A stretch of DNA of 62,660 nt, filler included, from Reclinomonas americana ATCC 50394 (Eukaryota): the NCBI GenBank assembly GCA_048213135.1. It is 5 parts of 2 records of this genome, joined end to end, with 100 filler letters (N's around TTAATTAATTAA, not from the genome) between each part and the next. Parts side by side here need not be neighbours in the genome. Positions count along the whole stretch, not along the records: positions 1 to 18,442 come from PS015065.1; positions 18,543 to 29,552 come from PS015066.1; positions 29,653 to 39,212 come from PS015066.1; positions 39,313 to 51,843 come from PS015066.1; positions 51,944 to 62,660 come from PS015066.1. One strand, written 5' to 3'. Numbering within the stretch: the first letter of the stretch is position 1; every line of letters begins with the position of its first letter. The notes below the pieces were generated by a model, which had not been told where the DNA came from, did not search any database, and was given only the letters and a program-made list of their open reading frames with translations. Below are positions 1 to 62,660 of the stretch, piece by piece. A program made the translations under genes and the position numbers.

Positions 1-72
<72 letters not shown>

Positions 73-80
73 GCTCTCTC
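1..80. repeat. (TC)n microsatellite
   Basis: Visible directly in the sequence. Confidence 0.95.
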
Positions 81-149
81 ACTCACTCACAAACACACTC
101 ACACACACACACACACACAAAGAGAGAGAGAGACAGCTGCGCACTTAAC

Positions 150-598
150 TTTGCCTTCAATCAGCAACCAACAGTCCTCACGACGATTGTGTCGCGCCAA
201 CTCCTCCATTGAGATCTCATTGCCCTGGAGAACGAAATTGAGATGCATGTGTGAGAGCGAGTGAGTGCGTGCGTGTGTGTATGAGAGAGAGCGAGAGAGT
301 GAGTGTGTGTGTGTGAATGTACGCAACTCGCGGCTTGGGCTTCTTCGATGCCGCCACTGCATGCAAATGACAGTGAGTGCATTTCATCTTGTGCGCACAC
401 GCACGCGCGCACATGCACACACAAGAGAGAGAGAGCAAGAGAGTAAGTGTGTGTGTGCTTTGGTATTTCACCTGGCAGCTGATGCGAGCTCTTTGGCATC
501 ACGCACTGAATGGTGAGCGCAAAGGCCAGCACGCCCAGCACAGCCGCGCCCACAAGGAGCAGCGGAGATGAGTCCCACAGTTGCCACACAATGTCCAT
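150..598 (-). CDS. Cytochrome b5-like heme-binding domain protein with N-terminal TM segment (3' part lies outside the window)
   Basis: Exons 598-472, ~357-328 and ~225-150 give MDIVWQLWDSSPLLLVGAAVLGVLAFALTIQ...VAASKKPKPR GNEISMEELARHNRREDCWLLIEGK. 'EELARHN..DCWLLIEGKV' is the b5-fold N-terminal motif. Confidence 0.8.
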
Positions 599-729
599 TG
601 ATGATCTCTTACGCGCGAAAAGAACAAAGGAAGAAGAGTTGCCTAGATCAATCAATGAAATGCATGACGACGAGGTACACTGTCAACGTGCGAGCGAAGA
701 GTCCCACGGAGCCCCGCTATATGTGCTTC

Positions 730-854
730 TTAGAGCGAGGCAGCAATGGCAGCGAGGCACACCAGCTTGCAGAACTCGGTGAACTCCTTGACGCTGAGCG
801 CACCCGAGTGGTCAGTGTCGAGCTCCGCAAACGACTGTACACACACACACGTGC

Positions 855-931
<77 letters not shown>

Positions 932-1555
932 GAGCTCGCCAGCGTGCACAGTAACAGTTACTCGTGATGCAAGCACGCAACAGCATCGATCTCAGCCTGC
1001 GAGATCTCCGGGACAGCGCCCACCGCGCCACTGGCGACCAGGTCGCGCAGTACTTGCGCCAACTAGTAGTGTAAGGTGAGTGAGCGTTTGCGTCACTTGT
1101 TATTCAAAACGGAACGCGCTCTCTCTCGTTCTCTCACCTCCGACTTCTGCAGCGAGCCAGAGTTGTCAGTGTCGGCGGCCTTGAACGCCTCGGCGACCTG
1201 CTCCTGACCCTCGTCGCCTGTGCATGTGTGCGAGTGTGAGCATGTGACTGGTGCACTTTCTTTTGCTCGGAGAAACACAAGACAAGTCATGATACAAGCC
1301 ACACGAATAACGAGACAAACACGGAGGCAAGTAGTTGGGACGTAGGGGAAACACCATAGCACAACAAAGGGAGAAAGACGGGAGAGACAGGTGCGGAAAA
1401 AAGCGCGTGTGGATCTGCGGGCCCCATGTCGTCATGTTTGCCCGACATGCCCACCCCCGCGCTCTACTTGCGTCACACAGACAACCGCATGCATGCCCCA
1501 GCGACACGCAACTGTCGAAGAAGGCGCTGATCTGCTCAATCAATTCGTCGGCCAT
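730..1555 (-). CDS. Small two-EF-hand calcium-binding protein (4 exons)
   Basis: Spliced product MADELIEQISAFFDS DEGQEQVAEAFKAADTDNSGSLQKSE LAQVLRDLVASGAVGAVPEISQAEIDA SFAELDTDHSGALSVKEFTEFCKLVCLAAIAASL*. Two DxDxSG loops; the GT-AG introns keep frame. Confidence 0.85.
839..927. repeat. (CA)n microsatellite in the EF-hand gene intron
   Basis: Visible directly in the sequence. Confidence 0.95.
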
Positions 1556-1641
1556 TGTATCTGCTTTGCAAGTTGTGTTTGAAAGTGTGGGACTTGTGCG
1601 GGACTGTTCGTACGTCGTTGTCTCTTTCAAGCAACGAAGCG

Positions 1642-2251
1642 ATGACCTCCAAGGTGCGTTCTTGCTTGCTGCACCTACTCCACGTGCGCCTTACAGCGAA
1701 TAGGTTTTGATCAGGCTTGCAGACATTGTGTTAAGTGCGACGGTTGGTGGGTCGCAGTCGCTCCCGATGGTCTCCACATTGTGAGCGTAGGCTGGGACAT
1801 TGCGGTGCGAGTGTGGTCTGTGGCGAGTGGTGAACAAGTGCGCCAACTGGAGGGACACGCTGATGAGGTACGGTGTGTTGCCGTCACTCCCGATAGTCAG
1901 TTCATCGTGAGTGGGTGTCACGACAGCACGATTCGTGTGTGGTCGCTGACGACTGGAGAAGTAGTGCGACAGTTAGAGGGACACGGTGCCCATGTGACCG
2001 CTGTCACCGTCACTCCCGACGGGCAGCACATTGTTAGTGGGAGTAACGATACCACTATCCGTGTGTGGTCCACGCCGCGTGGTCTGGCTGCACAAGAGCT
2101 TGCGGCCGCACGATCAGCCGTGCTGGCCGTCCATGAGCTGCTTGCCGGAGAAGACGACGATGACCACAATTGGATCCTTGTGGACGTCGTTCTTCGGTGT
2201 TTCGTGCTGGAGGATGCTGAGGTTCTTCAACGCCGTGCGCCGGAGTGGTAA
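1642..2251 (+). CDS. Short WD40-repeat protein (~3 repeats plus helical tail)
   Basis: Repeats LEGH..V..VAVTPD.Q.IVSG..D.TIRVWS. Start inferred as ATG 1642 with intron 1654-1696. Confidence 0.75.
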
Positions 2252-2311
2252 ACACGTAATGGAGCCCTTCGTCGTGCCCTAACTCGCCGCTATTTTTTAT
2301 TCCATTACGCA

Positions 2312-4428
2312 TCACCTTCTCCCATCGATCATGGCGTCACGCGGCGTGTACTGCAGCGGCTGACCTTCCGACATCTCGTCCACGTCGTCGTCTGGCGAGC
2401 CGAGTCCGCACCACTTGCCCGGTCGCGCCAGTGAGAAGAGCACATGTGCCACGTGGCCGACCACGGCGGCCACCGCCAACCCAACAGCCGAGATGAAATA
2501 GGCGTGAGTTTCGTCGTCGGCTGTGTGCGACGGATGGCACGGCTCAGCAACAAAAAGGAAGAAGGGAAACGAGTGGGAGAATACGATGCGCGCAACTTGT
2601 CGTGTTCTCCGGCCACCGCAGCAACGCCAGAGCCACGGCACCAATGCGCACCGCCACCAAATAAAACACGTGTACGCCAGCCAATTGTTGCGCTGTGGGA
2701 TGGGAAGAGAGAGAGAGGGAGAGTGCATGTCAGGGAGGCAAGTGCTCACGCAAGTGCATGTTGCAGCAAAACTCGCCTTTCGCCTCCTTGCCCTCCAGAT
2801 AACTCTTCTGCTCACGACGACGGGGTTCAGCGACGAAAAGAATGAACAAAAGACGACGTCACAAACCGCGTACCATCACCGCTCGCACATTGGGCGAGTG
2901 CGTGGCGTTGAGTACGACGGCGTAGAACTGCAGTGCTGCATGTGAGCCATCTCACAGCACCAGAAAGAACAATGCACGAAACTGCGAGGCGGAAGTGGCT
3001 GGCAAAGAAGCCGGCCAACGACGACGGTCGCTTGTAGACGGCACCAAAGCACGTCATGACCCACACGGTGGCCATTTGCACCACCATGGAGCCGACGCCC
3101 TAAACGTCATGTGAGCGTCACGGGTGGCAACCAAAAGCGGCAATTAACCTCGCAAGTGCTCACCTCGACAAACAGCAACAAGAGGCCGTACCTGTCGGGC
3201 AAACGATTAGAAACAATCTCTCATCTTCCCTTCCCCGACGTGGGATACGCACCATTGGAATCTGTGCGCACACGTTTGAAACACACACAGTGTGAGCAAT
3301 CAATCATCCGCGGTAGAGCAGCACGCAGTAACGACGCACACGTAGCCAAAGACGGCGACATGGAAGAACTGGAATGCCGTGCAGCCAAACGTGAGCACAA
3401 AGTGCAGAATGAAGCCGAGTACGCGCCGCGCCGCCGGAGTGTCCACTGCGAGTCACACACGCGTGAGCACACTCCATGTTACCGTCATGTCAACACGCCA
3501 TCATCACCTGGCTGCACAATGCCTTGTCGCTCGTGAAAAATGCTGACCACCAGCCAGTGGAAGCATAGCACAGAACACCCGAGTGCCACACAGATCTCCG
3601 TCTCGTACATGTGTCTCACCTGCGCGCGCTACGTGAGACACAGAAAGCGCTGAGCTGCAGCGGGACTGGGCTGGTCGGAACTCACAATTACGGCAAACAG
3701 AAAGGTGACTGCCGAGGGCGCTGCGAACGTGGCACAATGAATGGCTGCCAAGAGGAACGACCGCACTTGCTGGAACTGCACAGACACGAGAGGAGTCAGG
3801 GCCGAGAGGGGGGATCGAGAGGTCACGCTCGCTCCGCCGCACCGACGCATCGTCCTCACTGCGAAACACATCCAGTCGCAGGAAGCAGAATATCTGAATG
3901 AGAGGCCCTGTGAAGCCAAACAGCGCAGGCCACCACGGTGGATCACGACGTGCAGCGGTCGAAAAGGCCATTCTGCGCTCTCACTTGGTGAACACCAACA
4001 AATGCATCTGACAAATAATCACTTTCTCACACTCTCTCCCCACGCACCGCAAGTCACCAAAGAGCGACAACACCACCACATGCAGCAGCACGTTGAGGCC
4101 GGCGGTGCCGACAATCACACCAAACCATATTGTGTCGCCCGACTGCGCCCAATGAACACAGGCGACCACTGCACTCCACCAGTGTGCAATGAGCAGCAGG
4201 AGAGTGAACAGTGCAAAGATGGCGCGGCCAACGTTCAGCTCGCGATCGCTGGGCGCAAAGTAGTGCAGAGAGGGAGCTGCATGCAGGAGGCGGCGAGTCA
4301 GAGACGATAGATGCCACGCACTCTTCTGCACAGTGAGTGGCTCTATGAGCGAAACTGTCGGTTCGACTTCTTGACCGGAAGGCCAGCTCGTCGCCTGTCG
4401 AGGTGTCGATGCCAGAGGGCGCCCGCAT
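2312..4428 (-). CDS. Multi-pass membrane protein, weakly XK/XKR-like; exon boundaries approximate
   Basis: Several hydrophobic exons (AIFALFTLLLLIAHWW, GDTIWFGVIVGTAGLNVLLHVVVLSLF, CATFAAPSAVTFLFAVIV, YFISAVGLAVAAVVGHV) ending in DAMIDGRR*. Confidence 0.5.
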
Positions 4429-4577
4429 CTTGCGTCCGTTTTGTTCCGAGTAGTCAGTGGTGTCCCCCTGATTGACGACTTCGCGCCTTCTCTTGACGGC
4501 CTTCTCTTCGTATAGTATACCACTTTTACATCTTTACGGGTCTTTTTCGTTCTACTGTATATATTGCGGCTATCCAC

Positions 4578-7386
4578 TCATGCTGGGTCGCAGAGCCATA
4601 ACAACACAAGGACCTCGTCGTTCGTCACTGCGCGAGAAGGAGAGTGAGCACTTGTCCACGACGCACGGTGCGCTCGCTGTTCCTTGACTCACCAGTGGCG
4701 CACGGGTCACCAAAGATGTCGGTGTGCGCGCGTACGGTGCACGACTGCTTGCCTTGGCAGCTCTGCTTGAGCGCTGCCGTGCCGTCTACCGAGCAGTCGA
4801 TGGAGGATGCGTACGTCGCAGTCGTCGGACACTCGGCGTAGGTGGCGTGTCGGCGGCCAAACGTGCCCGACACAATCTACGTCAAGAGGTTAGAAACGAA
4901 TGCACTGAGCAGAAAAAACATGGACCGGAGGTGGACCGCTCACCGACACTGCGCAAGACAAAACAAAAAGTTAGTGAAGATCAAAGCGCAGTTCGCAACC
5001 AAGCGAGCACAAACGCACATATGTGGTCATCCTCGCACGTCAGCGTGACCTGCGAACCAAAGCACAGCACTGCAAGAACCAGCTGGTCAGTTCTGGCGAC
5101 GCAGTGAGATTGTAGGTCATTTGGTTGCAACGCACCATTTGCAAATGCCAAGTGATTGGCGGCCAGTCCACCGAGAGCAATCGAGCAGTCGTTGCCAGTC
5201 CACGGATTGTTGCACAAGCAAGCGCCTCGTGGTGTGCACACGCCGTTGTTGGAGCAGCGGTTCGCTGGTGTGCACTCGCCTGCGCACAGCACGGAGGGGG
5301 TTGAGTGACAGGCGAGTGATCTAGCAGGTGCGGGTACGCAACAGTTGGGACCACCGTATCCATGCGTTGTGTCACAAGAGCATGAGCCTGCGCGAGAAGG
5401 TGAAAGTTGAGCAATCACACTTTCTCCGCCGATTATCGGGGAACATGAAGCACACCGTCGACGTTGCATGTTCCTCGTCCGTTGCATGTGGTTGCCGGAT
5501 CGCACAGGCACGTGGCTCCCCCAAAACCAGTGTTGCAATTGCTGTACAAGGCAGCAAAAGTGAGAGAGTGCGACACACAGGTGTATCCGGCCGCATTTAA
5601 AGCACACCATTGCCCAATGTCGTTGCACTGGCCACGCCCGTTGCTGCCACCACACAAACACAACCTTAATCAGTGCTCTACCGTGCCCTGCGATCTTCTC
5701 GTGTTCTTCTTACCAAGTGGTGTTATCGGAACACGAAGTGGCCACAGGGCGTGCCAGTGTTGCAAGATCGCTCCAGGTGGACACGCCCATCGCCTGGTAC
5801 TGCACACTCTGCGTCGACAAGCCTGCATCATTCGCCGACAACGCCAGCACCTCCAGTCTGTGATTCCCGGCCGTCAGTGTGGTTGTAAAGTCGATTTCGT
5901 TGCTGCATAGGCGCGCACAAGAGGGTGAGTGCTATCTGATCGGCGCAGTCACGCGCACAAGCCAGGCAAACCTCCAGTTCTGCTGCCAGTCCACCGCCAT
6001 TCGCGTCCACCGCACAATCCCTGTTGGGGGTCACAGATAAGTCATTGGGATTGATAGGGAACAGAGCTGTGTGTGTGTGTGCCTGTTCACCATCGAGTCG
6101 CACGGCTGCTCCCCACCCCGCGGTGACGCCGAATCGGAACACGTACGTCCACTGTGAAGACACCGAAAAGTCGATGACGGTGATTCGTGCCTGACGAGTC
6201 GGGCTGTTCACTGCGCCGCACAAGTCGGCCGCACGCAGACCAACAGAGGTCGTCAGATTGCTGACTCCGCACTCAGCCGCAGACTGAACGCCAAAAGTCA
6301 GTAAAAGAAGGCACAGCTGCAGGACGTGGAAGATATTCGGTCGCGCCACACACCTCGGTGGCCTTGGCGTAGAGAACCGACCAGTCTGACGACACTGGTG
6401 GCGTTGCTGACATGCCGTACACGACCATGGAAATGCCTGCGAGTCACAGAAACATGAGCGCAAGAAGACGGCGAGGTGTCGCAGTCGGTACACAACTGGC
6501 CCCAGTGGAGCCCGAGGACACCAGTGCCGCTGCGTCAGTCCACTGACCGCCGTTCGTTCTGTACTGCAGACCAACAGCACCGTTGCCTGCGTCGTAAACA
6601 AGTCAGTGCGGCGGTTCTCGTGCGTTTCTATCTGACGCTTCTTCTCGTACTCACAGCAATCGTCAAAAATGTACATTTCCACGCTGCGCCCCCACACAAC
6701 ATCAGTTCCCATTCATCAACGCCGCAGCTGCAGGAGAGCAAAAAAACGCAACGTATGAGTTCCACTGGACAACGTAGTGGCCGGAATGTACTTGGCCGTA
6801 TCCCAGCTACCGCCCCACCAATCGTCACCAGAACTGCACAAGCGAATCGATCAGGCACTGCCAAGCAACAACATCCATCCCACGGTGACGCAACACACGC
6901 GCGACAACAGTGTTGTCAATGGCCACAAGACCGCCGAGCTGAGGACCCGAGTCGTACGCCCACCGAAACTCGTACTGCGCCGCCGACGACACCGAGAACC
7001 GTATGTACAGATGGTGTGCGTACTTCGCATTCTCGCTGACCTGACCGGGGCACACCACACTGCCCACCATCGTAGCCACGCTCGAGGGATTGCTCCTCGT
7101 GCACGTGCCCTGCAGCGCGTTGAAAGCTGTTGCAGTCGCCGTCAGCGACAGTGACGTGAAATCGAGCGACAACGCCGAGGTCCACGTGGCCATCTCGTGC
7201 TGGATAGGTGCTGTGTGGAGATCAACAACAACGCAGTGAGCATAGCATGACGCGGGACCGAGCATTCACAGGGGGAGAAGACGCACGAGTCGCACTGGCC
7301 GGAGCAATCGACAGCACCAGCATCATCGCGATCGTCGCCAGCACGATTGTTCGTCGCTCGCACCGTCGCTCCCATCTGGTGATCAT
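4578..7386 (-). CDS. Secreted protein: signal peptide + two CCXG-family-like beta domains + ~3 EGF-like repeats + C-terminal SUEL-type (galactose/rhamnose-binding) lectin domain
   Basis: Hand-spliced: signal IVLATIAMMLVLSIAPASA; YEFRWAYDSG..GGLVAID..DDWWGGSWD..LSSGTHTVEMYIFDDCCNG; second copy YVFRFGVTAGWGAAVRLDG..LTAGNHRLEVL; CNGRGQC, CNGRGTC and CSNNGVC EGF repeats; GTFGR..C..CQGKQSCTV..FGDPC lectin motif. Confidence 0.75.
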
Positions 7387-7717
7387 GTTGACTGCCGTAC
7401 ACACTCACTCACTCACTCTCACACACACAGTCGCGCACTCTGTGCGAGTGCCGTTTCACCCTCTCGCACGAATGCTGAAATCAAACGGTCTTGCAAAATA
7501 TCGACTCGCGATCGGGCGAGTGCCCGGCGACCTTCGACATGTGTCCTTTTTCTCTTACTCTCCTCGCAGACACACTTACGCACGTGTAAGGCTCGCCGAT
7601 CTGCAGAGCACAGACACAGACTGACTTTGCTTTGGTGTTGGCGGAAACGCCTGTCACTCGATGTGGCGGGAAACACATGTCCTGTCTCTCTCTGTCTGCC
7701 CGCGAATTGTGAGAGGA

Positions 7718-10265
7718 ATGGCCTCAACTCCTGCACGACGCACCTTCAGTCGCAAGCGCAGCCAGAATGCGCAGTCGGACTCACAGGGCAGCTCCTCTGC
7801 TCCACCGACACCCGGCACTCCAGCCGCCACCAATAGCGTGTTTCCCGCCACTGGCGACAGTCAAGAGTCACTGGAGGATGAGTTTGATGCAGTTGCGCGC
7901 ACTCTCCTCTCTCTCTATTATAATTGAGCCCGACTCTCACGCGCGTTGAGCAGCTGCGCTCGACGACTCCATGCACTCCCATGCAGATTGCCGCCTCGCC
8001 GGCGAGTGTCACTGTCACGCCAAGTGAGTCGTTCTCGTCACTGTCAAAGCCGCTTGGGTGGCTGCACTTGTCGACTCCACCTGCTATGACTGTGGGAGAG
8101 GGGGATGCCACTGTGCCGCCCATGGAAGACGAAGACAATCAGCAGCAGCGACGATTGGCAGCGCGAGGGCGACGGCGATTGGAAGGTCGTGCCTCGTCAG
8201 TGTCGCCAGTGCCCGGGAGCAGCGCAGCAGCAGCAGCAGTAGCAACGAGAGCGCGTGAGAAGAAGTCACGTACGCCTCCTCCTCCTGCGTCTTCTTCTTC
8301 TACTGCGGCGGCGGCGACTGCCATGGAGGAGGATGATTGTGTTCCATCGTCGCGCGTGCATCAGGCCTCTGCTGGTATGCGATGTGAAGGGGCGATGTCA
8401 GACACTCACGCATATGGAAGCTGACTGGTGCTCGTGCGATGCGCAGCCGCTGAGGATCCGTTCTCGTTCACTGCGGGCTCGTCGTCGTCGTCGACGACCG
8501 CTGCTGGTGCTGCTTCTGTGTTCCAGGCGCCGGCTGCCAAGAGCCGATTGCGCGCTGTTGTCAGTCGCTCACGCAGTTCTGTCGCATGCATGTCAGTGTT
8601 TGTATGCCACGTGTGTGGGACGCTGACTTGCGTCTCGAGTGCAGATCTTGTGGACGAGTTGGATGCGATCTGTGCGCGCTTGGGCGACAGCCAGTTGCCT
8701 GCCATGGGGCGGCGAATGTGGTGCGTGTGTATGTGCGTTTGCGTGTGAGTGTGTCGCGCCTGGTTCTCATCGCGGCGATGCTCAGTGCCATGGAGGCTGT
8801 TGATTTGGTGACGAGTTTGGAGAGCGGCCTTGTGCCGGAGAAACGGTTATGGAGCAAGTTGGTGTCGGCGTTCTTGCCGCAGACAACGCACTCGGTGCGG
8901 CAGCGGGCCGACGATGCGGTGGTGCTCATGTGTGGTGTGGTGTTGTGTGGTTGGTGCGTCGTGTGTGAGAGCTTCCCGTTCGTTTCGTTGTTGTATGGCT
9001 CACGCTGCACGCACAAAGGTGGGCGTCCGCTGTGGCTGCGGAGCCCACAACGGTGCAGCGGGTGTTGACCGCCTCGCAGCATCTGTTCAACATGGTGGAG
9101 ACCATGTCCATGGCCGACGACATTCAGGTGATTTTCCCCCCTCTACACGTGCTGTGATGTGCATGCAACCCCTCACACGCCTCCTCCCCGTGGCAGGAAC
9201 TGTCGCGGCTGTTGAAGCGACACGACGCACTACAATCGTTTGGCTCGATGAGCGATTCATTTCCGTTGTGTATGTGGGCACTGCGCCAGTTGTGTGCAGC
9301 GAATCCACGTGCCGTTGGCGACGCGCTCCGCGAGTCGGGAGTCATGGACCGCGTGCTGCAGTGGGTGGTGCGGTCGGTGGGGCTCCTGCTGAGTGGATGC
9401 GGTGGCGAGTTTGCTGCGCAGACGGCACTCGGGTGTGTGGAGTCAGTTGCGTTTGTGATGCACGATGCCGTTGCCTCTCTGTCCCTGCTGACTTACCATT
9501 TTTCCGCACAGTTCTTGGAGGCCGACGTGGGCGCTCGTCACCAGTCGTACGTTGTGTTGCAGGCGCGTGACGAGCTGACGGCGGCGCTGGTTTCCTTGTT
9601 CCGCCGCTCACCGCCCGATCCACGACCCGACATTACGCTGTCGGCGATGCGCGTGTTTGTGAATCTGACCAATGAGTGTGCCGACGCGTGTGCGGCGGCT
9701 GCCGAGGCCGGTGCGGTGCAGGCGGTGGCCGATCTGGTGCTTCGCGAATCACTACCGTGGGACACTCGCGTGCTGTGCCTGGCGGCGCTGACCAATCTGG
9801 TGGAGGATTCGACGCCGAACTTGCTGGCGCTGCTGGCACTCAACTGCACGGGGCAGAGCAAGTCGGAAAAGTTTTTGCGCGTGCTCGGCCGCCTCCACTG
9901 TCAAATGTCGAGCGCGGACCACGAGGAGTCGGAAAAGTGCATGGAGGACATGTTGATGGCGTCGTACGCGGCCCTGCTGATGGGCCTTGTTGCTGCATCG
10001 GGCGAGGGTGGCGCCGCAGAGGTGCGACAATTCCCTTTTCTTGTGAGTGTGTGTTGTGTATCATGTCCTCATCTTCCCGTGGCAGGTGCGTGCATCGCTC
10101 CCGGCGGCACGTTTCGCTGAGCTGCCCAACATTATCCATCGCTTCCTCTCGTTCCAACGGCAGACGGGGGCGGCGAGTGACGAGGTGGTGCGCAAGGTGC
10201 AAAATGTGGTACGGCAATTGCGTATCACGGTCGCATCGACAATAGGCCCGAGTGGTGGCGAATGA
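7718..10265 (+). CDS. WAPL: Wings apart-like cohesin release factor
   Basis: AMRVFVNLTNE, DTRVLCLAALTNLVE, MEDMLMASYAALLMG and VRASLP..F..L..IIHRFLSFQ match the WAPL C-terminal HEAT domain; disordered N-terminus. Confidence 0.85.
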
Positions 10266-10408
10266 AATACACACACAGAATATCTCCCTCTTTTCCAATT
10301 TCTTACACTTTTTTCTTCATCTTACAACAAAACAAAACAAACAAAACAAGATTAGCCGTCTATGCGAAAACAATACTTTTCCTTTTTCTCTCTCCCTCCC
10401 ACCCACGA

Positions 10409-13297
10409 TTAGTACTTGGGTATCCGCAAGCCCACCGGGGACTGCGAGTGCGGCTCCAAAAAGTTGCCGTGCTGGTTCTCGAAGGCAGGCACACCAGGAG
10501 GCGGTGGTCTCACGTGGTGCTCGTCGCGCACATCCACTGGCGTGGCAGTGGAGCGGCGGTAGTTGTCGTCGCCGGTCACCGAGGTGGGTGACAGACTGGA
10601 CCGCGAGCTGTCCGACGACACCGACACCGCCGTGCTGTGCACCTGCAACTTGGCCGGCTTGCTGCCATCGCCCTGCCACACGGGGCTGCCAGTGCCGCCG
10701 TTGGTGGGCGACACTTGGCCAGGGCGCACATTCGTCGACCGACGATGCATGTCTTGCATCTCCAGGTCCTTGCCGCCCTTGGTGGTCGGAGTGAAGGCCT
10801 CGTCGGCGGCGAGACGCACGTGGTCCCATCGATCCCAACGCTTCGCACGCTTGTATCCAATGATACCGGTGATCACAGCCGCAATGAAGATAATGCCCAG
10901 CGCCAAGAAGGCCTCCCACAAAAAGTTGACGCCGTCACTGGAGAAAGAAGGTGAGTGAATTGAGAAGGGAGAGGGTGAGGAGGGTGAGGAGACGCAACAG
11001 AGCCGTGACGCAAAACTGCGACTTGATGTCGTTCCACGCGGCAGTAATGTAATCGCAGTTGATGATGGAGATGGCCTGCTGCAGCGCGTTGTTGAACGCG
11101 ACGGCCTGATCGTACTGCGTCTGCAGAGTCGACGGCAGCGTCTGGCCAGTCTTGTTCTGGTACAGCGTCGGCAGGTCCTTCCACGTGTCGATGGTGATGG
11201 TCAAGTTGACCGAGTTTTGCGACAGGTAGTTGTTGATGCTGGTGATGGCGTCGTTGAGGCCACTGTTGGCGGCGTCTTGCAGACTGGTGGTGCCTTGAGA
11301 GATCTGCGAAGAAGGACATGAGGTGGGTGAGATGCAGAGACGAAGGGAGGGAGAGGGAGGGAGAGGGAGGGAGAGGGAGGGTGAGGGAGGGTGAGGGAGG
11401 GTGAGGAAGGGAGAGCGAAGGGGGGGCGAAGGGGGAGGGAGGGGGAGGGAGGGAGAGGATGGGAGAGGGAGGGAGAGTGCAGCAGTAAACTGATTGAATG
11501 AGTGGAATGTAGCTACTGTGATGACTGTGAATGCGAAACCGCTATCATTTCTCTCTCTTCTAACACAGGCGGCGTGAGCAAGAATGGAAGAAGATCGCTT
11601 TTTCTCTGTTTTCTCTCTCTTTGGACACACACCGTAGAGCAATCCAGCAGCGAGTTCAGCGACTGCTGCACCTGCGAGCCTCCACTGAGATTGCTAATCT
11701 CCATGCACAGATCCGACGCTGCGTGCAACAAGGCGTTGAGTACAGGCGCCGCATTGTGGACAGNNNNNNNNNNNNNNNNNNNNNNNNNNNNNNNNNNNNN
11801 NNNNNNNNNNNNNNNNNNNNNNNNNNNNNNNNNNNNNNNNNNNNNNNNNNNNNNNNAATGCGCAGACGTCGCTCACCAAGTTCAGCACCACCATCAACGA
11901 CTGGCAGAGCAAGATCAGCCAGGTCGACACATTCCGGTTCGTTCGCCCCCATCTTGCGGTTCGTTCCACTTGCCAGTTCTGCTCACATTGGGGGTGCTTT
12001 ACAACACAGCAAGTGGTCGCTGAATGGGGCCTTTATCTTTGCCATTGTGCTGTCGGCACTTGGCATTCTGGCGTTCATCTTCCGCCAGAGCTGGATCGCC
12101 GCCATGTTGCGTCCATGTTTCTTTACGTGTCGAACAAACTGCCTTCTCACCCTACTTGATCTTCACAGTCTGGCGTGTCTCGGTTTCTTCAGTCTGTTCC
12201 TGATGTGGACGGCCACTGCCGTGCACTTCCCGCTCGGCCTTGTCGGTTTGTTTTTTCCTTTGATTTTTGTGTNNNNNNNNNNNNNNNNNNNNGTCAGCGC
12301 CTCGCTATCCGAAAACCCAGCCGTCGTTAGCTGCGCGACCATCTCGTTGACGGCCGCCTGCAGCTTGGTCACGAGGTCCTTGGGGATGGCGAGGAGGCTG
12401 GCGAGCGCAGTCGAGACCTTGTTGTTGCCGACATAGCCGACACCCGCGCACGCACCGACTCCCGCCGCACACACCAGCAACACAATCGCCGGCCCAATCA
12501 CCTGGCACTTGGTGTACGGCTCGTCGCGCAGCGGACCCGGGCAGCAGCAGTTCATCTGCGGCTTGCGTCCACCGCAGCACCGCCCACAGCAGCACCGGCA
12601 GAAGCAGAAGAACAGGCCAAAGAACGACCAAAACGCCGCCAGAATGAAGAACACGCCGAACCACATGGCAATCGAGATGAGATAGTCGGTGTTGGTCGGA
12701 TCAAACTTGGCAGGAACGGGTTTCAGACTGCAGCATGTATGAAAGGAGGGAGCCATTCAGTATCGATTTCTCTCTCTCTCTCTCCCAGTAGGTGTGTCCG
12801 CCACTGACTTTCTGTGTGTATGTTCTTCTCTGCTCTCTCTCTCTCTCAGCTCTCTGTCTGTCTCCACGACTGACCTCAGGTTCCACCGAGGCACCGCCTG
12901 CTGGAAATAGCGCAAAATGCTGCTGTTTGTGGCCAGCAGTTGCCTGGAGCCCGAGGGCGCAGAGGGCATCAGCAGCAGCGACTGTGCTGCGTGGAAGTCT
13001 CTCTCCAGAGTCGACATGCGCTCGGTGGCCCAGTGTTGTGCCAGGGAGAACACCGCCCAGGCCAACACGCACGCGATAAAGGCGATGCAGGCGTACACAA
13101 TCATCTGAGAGAGAGAGAGAGAGAGAGTGAGACAGAGAGAGAGAGAGAGAGAGAGACAGTGTGTGTGTGAGAGAGAGTGAGAGCGCAACTTGTGTGAAAT
13201 CGGTTGAGGGTGCGTCAGTGGTGCGCCGCCTCTTGTGTCGTGTGGTTGCAGATGTTGGTGAGACAAGCCCGCATATTGAGGTGGAGGGTGGTTGCAT
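10409..13297 (-). CDS. Tweety-family 5-TM protein; an internal piece (11857-12272) is inverted in the scaffold; start codon tentative
   Basis: PRWNLSLKPVPAKFDPTNTDY, Cys cluster CFCRCCC after TM1, GVGYVGNNKVS and ASDLC resemble TTYH motifs; long cytoplasmic tail. Confidence 0.7.
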
Positions 13298-14020
13298 GAT
13301 GTATAGGTATGTGCGTGTGTCTGAGTGTCTGTGTGTGTGGTCTTGGCGTGTGGCACGCGCGTGATTGTATATTGGTGTCGGATACGGAAATCGCGGCAAC
13401 GGCTTTTTCGATTCTTCCAGCGGTTCAGCGGTTTCTTGGAGGTGCAGAGTTCGCCCGAAGTTGTACTAGTGGTGACTGGGAGAGTGGGGCAGGCAGTTGT
13501 GGATTGAGGTGCGTGTGTGAGGAGGGAAACGGGGGTGGGTTTCGCGATCGGACACTTGTACATGGTGCGCATGTATTGCATGGTGTTGGACACACACACG
13601 TACTTGTGCAGCTGCGAAGCGGTTCACAGATGTAAACTTGAGATGCATAATTAGCACCACAGCTTGCAACTACGACGCCTCCACTGCTTTTGCTTTGCCT
13701 GCTTCACGGATCCGGACCCGGCTTTGCTTTGNNNNNNNNNNNNNNNNNNNNTCCGATATCGAAATCGCTGCGATATTTGCCATAGGTGACGCCTGCAGCA
13801 ACAACATGACCATAATGTACCAATGCTGCATTTACGTTCCTATAGGCCAACAACAGTCAATCATCTACATTCAAAGTACACATTATACAGTCATTTTTTT
13901 CGAATTCGTTTTTTTTGCTCTCAGCAGCGTCAGCCTGCAATTCACACAGCTGGCGACGCTGACGGCACGGCTCCTGTTGAGGCCGGCGAGTGTCTCCGCT
14001 GACATAACTCCACGGCGCGA

Positions 14021-15726
14021 TCACCAAACGTACTGCGTGCACAAGACCATCAGGAATACACAAATATCGAATATCGAACAAGGATCGATATCGGCGCCAC
14101 TCAACGTGAACCACTCCACTCCCACGTGCTTCAGCTGCTCGATAATGGCCGGTGAGCAGCTGTCCAGCGAAGCCAACTTGGGCGGAATCACCGAGTTCAC
14201 GCGCAGGAAGTCGTCGTCGAGCACCAGTTGCAGCTGCTGGTCAATCAGAGTTGTCTGCGCACAGTTCCGACAGTGTGAGCAACGACGCGCGCGACTGCAC
14301 CGACAGGCCTGTGACACACGCAACATCCATGAGAATGTCCAGCAGGCCGCTTTCGAGCCACTTGATCGCACCGAAGCGCTGCACACACATGGACTGAGTT
14401 ACCAACTTCTTTCGGATAATCGATATCACCTTCCTCCCATCTCTTTACCTGCGACGCGGGACCGGGAATGGGCTCCACGCACACTCCGGTGCCGACCGAT
14501 AAGATGATCACCGGCACATCGGGTCCGTACAGCTTGGCGGCCGTCACCATGGCCACCATGGCCGGCGAGTTGCACGTCACGCCACCATCGATACAAAATC
14601 TGCCGTCGCTGAGTTGTACAGTGGGGAAGTACGTCGGGGCCGCACTCGACGCGTCCGCGACCTCGGCCAGCCCCAGGCCGTGATCCACCGGCTGCACGCA
14701 GCACTGTCATGTGAGCTTCAACGATGGGACGATGACCACACTGAAGGAATGCAACGTTCAAGTTGGAGAACACCACCGACTGCCGATTCTCCACTGCAGG
14801 AGGGAGTGAGCACTCGTGCTTCTTCACAATCATCCTCGCTCATTTCACGCTCACCATCGTACGACATGGCCAGCACCACCTGCCACCATCACCGACACAC
14901 AGCCCACACAGAGTCAGCAGGAGAGGAATCTTTTCAAATCTGCAAGTCTACTCCGTTCACCTTGTCGGCCGGCACATCACCGAGCGTCGTGCCGCCCATT
15001 TGCTCCTCCAGCACCTGCCGCTTGCCGACGCCATTGTACTTGGGTTGGAACTCGAGCGGCAGAATGCGCTCCCACATTGATCGGTCAAAGATCCGGGCGC
15101 ACGATTCGTGGGAGTAGAGGGCGGCGAGTTTGGCGGCCGGCAGCTGCATGCCGCCGAGAGACAGCGTCTGGATGGCGCCGGTGGAGGTGCCGGCAAAAAT
15201 GTCAAAGAACTCACACAGTGGCTGGCCCAGCGCGGTCTCCAGCAGAGCCTGCGTGCATTTGTGCACCGCGAGTCAGTCTAGATCTGCAGTCGACAAGTTG
15301 AGGCGAAGTGCGTACCAGGAACTGTGCCGACGCAGCGCCACGCACACCACCACCATCCAACGACAGAATCCTGACGCAGCCGTGGCGCGGAACCGGCCGC
15401 CGACCCATGGCCGGGATCTCAAACACGCGCGGATGCTCGACCGACGACGGATGCACCGCCGGCAGGGCAGAGGAATCGGCCATGGCCTCGGCCACCTCAC
15501 TCGATCGCACAAACGTCCATCCGGCCTGCTGGGCACGCACCACTTCTTCCTCCTCGTCCTCTTCCTCTTCCTCTTCCACCACTACCGCTTCCTCGCGATC
15601 GCCACCGCGATCAATCACTCGCGTCGCATCGACAATCTCCACAGCGACCGCTGGATCCGGCGACAACTGCGTCGCAGCAGCAAAGAATGTGAGCACCTCC
15701 TCCTCCTCCTCTCTTCTCGTGTACAT
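14021..15726 (-). CDS. Patatin-like phospholipase
   Basis: RILSLDGGGVRG, FDIFAGTSTG, ASSAAPTYF, IDGGV..NSP and ILSVGTG motifs. The 3' end is approximate. Confidence 0.9.
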
Positions 15727-16204
15727 ATCGCAGTGAGGGGAGGGAATATAAAAAAAAGAACGGGGGGAAGACGGGAAAAAAAAAGGCGCTGATTGTGATC
15801 GGTCTCGCGCGCCAACAAAGCTCAATGAGACAACAATCGATATAGACGCGACGCCACGTGTTCACGTGCCACCACAGATAGTGCGTGCGTGAGAGTAGAG
15901 CACAAGGACACACAAGAGGCGATGGACGAGCGATCACTGTGCCTCTGTCTGACTGTGTGTGTGAACCTGTTGGTCAGTGCGCGGAAGATCCGTTGGCTGT
16001 GTCGTCGCGGACCACGAGATGCCCATCGATCACAAACACGCTGACAACGACGAGGGAACACTGGAACGATCGGTAGAAGCGAAAGAAAGCGATAGCACTC
16101 CTCTCTCTCGTGTGCTGTGTGAGAGTTGACTTCTCCAACCGGCAAATCAACGGGATCTCGGAATCTTGTCCGACGCGATCTGGGACAGCTCTTTCATTCC
16201 GTCT

Positions 16205-17773
16205 CTAGTTCGTGGCCTCCTCCTCGGCACCCGTACCAATGGTCTCATGCAGTGCCTCAAGTGCCTCGCGGACATGGTGGCGCTCCATGAGGCAGGCGAT
16301 TGTGTCGCTCATCTCGCGCAAATTGAACTCGTGTCGTGTGCCTTCGAGCATCGACTTCAGGCGCTGATAGCCGTGCGCCATGCCACACACCAGGTCGACG
16401 CCGTAGAGGCCCAGCGTCAGTGCAAAGTCGAGCCGCAGACGCGTCAGTGTGAGTGAGTGGTGCGGGTGCTCGGAGGTCGACAGTGTTGCGTCGGCCACGT
16501 TCCACTCGCGAACGTACTCGGCCAGCAGTCGCTCCTCCAGCTCCTCGCTCAGTGGATTGATGGTGGCCAGATAGTACATCAGGTCGTACGTGCTGCAGTA
16601 ACCAGTGAGACTCGCGCAATGGGAGGGACGGAAGGAAAAGACGCACGGATTGCCAATGCTATAGGCCTGCCAGTCAATGAGCAGCGCCTCGACCTCCTCC
16701 TCGGTCTCGCTGCTGGCCATGGCTGGCACAAAGAGCACATTGTCGGGCCGCGGATCCACGTGGATGAGCGTGGTGGCCTTTGGCCGATTGAGGTAGTCGT
16801 ACACGTTCTGCCACAGTTCCGAGTCGTCGGCCAGCACCTTCAGCAGCGACATCACAGTGGCGATAATGTGTGGCTGCGTGGCTCCGTGAATGTCGGCCAG
16901 GTCGCTGTGTGTGGGGGAAGAGTGAGTGGCAACGGCAAGGGGTGAAGTGGTGGAGGTGGCAGTGAAGACCTTGGAGCCTGCTTGACGTGCGCCAAGAACG
17001 CTTCCAGTCGCGTGACGGCGGTGCCATCGTCGCGATTACGCACTGGCGGGCCACCCTCCGTTACACGATCCACAAACGGCTCGTCACTGAGCAGCTTGCC
17101 ATGCCGATGCGCGCCCTGCCAGCGCGCATGCAGGAGCGCCAGCGATCGCATCACCGCCAAATGCTCATCGACACTCAAACCGGCGCGCTGATCGCCCACA
17201 TGCGCACCACCGCGCGACTTGACCACATCCTCCAGCACCAGCGTGAACTCATGCGTCGTCGGATCCCACGCATACGCCCACAGACCCGGCTGCGGCAGAC
17301 CCACCGTCTCCGGAAGAATGTGCAAGTAGGCCAGCATCTCGCGCGCATACGCGTTGCACTTGAGCATCATTGAGTGCATCGGTGGGTTGCTCAGCTTGAC
17401 AAACACCGCGTGTGGATGCTCGTGCTGATCGCCACCCGCGTCCCAGTCAAGCTCCACTGAGCGAGTGATGCCGCCGATGCCGCAGATCTCTGTTCGAACA
17501 CCAAGATTCTCTGTGAACTTCGCATGCACAGGAGAGAGAAGAAAGGGAGAGAGAACGCGTACCTGCAGCGGGTGCCAGATGCACCGCACGAAGATGCGCA
17601 TCGTCGGCGAATACATAGTCGCGCATCCACTCGAGTGTGACCTCGTCGAGCGACTTTACGACGGGCACAGCGCGACGTGGAAATGTGCTGCTAATGGCGT
17701 ACTTGTACGAGCGGTGCAGGTGGCGGTGAGAGTGTGAGTGCGCGAGGGCGGAGGGTGCGTGGTGCTCGCTCAT
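16205..17773 (-). CDS. APH/choline/ecdysteroid-kinase-like phosphotransferase
   Basis: VFVKLS, YAREM..Y, LVLEDV, LALLHA, TLIHVDPRPDNVLF, LIDWQ and YDLMYY motifs. Confidence 0.85.
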
Positions 17774-18078
17774 GGGTGGAAGGAGAAAGGGAGGATGATG
17801 CGAATATTTGTGAAGTTGTAGAGAGGACGTGATTGCAATCATCGTCCCACTCAAGAACGAGCTCGAAGGCAAGATGGGTGAGTGGAGTGTGTGTGTGAGA
17901 GAGAGAGAGAGACACGCAGAGAAACGGAGAAAGACTCGTGCAATCTGCATTTGTGACATGCACTTCAGCGCAACTCCTTCTCTCCTCTCACACACTCGCT
18001 GTCTCTCTCTTCTCTCTCTCTATTCTCTCTCTCATTCTCTCTCTTGTGTTTTCTTGTTTGTTTACAGATCGTCGCGGT

Positions 18079-18184
18079 ATGAAACGGTCTCGTTCAAGAT
18101 CGCCCACTGATGACGCGTCTTCGCGAGAGGTGAAACGTGCGCGCCCGCGCTCCTCGCGCTCTCGTTCGCGTTCTCCAGTGAGAA
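18079..18184 (+). CDS. Exon encoding an RS-rich peptide (gene truncated by contig end)
   Basis: MKRSRSRSPTDDASSREVKRARPRSSRSRSRSPVR followed by a GTTGCG donor. Confidence 0.45.
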
Positions 18185-18402
18185 GTTGCGTAACATACTA
18201 AGAGAGAGAGAGAGAGGAGGGAGAGAGGAGGAGGGGAGATAGAGAAGAGAAGAGAGAATGAGAGGCAACACACCTTGACACACACACACACACACATACA
18301 CACACACACACACACAGAGAGAGGAGAGAGAGAGCGAGAGAGTAGAGGACGGAGAGTGGAGACGACAACACTATCGTGGACTCACACACACACACACACA
18401 AC

Positions 18403-18442
<40 letters not shown>

Positions 18443-18542
18443 NNNNNNNNNNNNNNNNNNNNNNNNNNNNNNNNNNNNNNNNNNNNTTAATTAATTAANN
18501 NNNNNNNNNNNNNNNNNNNNNNNNNNNNNNNNNNNNNNNNNN
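18443..18542. other. Artificial contig linker (44N-TTAATTAATTAA-44N)
   Basis: Six-frame-stop spacer; an identical structure occurs four times. Confidence 0.95.
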
Positions 18543-19294
18543 GTGCTTCGCTCTTTGCGCAACTCCACTTTGTTCTGTGCTTCTCATTCTCTCGTTCTCT
18601 TACTCTCACTGTACCCTCCATTACCTTGCACGACCCTGCTCTCCCTCCCTCTCTCTCCCACCCTGTTTCACTCTTTCTCTCTGCAGTTCTCATTCTCTGT
18701 GCGCTGCGCTCGCCACTCCTCTCTCATCCCCTTCTCCTCCCACTCTCCTCCCCTTCTCTTCGCTCACCAAGATCCGCCTGCAACTGCTCACGCTTCTGTC
18801 GCTCATGATGGCGTTCCTCCAGAGTCCTCTGTGGAAACACACACACAATCAGAGACACACACACACTCTCTCTCTCACACAGCACATCACGCAACTCCAT
18901 CATTCATCGCTGAGTGAGAGAGAGAAACACAGAAAGAGAGAGTGAGTGTGATTGATATTGAGCAGTTTATCTCTCTCTCTTTTTTTTCACTCTCTTTGCT
19001 CACCAGCAAGTGCATTCATAAAGCGACCTTCTCCTCGCGGGTTTGTCGTGGAGACTGCGTGTGAGGTGTCATCGCCACCAAAGATGTTGAATGACTGATT
19101 GTGGTGGTGATACGACTGTGAGAGAGAGAGAGAGTGAGTGACTGAGTGAGAGAGTGACAGAGAGTGTACGCACTGGGCGATCAGGTGAGCGACGCGACAT
19201 GCTTGACACAAGTGTTCACTGAGTGAGTGTTTAATTTGGCGCCAAAATGTGTCCTGTTTCCTTCGACGTTTCTTCCTTTGTTTCGTAAGGTTCT

Positions 19295-19365
19295 CTGCAA
19301 GTACTCGGTCCTTGCGCGTATGCCATGGTACGAAAACTCGGTGGTTCGAATGCACCGCTTGCAGT
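19295..19365 (+). ncRNA. Degenerate tRNA-like cloverleaf (pseudo-tRNA or tRNA-derived element)
   Basis: 7-bp CTGCAAG/CTTGCAG outer stem, T8A9, CGTAT/GTACG stem around GCCATG, and CGGTG/CACCG stem around GTTCGAATG. D-stem is poor and loop sizes are non-standard. Confidence 0.3.
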
Positions 19366-19416
19366 TATAACCTGCTGCAAACGCAATGGTAATCCTTGAT
19401 CTCATGACGGATCCTG

Positions 19417-20862
19417 TCAGCGCACAGGCGTGGACGCCTGTGCGCTGAGGGGACTGCTACTCGGTCCGGCGACCGTGTTCTGCGCACCGATGCTTGGGGT
19501 CGCCGTCGTCTCTTGCGCACTCGAGGGGAGTGTTGCAGCCGACCTCGGTGCGCTGGACGCTGGCCGAGTAGGCACCGCAGCCGACTTCGGCGCAGTGGGA
19601 GGCGTGGTGGACGTTGACTGAGCAGCGCCACTCGGGGCCGTTTGTGTCCCCGGTGCCGCCGCGGTAGCTGGGCTCTTCGCACCATCGCCAGCTGCAGTCT
19701 TTTGCGCTCGCTGAGTACTGCCACTCGCCGAGGTAGTCGGCTTCTGTGCGCCACTGTCTTGGCTCCTCGTCTTCCCACGTCTGACTAGCCCCGGTTCGTC
19801 TGGCGCAAAGGTAACACGCGCGATCTTCTCCGCGGGCGCCTCGTCGCCGTCCGCCATCATCTCCACGACATCAGCGCTGTCACCGCTCACGTCCGTGGAG
19901 GTATCTTCATTGTCGTCGTCAGTGCACTCCTCGCCCTCGCTGTCACCGGAGCCGATGATGCGGTGGAGGCCCTTCTTTCCCAGGTACTGCATCGCGCGCT
20001 TCGCCGCATCAGGCATGGTGCGAGCGAATACGTCGACGTCGCCGTCGCCCTTGGACATGCAGCGGCATGCGCAGGTCTTGTGAGCATCGGCAGAGATGTT
20101 GACTGCCTCGTCGGGGAGGTATGTCTTCGGCGGATCAGCGCCGTAGCGGCCGGGGTCATTCATGACGTGGATGGTGCAGTCCCAGCCGTCGCCGTCGATC
20201 CCGACACACACCGGGCGTGATCCGCGACCCGTTGGTGCGTAGACGAACAGGAGCACGCGGTCACTGAGTTTCAGCACGCTCATCGGGATGCGCCGCGCAC
20301 AATGTCAGAGCACACACACACACACACACGCGGGGCGGGGCGAGGTCCTCGTGCACTCACCAGCTTGACTCTCTCATCTTCCTCGTCGTCGGAGTCCAGG
20401 TCCTTATACAGCGCGTAACACGCCATCGCCACCTTCACTGGATGGTCGAGCTTGACGAGAATTGCCTTGAACTGTTGATCAGACTTGAGTTTCACCGATC
20501 GCGAGGCTGAGTGTGGGAGATTGATGACTTGTCAACGCAGACATTCCTCTTTGGCCAGTGGCTGAAAGGGCACGGCACGAGAGCATCATCGACAATGCTG
20601 TAGACTTCTGCAACGCCTGCCATTCGAGGTATGCACACACGCCAACGCGAGAGCGATCGACAGCAAATAGACGCACGCGAGCAGATCCCTCCCGCGCTGG
20701 ACGAAGAATTCTGGTCAGTCTTTCACGGGAGAGGACGCGTACCTGTGCGTCAGTCACGTCTCGCACGTAGCGTCCCCGCGCGAGGAGCTTCACGGTAAGT
20801 ATGCTAGAAATAGAGAGACGGTATGCAGTCGCAGACTCACTCGGCGTCCTTTCTGTCTCCAT
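19417..20862 (-). CDS. Hypothetical multi-exon protein with acidic and low-complexity C-terminus
   Basis: 288-codon terminal ORF plus upstream coding-like exons ending in GTGAGT/GTACGC donors; no family recognised. Confidence 0.5.
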
Positions 20863-20863
20863 A

Positions 20864-21064
20864 CCACCATGTTACCAGAGGTCCCTCCTCACTGTTCACG
20901 CACTGTGTGCCGTCGGCGGAGGTGACGGTGGGCGTGTGTGTGTGACTGACTGAGATTTCCTGATTGTGTGCACGTCGCCGGCGTCCACTCTCTCCGTGCC
21001 ACCATGTTGCCAGAGGTCTCCCCTCACTGTCCATGCGCTGAGTACCGTCGGCGGAGGTGACGGT
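20864..21064. repeat. Imperfect ~66-bp direct repeat, 2 copies (~20864-20929, ~20999-21064)
   Basis: ccaccatgttRccagaggtc...cctcactgt...ccgtcggcggaggtgacggt present twice. Confidence 0.85.
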
Positions 21065-21395
21065 ACACACAACACGGACCCACAAGTAGTGAACATCGTC
21101 CTTTTCATTGCCCGTCGCTCGCTATTCTCTCCGTGTCTTCATATCGCCGTACGTAACTTCCGTATCACGTGCGAGTAATGACTGCTTCACAGAGTTGTAA
21201 TAAGTGTGTCATTTGACGTCGCACGCTCGGCGGCGAGAGTGACACTGACCGATCGGTTCGCGGACACTGTCACCAACAATCCGTGCCTTGTTTCGCAGGG
21301 CCTTGGTAAGCATTAGCTTAACTCGGTCCTCAGTCTCCTCGTCGGGGGGCGGGCCGCGCCCATTGTGCAGGAAGTCGAAAAGCCAAGCAGCGGCT

Positions 21396-21887
21396 TCAGC
21401 AGGGAAGTGAGTTCTCCAGAATCGATATCATGATACGATGGAGCATACCCCTTACTGCATTTGTCTTGGTTCCAACCAGTGTATGATGTAGCGCAGCCCG
21501 CAGCACCGCATCATACTTCTGATCGCGCGGCTTCCGCTCAATGCCGTCGACCTCAATCATCTGTCCGTTCCCAATGACGATGGTGCACCTGCATGCGGCA
21601 CAGAGCGCGTCGAGGTACGATGACGCACTCGATGGCGTCTCATCTTCAATCTGCGTGGTGGTCGTCGCCTCGTGCAGTGGTACTTGCACCTCGCTGCGTA
21701 GGATCGCCTCCAACCCATCCACATCCTGCCGCAAATCCGCGGCGAGTCTCTCCACCACTTCTAGCCTCGCGCGCATCTTGTCGAGCGTTTCGCGGAGGCG
21801 TGCCCTCGTCTCATCGTCGAGTCGTCTACACGACGAGAGAGAGAACGAGAATGACCACTGCAAATCCCCGTCGTCGTCGTCGTTCAT
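21396..21887 (-). CDS. Hypothetical protein with coiled-coil segment
   Basis: 163-aa ORF with heptad-like RARLRETLDKMRARLEVVERLAADLRQDVDGLEAIL. Confidence 0.4.
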   Translation of the reverse strand: MNDDDDGDLQWSFSFSLSSCRRLDDETRARLRETLDKMRARLEVVERLAADLRQDVDGLEAILRSEVQVPLHEATTTTQIEDETPSSASSYLDALCAACRCTIVIGNGQMIEVDGIERKPRDQKYDAVLRAALHHTLVGTKTNAVRGMLHRIMISILENSLPC

Positions 21888-22136
21888 TGCGGCAAATTCG
21901 ACGTCAAATTCGAGGAACCTAGATCTAACCTAGGTTGGACAGGACAGACGCGATTTCTTGCTGGCACTGCGCGCACAGGAAGCCAGGGGCGACATCACCA
22001 AGGTCAGCCAGCAATCACAAACATACGAGGGAGTAAGGCTGCACTATGTTCATGCTGCCGCGCACCGCGGTATTCAGGTACGTTGTCGGTGCGTTCTGCG
22101 CGTCTCACTTGCCCGAACTGAGCTCTCAGCAGATGT

Positions 22137-23656
22137 ATGCGTACGCTCACGACTGGGAACGCACCGAGACCACCAGTCTCCTGCAGAACGACGAGGAGGG
22201 CTGACCTGGAAAGCCTCGTGCCATCTCATCGCAAGCCGTCGGAAGCAGAGGACTCGATCACACGGACAGAGCGGCTGGTGCAGCTGATGTTCGACACGAT
22301 ACCGCCTCAAGAGCCGCCGCCGCTACCTCTATGGGACTTCCCTGGTCACCGCGAGATTGCCACTTGTCTGGTAGACATGGCAGCGAGCTTGCAGGCCGGT
22401 CGCTACGTCGGGCAGCACGGCATCAACTCCGTGACGATCGTCGGTGCCAAGGGCATGGGTAAGACGACCACCATCGCCCGCTTCGTCGAGCTATGCCCCG
22501 CACTCTTCGAGGATATCATTCCGGTCTACGTCAGCTTCGAGAGTGTCAAAGGCGTTGCCAAGACGCCGAACCTTATTCCGCGGCTCCTGGCCTGGGGACT
22601 GGCAGAGAACGGCATCGCCGTGGAGTGCGAGCCTGATACCGAGCTGTCGCTATTTGACATCCGGCGCACGCTCTACTCTGTGAATAAGTTTGCATTCCTT
22701 GCCGTGGATGAACTTGACCAGGTGTGTGGTAACCATCACCGAAAATGACATATCGCACGAATGTAGACCCACACAGCCCCGTGCCGCAGGTGTACACACT
22801 ACCAGCGACAGCCACCAATGCGCGCGATATACTCGACGACCTCGCTTCCGTTGCCGGAGACAGCGACATTGAGTACAGTGGTCGCTTGGCCATCGCAGTG
22901 TGTGGGTCCTCGTCAGCGTTGCCGGCGCTCATCTCGAAGAACGCTGTGCATCTTCCGTCGCTCGTGGCGGAATACCCACTACTTGCGAATTGCCCCAATC
23001 TCAACGGCTCCAAGTTCCCTTCCAAGCGTGTCGGGAGCGTCACGATGGTCGATGACGATGCGGTTAGACTGATGATCGGCAAGGACTGTGATCTGGGTAT
23101 TGCGAGAGCCATACTCTTTATGACCGGCGGATCGCCACGCCTTGTCGGGCAGGCAATCAGCCGCAAGGCCGGATCGCTGGACGGGGTTCTGGAGGCAATG
23201 ACGGGCAACCGCACCATGGTGGATCCACTGTTAAAGACCGTGTACGACACCATCGTGAAGATGTTCGTGAAGAATAACTTGGCCGTCATCAAGAGCCTCG
23301 TCGACGACTCCGGCATCAATTGGGATGCCGTGGAGAAGGGCGACTGGACGCAAGCGCTGAGCGCCGTCAATGTCGAAGACGTGGTGAGGACCTTGTCGGC
23401 GGATCTCAGTGTGTCTGATCCCCTCTTCAAGGAGCGGGTGAGTGTCGCCATCTTGCGTTTGCACGATGGCACGTGGGTCACCATCGACGGCGCCGCGCTC
23501 GGACGGCCATCCACAGTGTATCCAGGCTCTATGTACGCCGCTGTCTTGGCCCACCTGGCGCCGAAGCCAAAAATAATAGAGATACTGAAGAAGAGTGCGT
23601 TGGCTACAATCAAGAAATACGTACAGAATCCAGATAAGGCGTTGAGCGCGCTCTGA
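22137..23656 (+). CDS. P-loop NTPase (AAA/STAND-like); start uncertain
   Basis: Walker A IVGAKGMGKTT and Walker B FLAVDELDQ; an intron at ~22722-22789 joins DQ|VYTLP in frame; downstream VCGSSSALP and MTGGSPRLV motifs. Confidence 0.8.
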
Positions 23657-24003
23657 TTAAACCCCATTATAATATTAGAAACTTCACTGATCCATACACA
23701 ACAATGAGCATCTACCAGTGATCGCCAACAAGTCTCGTGTGCTTTCCTTCTACAACTAAAACTGTTTTAAGTGTGTTGTCGATGTTGAGAATAAAGCCCT
23801 ATTCAGGACACACGGCCTCCAGGCCAGGAAGAAGACGTCGTCAGCAGTGACCACCAGAAGACGTCCATCGCGGTAACTACGAAGAAGACAAAGAGAAATT
23901 GATCATATCAAGAAGAACAGTGGGGCAAGCATTGGGAAACTGTTACTTCTCTCAAACCACACCACCATGATCAAAAAGAAGCCGGCGGGTGGGAAGTTCC
24001 CAG

Positions 24004-24640
24004 TTAGCCAACCTTTCCTGATTTTTTCCACCACAACCATGGTACCATGGCCAGCTGGCAAGCTTGTTTCCAATCACACCACGTGGAGGTCGAGAACAAA
24101 CCGGCTTCTTCCACCGTCCCATGTGCGGATACGCGCAGGCCTGCCATTGCAAGCGCGTACACAGATGAGCACCTGTGAGTAGCTGCCTTGCAATCGATGA
24201 TCCAATCTACCGTGCAATTGCAATGAGTTTGTGTCGCACCCAACACACCTTCACCACTCACCATGAACCGGCGCGTTCCGATCCACTCTGATCCGCGCTG
24301 CCGATCACGCAGCGACCGCGCCAGATCCCAGTCGATCAGTGTCGCCACCTCGTGTCGACTGTACATGATGTTGCAATTGGCCGGCTTCACATCCAAGTGT
24401 GCCCACCCATTGGTGTGCGGATGGTGCAGCGCCGTCGCCACATCGCGCACCACGATCCGCAGATCCTCGATGGTGTACACGTGATCGTTCGGCAGCAGCT
24501 GCAACCACAAGTCCGCTTCGTCCACACGAATCGGTGTCGGCAGCCGCAGTTGCACGGCCGGCGACGCTGTGCGTCGCAGCTCTTCCAGCACACGCATCTC
24601 AGGTATGACACCAACTCCAAAACATCAACATAAACACCAG
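24004..24640 (-). pseudogene. Degenerate protein kinase fragment
   Basis: ALHHPH..GWAHLDVKPAN, LIDWDLA and WIGTRRFM motifs. There is an extra CN in the catalytic loop, and no recognisable N-lobe or C-terminal subdomains. Confidence 0.6.
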
Positions 24641-24868
24641 TCTTGACGGCTGTGATAGACTTTCCTGTGCGCATGTTCGCTCTCGCACATCACCCTTGCT
24701 CTGCCTATCGACCTCCTCCCTTCCGACTGCTTCTCCCCACATCCTTCTCTCTGTTGAAGTTGCACAATCATAAAGGCAAAGAATCTTCTACTTGCATCAT
24801 AAATATCTCGCTCTTCTCTCCTTCTTCTCTCTGTCTGTCTCTCGGTAAATTACTGGACTTCGCCTTCG

Positions 24869-27800
24869 TTACGTCGCACTGTCAATGCCAATGCGCTCCA
24901 CTGGCCCACGACCGACCTTGCCGCGCACTGGCGCCGTTGGTGTGACCGTCGCCGCCGGTCCCGCACTTGCCGGTTGTGAGACTGCTGTTGGCCCTGGTGC
25001 TGCAGTGGCGGTGCGACGAGGCCGTGTGGCGGAAAACGCGCTGTCGGGCACGTGCGATTCGCGGTTGTCGGCCGGCTGCTGTGGTGGTGGTGCTGCGGCC
25101 GGTGGTGGTGGAGGGGGCGCACGTGGTGGCGTCCCGCGAGCTGGCTGCGGTTCGGCACCTTCCTCCGGCGCAGACTGCCACCGCACACGACGCGGGGACG
25201 ACTCGCGGTTCGCGAGACTACCAGTGTTNNNNNNNNNNNNNNNNNNNNNNNNNNNNNNNNNNNNNNNNNNNNNNNNNNNNNNNNNNNNNNNNNNNNNNNN
25301 NNNNNNNNNNNNNNNNNNNNNNNNNNNNNNNNNNNNNNNNNNNNNNNNNNNNNNNNNNNNNNNNNNNNNNNNNNNNNNNNNNNNNNNNNNNNNNNNNNNN
25401 NNNNNNNNNNNNNNNNNNNNNNNNNNNNNNNNNNNNNNNNNNNNNNNNNNNNNNNNNNNNNNNNNNNNNNNNNNNNNNNNNNNNNNNNNNNNNNNNNNNN
25501 NNNNNNNNNNNNNNNNNNNNNNNNNNNNNNNNNNNNNNNNNNNNNNNNNNNNNNNNNNNNNNNNNNNNNNNNNNNNNNNNNNNNNNNNNNNNNNNNNNNN
25601 NNNNNNNNNNNNNNNNNNNNNNNNNNNNNNNNNNNNNNNNNNNNNNNNNNNNNNNNNNNNNNNNNNNNNNNNNNNNNNNNNNNNNNNNNNNNNNNNNNNN
25701 NNNNNNNNGTGCCGCTCGCGCTCGGTGCCGGCAGTGGCGGAGGTGCGAGCATGGAGAGGGCGGCGTCGGCGCCGCGCTCGCGCGTCCAATCAACTCCCAT
25801 GACCGCGTCCACGGCGCCGCGGTCGCTGACGCCCACCATGAGCGCCAATGACGGGCGTGGTCGGCTTGGTGGTGGCGGTAATGGTGGTGGAGTTGGCGGC
25901 GGCGGTAGTAGCACCGGAGCGCCGCGTGTGATCCTCGACCCCACCACATTCTACAGCACGCCGAAACGCTCGCCGTCGCCCACCGTCGGTGGCGTGCCCA
26001 CAGCGCAGCCGGCACTGCAGCTGCCCATGAGCAGCCTCATGCCGCTGTTCAGCTCCAGCAGCCCGGCGATGCCCGACATTGATCCGATGACGGCGGCCGC
26101 CGACAGGCGACCGATGCCGCCATCGGTGCTCGTCTCCNNNNNNNNNNNNNNNNNNNNGGCACCAGCGACCGCTGAGCCGTCTGAGTGTCGCAGCAGGGGA
26201 CGAGGAGAGGGAGCGCGCACGGGCTCCGAGAGGGGCATGTGGTGCGTGCTGTGTGTGGGGGTGAGAAGTAAGTCAACAAGAGGAAGAGAGAGAAATGAAG
26301 GGGAGTTGCAGGGATAAAATGCAGGCAACAAGAGAAGACAGTAGCGAGAACATGCGAGTCTGCGGAGAGACAGAGAAGACCACAAGAGAGATAAGAACGA
26401 GAGCGTGCGAGGTCACGGGGATACCGTGTAGGTGGAATAAGAGAGAGAGAAAAAAGGAAGAGAGAGCGAGAGTGTAAGGGAGCGCGCATGTGACAAAAAA
26501 GAAGAGAGAAGAACGAAAACAAGAGTTTCGAAACAGCGCTTTAACATGCATGAGATGAAGCAAAGAGAGAGAGAGAGAAGAAAGTCACAGGATAACCTAC
26601 AGACGACGCAAACGAGAGACAGCGCTAGATGGCGGGGGAATCGTGCACGTGACAAGAAAGCAAGCGAAACGAGAGCTCTCGAAATTGCAGGTCGAGATCC
26701 GTGCAGTGTGGTGACAATACGCAACGCAGACTGCGGGCTCAGCGGTCGCGAGCGTGACGGCGACTTGGTGGGCGCGTGATAGCGCCCCGCAATGAAACCG
26801 CGCGCGGCGGCAAAACCAGTACCGGTGCCTTGCGCGGTGACCGTGTCCTGATTGCGGAAGAGGAGCAGCAGCTTGATGTGTGGTGGCAGCGCAGGTTTGC
26901 GGCGCGCCTTGTCGCCGCCGTTGGCGTTGGTGCCGATTGCAGCCTTCTCCACTGCGCATATTGTAAGGAAGAGGTCAACGTCAACCGAGGATGCTGCGTG
27001 CAGGAGCGAAACAAACAAACCAGCACTCAGAACACCGGCAATCTCCTTGGCACGTTGGTACACAATTTCGGAGCCCATTGGCGCTCTGGCCACGTCCAGC
27101 AGCACGCGGCGCAACTGAAGCTGCATCAGCGCACTCGAGTATGCCGCCACAACTGTCGAGCGCACGCAGTCAGCCAAAAGACGAGATGTGGCACGTCACT
27201 CGCACACGAAACTTCGAGGTGACAGCACGGCGCGAAGCAGATCAAGGACGCCGACGGTGGACGCCAGCAGATCACCGTGTTCGCCATGGTTGACGAACTC
27301 GACCACGGCACCCAAATACATGCCGCCCAGTTCCAAGCCCTCGGAACGCACAAACTCCTCCTGATGCTCGAAATCGTCTGCAGCCAACAAACATCCAGTG
27401 AGTACGTAATGCTCTCACCACGTCATAGTCGCCACTCACTCACTCACCCTGCACGAGCATCAGCAGCATGTTGGTCAACATCCAGATCTTGTCGTCGATC
27501 GGCTCCGGCGTCACGGTGGCGCCCGTCACCAAATCGGCCCACATGTACAGCAGCGTCGTCACAGCACCGCACGGATGAAGTGCGATGCGACTGTCGGCCG
27601 ATCCTGTGCAGCAAGCGAGAGAAGATGAGAGGAAGACGCGATGAGAGGAGGAAGGAATCAGGGAGGAAACTCACCAGCACACGCTGCCAGCAGCGCTTGG
27701 AGCGCCACGCGCGCCAGCGAAACGTGACCAGTGTTCACTGGTCTCAACACACGCACCAGCAACGGAAGGCCGTTGAGCTGACGCACCAGGGTTTGATTTT

Positions 27801-29380
27801 CCGCGTGACCTGCGGGAGACCAAAGAAGTGAGATGGAGGCTGAGACCACGTAGACGATTTCAATGCAGAGACATGATAATGAAAACTACAAACCCTTCCG
27901 CTCTTTCTCTCCCTATGTCCTTCTCTTCCCACAAACACATAAAAAGCAGAGGCACGAATGAAGAAGACTCTACCAGAACACTAAAGAATCCTTCCGCTTT
28001 TTCTCTCACAAACAAGGAAGCAACAGCATGACAGATGTACAAAGAAGGCCGTATCTCACCAAATTCATCTCCTCTCTCACTCCCTCTTTCGAGCAGAGGC
28101 ACACACTACGCGCGGGTATTCACGCTACTTCTCACCGATACAACACCACCTCTTTCCCTTTTCTGCCTACCACTCTATGAAACCGACAAGAAAACGCTGT
28201 AGCCGTTTCTTTGTCACGCACACGTTGATAAGTAATTTGCACAGACCGCGCTTCTCATTCAACTGCCTTCTCATCCTCCCAAACACACCACAGTGCGGCG
28301 CCATCATCCTCCTATACCGAACCAGTATCTCCCTCTCTCATCTCACCCTGAGAAGGCAATACACGCGGCCTCTCTTCGATCCTCCTCTCCACAACTAATG
28401 GCAACCACGCACTAGAAGCTGTACACTCGTCCTGTTCTCACCGGAGTTCTCCCACACACAAGGCAAGCAATGACACACACACACACTCTTCCGACAGCTG
28501 CGGCGTCCTCGCCTTCTGCCCCGATATTCTCCGAGACGAGGCACAGAAACTACCCACACTCTCTCCCTCTCGCAACACACACACACACACACATACACAC
28601 ACTTTCTCTCACACGTTCTCTTTCCCTTTATCCCCCTCCCTCGCCCCTTTGCCCCTTTCCCTTTATCCCCTTCCCCCCTTGCCACTCACCCGTGGTGCAC
28701 GCCGCCAACAACAAACACGCCGCCTCGGTCTCCCACCTCGGCTGCAGCGGGGGGCGCGACACAGACGACGACCCATGCCCACCGATTCCATTAACGCCCG
28801 CATTGGTGGGCGTCGGCACCGACACGGACGACGTCGACGAATCCGCCGGCGAGTCCGGCCCTCCCGCTCCCCCTCCCGCTCCGGCCGTTCCCGCCGCCGA
28901 GATCACCGACGGCAGGTACTCCATCTGCGTCAGCTGCGCAATGCACCACTGCACGCCGCCGACTCGCGCAAAATGTGTCTGGTTGGCGGTGCACGACGAA
29001 CCGGACATGGCCATCAGCAAACAGTCAGCCGCCTGCTGCCGCAACTGCCGCGCCAACACATCCGAGTCGTACACCGCCAGCATCGCCAGCAGCACCTCCA
29101 TGATGCCCAACTCGCGCACCACATCCCGCATCGACGGCTCTGTCAAACAAACACAAAACAATGAGCGCGCGCGCAAAACACCCAAGCATTGCATCAGAAA
29201 CGCGCGTAACTTCGCTCCAGCGCCACCTGCACCAGCGTCAACACCTCCGTGGCCACTTCCGCATCCGGCACATCGCGCAGCAAGTCACACGCCACCGAAA
29301 ACCACCCGCTCGCCATCAGCAAATCATCCGCAGTCACCGACTGCTGGCCTGTATCCGCAAATGATACACCACACAATCAA
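24869..29380 (-). CDS. Large armadillo-repeat protein with disordered C-terminus (5' end missing, gaps)
   Basis: ARM-like segments MRDVVRELGIMEVLLAML, ANQTHFARVGGVQWCIAQL and ENQTLVRQLNGLPLLVRVL; multi-exon. Confidence 0.6.
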
Positions 29381-29552
29381 TCAAGTGATACAGCAAACCG
29401 CAGCACGAAAGACATAAGAAAAGCAATGAAAGAGCGTGTGTATGGGAGGGAGAGAGGAGAGAGAGAGAGAGAGGGTGCGCGCGTGTGTGTGTGTGTGAGA
29501 GAGTGCGTGTGCATATATCGCGCGTACAGCGGACGGAATTGCGACTCGCAAA

Positions 29553-29652
29553 NNNNNNNNNNNNNNNNNNNNNNNNNNNNNNNNNNNNNNNNNNNNTTAA
29601 TTAATTAANNNNNNNNNNNNNNNNNNNNNNNNNNNNNNNNNNNNNNNNNNNN
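29553..29652. other. Artificial contig linker
   Basis: 44N-TTAATTAATTAA-44N. Confidence 0.95.
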
Positions 29653-30600
29653 GATCGCTCATCCGTGACGACAAAGTTCGCCACATTGTAGTTCTCCTTG
29701 CGCGCGTACCGCACCCACGCCACGCCATCGCTGCGCAAGACACAAAAAAGAAAACGCCATGTCAGTTGTCTGGAATCATGAGCATGAGAGATGGTGAGGG
29801 GCTTCGGACAAACCTCGGGCGACGCCCTGCGGCGCGTGGCTTGCCATCCTCCAGCACATACACCTCCACATGCGACGGCAACGTGCTGCACACAATCGTG
29901 TCAGTTGACCATGTGCGCGCACATATCAAGACCACATCGAAAAGCACACAATACCTGTTGCGACGAATGACGGTGCCATTGGGGGAGGTGGGCGAGAGCG
30001 GAGGCGCCGAGACCGCCGCGTGTGCCATCAACAGCGACGACACCATCGAGCAGGACGATGACAGGGCTGGCGCTGTCACCATGGTGCTCAGAGGCACCGC
30101 AAAGTGCGACGCCGAGCTCGTGCACCGCCGCTTATTGGCCCTCTCGCGATACTCATCCTCGTCCTCATCGTCCTCATCGTCGTCGTCGTCCTCGTCGTCC
30201 TCGTCATTGTCGGTGTGCACAAAGGCGCCGTCGTCGTCGTCGTCTTCCGCGTCCGTGTTGTCATTATCGCGCGAGTCGTTCTCGTCGTCGGCGTCGTCGT
30301 CGCCGCCACTGCCTGCGCCCAGGTCCAGCGCACGCAGGCGAGCAACCGAGGCTGCGGCTGCTGCGCGACGCGCGCGCAGAGGAGGCTGTTGTTGTTGATC
30401 AGTGGTGGTGGTGGTGACAGGAGCAATCAGCTCGCTGTGCAGTCGTTTCCTGCTGGTGGGAGTTGTGACGGTGCTGTCGTCGACCACCAGTGGAGGCAGA
30501 GGCGGAATGTTGGCAAAGATGGTGCTCCACTGCGCGCCTGCTGGCGTTGTTGGGGTTGTGGTTGTTGTTGTCTCCTCGGTGCGCTGCTGTTTTGTGTGGA
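29653..30600 (-). CDS. Hypothetical protein with acidic tract and basic NLS-like motifs (3' truncated)
   Basis: Coding-like exon with RKRLH, poly-D/E and ANKRRC, then exons STLPSHVEVYVLEDG and SDGVAWVRYARKENY. Confidence 0.5.
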
Positions 30601-31015
30601 GAGAGAGGTGAGAAGCGATCGCGAGACACAGGCGATCATGACAGCGCACACACACACACCTGCAGAGCCAACATGATCGTTGCGTTTAAAAAAAGAGTAC
30701 TGCGGACACTGCGTTGGTTGGCGCGAGGGTTGATCTGTGCTCCGGACTCTCGCAAGAAACAAAGACGCGCTGCAAAAGGCGATCGCCTCCCGAAAAAGAT
30801 CTGCTGAGCGGCTCTCTTGTTTTTTCGGACAAGACAGAAAACAAAGCGGCGCTCGATCTCACGAGATGCGCTCACTCTTGCTGTGCGTGTGTGTTGTCTT
30901 GTCTGTGCGTGCTGACGCGTGCAAAAGATCAACAACTGGTGAAATGTTGGTCCGGGCGTTTGGTCGTACAACTCACGACAAGAGACAACTCACAAGACCA
31001 ATTGTATTTGCCATT

Positions 31016-31507
31016 TCAGCGGCGACCGTGCCGGTTCCCGCCTCTTCCACCACCACCACCGCCTCTTCCGCGACCGCCTCCACGACCGCGACCACCGCCA
31101 CGACCGCGACCACCGCCACGACCACGGCTGCCACCGCCACCACCACGACTGCCACTGCCACCTGCATGTCGCGCACGCTTGCGAGCCGGTCGCCCATCGT
31201 CGGCTCCGTCCTCGTCGTCGGACCACAACTGCCGCATGATGAAGATTTTGAGTGCAAATGCAAGAGTGCGACTTGTCTCTCATGACTGCACGCAACATTG
31301 CTTTCCTCGCCCGCCTCCTCCAGCATCTCGGCAAAGTCGTCGGCCGACGCAAACGTGGAGTCCGGAAGAACCACACCGCTGCGTTCGCGCTCGCGTCTCC
31401 TCCTCTTGCGCTCCTTGTATGTCAGCTTCTCGTCGTCTGCATCCTCGTCGTCTTCATCCTCCTCATCGTCCTCATCGTCCGCCTCCTTGCGTAACCTCTT
31501 CTTCGAC
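31016..31507 (-). CDS. C-terminal fragment of a Mak21/Noc1/CEBPZ-like ribosome biogenesis protein with RGG tail
   Basis: Acidic tract then STFASADDFAEMLEE (cf. yeast Mak21 FASADDY), followed by RGG repeats. The rest of the gene is absent beyond the gap. Confidence 0.55.
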
Positions 31508-31665
31508 NNNNNNNNNNNNNNNNNNNNAGGCACTGGTGAGTGTGTGTTGTCTCTCTCGTTGTTGTGTCGTGATGTGCATCATCATTAGATCGGACATGTC
31601 ACCTACGTTTCGCCCCCCCGTTGTTTGCTCACACCGCCCCGCTCCTCTCTCTTTGTGCACACACA

Positions 31666-32961
31666 GCCATGCGCGTGGCGAAACTGCGTGGACTGAAGAA
31701 GCACAACTATGCCATTTTGAGCTACACTGTTGCGTCTTGTTGTTGTGCGAGAGCCGTTTCGCATAGTTTTTCCGGTCAACTCACGCGCACGCACACACAC
31801 AGGCCTTCCGCGATGAGAACGACTATGTCACCGTGTACTGGCCATCGCTGACATCGGGCAAGAACAAGGTGTGTGTGTTTGCGCATGTCTTTTCTCGCCC
31901 CTTGTCGCAATGTCTGATTTCCGGCGCGGCGACAACAGGGCTCTGGTTTCATCGAGTTGGAACTCGAGTCTGGCGATCGCTTCCCGCTGCACATTGAGAT
32001 GAAGGGCAACCGGTCCACTGGCACGCGCGTGGTGGAACAGGAGATCATCGGTGGCGAGTTCCTCGCGCTGACGGTCCACCCGCAGACCACACAGACGGAC
32101 GTGGTGGCCGAGACGCCGCGCAAGATCAAGATCATGCCGCCCGCATTGAGCAGCAACCACACTTCCTCCTCCACCACCACCACCACCACCAACTCGTCAA
32201 TGTCGCTGCCGTTTACACTTGGCGCGGCATCGCCTGCACGCCGCAAGACGCCACCAGTGTCGCCTCTGGCCTCCAAGTTGTTCCCGGCGGGATCATCGGC
32301 GGTGGCCGGCACGGCTGCTGCTGCCGCCGCGGCTGCTGTAGCGGCAGCCATGGCCTCCTCCTCCTCCTCCTCGTCTGTGGTGTCGCCGGGAGCGTCCACT
32401 CCAGGCGACTCGTCGCCGATGGCGGTGCTGATGGGNNNNNNNNNNNNNNNNNNNNNNNNNNNNNNNNNNNNNNNNNNNNNNNNNNNNNNNNNNNNNNNNN
32501 NNNNNNNNNNNNNNNNNNNNNNNNNNNNNNNNNNNNNNNNNNNNNNNNNNNNNNNNNNNCCGCTCGTCGTCGCGCACTGGTTCATCGCTGCAATCACCGT
32601 CGTCGCACCCGCCCGCCTCGCCGGCACGGCGGAAGGCCTTGTCGCCCAACTCGAAGCGCTCGCAGAACGGCACGGCACGGCTGACGGTCGTCACGCCGAT
32701 GATGGGTGCGGCGGCTGCCGCTGCGGCTGCGGCTGCGGCTGCAACTGCAGCATCGCTGTCGCCGAACCGTCATGGCTCGGCGTACCGGACACCGGATGCG
32801 GTGGAGCTGATGGAGCCGTGCTCGTCGCCACCGGCGCAGCCGGTGCACACGACGTCGTCGCACATTCCGCCTCTGCTCCTCAATGGTGCCAGCAGCTCGT
32901 CAGGCGACGACACCTCCTCGTGCCACTCGACGGCCAGCGAGCACATGCTGCTCAAGTTTGA
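31666..32961 (+). CDS. Hypothetical protein fragment (globular segment plus Ser/Ala/Pro low complexity)
   Basis: In-frame splicing gives MRVAKLRGLKKHNYAILSYT|AFRDENDYVTVYWPSLTSGKNK|GSGFIELELESGDRF... Confidence 0.5.
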
Positions 32962-33381
32962 NNNNNNNNNNNNNNNNNNNNNNNNNNNNNNNNNNNNNNN
33001 NNNNNNNNNNNNNNNNNNNNNNNNNNNNNNNNNNNNNNNNNNNNNNNNNNNNNNNNNNNNNNNNNNNNNNNNNNNNNNNNNNNNNNNNNNNNNNNNNNNN
33101 NNNNNNNNNNNNNNNNNNNNNNNNNNNNNNNNNNNNNNNNNNNNNNNNNNNNNNNNNNNNNNNCGAGGTTTCGTCGCGCTCGTATAGGAGAGCACCAAAA
33201 TCGACGAAACCACCACCAAACAGCGCGCGCGCGCGCGATCTTCTCGAGAAATCGAGACAAAAATGGCCTGGTTAAAAACAGGCAGGCCAACAAAAAAGAA
33301 AGACGAACAGAACAAACAAAGCAAAACATCCCAACAAACAACACCGAAAGAATCCTTCTTTTTCTCTCTCCTCTCGCCCAG

Positions 33382-33769
33382 TTACCAGCGAGACGCCTTG
33401 CCGTGACGCGGCACCACGTCCACCGACAAGGCATCCGAGGTCAACTGCACCGTGGCGTCGCCCGGTGTGGCCACGAGCGCCGCCAGGTACACCGAGGTGC
33501 GAGCACCGGGGCGCAGTCCGCGGACGCACACCTGGAACTCCTCGAGGAACGTCTGCACGCGAATGTGGCAGTCGCCAAACTCCAGCACGCCACCCTGGCT
33601 GGCACACGCTCGCAGCTCCTGCACGTGCTCCCATCGCACCGTGTCGGGTGACTGGTTGAACGCCCACTGGCGGAAGCACAGCGTCGTCCACTCGCCATCC
33701 TCGATATTGACGCCCAGGCCGGCCGAGGCGCGGCGGTTCTGGTTCCTCTCCGAGATCAGCGACGCGCTG
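33382..33769 (-). CDS. C-terminal exon of an unidentified protein
   Basis: GC3-rich ~128-codon frame ending RHGKASRW*, bounded by a gap. Confidence 0.45.
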
Positions 33770-34336
33770 NNNNNNNNNNNNNNNNNNNNCCTTGCATGCC
33801 TGCCGTGCAAATTTTGTTTCAGTTTTGATTTTTTGCGTTGTTTTGCTTGTACCACCACCACCACCTCCAACACCAGCACTTGTTTTTGCCTGAGAAAGTT
33901 TTGCCGCAGTCTTGGTTGTTTTTCCCCTCTCTCCTTCCTTTTTTAACACCTCGAGCCGATCATGGACCTGATTCGCTCGTCGTGTGGCACCTCGGGGGAA
34001 TGCCTTCCGCTGTCTTACACAGTGGCCTCGCTTCTGCGTGTGTGTGCGCGCGCGCCTACTTCACGTACACGTGTGTGTGTATGGAAGAGCGCGTGCTCGA
34101 CCCCGCGTCGCGTGTGCCCGCCGCCACCACCAATGTTAGATTGATAAGTAAACCCTCAAACACCCTATTGCCAAGTACAACAACGATGCTGCTGCAATGG
34201 GAGGGAGGGGGTAAAGAAGAAAGTAATGCTAGATGATGTTGTTGGTTACGCAGCAGCAGCAGCAAGGGTGTCCTTCACCAAGGTTGACTTCAAGTAGCTC
34301 ACGAGTAATGTGGACACTCTCTCCGCGAAAAACAAG

Positions 34337-36095
34337 TTACTCTTCGTCGACCTGGATGGCACCGCCCTCTGACACGTAGATGCCGTCGAGGAACTTGCGG
34401 ATATCCTTGTTCTTGACGAGGCAGCTCTGGTGCACCAATGCAGCAGACCGGGAAACCAGCTCCAGATCGTTGCCCTCAATGGTGATCTCGTTGCTGCGCG
34501 CGGGGGGGAGAGAGAGGGGCGATGAGCCATCCGCCAGACGAGCGCAAAACACACAGCCACGAGTGTGTGTGCACGCAACTTCTTGATCTCGGTAATGCTG
34601 ACGCCGTCGAGCATTCCCACGCGGCGGACAATGCGCTCACCCAAGAAGTTGCGGACCTCGAGAGTGGTCTCAGCATCCTCGGCCTTGGCGACGTTGATGG
34701 GGAAGTGAGCGTACACAGTCTTCATCTTGTATCGGTAGCCCTTGGTGACGCCGACAATCATGTTGCTGATGTGCGAGCAGATGGTGCGGAGGACGGCCAC
34801 CTGCTTGCGCTTGCCGTGCCAGATGTCCACCTTGATGTGGCGCTTGTCAACCATGCGCATGTCCACAGGTGCGTGCGAAAAGCTGCGCTTCAGTGTGCCG
34901 CGCGGGCCAGTGACCACAACGTCACGGCCAGTGAGCTTCACATCGACTGCATGCNNNNNNNNNNNNNNNNNNNNNNNNNNNNNNNNNNNNNNNNNNNNNN
35001 NNNNNNNNNNNNNNNNNNNNNNNNNNNNNNNNNNNNNNNNNNNNNNNNNNNNNNNNNNNNNNNNNNNNNNNNNNNNNNNNNNNNNNNNNNNNNNNNNNNN
35101 NNNNNNNNNNNNNNNNNNNNNNNNNNNNNNNNNNNNNNNNNNNNNNNNNNNNNNNNNNNNNNNNNNNNNNNNNNNNNNNNNNNNNNNNNNNNNNNNNNNN
35201 NNNNNNNNNNNNNNNNNNNNNNNNNNNNNNNNNNNNNNNNNNNNNNNNNNNNNNNNNNNNNNNNNNNNNNNNNNNNNNNNNNNNNNNNNNNNNNNNNNNN
35301 NNNNNNNNNNNNNNNNNNNNNNNNNNNNNNNNNNNNNNNNNNNNNNNNNNNNNNNNNNNNNNNNNNNNNNNNNNNNNNNNNNNNNNNNNNNNNNNNNNNN
35401 NNNNNNNNNNNNNNNNNNNNNNNNNNNNNNNNNNNNNNNNNNNNNNNNNNNNNNNNNNNNNNNNNNNNNNNNNNNNNNNNNNNNNNNNNNNNNNNNNNNN
35501 NNNNNNNNNNNNNNNNNNNNNNNNNNNNNNNNNNNNNNNNNNNNNNNNNNNNNNNNNNNNNNNNNNNNNNNNNNNNNNNNNNNNNNNNNNNNNNNNNNNN
35601 NNNNNNNNNNNNNNNNNNNNNNNNNNNNNNNNNNNNNNNNNNNNNNNNNNNNNNNNNNNNNNNNNNNNNNNNNNNNNNNNNNNNNNNNNNNNNNAACAGA
35701 AGCAAAAGGGAGGATAATCAGCATCAATGACAAAGAGTGCGAGGGGGAGAGTTGCCTGCTCTGCCTGTCGTGCTGTTGGTAATGATGAAGGAGAAGAAGA
35801 AGAGGAGAGCGTGCGTCTCTGTTCTCTCTCCCACCATGCCATGGTCTATTACAGGCGCACAGACCTCACTTTTCGGCTGCCCCTCTCACTGCTGGCATGA
35901 GGCCACAAGCACTCACTCCAACGCACACATGCAGGCACACTGCCTGACGCACAGGGCGCGCGTCGAGACATGCCGCTTCTCATCGCTCACTTCCCTCTCT
36001 CTGCGTCACGAGTCTCTCTCTCTCTCTCTTTTTTTCCACTTTCACTCACCGCCCTTGGGGATAGTCACCGAGTTGGTGGAGTAGATGTCCTTCAT
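34337..36095 (-). CDS. RPL9: 60S ribosomal protein L9 (uL6)
   Basis: Exon 1 [15 protein letters not shown] (36095-36050); then [32 protein letters not shown] and [16 protein letters not shown]. Confidence 0.97.
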
Positions 36096-36382
36096 CCCTG
36101 CACAGCCACACAGCGTGAGCAAGAGAGCGCTCACCATGCTGCACATGCACATGTCATGGCAACCCCACACACACACACGCTCACACACAGGAGCCCCTCG
36201 TCTCTCCATGCACACACGCTCTGTCACACACAGGCACAGGGGCACACACTGAGACTCGAAGGCGATTCAGGGCCATTCATTCACCTGCGCTGCGATTGGA
36301 AGTTTGTGTGTGAGTGGTCGGTCGGTCGGGCGGACGGCGAACACTTCGCAGGACATCTTGCAAATCTTGTCACCGCGCGAGA

Positions 36383-38563
36383 ATGGCAGCGGGTTCTTCA
36401 GGGCGCAACTATGCGCAAGAGATGGACTTTATCGAGCAAGTCTCGCCCACTCGTTTCGTCGCGCACAAGTTGTCAGATACGTGTCTGTCCCTCTCTCACA
36501 TCTCTCTCTCTCTCTCTGCCTGAATGCAGAGTTCCGCATTCGACGCGGCTTCGTGCCGCACATGAAAGTTGCGCACACGCACGCACGCACGCATGCAAGG
36601 AAAAACCCCCTCCCTCTTGTTTGTGTCAGAGAGTGGCCATTTCCAGCTCACGCACTTTTGTCGTAGGTGGAGGGCACGTTTTACATTAACGAGCACCTCA
36701 AGCATCTCATGCTCGACGAGCTGTCACAGTACAGTGAGCACGGTGGAGTCGGAGGATTCCTGCCCTCGGTCAAGCAGATTGCAAATGTCGCCGCGTTGCC
36801 TGGCATTGTCGGAGTTTCGCACTGCGATAGAGACAGAGAGATTCTCAGTCCATGGTAAGTTGGCATGCCTGACATTCTCTCTCCGTCTTCATGTAGAAAT
36901 CGATTGGGTTGCCGGATGTGCATTCCGGGTACGGATTTGCGATTGGCAATGTGGCGGCGTTTGATACGGCGGATCCGCACGCAGTTGTCTCGCCCGGCGG
37001 TGTCGGCTTCGACATCAACTGTGGTGTGCGACTGCTGCGCACGAATCTGAGCGAGGAGGACATTGCGCCGATCAAGGAGGATCTCACGCAGAGCCTGTTT
37101 GATCACATTCCGGTCGGTGTCGGCTCGATGGGTGTGATTCCGACGACCATGAGCGATCTCGAGGAAGTGCTGGTGCGCGCGTCAACTGGCTCTTGCTCTC
37201 TGGCGTGTGGCTGAATGTGGAATGCAGGAACTGGGCATGGACTGGTCCATTCGTGAGGGCTACAGTTGGGCCGAGGACAAGGAGCACGCGGAGGAGTACG
37301 GCCGCATGCTGAACGCCGATCCGACCAAGGTCAGCGCGCGTGCCAAGAAGCGTGGACTGCCACAGGTACGCACCGACTGTCGAGTCTCTCTGTGGTATAC
37401 AGAGTGAGTGACTCGCGATTGGCGACCACAGCTGGGCACGCTGGGCGCCGGCAATCACTACGCCGAGATCCAGATTGTGGACGAGATCTACGACAAGATG
37501 GCGGCGGCGACCATGGGGCTGGACCACATTGGTCAGGTGGTGGTCATGATTCACAGTGGATCGCGTGGACTCGGTCACCAGGTGGCCTCCGACGCGCTGG
37601 CTGTGATGGAGCGTGCCATGGCGCGTGATCGCATCGAAGTGAATGACAAGCAGGTTTGTTTGGAGAAGAGATTGAGAGAGAGAGAGAGAGAGAGAGAAAG
37701 AGACTCATGATGTATGCTGGCAGCTTGCGTGCGCTCGCATCGGCAGCAAGGAGGGTCAGGACTACTTGAATGGAATGGCGGCGGCCGCCAACTTTGCGTG
37801 GGTCAACCGATCCTCGATGACGTTCCTCGCCAGACAAGTTGCGTTTGCACCCCAGGGTATATTGTTATGAGAGTGCATGCGCTCACCTTGTCGCCACCGC
37901 TTCGTGCAGGCATTTGCCAAGGCGTTTGACACCACTCCCGACGATCTCGACATGCACGTCATCTACGACGTGTCGCACAACATTGCAAAGATCGAGGAGC
38001 ATGTTGCGTGCGCCGCATGGCATTCGTTGGTTGTCGTCGCGCACTTATTCTTTGCTTCGCAGATGGTAGATGGCAAGATGAAGCAGCTGCTTGTGCACCG
38101 CAAGGGCTCGACACGCGCCTTCCCACCGCACCACCCACTCATCCCGGTCGACTACCAGTTCACGGGTCAGCCTGTGCTGGTACGATTGTCGCCTCTGCGC
38201 TCTGCGCTCTTTGTTGCTCATTGCTTACCCCCGAGTGTCGCGCAGGTTGGTGGCTCCATGGGCACATGCTCGTATGTGCTGACTGGCACCGACAAGGGCA
38301 TGGAGGAGACTTTCGGCTCCACGTGCCACGGCGCCGGTCGCGCACAGAGCCGTAACAAGTCGCGCAGAAAGCTGGAGTATCAGGATGTGCTGGATCAGCT
38401 GGCAGAGAAGGGCATCTCCATTCGCGTGGCGTCGCCGAAATTGGTGGTGGAGGAGGCTCCAGAGTCGTACAAGGATGTGACAGAGGTGGTCAACACATGC
38501 CACGACGCCGGCATCTCGGCCAAGTGTGTCAAGCTGCGACCAGTGGCCGTGATCAAGGGCTAA
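36383..38563 (+). CDS. RTCB: tRNA-splicing ligase RtcB, eukaryotic type; 10 exons: 36383-36452, 36530-36567, 36667-36813, 36897-37172, 37228-37365, 37432-37653, 37724-37837, 37910-38002, 38063-38179, 38246-38563
   Basis: [70 protein letters not shown] and LRPVAVIKG are all present in frame. Confidence 0.98.
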
Positions 38564-38715
38564 GACAAGTAAAGACACGTGAATTACATGCATTGAGATT
38601 CATCACGTGGGCACACTCCGGGTGGTGCTTGACTCGGGCACTCCTGCGCGCGCGGGCGAGTGGCCAGTCCTGCCGTTCAGCGACGGCATCCTTTTGAGCG
38701 CGCGTCCGCTCGCTC

Positions 38716-40122
38716 TCACTGCCGATGACGACCGTACTCGCGAATCAAGTCCTCGAGCGACACACCACCCTGCAGCTCCGCCGGCAGTGCATCGTACATG
38801 ACTCGTGAAGGCACGAGTGAGCCGCGATTGGAGGCGTCCACCACACGCAGACCGAGAGACTCGCCGGCCTCCAACTCGCTCAGGTCCTCCCACGAGAACA
38901 ACAGCGTGTCGGTGGCGCGCTCACTCAACACACCAAAATCAACGATTCGCACACGATTCGCCGAGTCCATGTGCACATCCACCGTGTCTGCAAACGACAA
39001 GCGCGAAGAGGTGAGCGTGGGAGTGCACCGGGCAGTGACAAACGGACGCAACAGTCGGCCAGCGGAAACACGCCACGAACGACAGTCTCAAAAAACTCCT
39101 CAATCGCCTGCTGCGTCTGCGCCTGCGTGTCACTCTCGCCGAGGAACGGGTAGCAGGTAGATGTGTCGCGCTGCGAGATGCCTGGCGCGCCACAATGAGA
39201 GGCAGGGAGGGGNNNNNNNNNNNNNNNNNNNNNNNNNNNNNNNNNNNNNNNNNNNNTTAATTAATTAANNNNNNNNNNNNNNNNNNNNNNNNNNNNNNNN
39301 NNNNNNNNNNNNTGGGGGAAGAGGGGCGGTCGCCACTCACCAACAATTCTGCGATCCCGCACAAAGCACCGAAACTCGCCCGCCGCATTCACATCGCCGC
39401 GAAACTTTTGCAAGCACAGATGCACCTGCTCCCGTCGCGCCTCCGTACACTCAGCCTCCGGCTCACAGAATGCATACCTACAAAAAACAGTGAGGGAAAA
39501 CGCAGCACTTGCCTCACAAAAAGCAGCAATCGCAACGGTGCCGCCAGCTCATCCGCCACTGTCGTCGACGCCTTCAACGCCATGTACACCTCTGCCACCG
39601 TGAAGCACTGCAGCACGTTGCCGGGGAACATCCATCGCACATCCTGCACTCACCTCTCGTGTGAGCACCACACAGCTCAATTATAAGACATCGCTGGTGA
39701 GCCTCACCTCCGGTGCCGACCAGTCCAACTTGGGAAACACCGACGGGCCCACCTCACGAATCGCCTGCTCAATCGCCTGCTCCACCTCCGGGAAGCTAAT
39801 CACTGCATCGGCCTCGTCCTCATGATCACCAGCAGCCTGCTCACACACACACACGCACTAAGCACACACTCTATTCACAGGAGGCCGACTCACGTACATC
39901 ATCAACATCGAGAGTCAAGTGTCGCGGAATGCGAAGGCCTGTGTCTTCCTCCTCCTCATCATCTCCAGCTGCAGCTGCTGTCGACAACAGGTATTGTGTG
40001 ACAAAGGCCGGTGACAGAGGAATGATGCGCACGTCGTCGCGAGTCCACACGTGTCGGCGTGCATCAAAGAGCGGGAACCATGCGGGAAACGCACATGCGT
40101 CGAGCTCCTCGCGCGTGGTCAT
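38716..40122 (-). CDS. CDC123: Cell division cycle protein 123 (ATP-grasp eIF2 assembly factor); spans a contig linker
   Basis: C.FPAWFPLF, IIPLSPAF..YL, VFPKLDWSAP.D..W, LKAS, EFRCFV, GISQRD, VDFG and TDTLLFSWEDL motifs. Confidence 0.92.
39213..39312. other. Artificial contig linker (inside a CDC123 intron)
   Basis: 44N-TTAATTAATTAA-44N. Confidence 0.95.
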
Positions 40123-40184
40123 TGGAAAGTCGGTCCTGTCGAGTGTGTCCCACAGTCGGTGTAGATCAATCGCGCGCGCGCGCA

Positions 40185-43100
40185 ATGGAGTTTCGTTTGT
40201 CGAGCGAGTGTGCATATGTGTGTGCATGTGCACGACAGAGAGAGTGTGCATATGTGTGTTCGTCTGACATGGTTGTTCATGTCGCACTCTCTCTCACACA
40301 CACACACACACGCAGGGACCTGGACGAGTTGCCTGCAGAGCGACCGGCCAAGGTGGCCTCGTTCTCTCTTGCCGCCTTGTCTTCATCAGCAGCATCGTCG
40401 CATGCGCATGCGAGTTGCGTTGCTTGCTGCATTGTGAAAGTGACACTTTGTGTGCGTATCTGAATGAGTGTGTGCAAAACAACAACAGGGCGAGGGCATG
40501 TGCGTGGCAACAGCTGGGGATTGGATCGGTGAGATGACTGTGTGTGAGAGAGTGAGACAAGTGATTGTGCATTTCCCACTCAATTCGCTTGTCGCGCAGT
40601 GACATTGGCTTGATCTTGTCGCGACAGCGCTCTGTTGCCTCGGCCAGTTGCGTCATTGTCTTCTTCTTCTCCTTCGCGCGTGGATTCGGGCTGAACTGTG
40701 GAGAGCGACGCACAGGTGCCATTAGTCTCGGGCTTGGTGTGCGTGGAGGCGACGAGTACATTGGCGATGAGGAAATGGATCGAGACGACGATGGTGGCGA
40801 TGAGGATGAGGACGATGATTATGTGCAGGGTGGTGAGAGGAAGAGTGCATTTGTGTGTGTGTGTGGTCTTTGTTTCGCTGCTGTTCATGCCGGTGTGTGT
40901 GCAGACGGGAGAACATTTCGAGTGCCGATGGTGCGTGGCTGCTTTGTGGTGCTTCTTGTGCGTTCGCTCGCTTATCGTTTCGTGTAGCGTGGGCACGGCA
41001 CGCCGAGTCCCGGGCCAGGAATGGAGTACACGTCGGGTGCGTGCGTGTGTGTGCTTTTCTCAGTCTGTTGTCAAGCACTCACCATCCACCCCTGCCGCAG
41101 ACGACATCTACTCGGAATTCTGTCGCATTCTCGAGTCACTGGACGATCCTGTGGAGACGCTGGCTTCGTATGCACTCACATGTGTGCGCTTGTTGCGTCG
41201 AGTTGTTTCTCTATCTCTTTCTCTCTTGCAGAGTGATGCGCGACGACACACTCCTCACCATCTGCTATGGCAGTGCGGAGGATTTGGAGGAGAAGGCCAA
41301 GACGGACGCAGGGCGACGCTCGGCTTGTCTGGCCGAGGCACGTGTGCTGCGCAACGAGGCCAACACGTGGAGACTGCTCGAGGCTATGATGGTGGAGCTG
41401 TTGCACCGCACCGGACAGAGCGAACTGCACAGAGTAGGCGCAGAGGCGTTCGAGTTGCGTTGCGCTGTTCTCTCTTTTTGGTTCGACAGTGTGAGCGAGC
41501 CTCATTGCCCACGTGCATTTATGCAGGGAGAAGATGCTTCTCTTGCCGACGTGGCGCCGCAGTCATGACAAGGCCAAGGACGTGTTCTTTGTCAAGAGTG
41601 CAGACTACCGCCGCCTGAAGCAGATTATCGACTGGTTGGAGCATTGTGCCCCGCAGTCTGATAGCCCTGGTAACTGCACGCACCTCGCGCCATCTCTTGT
41701 GGTTGTTGACTCAAAACTTTCTCATGTACTCAGACAAGCCCGGTGCGGCCGATTCCGTGGAATCGTGGCCACATACGCTGCAGCGAACGAGGAGTCAGGA
41801 ACCGCGAAGTGGACAAGTTGTGTGCCGACGCTGTCTCTCCTGCCTCGCATGCGTGCATCGACTCATCACTTGCTGCACTGCAGGGTCGACCAAAGACAGC
41901 ACTCGATCCCGACGCCATTTCACGACAGAACCTCCGACTCGACGAGCACGACAAGGTGTGGTTTCTCAGTGCCCTTTTCGCCAATCGCGTAGCGGCTTAC
42001 CGTGGTTGGCGGCACAGCTCAACGAGGACCGCCTGCTGGACAGCGTGTTCAACAGGCTTCGCTGCGGCATGCTAGAGCAGGCTGTGGAAGATTGCATGGA
42101 CGCAGGGCAACCGTACCGTGCGGCCACGCTCTCCGGTGGCGAGCTGTTCGAGGACACGAAATTGTTGGGAGGTGAGGGACGTGTGTATGAGTGAGTGCAG
42201 CTTGGGTCGAGCGCCTGACGCGCTGTACGGCACCAGATGCGGCCAAGGCAGTGACCACTAATCCAGTCAATGCTGGCAACCCGTTGCGTGCGCTGTGGAA
42301 GCGCGCGTGTTACGAGTTGTCTCGCGATGTTCGAGCGCCGGAGCGAGAGCGTGCCGTGTATGGTGCGCTGGCCGGTAATCTCGAGGCCACGCTGCTTTCC
42401 TGCAAGACGTGGGAGGACTATCTGTGGGCACACCTTAAGTGCGCGCTGGAGGACGCGGTGGACAGAGTTGCGTAGTGTGTGCGATGACTGTCGTTCAATG
42501 ACCACTCACTCACTTCCGCGCACAGGAGGTGTCGGTACACGCTGCGAGCGACATGAATTGGCGGGCTGCCTATGGTGCGCCTGTCGTGTAGCAGTGTCCT
42601 CTACTTGCCATGCCGCGTATGCTCACCATTTATTTCGTGCACTCGCGCATTACAGCGGCCCCGTTTGCCAACCTGCCGGCATCGGATATTGGACGCGCAG
42701 TCGTGCAGCGACTGAANNNNNNNNNNNNNNNNNNNNNNNNNNNNNNNNNNNNNNNNNNNNNNNNNNNNNNNNNNNNNNNNNNNNNNNNNNNNNNNNNNNN
42801 NNNNNNNNNNNNNNNNNNNNNNNNNNNNNNNNNNNNNNNNNNNNNNNNNNNNNNNNNNNNNNNNNNNNNNNNNNNNNNNNNNNNNNNNNNNNNNNNNNNN
42901 NNNNNNNNNNNNNNNNNNNNNNNNNNNNNNNNNNNNNNNNNNNNNNNNNNNNNNNNNNNNNNNNNNNNNNNNNNNNNNNNNNNNNNNNNNNNNNNNNNNN
43001 NNNNNNNNNNNNNNNNNNNNNNNNNNNNNNNNNNNNNNNNNNNNNNNNNNNNNNNNNNNNNNNNNNNNNNNNNNNNNNNNNNNNNNNNNNNNNNNNNNNN

Positions 43101-45375
43101 NNNNNNNNNNNNNNNNNNNNNNNNNNNNNNNNNNNNNNNNNNNNNNNNNNNNNNNNNNNNNNNNNNNNNNNNNNNNNNNNNNNNNNNNNNNNNNNNNNNN
43201 NNNNNNNNNNNNNNNNNNNNNNNNNNNNNNNNNNNNNNNNNNNNNNNNNNNNNNNNNNNNNNNNNNNNNNNNNNNNNNNNNNNNNNNNNNNNNNNNNNNN
43301 NNNNNNNNNNNNNNNNNNNNNGGAGATACCTGCAATGCAAGTCGAAGCCATTGAATTCTACCACCTCGTGCAATCGAAGGTCGTGGAGGAGCACGAGTTG
43401 GAGCGCGGAGCGGAGCCGGCGCAGCTGTGGAACAATCTGTTGGTGGAGGTGAGGGAGGATCCGCCTGTGTTGCGCAACAAGATAGGTGTCAGTGCATGAA
43501 CCTGACATTCTGCATGCACACAGCTGCTGACCATTGTGGAGACGGCACACACGGAAACTGGTCGGCGGGCGGCGGCTCGCGCGGGGCACTTGGTGCGCGA
43601 GGCGCGAATCACCGATGTGGCGTATTCACGCAGCAAGAGCGATGTGTTGGTGGAGGGCATTCCACACATGCTGCGCTTCTCTACGCACTTGGCACTCTTC
43701 TTGCGAAACGCGGTGCCGTTGCTCGAGGAGCGTGTCGAGGATGTGCGAGAGCTCGTACGGCGCTACGTCATTGCTCTGAGTCACGCCAAGGAGTCGTATG
43801 TGGTGCGTTGTTGTTGCGGTCCTGTTTTCCTCGTGTGGTACTGACGTTCGGTTTCGTGCCTTTCGTTTCACAGGAGCCGCTGGTGGCGCAGTACACGCGG
43901 CAGCTGGACGAGGCGCAGCAGATTGAGGAGTTTGCCGACTTTTTGGTGCGCATTGAGGACGCCATTACGACCGGCGACCGCACTGCAGGTGACCCGAACG
44001 AGCGACGCCAACGATGCTTGCGGTACGCCGAGGTGGCAGGTCTGCCGGTCAGCGAGATTACGCGCCGCGTGGTGGAGAAGATCCGTGCGCGGTCGCCGAA
44101 ATCCGGCGAGCGTGAGCCGGCCACTGCTCGCCAGTTGGCAGCCTCTCGCACGCCATTTTCCACTGGGCGTCTCACTCGCAATCGTTGCGCACCCTGTGCT
44201 GCTTTGTTGGAGTTGTTGGTGAAATGACCTTAATTGTTCGTGGCACCCGCGCAGCGACTGCCATGGACGCTGACGACGACAGCGAACTGCCGAGTGGCGC
44301 TGAACTGAGTCAGTACGACCGGAACCGCATCGAGGCGCTGAAGTGGATGACGTCCGACAAGGAGCAGCTGGGCGAGGCCATTATGCAGGCCAACGCACTC
44401 GCGCGCTCCTTTGCGGAGTACACCTTCCGTGACCCGCCGCAATTGACGGCGATGCATCGAGTGCTGTTCCGATCGCTGCCCGACGACACGGTGGAGACGG
44501 TGATCAAGCAGTTCACAGGGGTGCGTCTAACATGACAGAGAGTGCGCCTGCGTCCATCAATGCTGACTTAGGTTGTGGTCAAATTGTGTTGCAGGTGCCG
44601 TACGTCACGAACGGCATCAAGGAGCTGCGTTGCTGGCGAACGTACTGCAAGGCACTCCGCCGGTACGAGCGGTGGGCGCAGCACTTTTATCGCGAGCCAC
44701 GTCCAAGGTGCGTGCATGTGTTGCAGAAGCGAGAACTGCTGCGTGCTTATCGACCACCGCTGTGCACAGTGACGGAGAACGCGGATTTGGCGGCGCAGCT
44801 CGTTTCGTGCTCCTTGCTTTCGTGATGGTGTCGACATCGCTCTCTCCCTCACACACCTCGTTCCTTACTTGCAGGTCTGCTGGCAATTCAGCAACACTGG
44901 GACGCCACGGACAAGGAGCTGGCCGAAGAGGCCGAGGAGATGTTGCAGTTGACATTGACGTTCAAGACTGGCTTCTTGGAGGACCGCGTGAGCGACGACA
45001 CCGATGCCGAGAGAAACGAGCAGCTGGCGGTGCTGCGGCCGCGCACGATTGCACGCTGCATCAGTCTGCTTCACAATATGCACCAGGAGCGCAGCGACTA
45101 TTCCAAGTGGTGAGGGAGACATGGGGAGGGTGTGAACAGTGCTCGCCGAAACGAGGACTGACTCGCCTTTCGGTCGACACAGCTTCCTGCTGGCCGATAT
45201 GGTCGCCGCCAACCTGCTGCACAATCTGGAACCGGAGCAGCTGCAGGAATATGTGGCGCAGTTGCAGGCGGTGCATGTGTTGCAGTTGGATCGCGAGGGC
45301 GCGCAGTGGCGCGAGACGAGGCGACGCGGCCCGCAGCGACACATTCGTGTCGACGAGGCGCTGCATCCAGTTTGA
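40185..45375 (+). CDS. NUP107: Nuclear pore complex protein Nup107/Nup84 (many exons, internal gap; start tentative)
   Basis: IIDWLE, LDPDA, RLRCG..EQA..C..GQPYRAATLSGG, GNP.RALWK, ERAVYGALAGNL, TWEDYLWAH and MLRFSTHL motifs. Confidence 0.92.
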
Positions 45376-45550
45376 ATGCGAGACGACAAGTTAATGTGGC
45401 CACACTTGTTAGTGAAGAAAAGAAAAAGAATCGTGTGACGGTCCTCGGTGTGTTTGTGTGACGGCAGAATGCCTGAGAAAGGAGAAGAACCCGAGCTTCA
45501 ATAATTTGTACCACCACACCACACCGCCAACACAAGTGGCGCGCATTCTC

Positions 45551-46880
45551 TTATCCAGTGGCGGGCGCCGTGAAGGCTGCAGCGGCCACGGCACGCTTCT
45601 TCATGGTGGCGTGCACGGGGTCACGCGGCGGGCTGCTCTCGGTCGTCGACTTGATGGCGTCGGGGTGATCCTTTGGCAGCGTGTCCTTTTCGCGCACGTC
45701 GTGCACGCCACCACCGCTCAGCTGCCGAATGGCGATCCGTGCAATCAGGTAGAACCAGTACACGTGCAGCACCTGCAAGATGGTCATGCCGACGGTGAAG
45801 CGGCCCAGCCAGACCATGCCGACAATGTTGTAGTGGCCGTAGACACTGCGAAGCGTGTGAGGCTAATGTGTGTGCCGCGCAACGAGGGACGCGTGATCGC
45901 ACGCAACATGGCAGCGCGAATCGGCACGAGTGGGAAGAACGCGAGGCGGGCAAAGAAGAACGAGATGGCGAAGATGATAAAGGTGATGTCGACGAGCTTC
46001 TCCAGCCTCAGATAGCGGAACGACTTGGCCGAATACAGGAAAATATCAGAGACGTCGTGCAACAGCAGCAGCAGCAGTCCGTGGCGGTGGCAACTGTGTG
46101 GGGAGGGGGGAGGGGAGAGAGAGAGAGAGATCAGCAGCGCTGCGCAGACGCAATAACAAGAAAACACGTGCACGCACCGCGCCCACGCCGAGAACAGGAT
46201 CAGCAGGATGGTGGTGACATGATGCACCACGTACACCCAGAAATCGTCGAGTCGCGTCTCGAAAAAGTGCGACACCAGCGCCTCCACGTAGAACGACAGC
46301 TCCAGCAGATAGTAGAAGAGGAACGCCGGCCTATGCACAACAGCGCAGCGTGAGCAGGCACCACAGCGTGCGCGTGACGAGTGATCATCAATGCACCTGA
46401 ACGGTTGCAGCGGCCAGTTCGCCCAGATGTTGGTCAGTGGGAACACTGTCCACTCCTCCGTCATAAACACCCAGAGCGCCATGGAGAACGCCAGGGTGTA
46501 GTACGTGGCGTACCACGAGTTCTCCAAGAACTTGCGTTCCAATTTGCGGAAGGTGGCCTCGTAGGCGACGGGGTTGGTCGTCTTGCCGTGCCACCGCCGA
46601 AAGAAGCGCAGCGCGCAGAAGCGATAGAGCTTCTTCACCACGAAGAAGCACAGCGCAAGGATGCAGATGGGCACGAGGCCGCGTGCTTCGCAACAGACGC
46701 GCTCCAAGTCAGTCACGAACAGCGCGTTGTTGGCGTCCACCACTGCATTGTGAGCAAAGGTGGAGATGTCGTCGCCAGAGTACTCGTGGGTGAACCTGAG
46801 AGCAGCACAGAGACAAGAGAGAGCGCGGGTGTGAGAAGTCTGATCCTTGGCGAAGAATATATGTGATTCGTCAACCACAT
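45551..46880 (-). CDS. Ceramide synthase (Lag1/CerS, TLC domain), copy 1
   Basis: KFLENSW, YYLLELSFY, RLDDFWVYVVHHVTT, LHDVSDIFLY..K, RLAFFP and LQVLHVYWF motifs. Confidence 0.92.
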
Positions 46881-48096
46881 TTTTGGTAAAGCGCAGCGCT
46901 CTTCTCACACACGCTCTTATCCATCAAACTCCCGCGCGCAAAAAAAGAAACAAACAGTGCACACTTTCTCTCTCGTGCGCGCGCACACACACACGCATGA
47001 GAGAGAGAGAGAGTGAGCAGCGCACCAGGATTGCTTGCCCCACATTTTTTTCGAAAAAAGCGTGTGTGGTCGCGAGAGATCAATAAAACACGTGTGAATG
47101 TGGGTATGTGAGGTTTGATTGATTGTCCCTCGCGTTTTCATTTGGGCACGGCGAAAAAAACTCTCACTTTTATGTGGGTTGTTGTGCGCAGAGTGTGCGG
47201 GGTCGGTGCATGTGCGAGTGGCGGAGGAGGCGGGTGGCGCTCGGCAACAAGCGAGTTCTGGACAAGAGAATATACTTGCATACCAAAAAAGTCAATACAT
47301 TCAGATGCTTTGTTGATATCGATATCGCAGGGGCAACGGGCTCCTCCAGTCAAGGCGGGTGGGATGATGCATTGCAGCTGTGGACTTGCAGAAACGGAGA
47401 GATGTGCTCGTGAACTAAGAAACGGGAATTCGGAATTTGCATTCGATCGAATTGTCGGATGGCGGATTGTCGCGCACTTCGAGGGAAGCTGCGTCTGCCC
47501 GTCCTAGCGTGGCCTGTGATGGCGATGCAGAGGAGGTGCGGACCTCTCAAGCAGCAACACACGAACGAGAGAAGTGAGAGGAATATTCAAATTTCGGTGA
47601 CGGAATTCGAAGCGTGGAATTTGGAGAGCGACTGCAGTATATAGCTGGGTTGCCAAGAGCGTGAGACGATGGCCATTTTCTTGTCTTTGATCAATATTTG
47701 TGGGCAGTGCTTCGACAGCGCTGAACTGGACTGTGTGCAGAATATTAATTTACAGTACGTCGCGGACTTTTTATGTATTGCGCATACGCAGTTGCTTCGT
47801 ATTCATGATCAAAGCCTGCTGGGCGCGGCAGCCTTTGCTCTCTCGTACTGTTTCTGTAATGTCTCAGTTTCATGCAGCTGTGTTGCAGTTTATCATTGTT
47901 TTCCGCCACCAAGTCCAGATCAGCGACTTGCAGTCTCATGGAAGTCATTGTTGACCAAGGACATCGTGCACCCCAAGTGTCTGTGCAGTGGTTGTACTTC
48001 GACAGCAGCTTGCATGTTTGGAAAAAGAAGCCCCCAATTCATTTTGCACTAACCAGCGCAACAGTCTCTCTCTCACACTCACTCCCCCCTCCCTCC

Positions 48097-48470
48097 TCAC
48101 GCCGTGATTGCAGTCGCAGCGACGTTGCGCTTCTTCACAGCAGTCGTCTGCGCCAGGGCCAGGGCCTGCTGCAGGGCGGCCTCAGCTGCCGCCTTGATGG
48201 CATCGGGGTGATCCTTCGGCAACGTGTCCTTCTCGCGTACATCGTGCACGCCGCCACCACTCAACTGGCGGATGGCGATTCGTGCAATCAGGTAGAACCA
48301 GTACACGTGCAGCACTTGCAGGATGGTCATGCCGACACAGAACCGACCCTGCCAAACCACACCCACAATGTTGTAGCGGCCAAAGACACTGCGCGTCAGG
48401 GGTGGTTAGGGATAGAGGAACGGCAGGGCGACACACACACACACACACGCCCTCTTTCTCTCCCTCCCGC

Positions 48471-48501
<31 letters not shown>

Positions 48502-49705
48502 AAAGCGTGTCGGCAGACCCGTCGATGTGGTCGCAAATGCAGCGGCGGCCAACACGCTCGCACAGCTCGCGATCAGGCACCATTGGTAGCCGTCTCGCTC
48601 TCTGCCTCGCTTTCTCTCACGCCCCCCATCTCCCTCCCTCCCCCTCCCTCTCTCCCATCTCCCGTCACGCAACATGGCAGTGCGAATGGGCACGAGCGGG
48701 AAGAACGCGAGGCGGGCGACAAAGAACGAAATGGCAAAGACGATAAACGTGACGTCGACCAGCTTCTCCAGCCTCAGGTAGCGGAACGACTTGGCCGAGT
48801 ACAAGAAGATATCCGACACATCGTGTAACAGCAGCAGCAGCAGTCCAATTCGATGGTACCTGTGCGTGTGCCGCAGCGCAAACAAATGAGCATATCTCCT
48901 GCAGCAACAACAGCGTCGCAGGGCGAGCACGCACCGCGCCCACGCCGAGAACAAAATCAGCATGATGGTGGTCACGTGATGCACGACATACACCCAGAAA
49001 TCGTCGAGTCGTGTCTCGAAAAAGTGCGACACCAGCGCCTCCACATAGAACGCCAGCTCCAGCAGATAGTACAAGAGGAACGCCGGCCTATGCAAACGAG
49101 CAAAACATGAGTGCGCAGGCACCACAGCGCACGTCGCGACGAACTGCCACAGTGCACCTGAACGGTTGCAGAGGCCAGTTCGCCCAGATATTTGAGATGG
49201 GGAAGAGGGTCCACTCCTCGGTCATAAACACCCACATGGCCATGGCAAACGCCAACGTGTAATACGTGGCATACCACGAGTTCTCCATAAACTTGCGCTC
49301 CAATTTGCGAAACGATGCATCGTACGTGGCACGATCCTTCTTCTCGCCATGCCATCGCCGGAAGAAGCGCAGCGCGCAGAAGCGGAAGGCGTTCTTCACG
49401 ACGAAGAAGCCGAGGGCGAGAATGCAGACGGGAACGAGCGCGCGAGCCTCGTAACCGACGCGCTGCGGGTCGCTAATGTAGTGCTCGTTGGCCGCGCGAG
49501 CCACTGCATCGTGCGTGTAGGTGCTCACATCGTCGCCTGCGTAGTCCACTGATAGCCTGTGTGACGCACACACACAACGCATATTTTTTATGAGGATGCG
49601 CACACGCACACGAGACACGCATTTCGTCGCCTCTCTGTGCACACACACACACACACACACTCACGGTTCGAGATACCACGAGATACTCGACCACGGGGAA
49701 GACAT
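48097..49705 (-). CDS. Ceramide synthase (Lag1/CerS, TLC domain), copy 2
   Basis: Same motifs and intron positions as copy 1; start MSSPWSSISW. Confidence 0.92.
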
Positions 49706-50672
49706 TGGGCGTGTGTGTGTCCACGTGTATGCGTTTGTGTGTGTGTGTGTGTGCGAGATTGTTTGGGGCACGTGCTCGCGAAAAAACATATTCTCTTTTT
49801 TTGTCGTATTTGGCGAGAGAGGGAAGCGGACGATGCTGGTACTGCTATAGATGGCGATGGCGAGATGGTGGCGGTGTGTCTGTCTCTGTGATGATTGCAG
49901 GTCGAGTCGTGATCGGTACACGATCGATATATCGATACGCGACATATATATATATTGAATGAGTACATGCAGGGCCTGTGCACGCAGATAAAGCGAACGG
50001 ATCGCGGCTGTGTGGTGTCGCCCCACGTCGGCCGATCACCATGGTAGGGCAGTGGAGAGCGGTGGGCTGAGAGAGGAGGACATCGAACGATCGGAGATGC
50101 CTTCCATAATCACTGGTTCAACGCGCGGCGGCAGCGGGCGATCGTTGCGCGTGCAGGCGCGAGAGGCTGAGCAAGTCGATTGTCTCTGCCACCACACTCT
50201 TTGGAGGAGTCTGCGGCCGACGGACACGTGCATTGGTCCGGATTTGTCAGAGGAGATGGCGCCTTGCTTCCGCACTTGCCTGCAGCAACCAGCTGCTGTG
50301 GTGCTGCGGTGTTATTCAGTGTCACTCACCACTCGGCTGCCTCCATCTCGCTCCTCCTCCACCGCACACGGCAACGCCAACTGAAATCTCACTCAGTTCG
50401 CCTTCCCGCCCTCACCGACGCCAACCCCACCAACATGTAGTGCCTCGCTGTGGAAGCCACTTCTTGCAACCTCAGCTCGCTCCAGATCCACTCCCATGAG
50501 CAGCTGTGAGCTCTCACACCACGCGAGCCTCTCCACTCACCTCCAGGATTTGCATGACGCGTGGATCGTCACCGCTGCGCCAGCTACTGCACCTGCTTGT
50601 GGAACCTCACCATCGCTGTCGCCTCATAGTTGCTGCGACCGTGTCACAAACGCTTGTGCAGTGTACATTTGC

Positions 50673-51757
50673 TTACTTTACCACCGCAGTCACTCGTCCC
50701 ATGTGCGCGCGACGAATGGAGGTGCGCGAGCGCTTGCGCGCCGTGGCCATCACCGCCGCCGCCGTGTCATCCAAATCTGCCGTGTCGACATTGTCGGAGC
50801 CGAGGGCGCCGCCCACCGCTGAGCAGGCGGACGAGGAGAGACGCTTGCGGCGCCAGCGCGCCAACTCAGCACTGGACTTTTGCGCGGTGCGGAACAGGCG
50901 CTGCTCGATGCGCGTCAACTTGGCCAGCGCCGCCGACTCGGCCTCCGTGTGACCCGTAGTCATGCGCGACATGGAGCAGCCGCCAGCGCGCAACCCCGAT
51001 GTGTGGAACGTGTCGAGAATGCGACGGAAGCGCTCGATGAACAGCGGCAACAGCATTCGCCTCATCTCCCCATCGCCAGTGCTGTGCATGCGCGATCAGC
51101 ACGTGCGCTCATGGTGTGGGGCGACTCGCTGCAGTAACAGACGCAACAGATTCGCCACGCGGGCGCCCATCTCGAAAAAGTGCGGGTTGGACTGGTTGAG
51201 ATTGTAGAAGGCCGGGTCGGCCTCCAACCCGCGCAAGTACCGCGGTCGAAGATACGCCGGCACATCCACGTCGACATAGCCACGGCGACACACTGCGCTG
51301 ACCAGCCAGAACGGCATGTCAACTCGCGCGCCCTCTCGCAACTGTGAGTGAGATCAGTTGGCCCCAAATCGTCATGACATTGCGCGCCAAAACACACAAA
51401 ACAATCATGCGAGACGGTGAGCGACACGCAACGTCCTTGTCTTCCTCCTCCTCCTCGTCTTCGTCTTCGTCCTCCTCCTCATCATCATCGTCCATGTTGT
51501 CTCCCGCCTCTGCTCTTCTCCTCATCCTCTCCTCCTTCCTCTGCAGTTGCTTCTCATCCTCGCGGTATGAGGTGTCCAGGAAGCCCAACTCAAACGACGC
51601 AGTGCGCCACACCACACTCAGTTTCTGTGTGTGAGAGAGTGAGAGAGGCAAGAGTGAGTGAGGGTGAGAGGCAACAGAGAGTGACAGTGAGAGTGCACGG
51701 CATGCAGACCTCCTCCTCAGCCAACAGCTGATCCAAGTCATAGTACTGTCCCTCCAT
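50673..51757 (-). CDS. GINS3: GINS complex subunit Psf3 with acidic insert
   Basis: MEGQYYDLDQLLAEEE, LGFLD, G.RVDMPFWL, LEADP..YNL....PHFFEMG, FIERFRRI and KLTRIEQRLF motifs. Confidence 0.88.
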
Positions 51758-51843
51758 GAATGATGATGATTGTTGCGCAAAGAGTGTTGTCTCTGTTCGT
51801 TATCGACTGAGGGTTTGCTTGGCAGAAGGCGCGCGCGGCCGGT

Positions 51844-51943
51844 NNNNNNNNNNNNNNNNNNNNNNNNNNNNNNNNNNNNNNNNNNNNTTAATTAATTAAN
51901 NNNNNNNNNNNNNNNNNNNNNNNNNNNNNNNNNNNNNNNNNNN
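51844..51943. other. Artificial contig linker
   Basis: 44N-TTAATTAATTAA-44N. Confidence 0.95.
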
Positions 51944-52143
51944 AATGCGAGAGGGGGAATGCGAGAGGGGGAATGCGAGAGGGGGAGAGCGAGAGCGAGA
52001 GGGGGAGAAAGAGCGAGAGGGGGAGAGCGAGAGGGGGAGAGCGAGAGGGGGAGCGAGAGGGCGAGAGGGGAGAGCGAGAGAGGAGAAGGGGGAGAAGAGA
52101 GCGATCGGTCGGGAAATCACAGCCTGCTGAATTCGTACGCAAC

Positions 52144-55251
<3,108 letters not shown>

Positions 55252-55494
55252 GATATGCGAGGGTGTGTCTTGCGCGGACGCGATGAGGTGGAGGAGAGGA
55301 AAGAGATTCGCGAGGCACGCGTTCGTTTTTTTGAGGTGGCAGTTTTTGCTCAATTTTAGCGCACTTACTGTATCGGGCGCTGATTGGCGGTGACTGTGTC
55401 GCGCGCGCGCAGAAACGGAGGAGGGAGGTAGGGCAGTGGATAGGCTGTTGTGTGTTCTGCAAGGAACGAGTGGTTGAGAAGTGATGAATGAGAG

Positions 55495-55935
55495 CGGCAG
55501 TTTCCAGATCGAGAAACGGTTTTCATGTATGTCTTCGTCTCCTTCTGGTGTTCTTTGTCTTGCCATCTAAGTATCTCGTCTTTTGCCTCTGCGGCAGCGT
55601 GCCGCCATTCTCTCTCTCATTGCGACAGTTTCCAGATTGTGAACCCGTTTTTGCTGTGACTCCCCGTTGTTTGTGGTTTCCTCTTCGCCTACTCTTCCTT
55701 GGCTTGCATTCTATCGATCTCGTCTCTGCCACTGCGGCAGCGTGCCGCCATTCTCTCTCGTTGTGACAGGTTCCAGATTGTGAACCCCGTTTTGCTGTGG
55801 GAAGAAACGTAGCACGCAGACTCCCCGTTGCTTGTGGTATCCTCTCCTTCTGTTGTTCTTTGGCTTGCCCTCTGTCCTTCCCGTCTTTTCCACTGCGACA
55901 GCATGCCACCATTCTGTTTCATTGCGACAGTTTCC
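55495..55935. repeat. Degenerate tandem repeat, ~145-160-bp unit, ~3 copies, upstream of the PDE gene
   Basis: ctgcggcagcgtgccgccattctctctc..tg.gacag.ttccagattgtgaaccc recurs at ~55589 and ~55732, and partially at ~55893. Confidence 0.85.
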
Positions 55936-56816
55936 TTATCGCGAAATCGCGATAGTTTAGCGGGGCACGTTCCTGTTTTTTGTGCCTTCCTCTCCTTCTG
56001 CTCATCATTATTGTCTTGCCTTCTATCGATCTCCTTGTTAACCTCTCTCCTTCATGACTTCGTTCTCGACGTACATGACACTGAAGTTCAGTCTACTGTA
56101 AAGTGATCTCGCGGAAACGGCGAGCACGGTGAGTGGGATTGCGGGTTGATTGTGTGCAGAGTGTGGTGTTTGTATGTGTAAACGACACGCGTGTGCATGT
56201 GTGCACATCGATGGGGGGCGTGTTGTGTGAGGTTCTATTCCGCGCCCCCCCACATGGTGTTGAGTGAGAGTGGTTGATAGTGTGGTTGGAGCTTGTATCG
56301 CTCTCCATACTATGCACGTGATGGGTGCAGCGGTACGCTGTGAGTGAGGTTGCAGCGGTGTAGGTTGGGCGGTGTAGATGGTGTTTTCAATGCTCTCCAC
56401 TTGTTGAGAGGTCGCACAGTATGTACAAGTAGGTGTTTTCCTCGCTCTGCATACTGTACACGAGATGAATGTAGTACGCGTTTAGTGACAGTGCACTTGC
56501 TTTCCGTGCAGAGCAGTACGAGCTGAGTGAGGTTGCGCTCGTTTGGTTGGAGGCTGCGCTCCTGCTGCTCTCGCTCCCCGTATCCACTCGATGTCTGTTG
56601 TTGTACGTGTGTAGCAAGTGCCCTATATGCTGTACACATGCACGCACGTTCTCCGCACACAGGCGAAGGATGCTGTGCCCGTGAAGTCTACACACACCAC
56701 GTGTGTAGTACGTGTTGTGCCAGTTTTACATCTGCACGTACGTGTGAAGGATGCACGTAGTTCGTGTTGAGTGAGTTGGCAGCGCTGTCACCGCCCACAC
56801 TCATTCCGTTCCAGAG

Positions 56817-57407
56817 ATGTCTGTCGCTGCTCGTCTGCGCCTCTTCTCCCGCGACGCCTCCTTTGCTCGGCGCATGGGCGATCTCCTCCCAGGATCGGCG
56901 TTGAGCGTGGAGGCCATGAAGGAAGTGTTTCGCTCGGGTGCCTATGGTGCGCACGAATCGATCGCGAGTCAGGGGACTGCATCCAAATTGAGTGGAGACA
57001 GCTGTGAGTCGACCGTCGCTGGCGACAGCGCCGACACGACGACAGTCGACAACCAGTCGCATCGGAGCAGGACGCCAGGCGAGAGAACCAGTGGCGATGG
57101 CTTGGAGAAGAATGGAGAGGAGTGAGCTGCTTGTCAACATCCTCGACCCAGTGACCGTAAAACTCGATCGCCTGATGCTTGCAAGAACAGTTAGTAGATC
57201 ACGTTTCGCGTGCGGAACTACACAATCGGTGTCCCGAACGTGAGAATGTCAGGCTCTCTAACGAGAGCTTCTGCACTTCTCTTCCCCACTCGCGGCGCGC
57301 GCTCTTCTCACCACACCCGCATGCATTCGCCTCATCAGGACATTTTCACTGATGTGGCACAACTGAACGCGGCATTGGGGGAAGGCACAGAGACAAAGAG
57401 AAAGTAG
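56817..57407 (+). CDS. Possible small hypothetical gene
   Basis: Coding-like ORF from ATG 56817; exon structure unresolved. Confidence 0.25.
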
Positions 57408-57450
57408 AAAAAACAAGGGTGAAAAAACACGACAATCCTCGATGAACAGG

Positions 57451-60400
57451 TCAACGCTTCTTGCTGCCAGTGCGCGGCTGCTTCTTCGAGGGTTCATCGG
57501 CAGCAGGCGAGTCTGAAAATGAAACGCGGCGACTGCCAGACGGTGAGGAGGACGAGCCGGCAGCCGCAGAGGAGGGCGATACGGAGTGGTGACGCTTGCG
57601 CTCCGCGCGAGGAACCGACACTGCGTCGACGAGCAATACTGTCAGCGTGCACCGGTACCCGCTGGCCATCATGAGACAAGTGCACTCACCTCCGGGAGAC
57701 AGCACGTCGATCTCCATACCATTGCTCGGCCTCTCAATGCGTTGGAAAACAAGCGGCACCAGCACCAGCCGCTGGTGTCCATCACGGGAGGTAAAGCGAG
57801 CAAACGTCACCATGAACATGTGCGAGTCGGAGAGCGCTCGTTTGTGCAAACGGCTCGACAGCTCCTTCGGTGGACGCTCCGGTCCCTCGCCTTCGTCTCG
57901 GTGGTGACGAGGGAACAACACAAACTGGAATGCGCCACGGGCGCCACCCGCAGCCCGCTGAGGAACGATGACACGAATCTACGGCCAACAGAAGACGACG
58001 ATGAGAGATTGTCGCACGCAACGATGCTGATGACATGCGTTCACCGGTGTGCGCAGCACATAGGCCAAGTGCTCCAGAACAATGCCATCTCCAGGAGTCT
58101 CCAGCTGCGCAGATGTCAACATCGCAACAACCGAACAGTGAGATGAAATGAAGCAACATCAACAAATCACACCGGACCAGCTGCACTCGCCTTCTCCATG
58201 TTGGTAAGGTACTCATTCATGTCTTGAATGTCATACCGCCACTGGAAGTATTCTTGTGCTTCAGCAGATCGATACCACAGCCGAATTTTCTCACACAATA
58301 GACTGCGCCACTCTGCACTGTGACGCGTACCGGCCTGCGACAGTGTATGTTAGAGCGAGAATGCGCACAGCGGTCAGATCAGAACAGCGCAGAGTCACCT
58401 CCATGCCCACAAGGAAACCGATGCTTTCGAACAAGGCGCAGTCTCCTTGCCTTCCAAGCCACTCCACGAAGGCTGGACTCGGAATCAGTCGCAACGAGCG
58501 CTTGCTCTCACTGGTGATACCATTGGCAATGAGTTCCTCCCATGCCAGGTACCTGCATTCAACATGTGAGTAACCAGTGACACCTTCGAGTTGCTTGAAA
58601 ACCTGTAAATACCTCTCGTATTCGGCGCATTGTGGCGACACATCAAGAAGGTCCTCGTCGTATGGGCAGTGTCGTAGGTCCGTGAATGTTTTTGTTCGCA
58701 GACGATGGCAGTCCAATCCCTTCAAATCAACTGTGCACCATCGATATCGAGAACAAGTACTTAAGTTATCGCCACATGTTGCGCTCACGAAAAATACTGA
58801 GCTGCTGGCACGCAACATCGGAGTCCGAATTTGAAAGACGACTGCAGCAGCTCCTTGCACAGCTCCTGATGGTTGATTGGATCGACATCCTCCAGCCGGA
58901 GGGAGCTTGCCCATTCACGCGCCGTTTCGCAGGCTCGAATCAACTCAACAAGCTGGCAGTGGCCGCCTGCAGGAACCCCAGGGCCAACTCGAGAATGCGA
59001 CAAAGCGTCCACAAAGGTGTTGACCAACGCACCAAAGAGTGCAAACATGACCTTTTTACCGGGCGCGCCGGGATGGAAGCGGGCAAGCCAATTATTTTGG
59101 GTGCGTTTGATTTCGTCATTGACAAGCACACCAAACACTTCGACACAGAGGGCGAGAGTGTCGGCCAACTGGGACTCGTCCAACTCCCCGACTTTGCGAG
59201 TGAGGTCACGCAGTCTCTGCACCAATAACCAGCCGTGAGAAACATTCGCGTGATGCTCTGGCAATCTAAACGACTGTTGGACAGAACATGCACGATAACG
59301 CACCTCTGGTCTCACGCGCATAAGCTCTCGCAAAGGCTGCAAAGCAGAAAACAGGAAGCCAAGGACACAAGCAGTCTTCAGGTTCGTGTTCTTCCCGATC
59401 CAATGCGTAAGATAGAAATTGTCCTTGATGTGCTGCATCAACACGGGGTGGACAGACTACGAAGCATGTTGCACAACTTAGTCGCAACAACAAATAACAA
59501 GTCGCACTCCTTGTTGCTCGGTCAACGAACCCGCATCAGCATTGGCAGCTGCGCCTCCACATAGGACCACTCAGGAAGGTCTTCGCAGTGTTCACGCAGG
59601 AGCCCCTCGAGGCAAGGGAAAGCGAGCTCGTGAAACTTCTGAGTGGCCATCTCGATAAACCGATGCCGCAAAGGTGGAATGTCGGTCACAGATTTGCGGA
59701 AGTACCGCCACAACTTTTCCCCCGGACACGAAGAGTTCAGCGTATGTTTCAAAATCGTAACCGTGACATTGACAGTTCAAACCTTGGTATCCTTTAACTT
59801 GCCAGGCTGTGAACACATGAATTCTTTTTGCAACTCAGCAGGAGACATGGTTGCCCAAGCCTCAAGCAGAGACCGGACAACTTCTGCGCTTGTAACAATA
59901 GCTCGCAGTTTCTGAGGATAAGGTAAGCACGCAGATTCTATTTTCTAGTCCGCTGCTGATGAAGCACACCTCAATCTCTTGATCCACCAGCGTGCGGGCG
60001 TACTGGGTGACAAGAGCCTCAAACGGCTCAAGCACCTGAAAATGTACTGTCAGTAGACAATTCAACGTGTTGCAGCTCGCACAATTGCCACACCTGAGTC
60101 ACAATAGCACTACACACCGCAGCACTGACGTTAATCCCGCCAATTTTCGAACTCAAATGCCATTTTGTCTTGGAAAGTGCATCCAAGAATTTGCCTCTCT
60201 TGCCCTTGTCGTCGGCAGACTAAACAAGTGACGTCACAAAGTTAGTTATGCACACTGAACACGGTTTTTGGAGAGACTTACTGTCTGCTGCTTGTGCTCC
60301 TCGTTCAGTTGCCTGGCAATGTGCTCCACACCGGCGATCTCAGCAGCAAACTGTGGAATGACTCCGAGTACATCATTCTTGTCGGCAAATGCAGCAATGA

Positions 60401-62660
60401 TGCCCATCAGGAGCAACATATCCGTTTTCTCCAAGGCGGCATCTTGATCCTCAAAACAAAAGTCGTGGCAGAAAGACTTCAGCTCGGCAGTGCTGCATTA
60501 TACCGAAGAACAACGGATCAGTGTCCGGTAGAATGAATGACACACTACAGATCTCTACAGACACACAACATATTACCTCGTGGCCATCAGCGAGACAGCC
60601 AATGTGGGGAATACCGTCAGGTAAAATACTCCCTTCTCAGCTCCTTTCAGCAGTTCGGCCTTTGACTTCCCGGGATACTGCTGAGAATAATGATGTGATT
60701 TTGCGACGTGGGTCCCAAGCACACCAAGCTTCTGCCCTTTGCGGAAAAAGGCCTCGGTTGTGTCCTGCACAATGGCGACTCGGTTATCGATAGCATGGCA
60801 ACGAGCAGCAACACGTGCACATGCCATTCGGTACGCACTTTTTCAAACTCGCCGCATCTACTCTGTATGAGTTCTTGAGTTAGCACCCGTGCGCCAATAC
60901 GATCCTGCGCGCAGCAAGGACAACTGTTAAGTCGCCGACAGCCAGTGAGGCCGGCAGACTTGCACACATCACCCGCAAAGCAAACAGCAACTTCTTGAGT
61001 CATATCTTTTTCCACAGACTGCACGAATATCACCTGCGCTGTGCCCTCCACGACTTGGTCAAGGAGTGCCCCTGCGAGAGGATCGCATATGGCGTGAGAT
61101 AACAATGTCGTGGCGAATATTTACCAGTCAGTGTTTCGTACCATTCTCCTCCAGCGCTCTCTTCACAGCGTCAGCAGCACCCAACGACTTGGCAGTGAGC
61201 GCTATGACAATCTTACGATTGGAGCTGTTGAGAGCAGTGCGCCGTTGGTACGCGCGCAGAATGTCAGGGTCCTCAGTGCCTAGGAAACATTGTCGACGTC
61301 AGCCAGATTCATCTGCTCTTCGGACGCCAGCAACGTTAACAGCAAAAAAAAAACAACAAACCGGCAGTGTCGACCAACACAATCGGGCGCTGAAGCAGAA
61401 CACTCGGCACGAACAGCACCACGCGGCTCAGCATCACCGACTGTATCGATTGAGGGTACGATCAATGCGAGAATTACAAGTGCTGTCTATTCACACATCA
61501 TCCAAGGCACAACGTACCCGCGCTCGCAGTTCAGGGTCGTCGTCAAAATTAGCCACAGTGGAAGAGAGCAGCTCACGAATCCACACGCGATCGGCGACAA
61601 TATCACCACTGCCACGGTAGACAAGAGTGCGATTGGATAACTGAGAAGCGCAAAGACAGACGTCAGAGTGAGTAACAGCAGCGATCCGATAATGTGATCA
61701 GCACCACAGACACACCTGAGAGACGACGGGTAAAAGCTTTTCGTTGAGATGCACCATGTCGGCGGAGAGCAGTTCCTTGAGTTTCTCATTGCGTACTCCC
61801 GGGCGCTCGAATAGTTCGTCTTCCGACACCAATGAATCGACGCAATCAGGGCGCAAGAGCTGCAGAAGTAATCAGTAGTCCACAAGCTTGTACGCACCAA
61901 ACGAAAGTAGAGTCTAGAACACACCGCCGCAAAGCGCTCGAGAGCACTCTCAACCACATCATCGTTATCGCTGCATGAGTCTTGCTCCAGCTCCTTTTTC
62001 AGCTCGGAAATGGGAAAGCACTGCACCAGCAGCTCGTACGCCTGGCTGAACATGATCCACGTGTTGACCGAGGTTGTGGCTCTCGCAGCACTGCTTTCCG
62101 TAAGAATCGCAATTCACACGCTAGATGCACGTCGAGAAAACGTACCGCGTGCTCGGGCATATGTAGCTGTACGGTTCCGCCCCGGCACCGATACCAGGCA
62201 TCCGGCCCGTCAGCGTGCACTGCAGCATTTCGCTAACATTCTTCTGCTCCTTGGCAAGAAAAGGACCCGTGATCACTTGCTCGGCAGCACTGTTAGCTGC
62301 CTTGTCACCTTTGCCACTCTGTATAAAGTCAGAAAACAACGAGGCCGACGACATGTTCTCTTCGGCACACGAATATGCACGCAACTATCGCGTCATTCAA
62401 AGTGAGCAACTGGACATGCAGGGGACATTCAGCAGCCAGTGGTCGACCATTCGATACAACTGAGTCAGTGCCAAAGGTCGGAGTAGTGCTGTGACACTCG
62501 CGGTACTCGAGCGCATTGATTTCCTGCGTGCAGCACGGTATGACCAAGATAATCGATTGGTCAAACACAAGCAACTGGTAACGCACTGTCATGCACACAA
62601 GCGAGTTGATGAACGTGGTTTTTCCAACGCCAGTGTTGCCAAGCAAAATAACTTGCAGAA
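57451..62660 (-). CDS. Very large multi-exon protein with divergent P-loop GTPase-like N-terminal region (5' end lies outside the window)
   Basis: G1 VILLGNTGVGKTTFINSL and G2-like STTPTFG, followed by ~5 kb of successive minus-strand coding-like exons. It could be more than one gene. Confidence 0.55.

What the first reader, a model, noticed from the sequence alone, without database searches (positions are those of the whole stretch)
149..52144. A major second class of 5' splice sites with a one-nucleotide register shift (GTTGCG/GTTTCG/GTTGTG; conserved G at +6)
SEEN: in hand-spliced genes, many introns start GTT-[G/T]-[C/T]-G rather than GTRNG. Donor positions include 327, 981, 1512, 5342, 6496, 6752, 6894, 7892, 9446, 12106, 13189, 14324, 31296, 31729, 34579 (RPL9), 36453, 36568, 36814, 37838, 38003 (RTCB), 41454, 41817, 42467, 44184, 44802 (NUP107), 45907, 48673 (CerS), 51147, 51432 (GINS3) and 52143 (PDE). 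GTTAAGT at 149 is a tentative addition. Those inside conserved domains are fixed by reading frame; a few in unconserved regions rest on plausibility. They look like the organism's ordinary donors (GTGCG, GTGTG, GTAAGT) with one extra T at +3, so N|GTTGCGT superimposes on G|GTGCGT moved by one base. KNOWN: +5G normally pairs with U1 and then the U6 ACAGA box. Rare human GUUAAGU donors are read by shifted or bulged U1 pairing (Roca & Krainer). INFERENCE: this register appears to be a mainstream class here, implying an adapted spliceosome (variant U1/U6, or altered U1C/LUC7/PRP8/SNRNP27K-type factors).
Basis: partly seen in the sequence, partly recalled or inferred. Interest (0 to 1): 0.88.

Follow-up and report, generated by a model that had tools for sequence, protein, structure and literature searches.

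The report
Shifted GTTGCG intron start sites
In this stretch of a protist genome, roughly a third to a half of the introns begin GTTGCG rather than the usual G|GTGCG, as if the splice-site signal were read one base out of step, a pattern so far known only from a few rare human introns.

Summary
All 31 listed positions carry the motif. Protein homology or paralogy backs 10 of them, a self-trained gene finder recovers 21, and 10 stay unverified.

RtcB splices into a 510-aa ORF that aligns without gaps to four homologues. Five of its nine donors are GTTGCG or GTTTCG.

Of 25 homology-supported introns in seven genes, 12 belong to the class. A donor-blind gene finder followed by an unsupervised mixture model recovers it as 23% of predicted donors against 38% ordinary. 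GTTGCG is the hexamer most tied to coding-to-noncoding transitions (19 of 73, p=4e-9).

The register-shift reading is supported:
- Base -1 is G in 13 of 13 ordinary donors and 0 of 12 class donors.
- The flanks of the class fit the ordinary profile only when slid by one base.

In all other respects the two classes look alike. They are not repeats and not U12-type.

The mechanism (U1 pairing shifted by one base, cleavage at the only GU) is inferred. No RNA reads, snRNA genes or whole genome were available. The nearest named relative is the jakobid Seculamonas. Five full-text searches found no description of this pattern. I rate it a new variant of a known kind.

The parts
34573..34579 (-). class donor a|GTTGCGT, RPL9 intron (86 nt), phase 2
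   Evidence: The spliced product aligns with 0 gaps to Seculamonas RPL9 across ...EIK-N-NEIT...
36453..36459 (+). class donor c|GTTTCGT, RtcB intron 1 (77 nt)
   Evidence: The spliced RtcB aligns with 0 gaps to 4 homologues
36568..36574 (+). class donor a|GTTGCGC, RtcB intron 2 (99 nt)
36814..36820 (+). class donor a|GTTTCGC, RtcB intron 3 (83 nt)
   Evidence: an unused GTAAGT lies inside this intron
37838..37844 (+). class donor a|GTTGCGT, RtcB intron 7 (72 nt)
38003..38009 (+). class donor t|GTTGCGT, RtcB intron 8 (60 nt, in frame, no stop)
45901..45907 (-). class donor t|GTTGCGT, CerS paralogue A intron 3 (62 nt)
   Evidence: The paralogue alignment stops right after GTTGCGTG and resumes at the acceptor
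48667..48673 (-). class donor t|GTTGCGT, CerS paralogue B intron 3 (285 nt)
   Evidence: Consecutive Pfam D123 profile segments 105-133 then 143-179; found by the donor-blind finder
   Evidence: Pfam D123 profile 181-217 then 222-295; donor-blind finder
44184..44190 (+). class donor c|GTTGCGC, Nup107 intron (71 nt)
   Evidence: Pfam Nup84_Nup100 profile 409-470 then 481-545, giving the order only; donor-blind finder
51141..51147 (-). class donor t|GTTGCGT, PSF3/GINS3 intron (66 nt)
   Evidence: The two flanking exons match human PSF3 62-123 and 136-197, E about 1e-3 and 7e-3, so support is approximate
975..981 (-). class donor t|GTTGCGT
   Evidence: donor-blind and self-trained finder
1506..1512 (-). 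class donor a|GTTGCGT
   Evidence: donor-blind and self-trained finder
   Evidence: donor-blind and self-trained finder
2976..2982 (-). class donor a|GTTTCGT, not listed
   Evidence: self-trained finder only
4349..4355 (-). class donor a|GTTTCGC, not listed
   Evidence: self-trained finder only
6490..6496 (-). class donor a|GTTGTGT
   Evidence: donor-blind and self-trained finder
6888..6894 (-). class donor t|GTTGCGT
   Evidence: donor-blind and self-trained finder
7892..7898 (+). class donor a|GTTGCGC
   Evidence: donor-blind and self-trained finder
9446..9452 (+). class donor a|GTTGCGT (WAPL-like gene)
   Evidence: self-trained finder
10992..10998 (-). class donor t|GTTGCGT, not listed
   Evidence: donor-blind and self-trained finder
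14318..14324 (-). class donor t|GTTGCGT (patatin-like gene)
   Evidence: self-trained finder
26528..26534 (-). class donor t|GTTTCGA, not listed
   Evidence: self-trained finder only, weak
26719..26725 (-). class donor c|GTTGCGT, not listed
   Evidence: donor-blind and self-trained finder; the acceptor is doubtful
27206..27212 (-). class donor a|GTTTCGT, not listed
   Evidence: donor-blind and self-trained finder
29204..29210 (-). class-like donor a|GTTACGC, not listed
   Evidence: donor-blind and self-trained finder
31290..31296 (-). class donor t|GTTGCGT
   Evidence: self-trained finder
40190..40196 (+). class donor a|GTTTCGT, not listed
   Evidence: self-trained finder only
41192..41198 (+). 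class donor t|GTTGCGT, not listed
   Evidence: self-trained finder only; the 40-nt intron is doubtful
42467..42473 (+). class donor a|GTTGCGT (Nup107)
   Evidence: self-trained finder; the upstream exon matches Pfam Nup84_Nup100 200-264
44802..44808 (+). class donor c|GTTTCGT (Nup107)
   Evidence: self-trained finder
51426..51432 (-). class donor c|GTTGCGT
   Evidence: donor-blind and self-trained finder; the upstream exon is acidic low-complexity with no PSF3 match
143..149 (-). listed GTTAAGT, unverified
   Evidence: no coding support and no usable acceptor
321..327 (-). listed GTTGCGT, unverified
   Evidence: weak local support
5336..5342 (-). listed GTTGCGT, unverified
   Evidence: weak local support
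6746..6752 (-). listed GTTGCGT, some support
12106..12112 (+). listed GTTGCGT, good local support
   Evidence: Upstream coding score 15.8 and an acceptor 63 nt downstream; not in the final parse
13183..13189 (-). listed GTTGCGC, some support
31729..31735 (+). listed GTTGCGT, unverified
41454..41460 (+). listed GTTGCGT, some support
41817..41823 (+). listed GTTGTGT, unverified
52137..52143 (-). listed GTTGCGT, unverified
   Evidence: no acceptor candidate found; a contig linker lies nearby
37173..37179 (+). comparator, ordinary donor g|GTGCGCG (RtcB)
37366..37372 (+). comparator, ordinary donor g|GTACGCA (RtcB)
37654..37660 (+). comparator, donor g|GTTTGTT (RtcB; +3T but +5G)
38180..38186 (+). 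comparator, ordinary donor g|GTACGAT (RtcB)
46390..46396 (-). comparator, ordinary donor g|GTGCATT (CerS A)
46171..46177 (-). comparator, ordinary donor g|GTGCGTG (CerS A)
49151..49157 (-). comparator, ordinary donor g|GTGCACT (CerS B)
48928..48934 (-). comparator, ordinary donor g|GTGCGTG (CerS B)
39701..39707 (-). comparator, ordinary donor g|GTGAGGC (D123)
39334..39340 (-). comparator, ordinary donor g|GTGAGTG (D123; the intron spans a contig linker)
42172..42178 (+). comparator, ordinary donor g|GTGAGGG (Nup107)
43803..43809 (+). comparator, ordinary donor g|GTGCGTT (Nup107)
44521..44527 (+). comparator, ordinary donor g|GTGCGTC (Nup107)

Best explanation
These are ordinary short GT-AG spliceosomal introns of an intron-rich protist. 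Its nearest named relative is the jakobid Seculamonas. The 5' splice site comes in two registers of one signal.

The common site is W-G|GUGCGUG. The second class is W|GUUGCGUG (or GUUUCGU). That is the same nine-base signal with U instead of G at the third place, cut one base further upstream, because that is where the only GU now lies.

The most likely mechanism is as follows. The 5' end of U1 snRNA pairs with both classes in the same frame relative to the UGCGU core. For the second class this is the 'shifted' register: intron +1G pairs where exon -1G normally does, +2U is a mismatch, and +3U, +4G, +6G and +7U pair. The later spliceosome then places the nearest GU in the catalytic centre.

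Shown here: the class is real and abundant, it lies one base off the ordinary register, and it differs from ordinary introns in nothing else that I measured.

For: Real introns:
- RtcB spliced at the nine GT-AG pairs gives a 510-aa ORF that aligns with 0 gaps over 497-510 residues to P0029, P0004, P0011 and P0076. Five of the nine donors are GTTGCG or GTTTCG.
- RPL9 spliced at 34579 aligns with 0 gaps to Seculamonas RPL9.
- The CerS tandem paralogues keep GTTGCGTG at the same junction, and similarity stops right after it.
- D123, Nup107 and PSF3 exons follow one another in profile or PDB coordinates.
- In total, 12 of 25 homology-supported introns are class donors.

Abundance without prior:
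- Change-point test: GTTGCG 19 of 73 against a baseline of 399 of 7687, p=4e-9.
- Donor-blind finder: GTTGCG 14, GTTTCG 3 and GTTGTG 1 of 104 predicted introns.
- Unsupervised mixture on those 104: 'a|GTTGCGTg' 23%, 'caG|GTgcGtg' 38%, background 39%.
- Self-trained finder: 35% against 52%, and it reproduces RtcB 9 of 9.

Register shift:
- Base -1 is G in 0 of 12 class donors and 13 of 13 ordinary donors in the homology set (p=1.9e-7). In the finder set the figures are 1 of 34 and 32 of 40 (p=2.7e-12).
- Class flanks scored with the ordinary profile are best at a one-column offset. Upstream the score is -1.8 against -43.1 unshifted. Downstream it is +12.1 against -7.9.
- With the U1 5' end printed in PMC4856993, ViennaRNA's optimal duplex for the class consensus is the shifted register.

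Same intron population:
- Median length is 71.5 against 75 nt, GC 0.549 against 0.540, the phases are even, and the 3' ends are GCAG or ACAG in both.
- Both classes occur within single genes.

Lineage-specific: only 1 of 49 junction regions of RtcB genes in 25 metagenome loci has GTT[GT]CG nearby, against 5 of 9 here (p=1.5e-4).
Against: - There is no RNA evidence at all, so the splice junctions rest on protein homology and on my own gene finder.
- The finder is crude. In its donor-blind form about 39% of predicted donors look like noise. The self-trained form can favour motifs that are already frequent.
- 10 of the 31 listed sites were not recovered.
- Support for the D123, Nup107 and PSF3 junctions is by profile order, not exact to the residue.
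- The U1 sequence of this organism is unknown. With a human-type U1 5' end the shifted duplex is weak: -2.4 kcal/mol for GUUGCGU, and no shifted duplex at all is returned for GUUUCGU. An unmodified U1 may therefore not suffice.
- Base -1 is T almost as often as A (12 and 15 of 34), which pairing to U1 U10 does not explain.
- One 62-kb window need not represent the genome.
Confidence: 0.6

Rival explanations
1. A dedicated snRNA variant. The genome would encode a second U1 (and perhaps U6) whose 5' end matches GUUGCGU, for example a change at the position opposite +2U. The class would then be read by its own snRNP rather than by mismatch tolerance.
For: The class is too common and too uniform to be a tolerated oddity: +5C in 32 of 34 and +7T in 24 of 34. 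A human-type U1 5' end binds it weakly: -2.4 against -8.9 kcal/mol. Variant U1 genes exist in humans (PMC3561869 and PMC10870369, search listing only).
Against: The flanks of the class follow the ordinary profile at a one-base offset. This is expected if one RNA reads both classes, or if a variant differs at a single position. No snRNA gene lies in the window, so nothing speaks directly for a variant.
Confidence: 0.2
2. Bulged register. U1 would pair with +1G and +2U as usual, with the extra U at +3 looped out. This is the 'bulge at +3 (or +2)' register described for human sites.
For: At the sequence level GU-U-GCGU equals GU-GCGU with one extra U. This register is validated in human cells (PMC4856993, Figure 1C legend and text).
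Against: In this register exon -1 would still face U1 C9, so G at -1 should be favoured as it is in ordinary donors. It is G in 0 of 12 against 13 of 13, and 1 of 34 against 32 of 40. The optimal predicted duplex is the shifted one, not the bulged one.
Confidence: 0.1
3. Artefact of splicing by eye or by my finder. The true donors would lie elsewhere, and GTTGCG would merely be a frequent word near exon ends.
For: No RNA data are available. 10 of 31 listed sites are unsupported. The finder is noisy.
Against: In RtcB, RPL9 and CerS the reading frames on both sides are fixed by gapless alignment or by paralogue conservation, and GTTGCG or GTTTCG is the only GT that fits. A change-point test without any splice model gives p=4e-9.
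Confidence: 0.04
4. A family of mobile introns ('introners') or minor-spliceosome (U12-type) introns that carry their own conserved 5' end.
For: A conserved 7-8 nt intron start could be the end of a repeat or a U12-like box.
Against: An all-against-all BLAST of the predicted introns (those containing N left out) gave only 7 weak hits, from low-complexity sequence or the CerS paralogue pair, and no family. Beyond +8 the class introns differ. None of the 34 starts with the U12-type box; the consensus RTATCCTT is recalled and comes from no call. Length, GC and 3' ends equal those of ordinary introns.
Confidence: 0.03

Closest known systems
Shifted-register recognition of atypical human 5' splice sites by U1 (Roca and Krainer 2009, known to me through PMC4856993 and PMC9311317; the original paper is not held)
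   Same: All 5'ss/U1 base pairs are moved by one position. The intron still starts with GU. +2U sits opposite a U1 C, and the conserved G lies at +6 instead of +5. The optimal duplex predicted here has the same shape as that of the paper's shifted test oligo.
   Different: In humans this is a rare exception with a long A/U-rich pairing stretch (GUUAAGUAU type). Here it is about a third to a half of donors in the window. It has a G/C-rich core (GUUGCGU) that pairs weakly with a human-type U1. It stands beside an ordinary class in a strict either/or with the -1 base.
Bulge +2/+3 register of human 5' splice sites (Roca et al. 2012, via PMC4856993 Figure 1C and PMC9311317)
   Same: One extra U between the GU and the paired core.
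   Different: That register predicts that G is kept at -1. The class here avoids G at -1 (0 of 12).
Cleavage site set by later spliceosome components rather than by U1 (cases cited in PMC4856993; SNRP-27 and cryptic 5'ss choice in C. elegans, PMC6140464, search listing and start of abstract only)
   Same: The place of U1 pairing and the place of cleavage can differ by a base or more.
   Different: Those are mutants or single genes. Here it would be the normal state of many introns.
Lineage-specific donor consensus such as GUUUGU in Entamoeba (recalled, from no call)
   Same: U at +3 is tolerated. GTTTGT donors also occur here (5 of 113; RtcB 37654).
   Different: GUUUGU keeps G at +5 and, in this window, G at -1. 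It is therefore in the ordinary register.

Membership tests
U2-type GT-AG spliceosomal introns | Intron begins GT and ends AG, and its removal restores the reading frame | tested here: met
   RtcB 9 of 9, RPL9 and CerS A and B give gapless or paralogue-consistent products
U2-type GT-AG spliceosomal introns | G at +5 pairing with U1 C4 and the U6 ACAGA box | tested here: not met
   In the class +5 is C in 32 of 34 and T in 2 of 34. G stands at +6 in 34 of 34, by the definition of the class
U2-type GT-AG spliceosomal introns | Branch-site-like motif near the 3' end | tested here: inconclusive
   A strict CTRAY motif in the last 50 nt is found in 8 of 34 class and 11 of 40 ordinary introns, so the two classes are alike but the motif is too strict
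Shifted-register 5' splice sites | More complementarity to the U1 5' end when slid by one base than in the canonical frame | tested here: met
   duplexfold returns the shifted register for GCAGUUGCGUGC; this assumes a human-type U1 5' end
Shifted-register 5' splice sites | Position -1 behaves like canonical -2, and +1G takes the place of -1G | tested here: met
   Class -1 is A15/T12/C6/G1. Ordinary -2 is A11/T17/C7/G5 and ordinary -1 is G in 32 of 40. Homology set: 0 of 12 against 13 of 13
Shifted-register 5' splice sites | Rescue by suppressor U1 only in the shifted frame | not testable with these tools
   Needs minigenes and mutant U1
Bulge +2/+3 register 5' splice sites | Canonical pairing of -1, +1 and +2 is kept, so G at -1 stays favoured | tested here: not met
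   G at -1 in 0 of 12 and 1 of 34 class donors
U12-type (minor spliceosome) introns | 5' box RTATCCTT (recalled consensus) | tested here: not met
   All 34 class introns start GTT[G/T/A][C/T]G
Introner-type mobile introns | Many introns that are copies of one sequence | tested here: not met
   7 weak hits among the predicted introns compared (those containing N left out), and no family

The most novel reading that the evidence does not exclude
In this lineage the spliceosome would routinely cut at either of two positions relative to one snRNA-pairing core. About 40% of all introns genome-wide would use the upstream position. This would be made possible by a lineage-specific change: a U1 with an altered base opposite +2U, a second U1/U6 pair, or altered proteins that position the 5' splice site during the U1-to-U6 hand-over. 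That would make it a natural system for asking how the cleavage site is measured from the snRNA duplex.
Probability: 0.3. Interest if true: 0.85.

Novelty: new variant of a known kind. Interest (0 to 1): 0.72.

Why it matters
How the spliceosome carries the exact cleavage position over from the U1 duplex to the U6-based catalytic centre is still studied mainly with rare human sites and with mutants.

An organism in which a third or more of normal introns are cut one base off the usual register would be a natural experiment on that step. The switch is clean: G at -1 with GUG, or no G at -1 with GUU.

There is also a practical side. Gene finders trained on +5G donors will mis-splice such genomes. 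In-frame, stop-free introns such as RtcB 38003-38062 would be read through. That may be why no matching proteome was found: the best RtcB hit was 87% on the last exon and the best RPL9 hit 69%.

Tried and rejected
- RNA evidence: no RNA holder was listed for window 44000-51800, so read laying could not be used.
- Whole genome: none is held, so U1/U6 could not be sought. Rfam found nothing in the window.
- Earlier findings of the scan: three answered look-ups returned nothing.
It was replaced by ORF and exon references.
- CerS N-terminal exon as a lineage probe: no hit.
- Metagenome scan for a close genomic relative of RtcB: best 84-89% on one exon, so no close relative. The loci served only as a control.
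- First versions of my gene finder were too noisy and merged genes. The hexamer-table self-training got stuck and was dropped in favour of the acceptor-aware, donor-blind run and the two-class mixture.
- PDB search with exon 51433-51624 gave only low-complexity matches, so 51432 has no homology support.
- Rejected readings: introner family, U12-type introns and the bulged register (see the rival explanations).
- Literature: searches for GTTGCG with splice terms and for jakobid, Reclinomonas or Jakoba with intron and splice terms found no description of such donors. The Andalucia godoyi paper (PMC7050145, passages) reports an intron-poor genome with all introns GT..AG and gives no donor consensus in the passages I saw. 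PMC8134430 and PMC12817076 (passages) say nothing on splice sites. Supplements were not opened. Roca and Krainer 2009 is not held.

Full report
**What the window is.** It is 62,660 bases, about 57% G+C outside 20 runs of N. It is gene-dense and has many short introns. Four of the N runs are pairs of 44 N around TTAATTAATTAA, a six-frame stop spacer, so the window is made of joined contigs. No whole genome is held. No Rfam family matches. No RNA run was listed.

Lineage. The organism's own proteins are not in the searched collection. The best RtcB hit to the last exon is 87% identical and the best RPL9 hit is 69%. In both searches the nearest named organism is the jakobid Seculamonas ecuadoriensis. 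In a quick RtcB tree the window groups with Seculamonas and one unnamed sequence at 99% SH-aLRT (this is the quick tree, not the careful one). The published jakobid Andalucia godoyi is intron-poor (PMC7050145, passages), so this is another, intron-rich relative.

**The observation.** All 31 listed coordinates carry the motif. GTTGCG occurs 74 times on both strands against 36 expected from base composition.

The strongest test is RtcB.
- tblastn with two homologues, followed by reading the junctions, fixes nine GT-AG introns.
- Joining the ten exons by coordinate gives a 510-aa ORF. It aligns with zero gaps over 497-510 residues to four homologues, at 82.7% identity to Seculamonas.
- The nine donors are GTTTCG, GTTGCG, GTTTCG, GTGCGC, GTACGC, GTTTGT, GTTGCG, GTTGCG and GTACGA.
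- Five of the nine therefore belong to the class, and each is exact to the residue.

Other genes give the same picture.
- RPL9: the frames on both sides are fixed, and the only GT that fits is the GTTGCG at 34579. The spliced product aligns with zero gaps to Seculamonas RPL9 through ...EIK-N-NEIT..., with the split codon giving the conserved N.
- CerS: the two tandem ceramide-synthase paralogues share three introns. Their DNA similarity ends just after GTGCAT/GTGCAC, GTGCGT/GTGCGT and GTTGCGTG/GTTGCGTG, and it resumes at the acceptors.
- D123: the exons cover consecutive stretches of the Pfam profile (63-100, 105-133, 143-179, 181-217, 222-295). The donors are GTGAGG (39707), GTTGCG (39536), GTGAGT (39340) and GTTGCG (39052).
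- Nup107: the exons follow the profile order, with donors GTGAGG, GTGCGT, GTTGCG (44184) and GTGCGT.
- PSF3: the exons either side of 51147 match human PSF3 62-123 and 136-197, at weak E-values.

Together that makes 25 homology-supported introns, 12 of them in the class. The D123, Nup107 and PSF3 junctions are supported by order rather than to the residue.

**Tests that assume nothing about donors.**
1. Change-point test. For every GT in the window I asked whether an open, coding-like frame runs up to it and coding potential drops after it. GTTGCG ranks first, with 19 of 73 sites passing against 399 of 7687 for all GT sites (p=4e-9). GTGCGT is second with 13 of 100.
2. Donor-blind gene finder. 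A small dynamic-programming finder knew only GT, AG, a learned acceptor profile and coding potential. It predicted 104 introns. GTTGCG was the commonest donor (14), with GTTTCG 3 and GTTGTG 1, but many predictions are clearly noise.
3. Unsupervised mixture. A mixture model on those 104 donors first finds 'a|GTTGCGTg'. With two motifs it gives 'caG|GTgcGtg' at 38%, 'a|GTTGCGTg' at 23% and background at 39%. The class is thus about 38% of the non-background donors.
4. Self-trained finder. Letting the finder train on this two-motif model gives 113 introns and reproduces the RtcB model exactly (9 of 9). It also returns the exon boundaries found above for RPL9 and both CerS genes. It puts the class at 35% against 52% ordinary and 13% background. 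This last estimate can favour motifs that are already frequent.

Of the 31 listed sites, 12 are found donor-blind, 21 are found by the self-trained finder and 10 are not found. Of those 10, one (12106) has good local support, three have some and six have little. Thirteen class donors were new relative to the list.

As a control, RtcB genes in 25 metagenome loci from other eukaryotes have GTT[GT]CG near only 1 of 49 junction regions, against 5 of 9 here (p=1.5e-4).

**The register.** The two classes separate cleanly at the last exon base. In the homology set it is G in 13 of 13 ordinary donors and 0 of 12 class donors (p=1.9e-7). In the finder set the figures are 32 of 40 and 1 of 34 (p=2.7e-12). 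The donor-blind class members also show no G at -1.

The class's -1 composition (A15/T12/C6/G1) resembles the ordinary -2 (A11/T17/C7/G5). Its +7 T (24 of 34) and +8 G (16 of 34) resemble the ordinary +6 T (19 of 40) and +7 G (20 of 40).

I scored the class flanks with the ordinary profile at several offsets. The one-base offset is best on both sides: -1.8 against -43.1 upstream, and +12.1 against -7.9 downstream. Part of the upstream gain simply reflects the missing -1 G.

Written out, the two classes are W-G|G-U-G-C-G-U-G and W|G-U-U-G-C-G-U-G. This is one nine-base signal with G or U at the third place, cut in front of whichever GU results.

**Same introns otherwise.** The classes have the same median length (71.5 and 75 nt) and the same GC (0.549 and 0.540). 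Their phases are even and their 3' ends are the same (GCAG or ACAG). Both score low on a strict CTRAY motif (8 of 34 and 11 of 40). Both occur within single genes.

An all-against-all BLAST of the predicted introns (those containing N left out) gives 7 weak hits and no family. They are therefore not copies of a mobile element, and none has a U12-type start.

**Mechanism.** Known biology offers two ways to read such a site, both validated on rare human 5' splice sites (PMC4856993 and PMC9311317, passages):
- the 'shifted' register, in which every 5'ss/U1 pair moves by one position;
- a register with a bulged U at +2/+3.

The bulged form keeps exon -1 opposite U1 C9 and so predicts G at -1. The data contradict this. 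The shifted form predicts that +1G replaces -1G and that -1 behaves as -2, which is what is seen.

With the U1 5' end as printed in PMC4856993, ViennaRNA's best duplex for the class consensus is indeed the shifted one (+1G-C9, +3U-A7, +4G.U6, +6G-C4, +7U-A3, +8G.U2). It is weak, at -2.4 kcal/mol against -8.9 for the ordinary consensus. For GUUUCGU only the three exon-side pairs are returned.

I therefore favour U1 pairing in one frame on the UGCGU core, with cleavage at the nearest GU. I give real weight to a lineage-specific helper: a U1 changed opposite +2U, a second U1/U6, or altered proteins.

How U6, which normally pairs with +5G and +6U, handles the extra base is open. PMC4856993 notes that diversity of U1 registers need not be matched by diversity of U6 helices. 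All of this paragraph beyond the sequence statistics is inference.

**Known or new.** Full-text searches for the motif with splice terms, and for jakobids, Reclinomonas or Jakoba with intron and splice terms, found no description of such donors. I did not open supplements, and Roca and Krainer 2009 is not held.

The kind of recognition is known. Its use as a main class of donors, with a G/C-rich core and a strict either/or with the -1 base, is to my knowledge new. I file it as a new variant of a known kind.

**Limits.**
- There are no RNA reads, no snRNA genes and only one window.
- My gene finder is home-made and noisy, and a third of the listed sites are unverified.
- The lineage rests on two genes.

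Noticed in passing
18443-18542, 29553-29652, 39213-39312, 51844-51943: Four identical spacers of 44 N, TTAATTAATTAA, 44 N. This is a six-frame stop linker, so the window is a chain of joined contigs rather than one assembled molecule. The D123 gene runs across the spacer at 39213-39312 with its Pfam profile in correct order (179 then 181), so at least that join is right.
   Followed up: partly
45551-46795 and 48097-49556, minus strand: Two tandem ceramide-synthase (TLC domain) paralogues, about 78% identical in DNA over the exons. They share three intron positions and the same donor class at each. The third intron is 62 nt in one and 285 nt in the other.
   Followed up: partly
38003-38062 (RtcB), and the CerS introns after 46396 and 49157: These introns stay in frame without a stop codon, so ORF-based or +5G-trained gene finders would read through them and insert about 20 residues.
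   Followed up: partly
about 36853, inside RtcB intron 3: A perfect GTAAGT lies 40 nt inside the intron and is not used, because it would break the frame. GTAAGT occurs 10 times in the window and none is a predicted donor.
   Followed up: partly
37654 and four other predicted donors: A minor donor type, G|GTTTGT. It has U at +3 but G at +5 and G at -1, so it is in the ordinary register.
   Followed up: partly
whole window: (GT)n/(CA)n and (GA)n/(TC)n microsatellites are about 13-15 times over-represented and often lie inside introns, for example in RtcB introns 1, 2 and 6.
   Followed up: no
RtcB codons 85, 223, 297, 366, 405: Intron-like breaks within 3 residues of these positions occur in RtcB genes of other, unnamed eukaryotes in metagenome loci. 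Codon 85 matches 4 loci and codon 366 matches 2, and both are class donors here. Some class introns may therefore be old introns that changed register in place. This is approximate, being based only on HSP ends.
   Followed up: partly
whole window: GTTGCG lying in the sense direction inside predicted 'introns' outnumbers antisense 11 to 2, and 24 more copies lie in unannotated stretches. My models probably still miss small exons and further class donors.
   Followed up: no
4694-4876 and 5137-5277, minus strand: Exons encoding a SUEL-type lectin domain and a teneurin-like EGF domain, in a long multi-exon gene of unclear extent.
   Followed up: no

What the first reader, a model, noticed from the sequence alone, without database searches (positions are those of the whole stretch)
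36383..38563. Donor class tracks the last exonic base: RTCB as a nine-intron internal test
SEEN: RtcB conservation constrains the nine junctions. The four introns after an exonic G have +5G (G|GTGCGC, G|GTACGC, G|GTTTGT, G|GTACGA). All five after A, C or T have +5C/+6G (C|GTTTCG, A|GTTGCG, A|GTTTCG, A|GTTGCG, T|GTTGCG). The EF-hand, RPL9, NUP107, CerS and GINS3 junctions I placed follow the same trend. I found no shifted donor after a G, but a few non-G exons keep ordinary donors (e.g. T|GTGAGT near 6631), so the rule is one-directional. INFERENCE: when the exon lacks -1G, the intron's own +1G may take the -1G pairing position on U1, freeing the coding sequence from the -1G constraint.
Basis: partly seen in the sequence, partly recalled or inferred. 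Interest (0 to 1): 0.75.

Follow-up and report, generated by a model that had tools for sequence, protein, structure and literature searches.

The report
One-base-shifted intron starts after non-G exons
In this jakobid-like protist many introns start with GTTGCG, the normal start signal slid along by one base, and they do so only where the preceding exon does not end in G, so a splice-site reading that is rare in humans looks routine here.

Summary
All nine RTCB junctions are as listed and keep homologue spacing: four G|GTNNG, five H|GTTKCG (Fisher p=0.008). It extends across the window. A gene model blind to donor sequence gives GTTNCG after G in 0 of 20. In 111 confident introns of 136, 0 of 34 follow G, against 11.6 expected. 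HGTTKCGY is over-represented (90 vs 42±7) and sense-biased (48:9); GGTTKCGY is not over-represented. Two positions carry ordinary donors in another eukaryote, and the RPL9 junction matches Seculamonas. Misplaced junctions, introners and a U12-like class are disfavoured. The rule is one-way: 27 of 61 non-G exons use other donors. In a 64-arm scan, the best binders carry G5 and a purine at 8. The scan already noted this donor class in at least eleven other windows of this genome, and an unchecked variant U1. No RNA or snRNA could be examined here.

The parts
36383..38563 (+). RTCB gene, 10 exons, 510 aa
   Evidence: open spliced frame; 82.5% identical to Seculamonas RtcB P0029
36453..36529 (+). 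RTCB intron 1, phase 1, shifted donor C|GTTTCGT
   Evidence: 59/59 spacing; missed by the ab initio model, fixed by homology
36568..36666 (+). RTCB intron 2, phase 0, shifted donor A|GTTGCGC
   Evidence: 61/61; missed by the ab initio model, fixed by homology
36814..36896 (+). RTCB intron 3, phase 0, shifted donor A|GTTTCGC; same position in L001 has A|GTGAGT
37173..37227 (+). RTCB intron 4, phase 0, ordinary donor G|GTGCGC
37366..37431 (+). RTCB intron 5, phase 0, ordinary donor G|GTACGC
37654..37723 (+). RTCB intron 6, phase 0, ordinary donor G|GTTTGT
37838..37909 (+). RTCB intron 7, phase 0, shifted donor A|GTTGCGT
38003..38062 (+). RTCB intron 8, phase 0, shifted donor T|GTTGCGT after an invariant His; same position in L001/L002 has T|GTGGGT
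38180..38245 (+). RTCB intron 9, phase 0, ordinary donor G|GTACGA
34494..34579 (-). RPL9 intron, phase 2, shifted donor A|GTTGCGT
   Evidence: junction reads K-N-N-E as in Seculamonas P0121
45846..45907 (-). CerS copy 1 intron, shifted donor T|GTTGCGT
   Evidence: paralogue alignment; outside homologues vary in length here
48389..48673 (-). CerS copy 2 equivalent intron (285 nt), shifted donor T|GTTGCGT
46094..46177 (-). CerS copy 1 intron, ordinary donor G|GTGCGT (copy 2: 48860-48934, same donor)
   Evidence: 64 of 66 homologues keep the spacing
46331..46396 (-). CerS copy 1 intron, G|GTGCAT without +5G (copy 2: 49088-49157, G|GTGCAC)
51342..51432 (-). GINS-family gene intron, shifted donor C|GTTGCGT
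   Evidence: ab initio only, found also with the flat donor model; Sld5 family hit in a later exon, below Pfam's cut-off
42467..42525 (+). NUP107 intron, shifted donor A|GTTGCGT
   Evidence: ab initio only; Nup84_Nup100 hit in the upstream exon
6649..6654 (-).
   Evidence: sequence; my model chose an in-frame site 18 nt further on, so unconfirmed

Best explanation
The organism uses one recognition word, roughly G-K-T-K-C-G-Y, in two positions. Where the exon ends in G, that G is the first letter and the intron begins at the second (G|GTGCGT). Where it does not, the intron's own +1G is the first letter and a T follows (H|GTTGCGT). SHOWN from sequence: two donor classes one base apart, tied to the last exon base, sharing branch-point and acceptor signals, at least partly at old intron positions, with cleavage before the G (frame conservation). 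INFERRED: class B is spliced by the major spliceosome with U1 paired one base downstream (+1G on C9, -1A on U10, +6G on C4, +7U on A3). It does so through a U1 whose arm is re-tuned (G at 5 to read the C; a purine at 8 to read +2U), probably alongside an ordinary U1 for G|GT and H|GTRAG donors. How U6 then places the cut six rather than five bases from the conserved G is not resolved: either one U loops out, or U6 does not pair in the shifted register.
For: Class and -1 coupling. Best profile match at shift +1; B -1 mirrors G-class -2. Class B is more fixed than the G class: in the unsupervised mixture +5C 0.78, +6G 0.91, +7T 0.76 vs +4C 0.41, +5G 0.71, +6T 0.51, as expected for a dedicated pairing partner. 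In a scan of 64 hypothetical arms (positions 5, 6, 8), the six best carry G5 with A or G at 8. They bind all 34 sites in the shifted register (-7.9 to -10.5 kcal/mol), and 34 of 34 sites beat their +3U-deleted form; for the three C8 reference arms (standard, G5, G5C6) only 1-3 of 34 do. GTRCG is almost never a predicted donor after non-G (5 of 351 sites) while GTTKCG often is (35 of 107). U1 arms have co-evolved with donors in Entamoeba and Mastigamoeba (bioRxiv 10.1101/2022.06.08.495308, passages), and a shifted register exists in humans (PMC4856993).
Against: No U1, U5 or U6 gene is in the window and no genome was held, so the arm is predicted, not seen. The arm scan is fitted to the same sites, so a perfect-match arm wins partly by construction. 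Nearest-neighbour energies ignore pseudouridine and proteins. A at B -2 is enriched (13 vs 6.7, p=0.009) while C is not, which fits U5 loop 1 or an unshifted exon pairing better than a pure shift. An A>T>C order among non-G exon ends is also usual in other eukaryotes (recalled), so it is not diagnostic. Several lineages with +4 pyrimidine donors keep a standard U1. Most introns outside RTCB, RPL9 and CerS are ab initio.
Confidence: 0.55

Rival explanations
1. Looped-out register or U6/U5-level reading: +1G pairs normally, one U is looped out and CGU pairs with U6 (or U1) downstream; the strong intron motif compensates for poor exon pairing with U5 loop 1.
For: A enriched at both -1 and -2 in class B. 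Exon/intron compensation through U5 and U6 defines two donor classes elsewhere (PMC11732430), and a non-canonical U6 register was reported for STAT3 (PMC11162779).
Against: A bulge on U1 would favour -1G (0 of 34). Bulged duplexes score below shifted ones for both arms tested (p=0.005 and 4e-4). It does not explain the fixed +5C or why GTGCGT itself is avoided after non-G.
Confidence: 0.17
2. Shifted pairing on an ordinary U1 as at rare human sites, helped by U1-C or LUC7-type proteins that demand a C9:G pair.
For: The register exists in humans; shifted is the best register for 18 of 34 sites with the standard arm.
Against: Mean -0.7 kcal/mol, no stable duplex for 16 of 34, and the +3U-deleted form binds better; a standard arm would select A, not C, at +5.
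Confidence: 0.12
3. A protein, or a non-U1 small RNA, reads GUUGCGU directly and recruits the spliceosome where exon pairing is weak.
For: Highly fixed motif with negligible standard-U1 binding; U1-independent cases are mentioned in PMC4856993.
Against: It would not predict that the motif is the ordinary donor offset by exactly one base.
Confidence: 0.09
4. Class B is a diverged minor (U12-like) intron class with its own snRNAs.
For: Fixed, exon-independent 5' motif without -1G (U12 features recalled).
Against: No TCCTTRA branch motif in 0 of 34; same CT[CG]AC motif (20/34 vs 23/50) and length (median 71.5 vs 69.5, p=0.36) as G-exon introns; phase 0 is commonest (15/10/9); five in one gene; two positions have GTGAG/GTGGG donors in L001.
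Confidence: 0.03
5. Junctions are misplaced (true cut at G|TT, or slid at both ends), or class-B introns are recent introner insertions.
For: No RNA data; TT donors can be cut in two registers in human reporters (PMC6280755).
Against: Cutting at G|TT with the same acceptor gives a premature stop at each of five RTCB introns. Sliding both ends gives E at RTCB 86 (0 of 63 homologues, vs K in 21) and K instead of the N of Seculamonas RPL9. No class-B intron pair shares interior sequence, and junction repeats are 0-2 nt. Positions 3 and 8 are shared with another eukaryote.
Confidence: 0.04

Closest known systems
Shifted (+1) U1 register at atypical human 5' splice sites (Roca and Krainer 2009; not held; seen only as described in PMC4856993, PMC11162779, PMC6280755)
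   Same: Donor looks like the consensus with one base inserted after +1/+2; +1G would take the -1G place; the cut stays before GU.
   Different: A small subset in humans (all non-canonical registers about 1.5%), read by the standard U1. Here 16-31% of predicted introns depending on the model (20/123, 34/135, 34/111), tied to non-G exon ends, with a fixed +5C and almost no predicted binding to a standard U1.
Co-evolved U1 arms of Entamoeba (ACAAAC) and Mastigamoeba balamuthi (ACGUAC) (bioRxiv 10.1101/2022.06.08.495308, passages)
   Same: Donors with +4C (GUGCGC in Mastigamoeba) matched by a G in the U1 arm.
   Different: Those pair in the normal register with one main donor type; here two classes one base apart coexist.
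Two major donor classes AG//GU (U5) and NN//GURAG (U6) of animals and plants (PMC11732430, passages; exon-intron negative coupling in PMC10599564)
   Same: A strong intron motif is used where the exon end is weak; H|GTRAG donors also occur here.
   Different: Those classes share one register; here the compensating class is offset by one base.

Membership tests
Major (U2-type) spliceosomal introns | GT-AG ends with a branch-point-like motif near the 3' end | tested here: met
   All 34 class-B introns are GT-AG (the model only allows GT-AG; homology fixes eight of them); CTNAY in the last 45 nt of 27/34 vs 35/50 G-exon introns
Major (U2-type) spliceosomal introns | Donor pairs with the standard U1 arm in the canonical register | tested here: not met
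   Canonical duplex energy 0 for all 34
Shifted-register 5' splice sites (human type) | Sequence equals the consensus offset by +1 | tested here: met
   Profile divergence lowest at shift +1
Shifted-register 5' splice sites (human type) | Stable shifted duplex with the standard U1 | tested here: not met
   Mean -0.7 kcal/mol; none for 16 of 34
Shifted-register 5' splice sites (human type) | Rescue by suppressor U1 in the shifted register only | not testable with these tools
   Needs a splicing assay
Bulge-register 5' splice sites | Exon-side pairs (-1G) kept while +2/+3 is bulged | tested here: not met
   -1G in 0 of 34; -2A enrichment is a partial sign in favour
Co-evolved variant U1 systems | A U1 gene with a changed arm complementary to the donor | not testable with these tools
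   No genome held, no snRNA in the window; an unchecked scan note reports one
Minor (U12-type) introns | Conserved TCCTTRAC-type branch site, RTATCC-type donor, rarity (features recalled) | tested here: not met
   0 of 34 with the branch motif; five of nine RTCB introns
Introner elements | Shared internal sequence, junction duplications, lineage-specific positions | tested here: not met
   No class-B pair among the two blastn hits, both simple repeats; repeats 0-2 nt; two of five RTCB positions shared with L001

The most novel reading that the evidence does not exclude
This lineage has evolved a U1 snRNA whose arm no longer reads the first intron G at position 8 but pairs perfectly with GUUGCGU one base out of register. 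That makes a second, genome-wide donor code for exons that do not end in G, handled by the major spliceosome with a routinely lengthened distance between the cut and the conserved G.
Probability: 0.4. Interest if true: 0.85.

Novelty: new variant of a known kind. Interest (0 to 1): 0.72.

Why it matters
How the spliceosome fixes the exact cut after U1 hands over to U5 and U6 is usually explained by a fixed distance from +5G (PMC11162779). An organism in which a large share of introns carries the conserved G at +6 offers many natural test cases for which step reads the register, and for how snRNAs and donors co-evolve. RTCB is a compact test gene: both classes in one transcript, junctions pinned by conserved residues, and old intron positions that have ordinary donors elsewhere. 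Practically, gene finders trained on one donor class would mis-annotate such genomes.

Tried and rejected
Own-genome search for U1: no genome held. Rfam scan of the window: 0 hits. NUP107 homologue search to check more junctions: none at E<=1e-8. The metagenome scan for RTCB intron 8 returned 2 contigs of one apparent organism with ordinary donors and no relative with class B; it was one narrow pattern (44-74 nt intron, fixed first codons), so the blank says little. The CerS class-B junction is not fixed by outside homologues (only 4 keep the query spacing; 11 are one shorter) and rests on the paralogue. The ab initio model merged RTCB introns 1 and 2 and put a false exon in a CerS intron, which shows its error rate. 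A 2-residue shortfall at the RPL9 junction first looked like a misplaced donor but is shared with Seculamonas. Rejected: G|TT cleavage, two-end slide, U12-like class, introner origin (see rivals). Roca and Krainer 2009 could not be read. Searches listed no paper describing a major shifted donor class; I judged these from listings and abstract starts, the library lacks most subscription journals, and bioRxiv supplements were not seen.

Full report
Setting. The window is intron-dense eukaryotic DNA with short GT-AG introns (medians about 70 nt). No genome is held for it, no RNA run was listed and it holds no Rfam match. The best named relative for two proteins is the jakobid Seculamonas ecuadoriensis: RtcB 82.5% over full length and RPL9 69% against 63% for the next hit. 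RPL9 also shares a two-residue deletion present in only 5 of 119 scored homologues. 'Jakobid-like' rests on these hits; no tree was built.

RTCB. Of 120 listed homologues, 63 full-length ones were aligned, and spacing across each junction matched in all or all but one of those scored. Keeping +1G in the exon at any of the five shifted donors produces a premature stop. Sliding both ends by one base would put E at position 86, seen in 0 of 63 homologues against K in 21. At 24 and 367 this test is weak (Q17 vs R7, M26 vs V18). A metagenome pattern scan found two contigs of another eukaryote with an intron at RTCB position 8. L001 has introns at positions 3 and 8 with ordinary donors after non-G bases (A|GTGAGT, T|GTGGGT), and the next exon begins as predicted. 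So these two positions are older than the motif and the GT-AG junctions are right. The RPL9 shifted donor yields K-N-N-E, identical to Seculamonas. Both CerS paralogues keep T|GTTGCGT at the same place.

Whole window. I wrote a self-training gene model. With a donor score that knows only 'GT', 123 introns were called: GTTNCG followed G in 0 of 20, GTNNG in 28 of 54 (p=1.9e-5). An unsupervised two-component model of intron positions +3 to +8, blind to the exon, recovered GTT(G/T)CGT as one component (weight 0.34) and GT(G/A)(C/A/T)G as the other; 0 of 34 vs 45 of 64 followed G. The pattern held at every confidence cut. After replacing one mis-merged RTCB intron by the two homology-fixed ones and dropping 25 low-margin calls, 111 of 136 remained: 34 class B, 50 after G, 27 after non-G with other donors. 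Class B followed A18, T11, C5, G0, where 11.6 G were expected from codon position (p=1e-6). Without intron calls, HGTTKCGY occurs 90 times against 41.8+-7.0 in shuffles, and GGTTKCGY 8 against 10.3+-3.2. Within predicted genes the sense:antisense ratio is 48:9 for HGTTKCGY, 32:10 for GGTRCGY and 59:55 for HGTRCGY.

What class B is not. It shares branch-like motifs (CT[CG]AC 20/34 vs 23/50), acceptors and length with G-exon introns. It has no U12-type branch motif (0 of 34), is commonest in phase 0, shares no interior sequence and has no junction duplications. A minor-spliceosome class and an introner family are therefore unlikely.

Mechanism. Against the simple version: with the standard arm, class B binds at 0 (canonical), -0.7 (shifted) and -0.4 (bulged) kcal/mol, against -6.3 for G-exon donors, and deleting +3U gives -1.6. 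Varying arm positions 5, 6 and 8 over all 64 combinations, the top six arms have G5 and A or G at 8. All 34 sites then prefer the shifted register and beat their +3U-deleted forms, whereas for the three C8 reference arms only 1-3 of 34 do. This scan is fitted to the sites and ignores proteins and modified bases, so it yields a prediction, not evidence of a gene. Excess A at -2 (p=0.009) points to some unshifted exon contact, perhaps U5. Precedent for U1 arms changing with donors comes from Entamoeba and Mastigamoeba, while Thecamonas, Micromonas and yeasts kept the standard arm (bioRxiv 10.1101/2022.06.08.495308, passages). A variant U1 is also reported in a diplonemid (PMC12621601, passages). 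The usual compensation for a weak exon end is a strong in-register GURAG (PMC11732430, passages; PMC10599564, passages).

Earlier scan notes. Before looking I gave a variant snRNA or protein 30%. Searches returned notes on the same donor class from at least eleven other windows of this genome. Two of the notes report a U1 gene with an altered arm pairing GTTGCG one base out of register. I could not see its sequence or check it; it raised my odds and prompted, which was run after reading it.

Prior art. Searches listed no report of a shifted donor class at this frequency (listings and abstract starts only). The Andalucia genome paper reports few, GT-AG introns among the genes it examined, and the passages seen say nothing on donor classes (PMC7050145).

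Verdict. Real, well beyond chance, and not explained by the ordinary U1. It is a new variant of a known register; the frequency, the coupling to the exon end and the probable re-tuned U1 are the new parts. RNA confirmation and the snRNA sequences are missing. Interest 0.72.

Noticed in passing
window 36383-38563: Eight of the nine RTCB introns are phase 0, more than the window-wide share (49 of 111).
   Followed up: no
window 45551-46794 and 48097-49535 (-): Tandem ceramide-synthase (TLC) paralogues with three introns at shared positions; the third has grown from 62 to 285 nt in copy 2 through GA/GT repeats while keeping its donor.
   Followed up: partly
window 34337-34954 (-): RPL9 has a two-residue loop deletion at the splice junction shared with Seculamonas and 4 other of 119 homologues; a possible lineage marker.
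   Followed up: yes
window 38716-40122 (-): D123/CDC123-family exons lie tail to tail with RTCB about 150 nt away and head to head with NUP107.
   Followed up: no
window 18487-18498, 29597-29608, 39257-39268, 51888-51899: A TTAATTAATTAA word between two 44-base N runs recurs four times; looks like an assembly linker, not biology.
   Followed up: no
window 52700-53320, 55590-55960, 20860-21060: Degenerate tandem or duplicated blocks of about 100-150 nt seen by eye in non-coding DNA.
   Followed up: no
window 19417-20283 (-) and 22377-23656 (+): Intron-poor long frames in an otherwise intron-dense window; the second has a weak AAA_22 hit, the first none. Possibly mobile or acquired genes.
   Followed up: no
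window 57350-62660 (-): A long, lower-GC, many-exon gene region without Pfam hits in the three exons tried, poorly modelled; it contains both A|GTAAGT and A|GTTGCG donors.
   Followed up: no
L001 (reverse strand 282-1838), L002: Unnamed metagenome eukaryote whose RTCB has at least five introns of 64-72 nt, all with ordinary GTRAG/GTGGG donors, three of them after non-G bases.
   Followed up: partly
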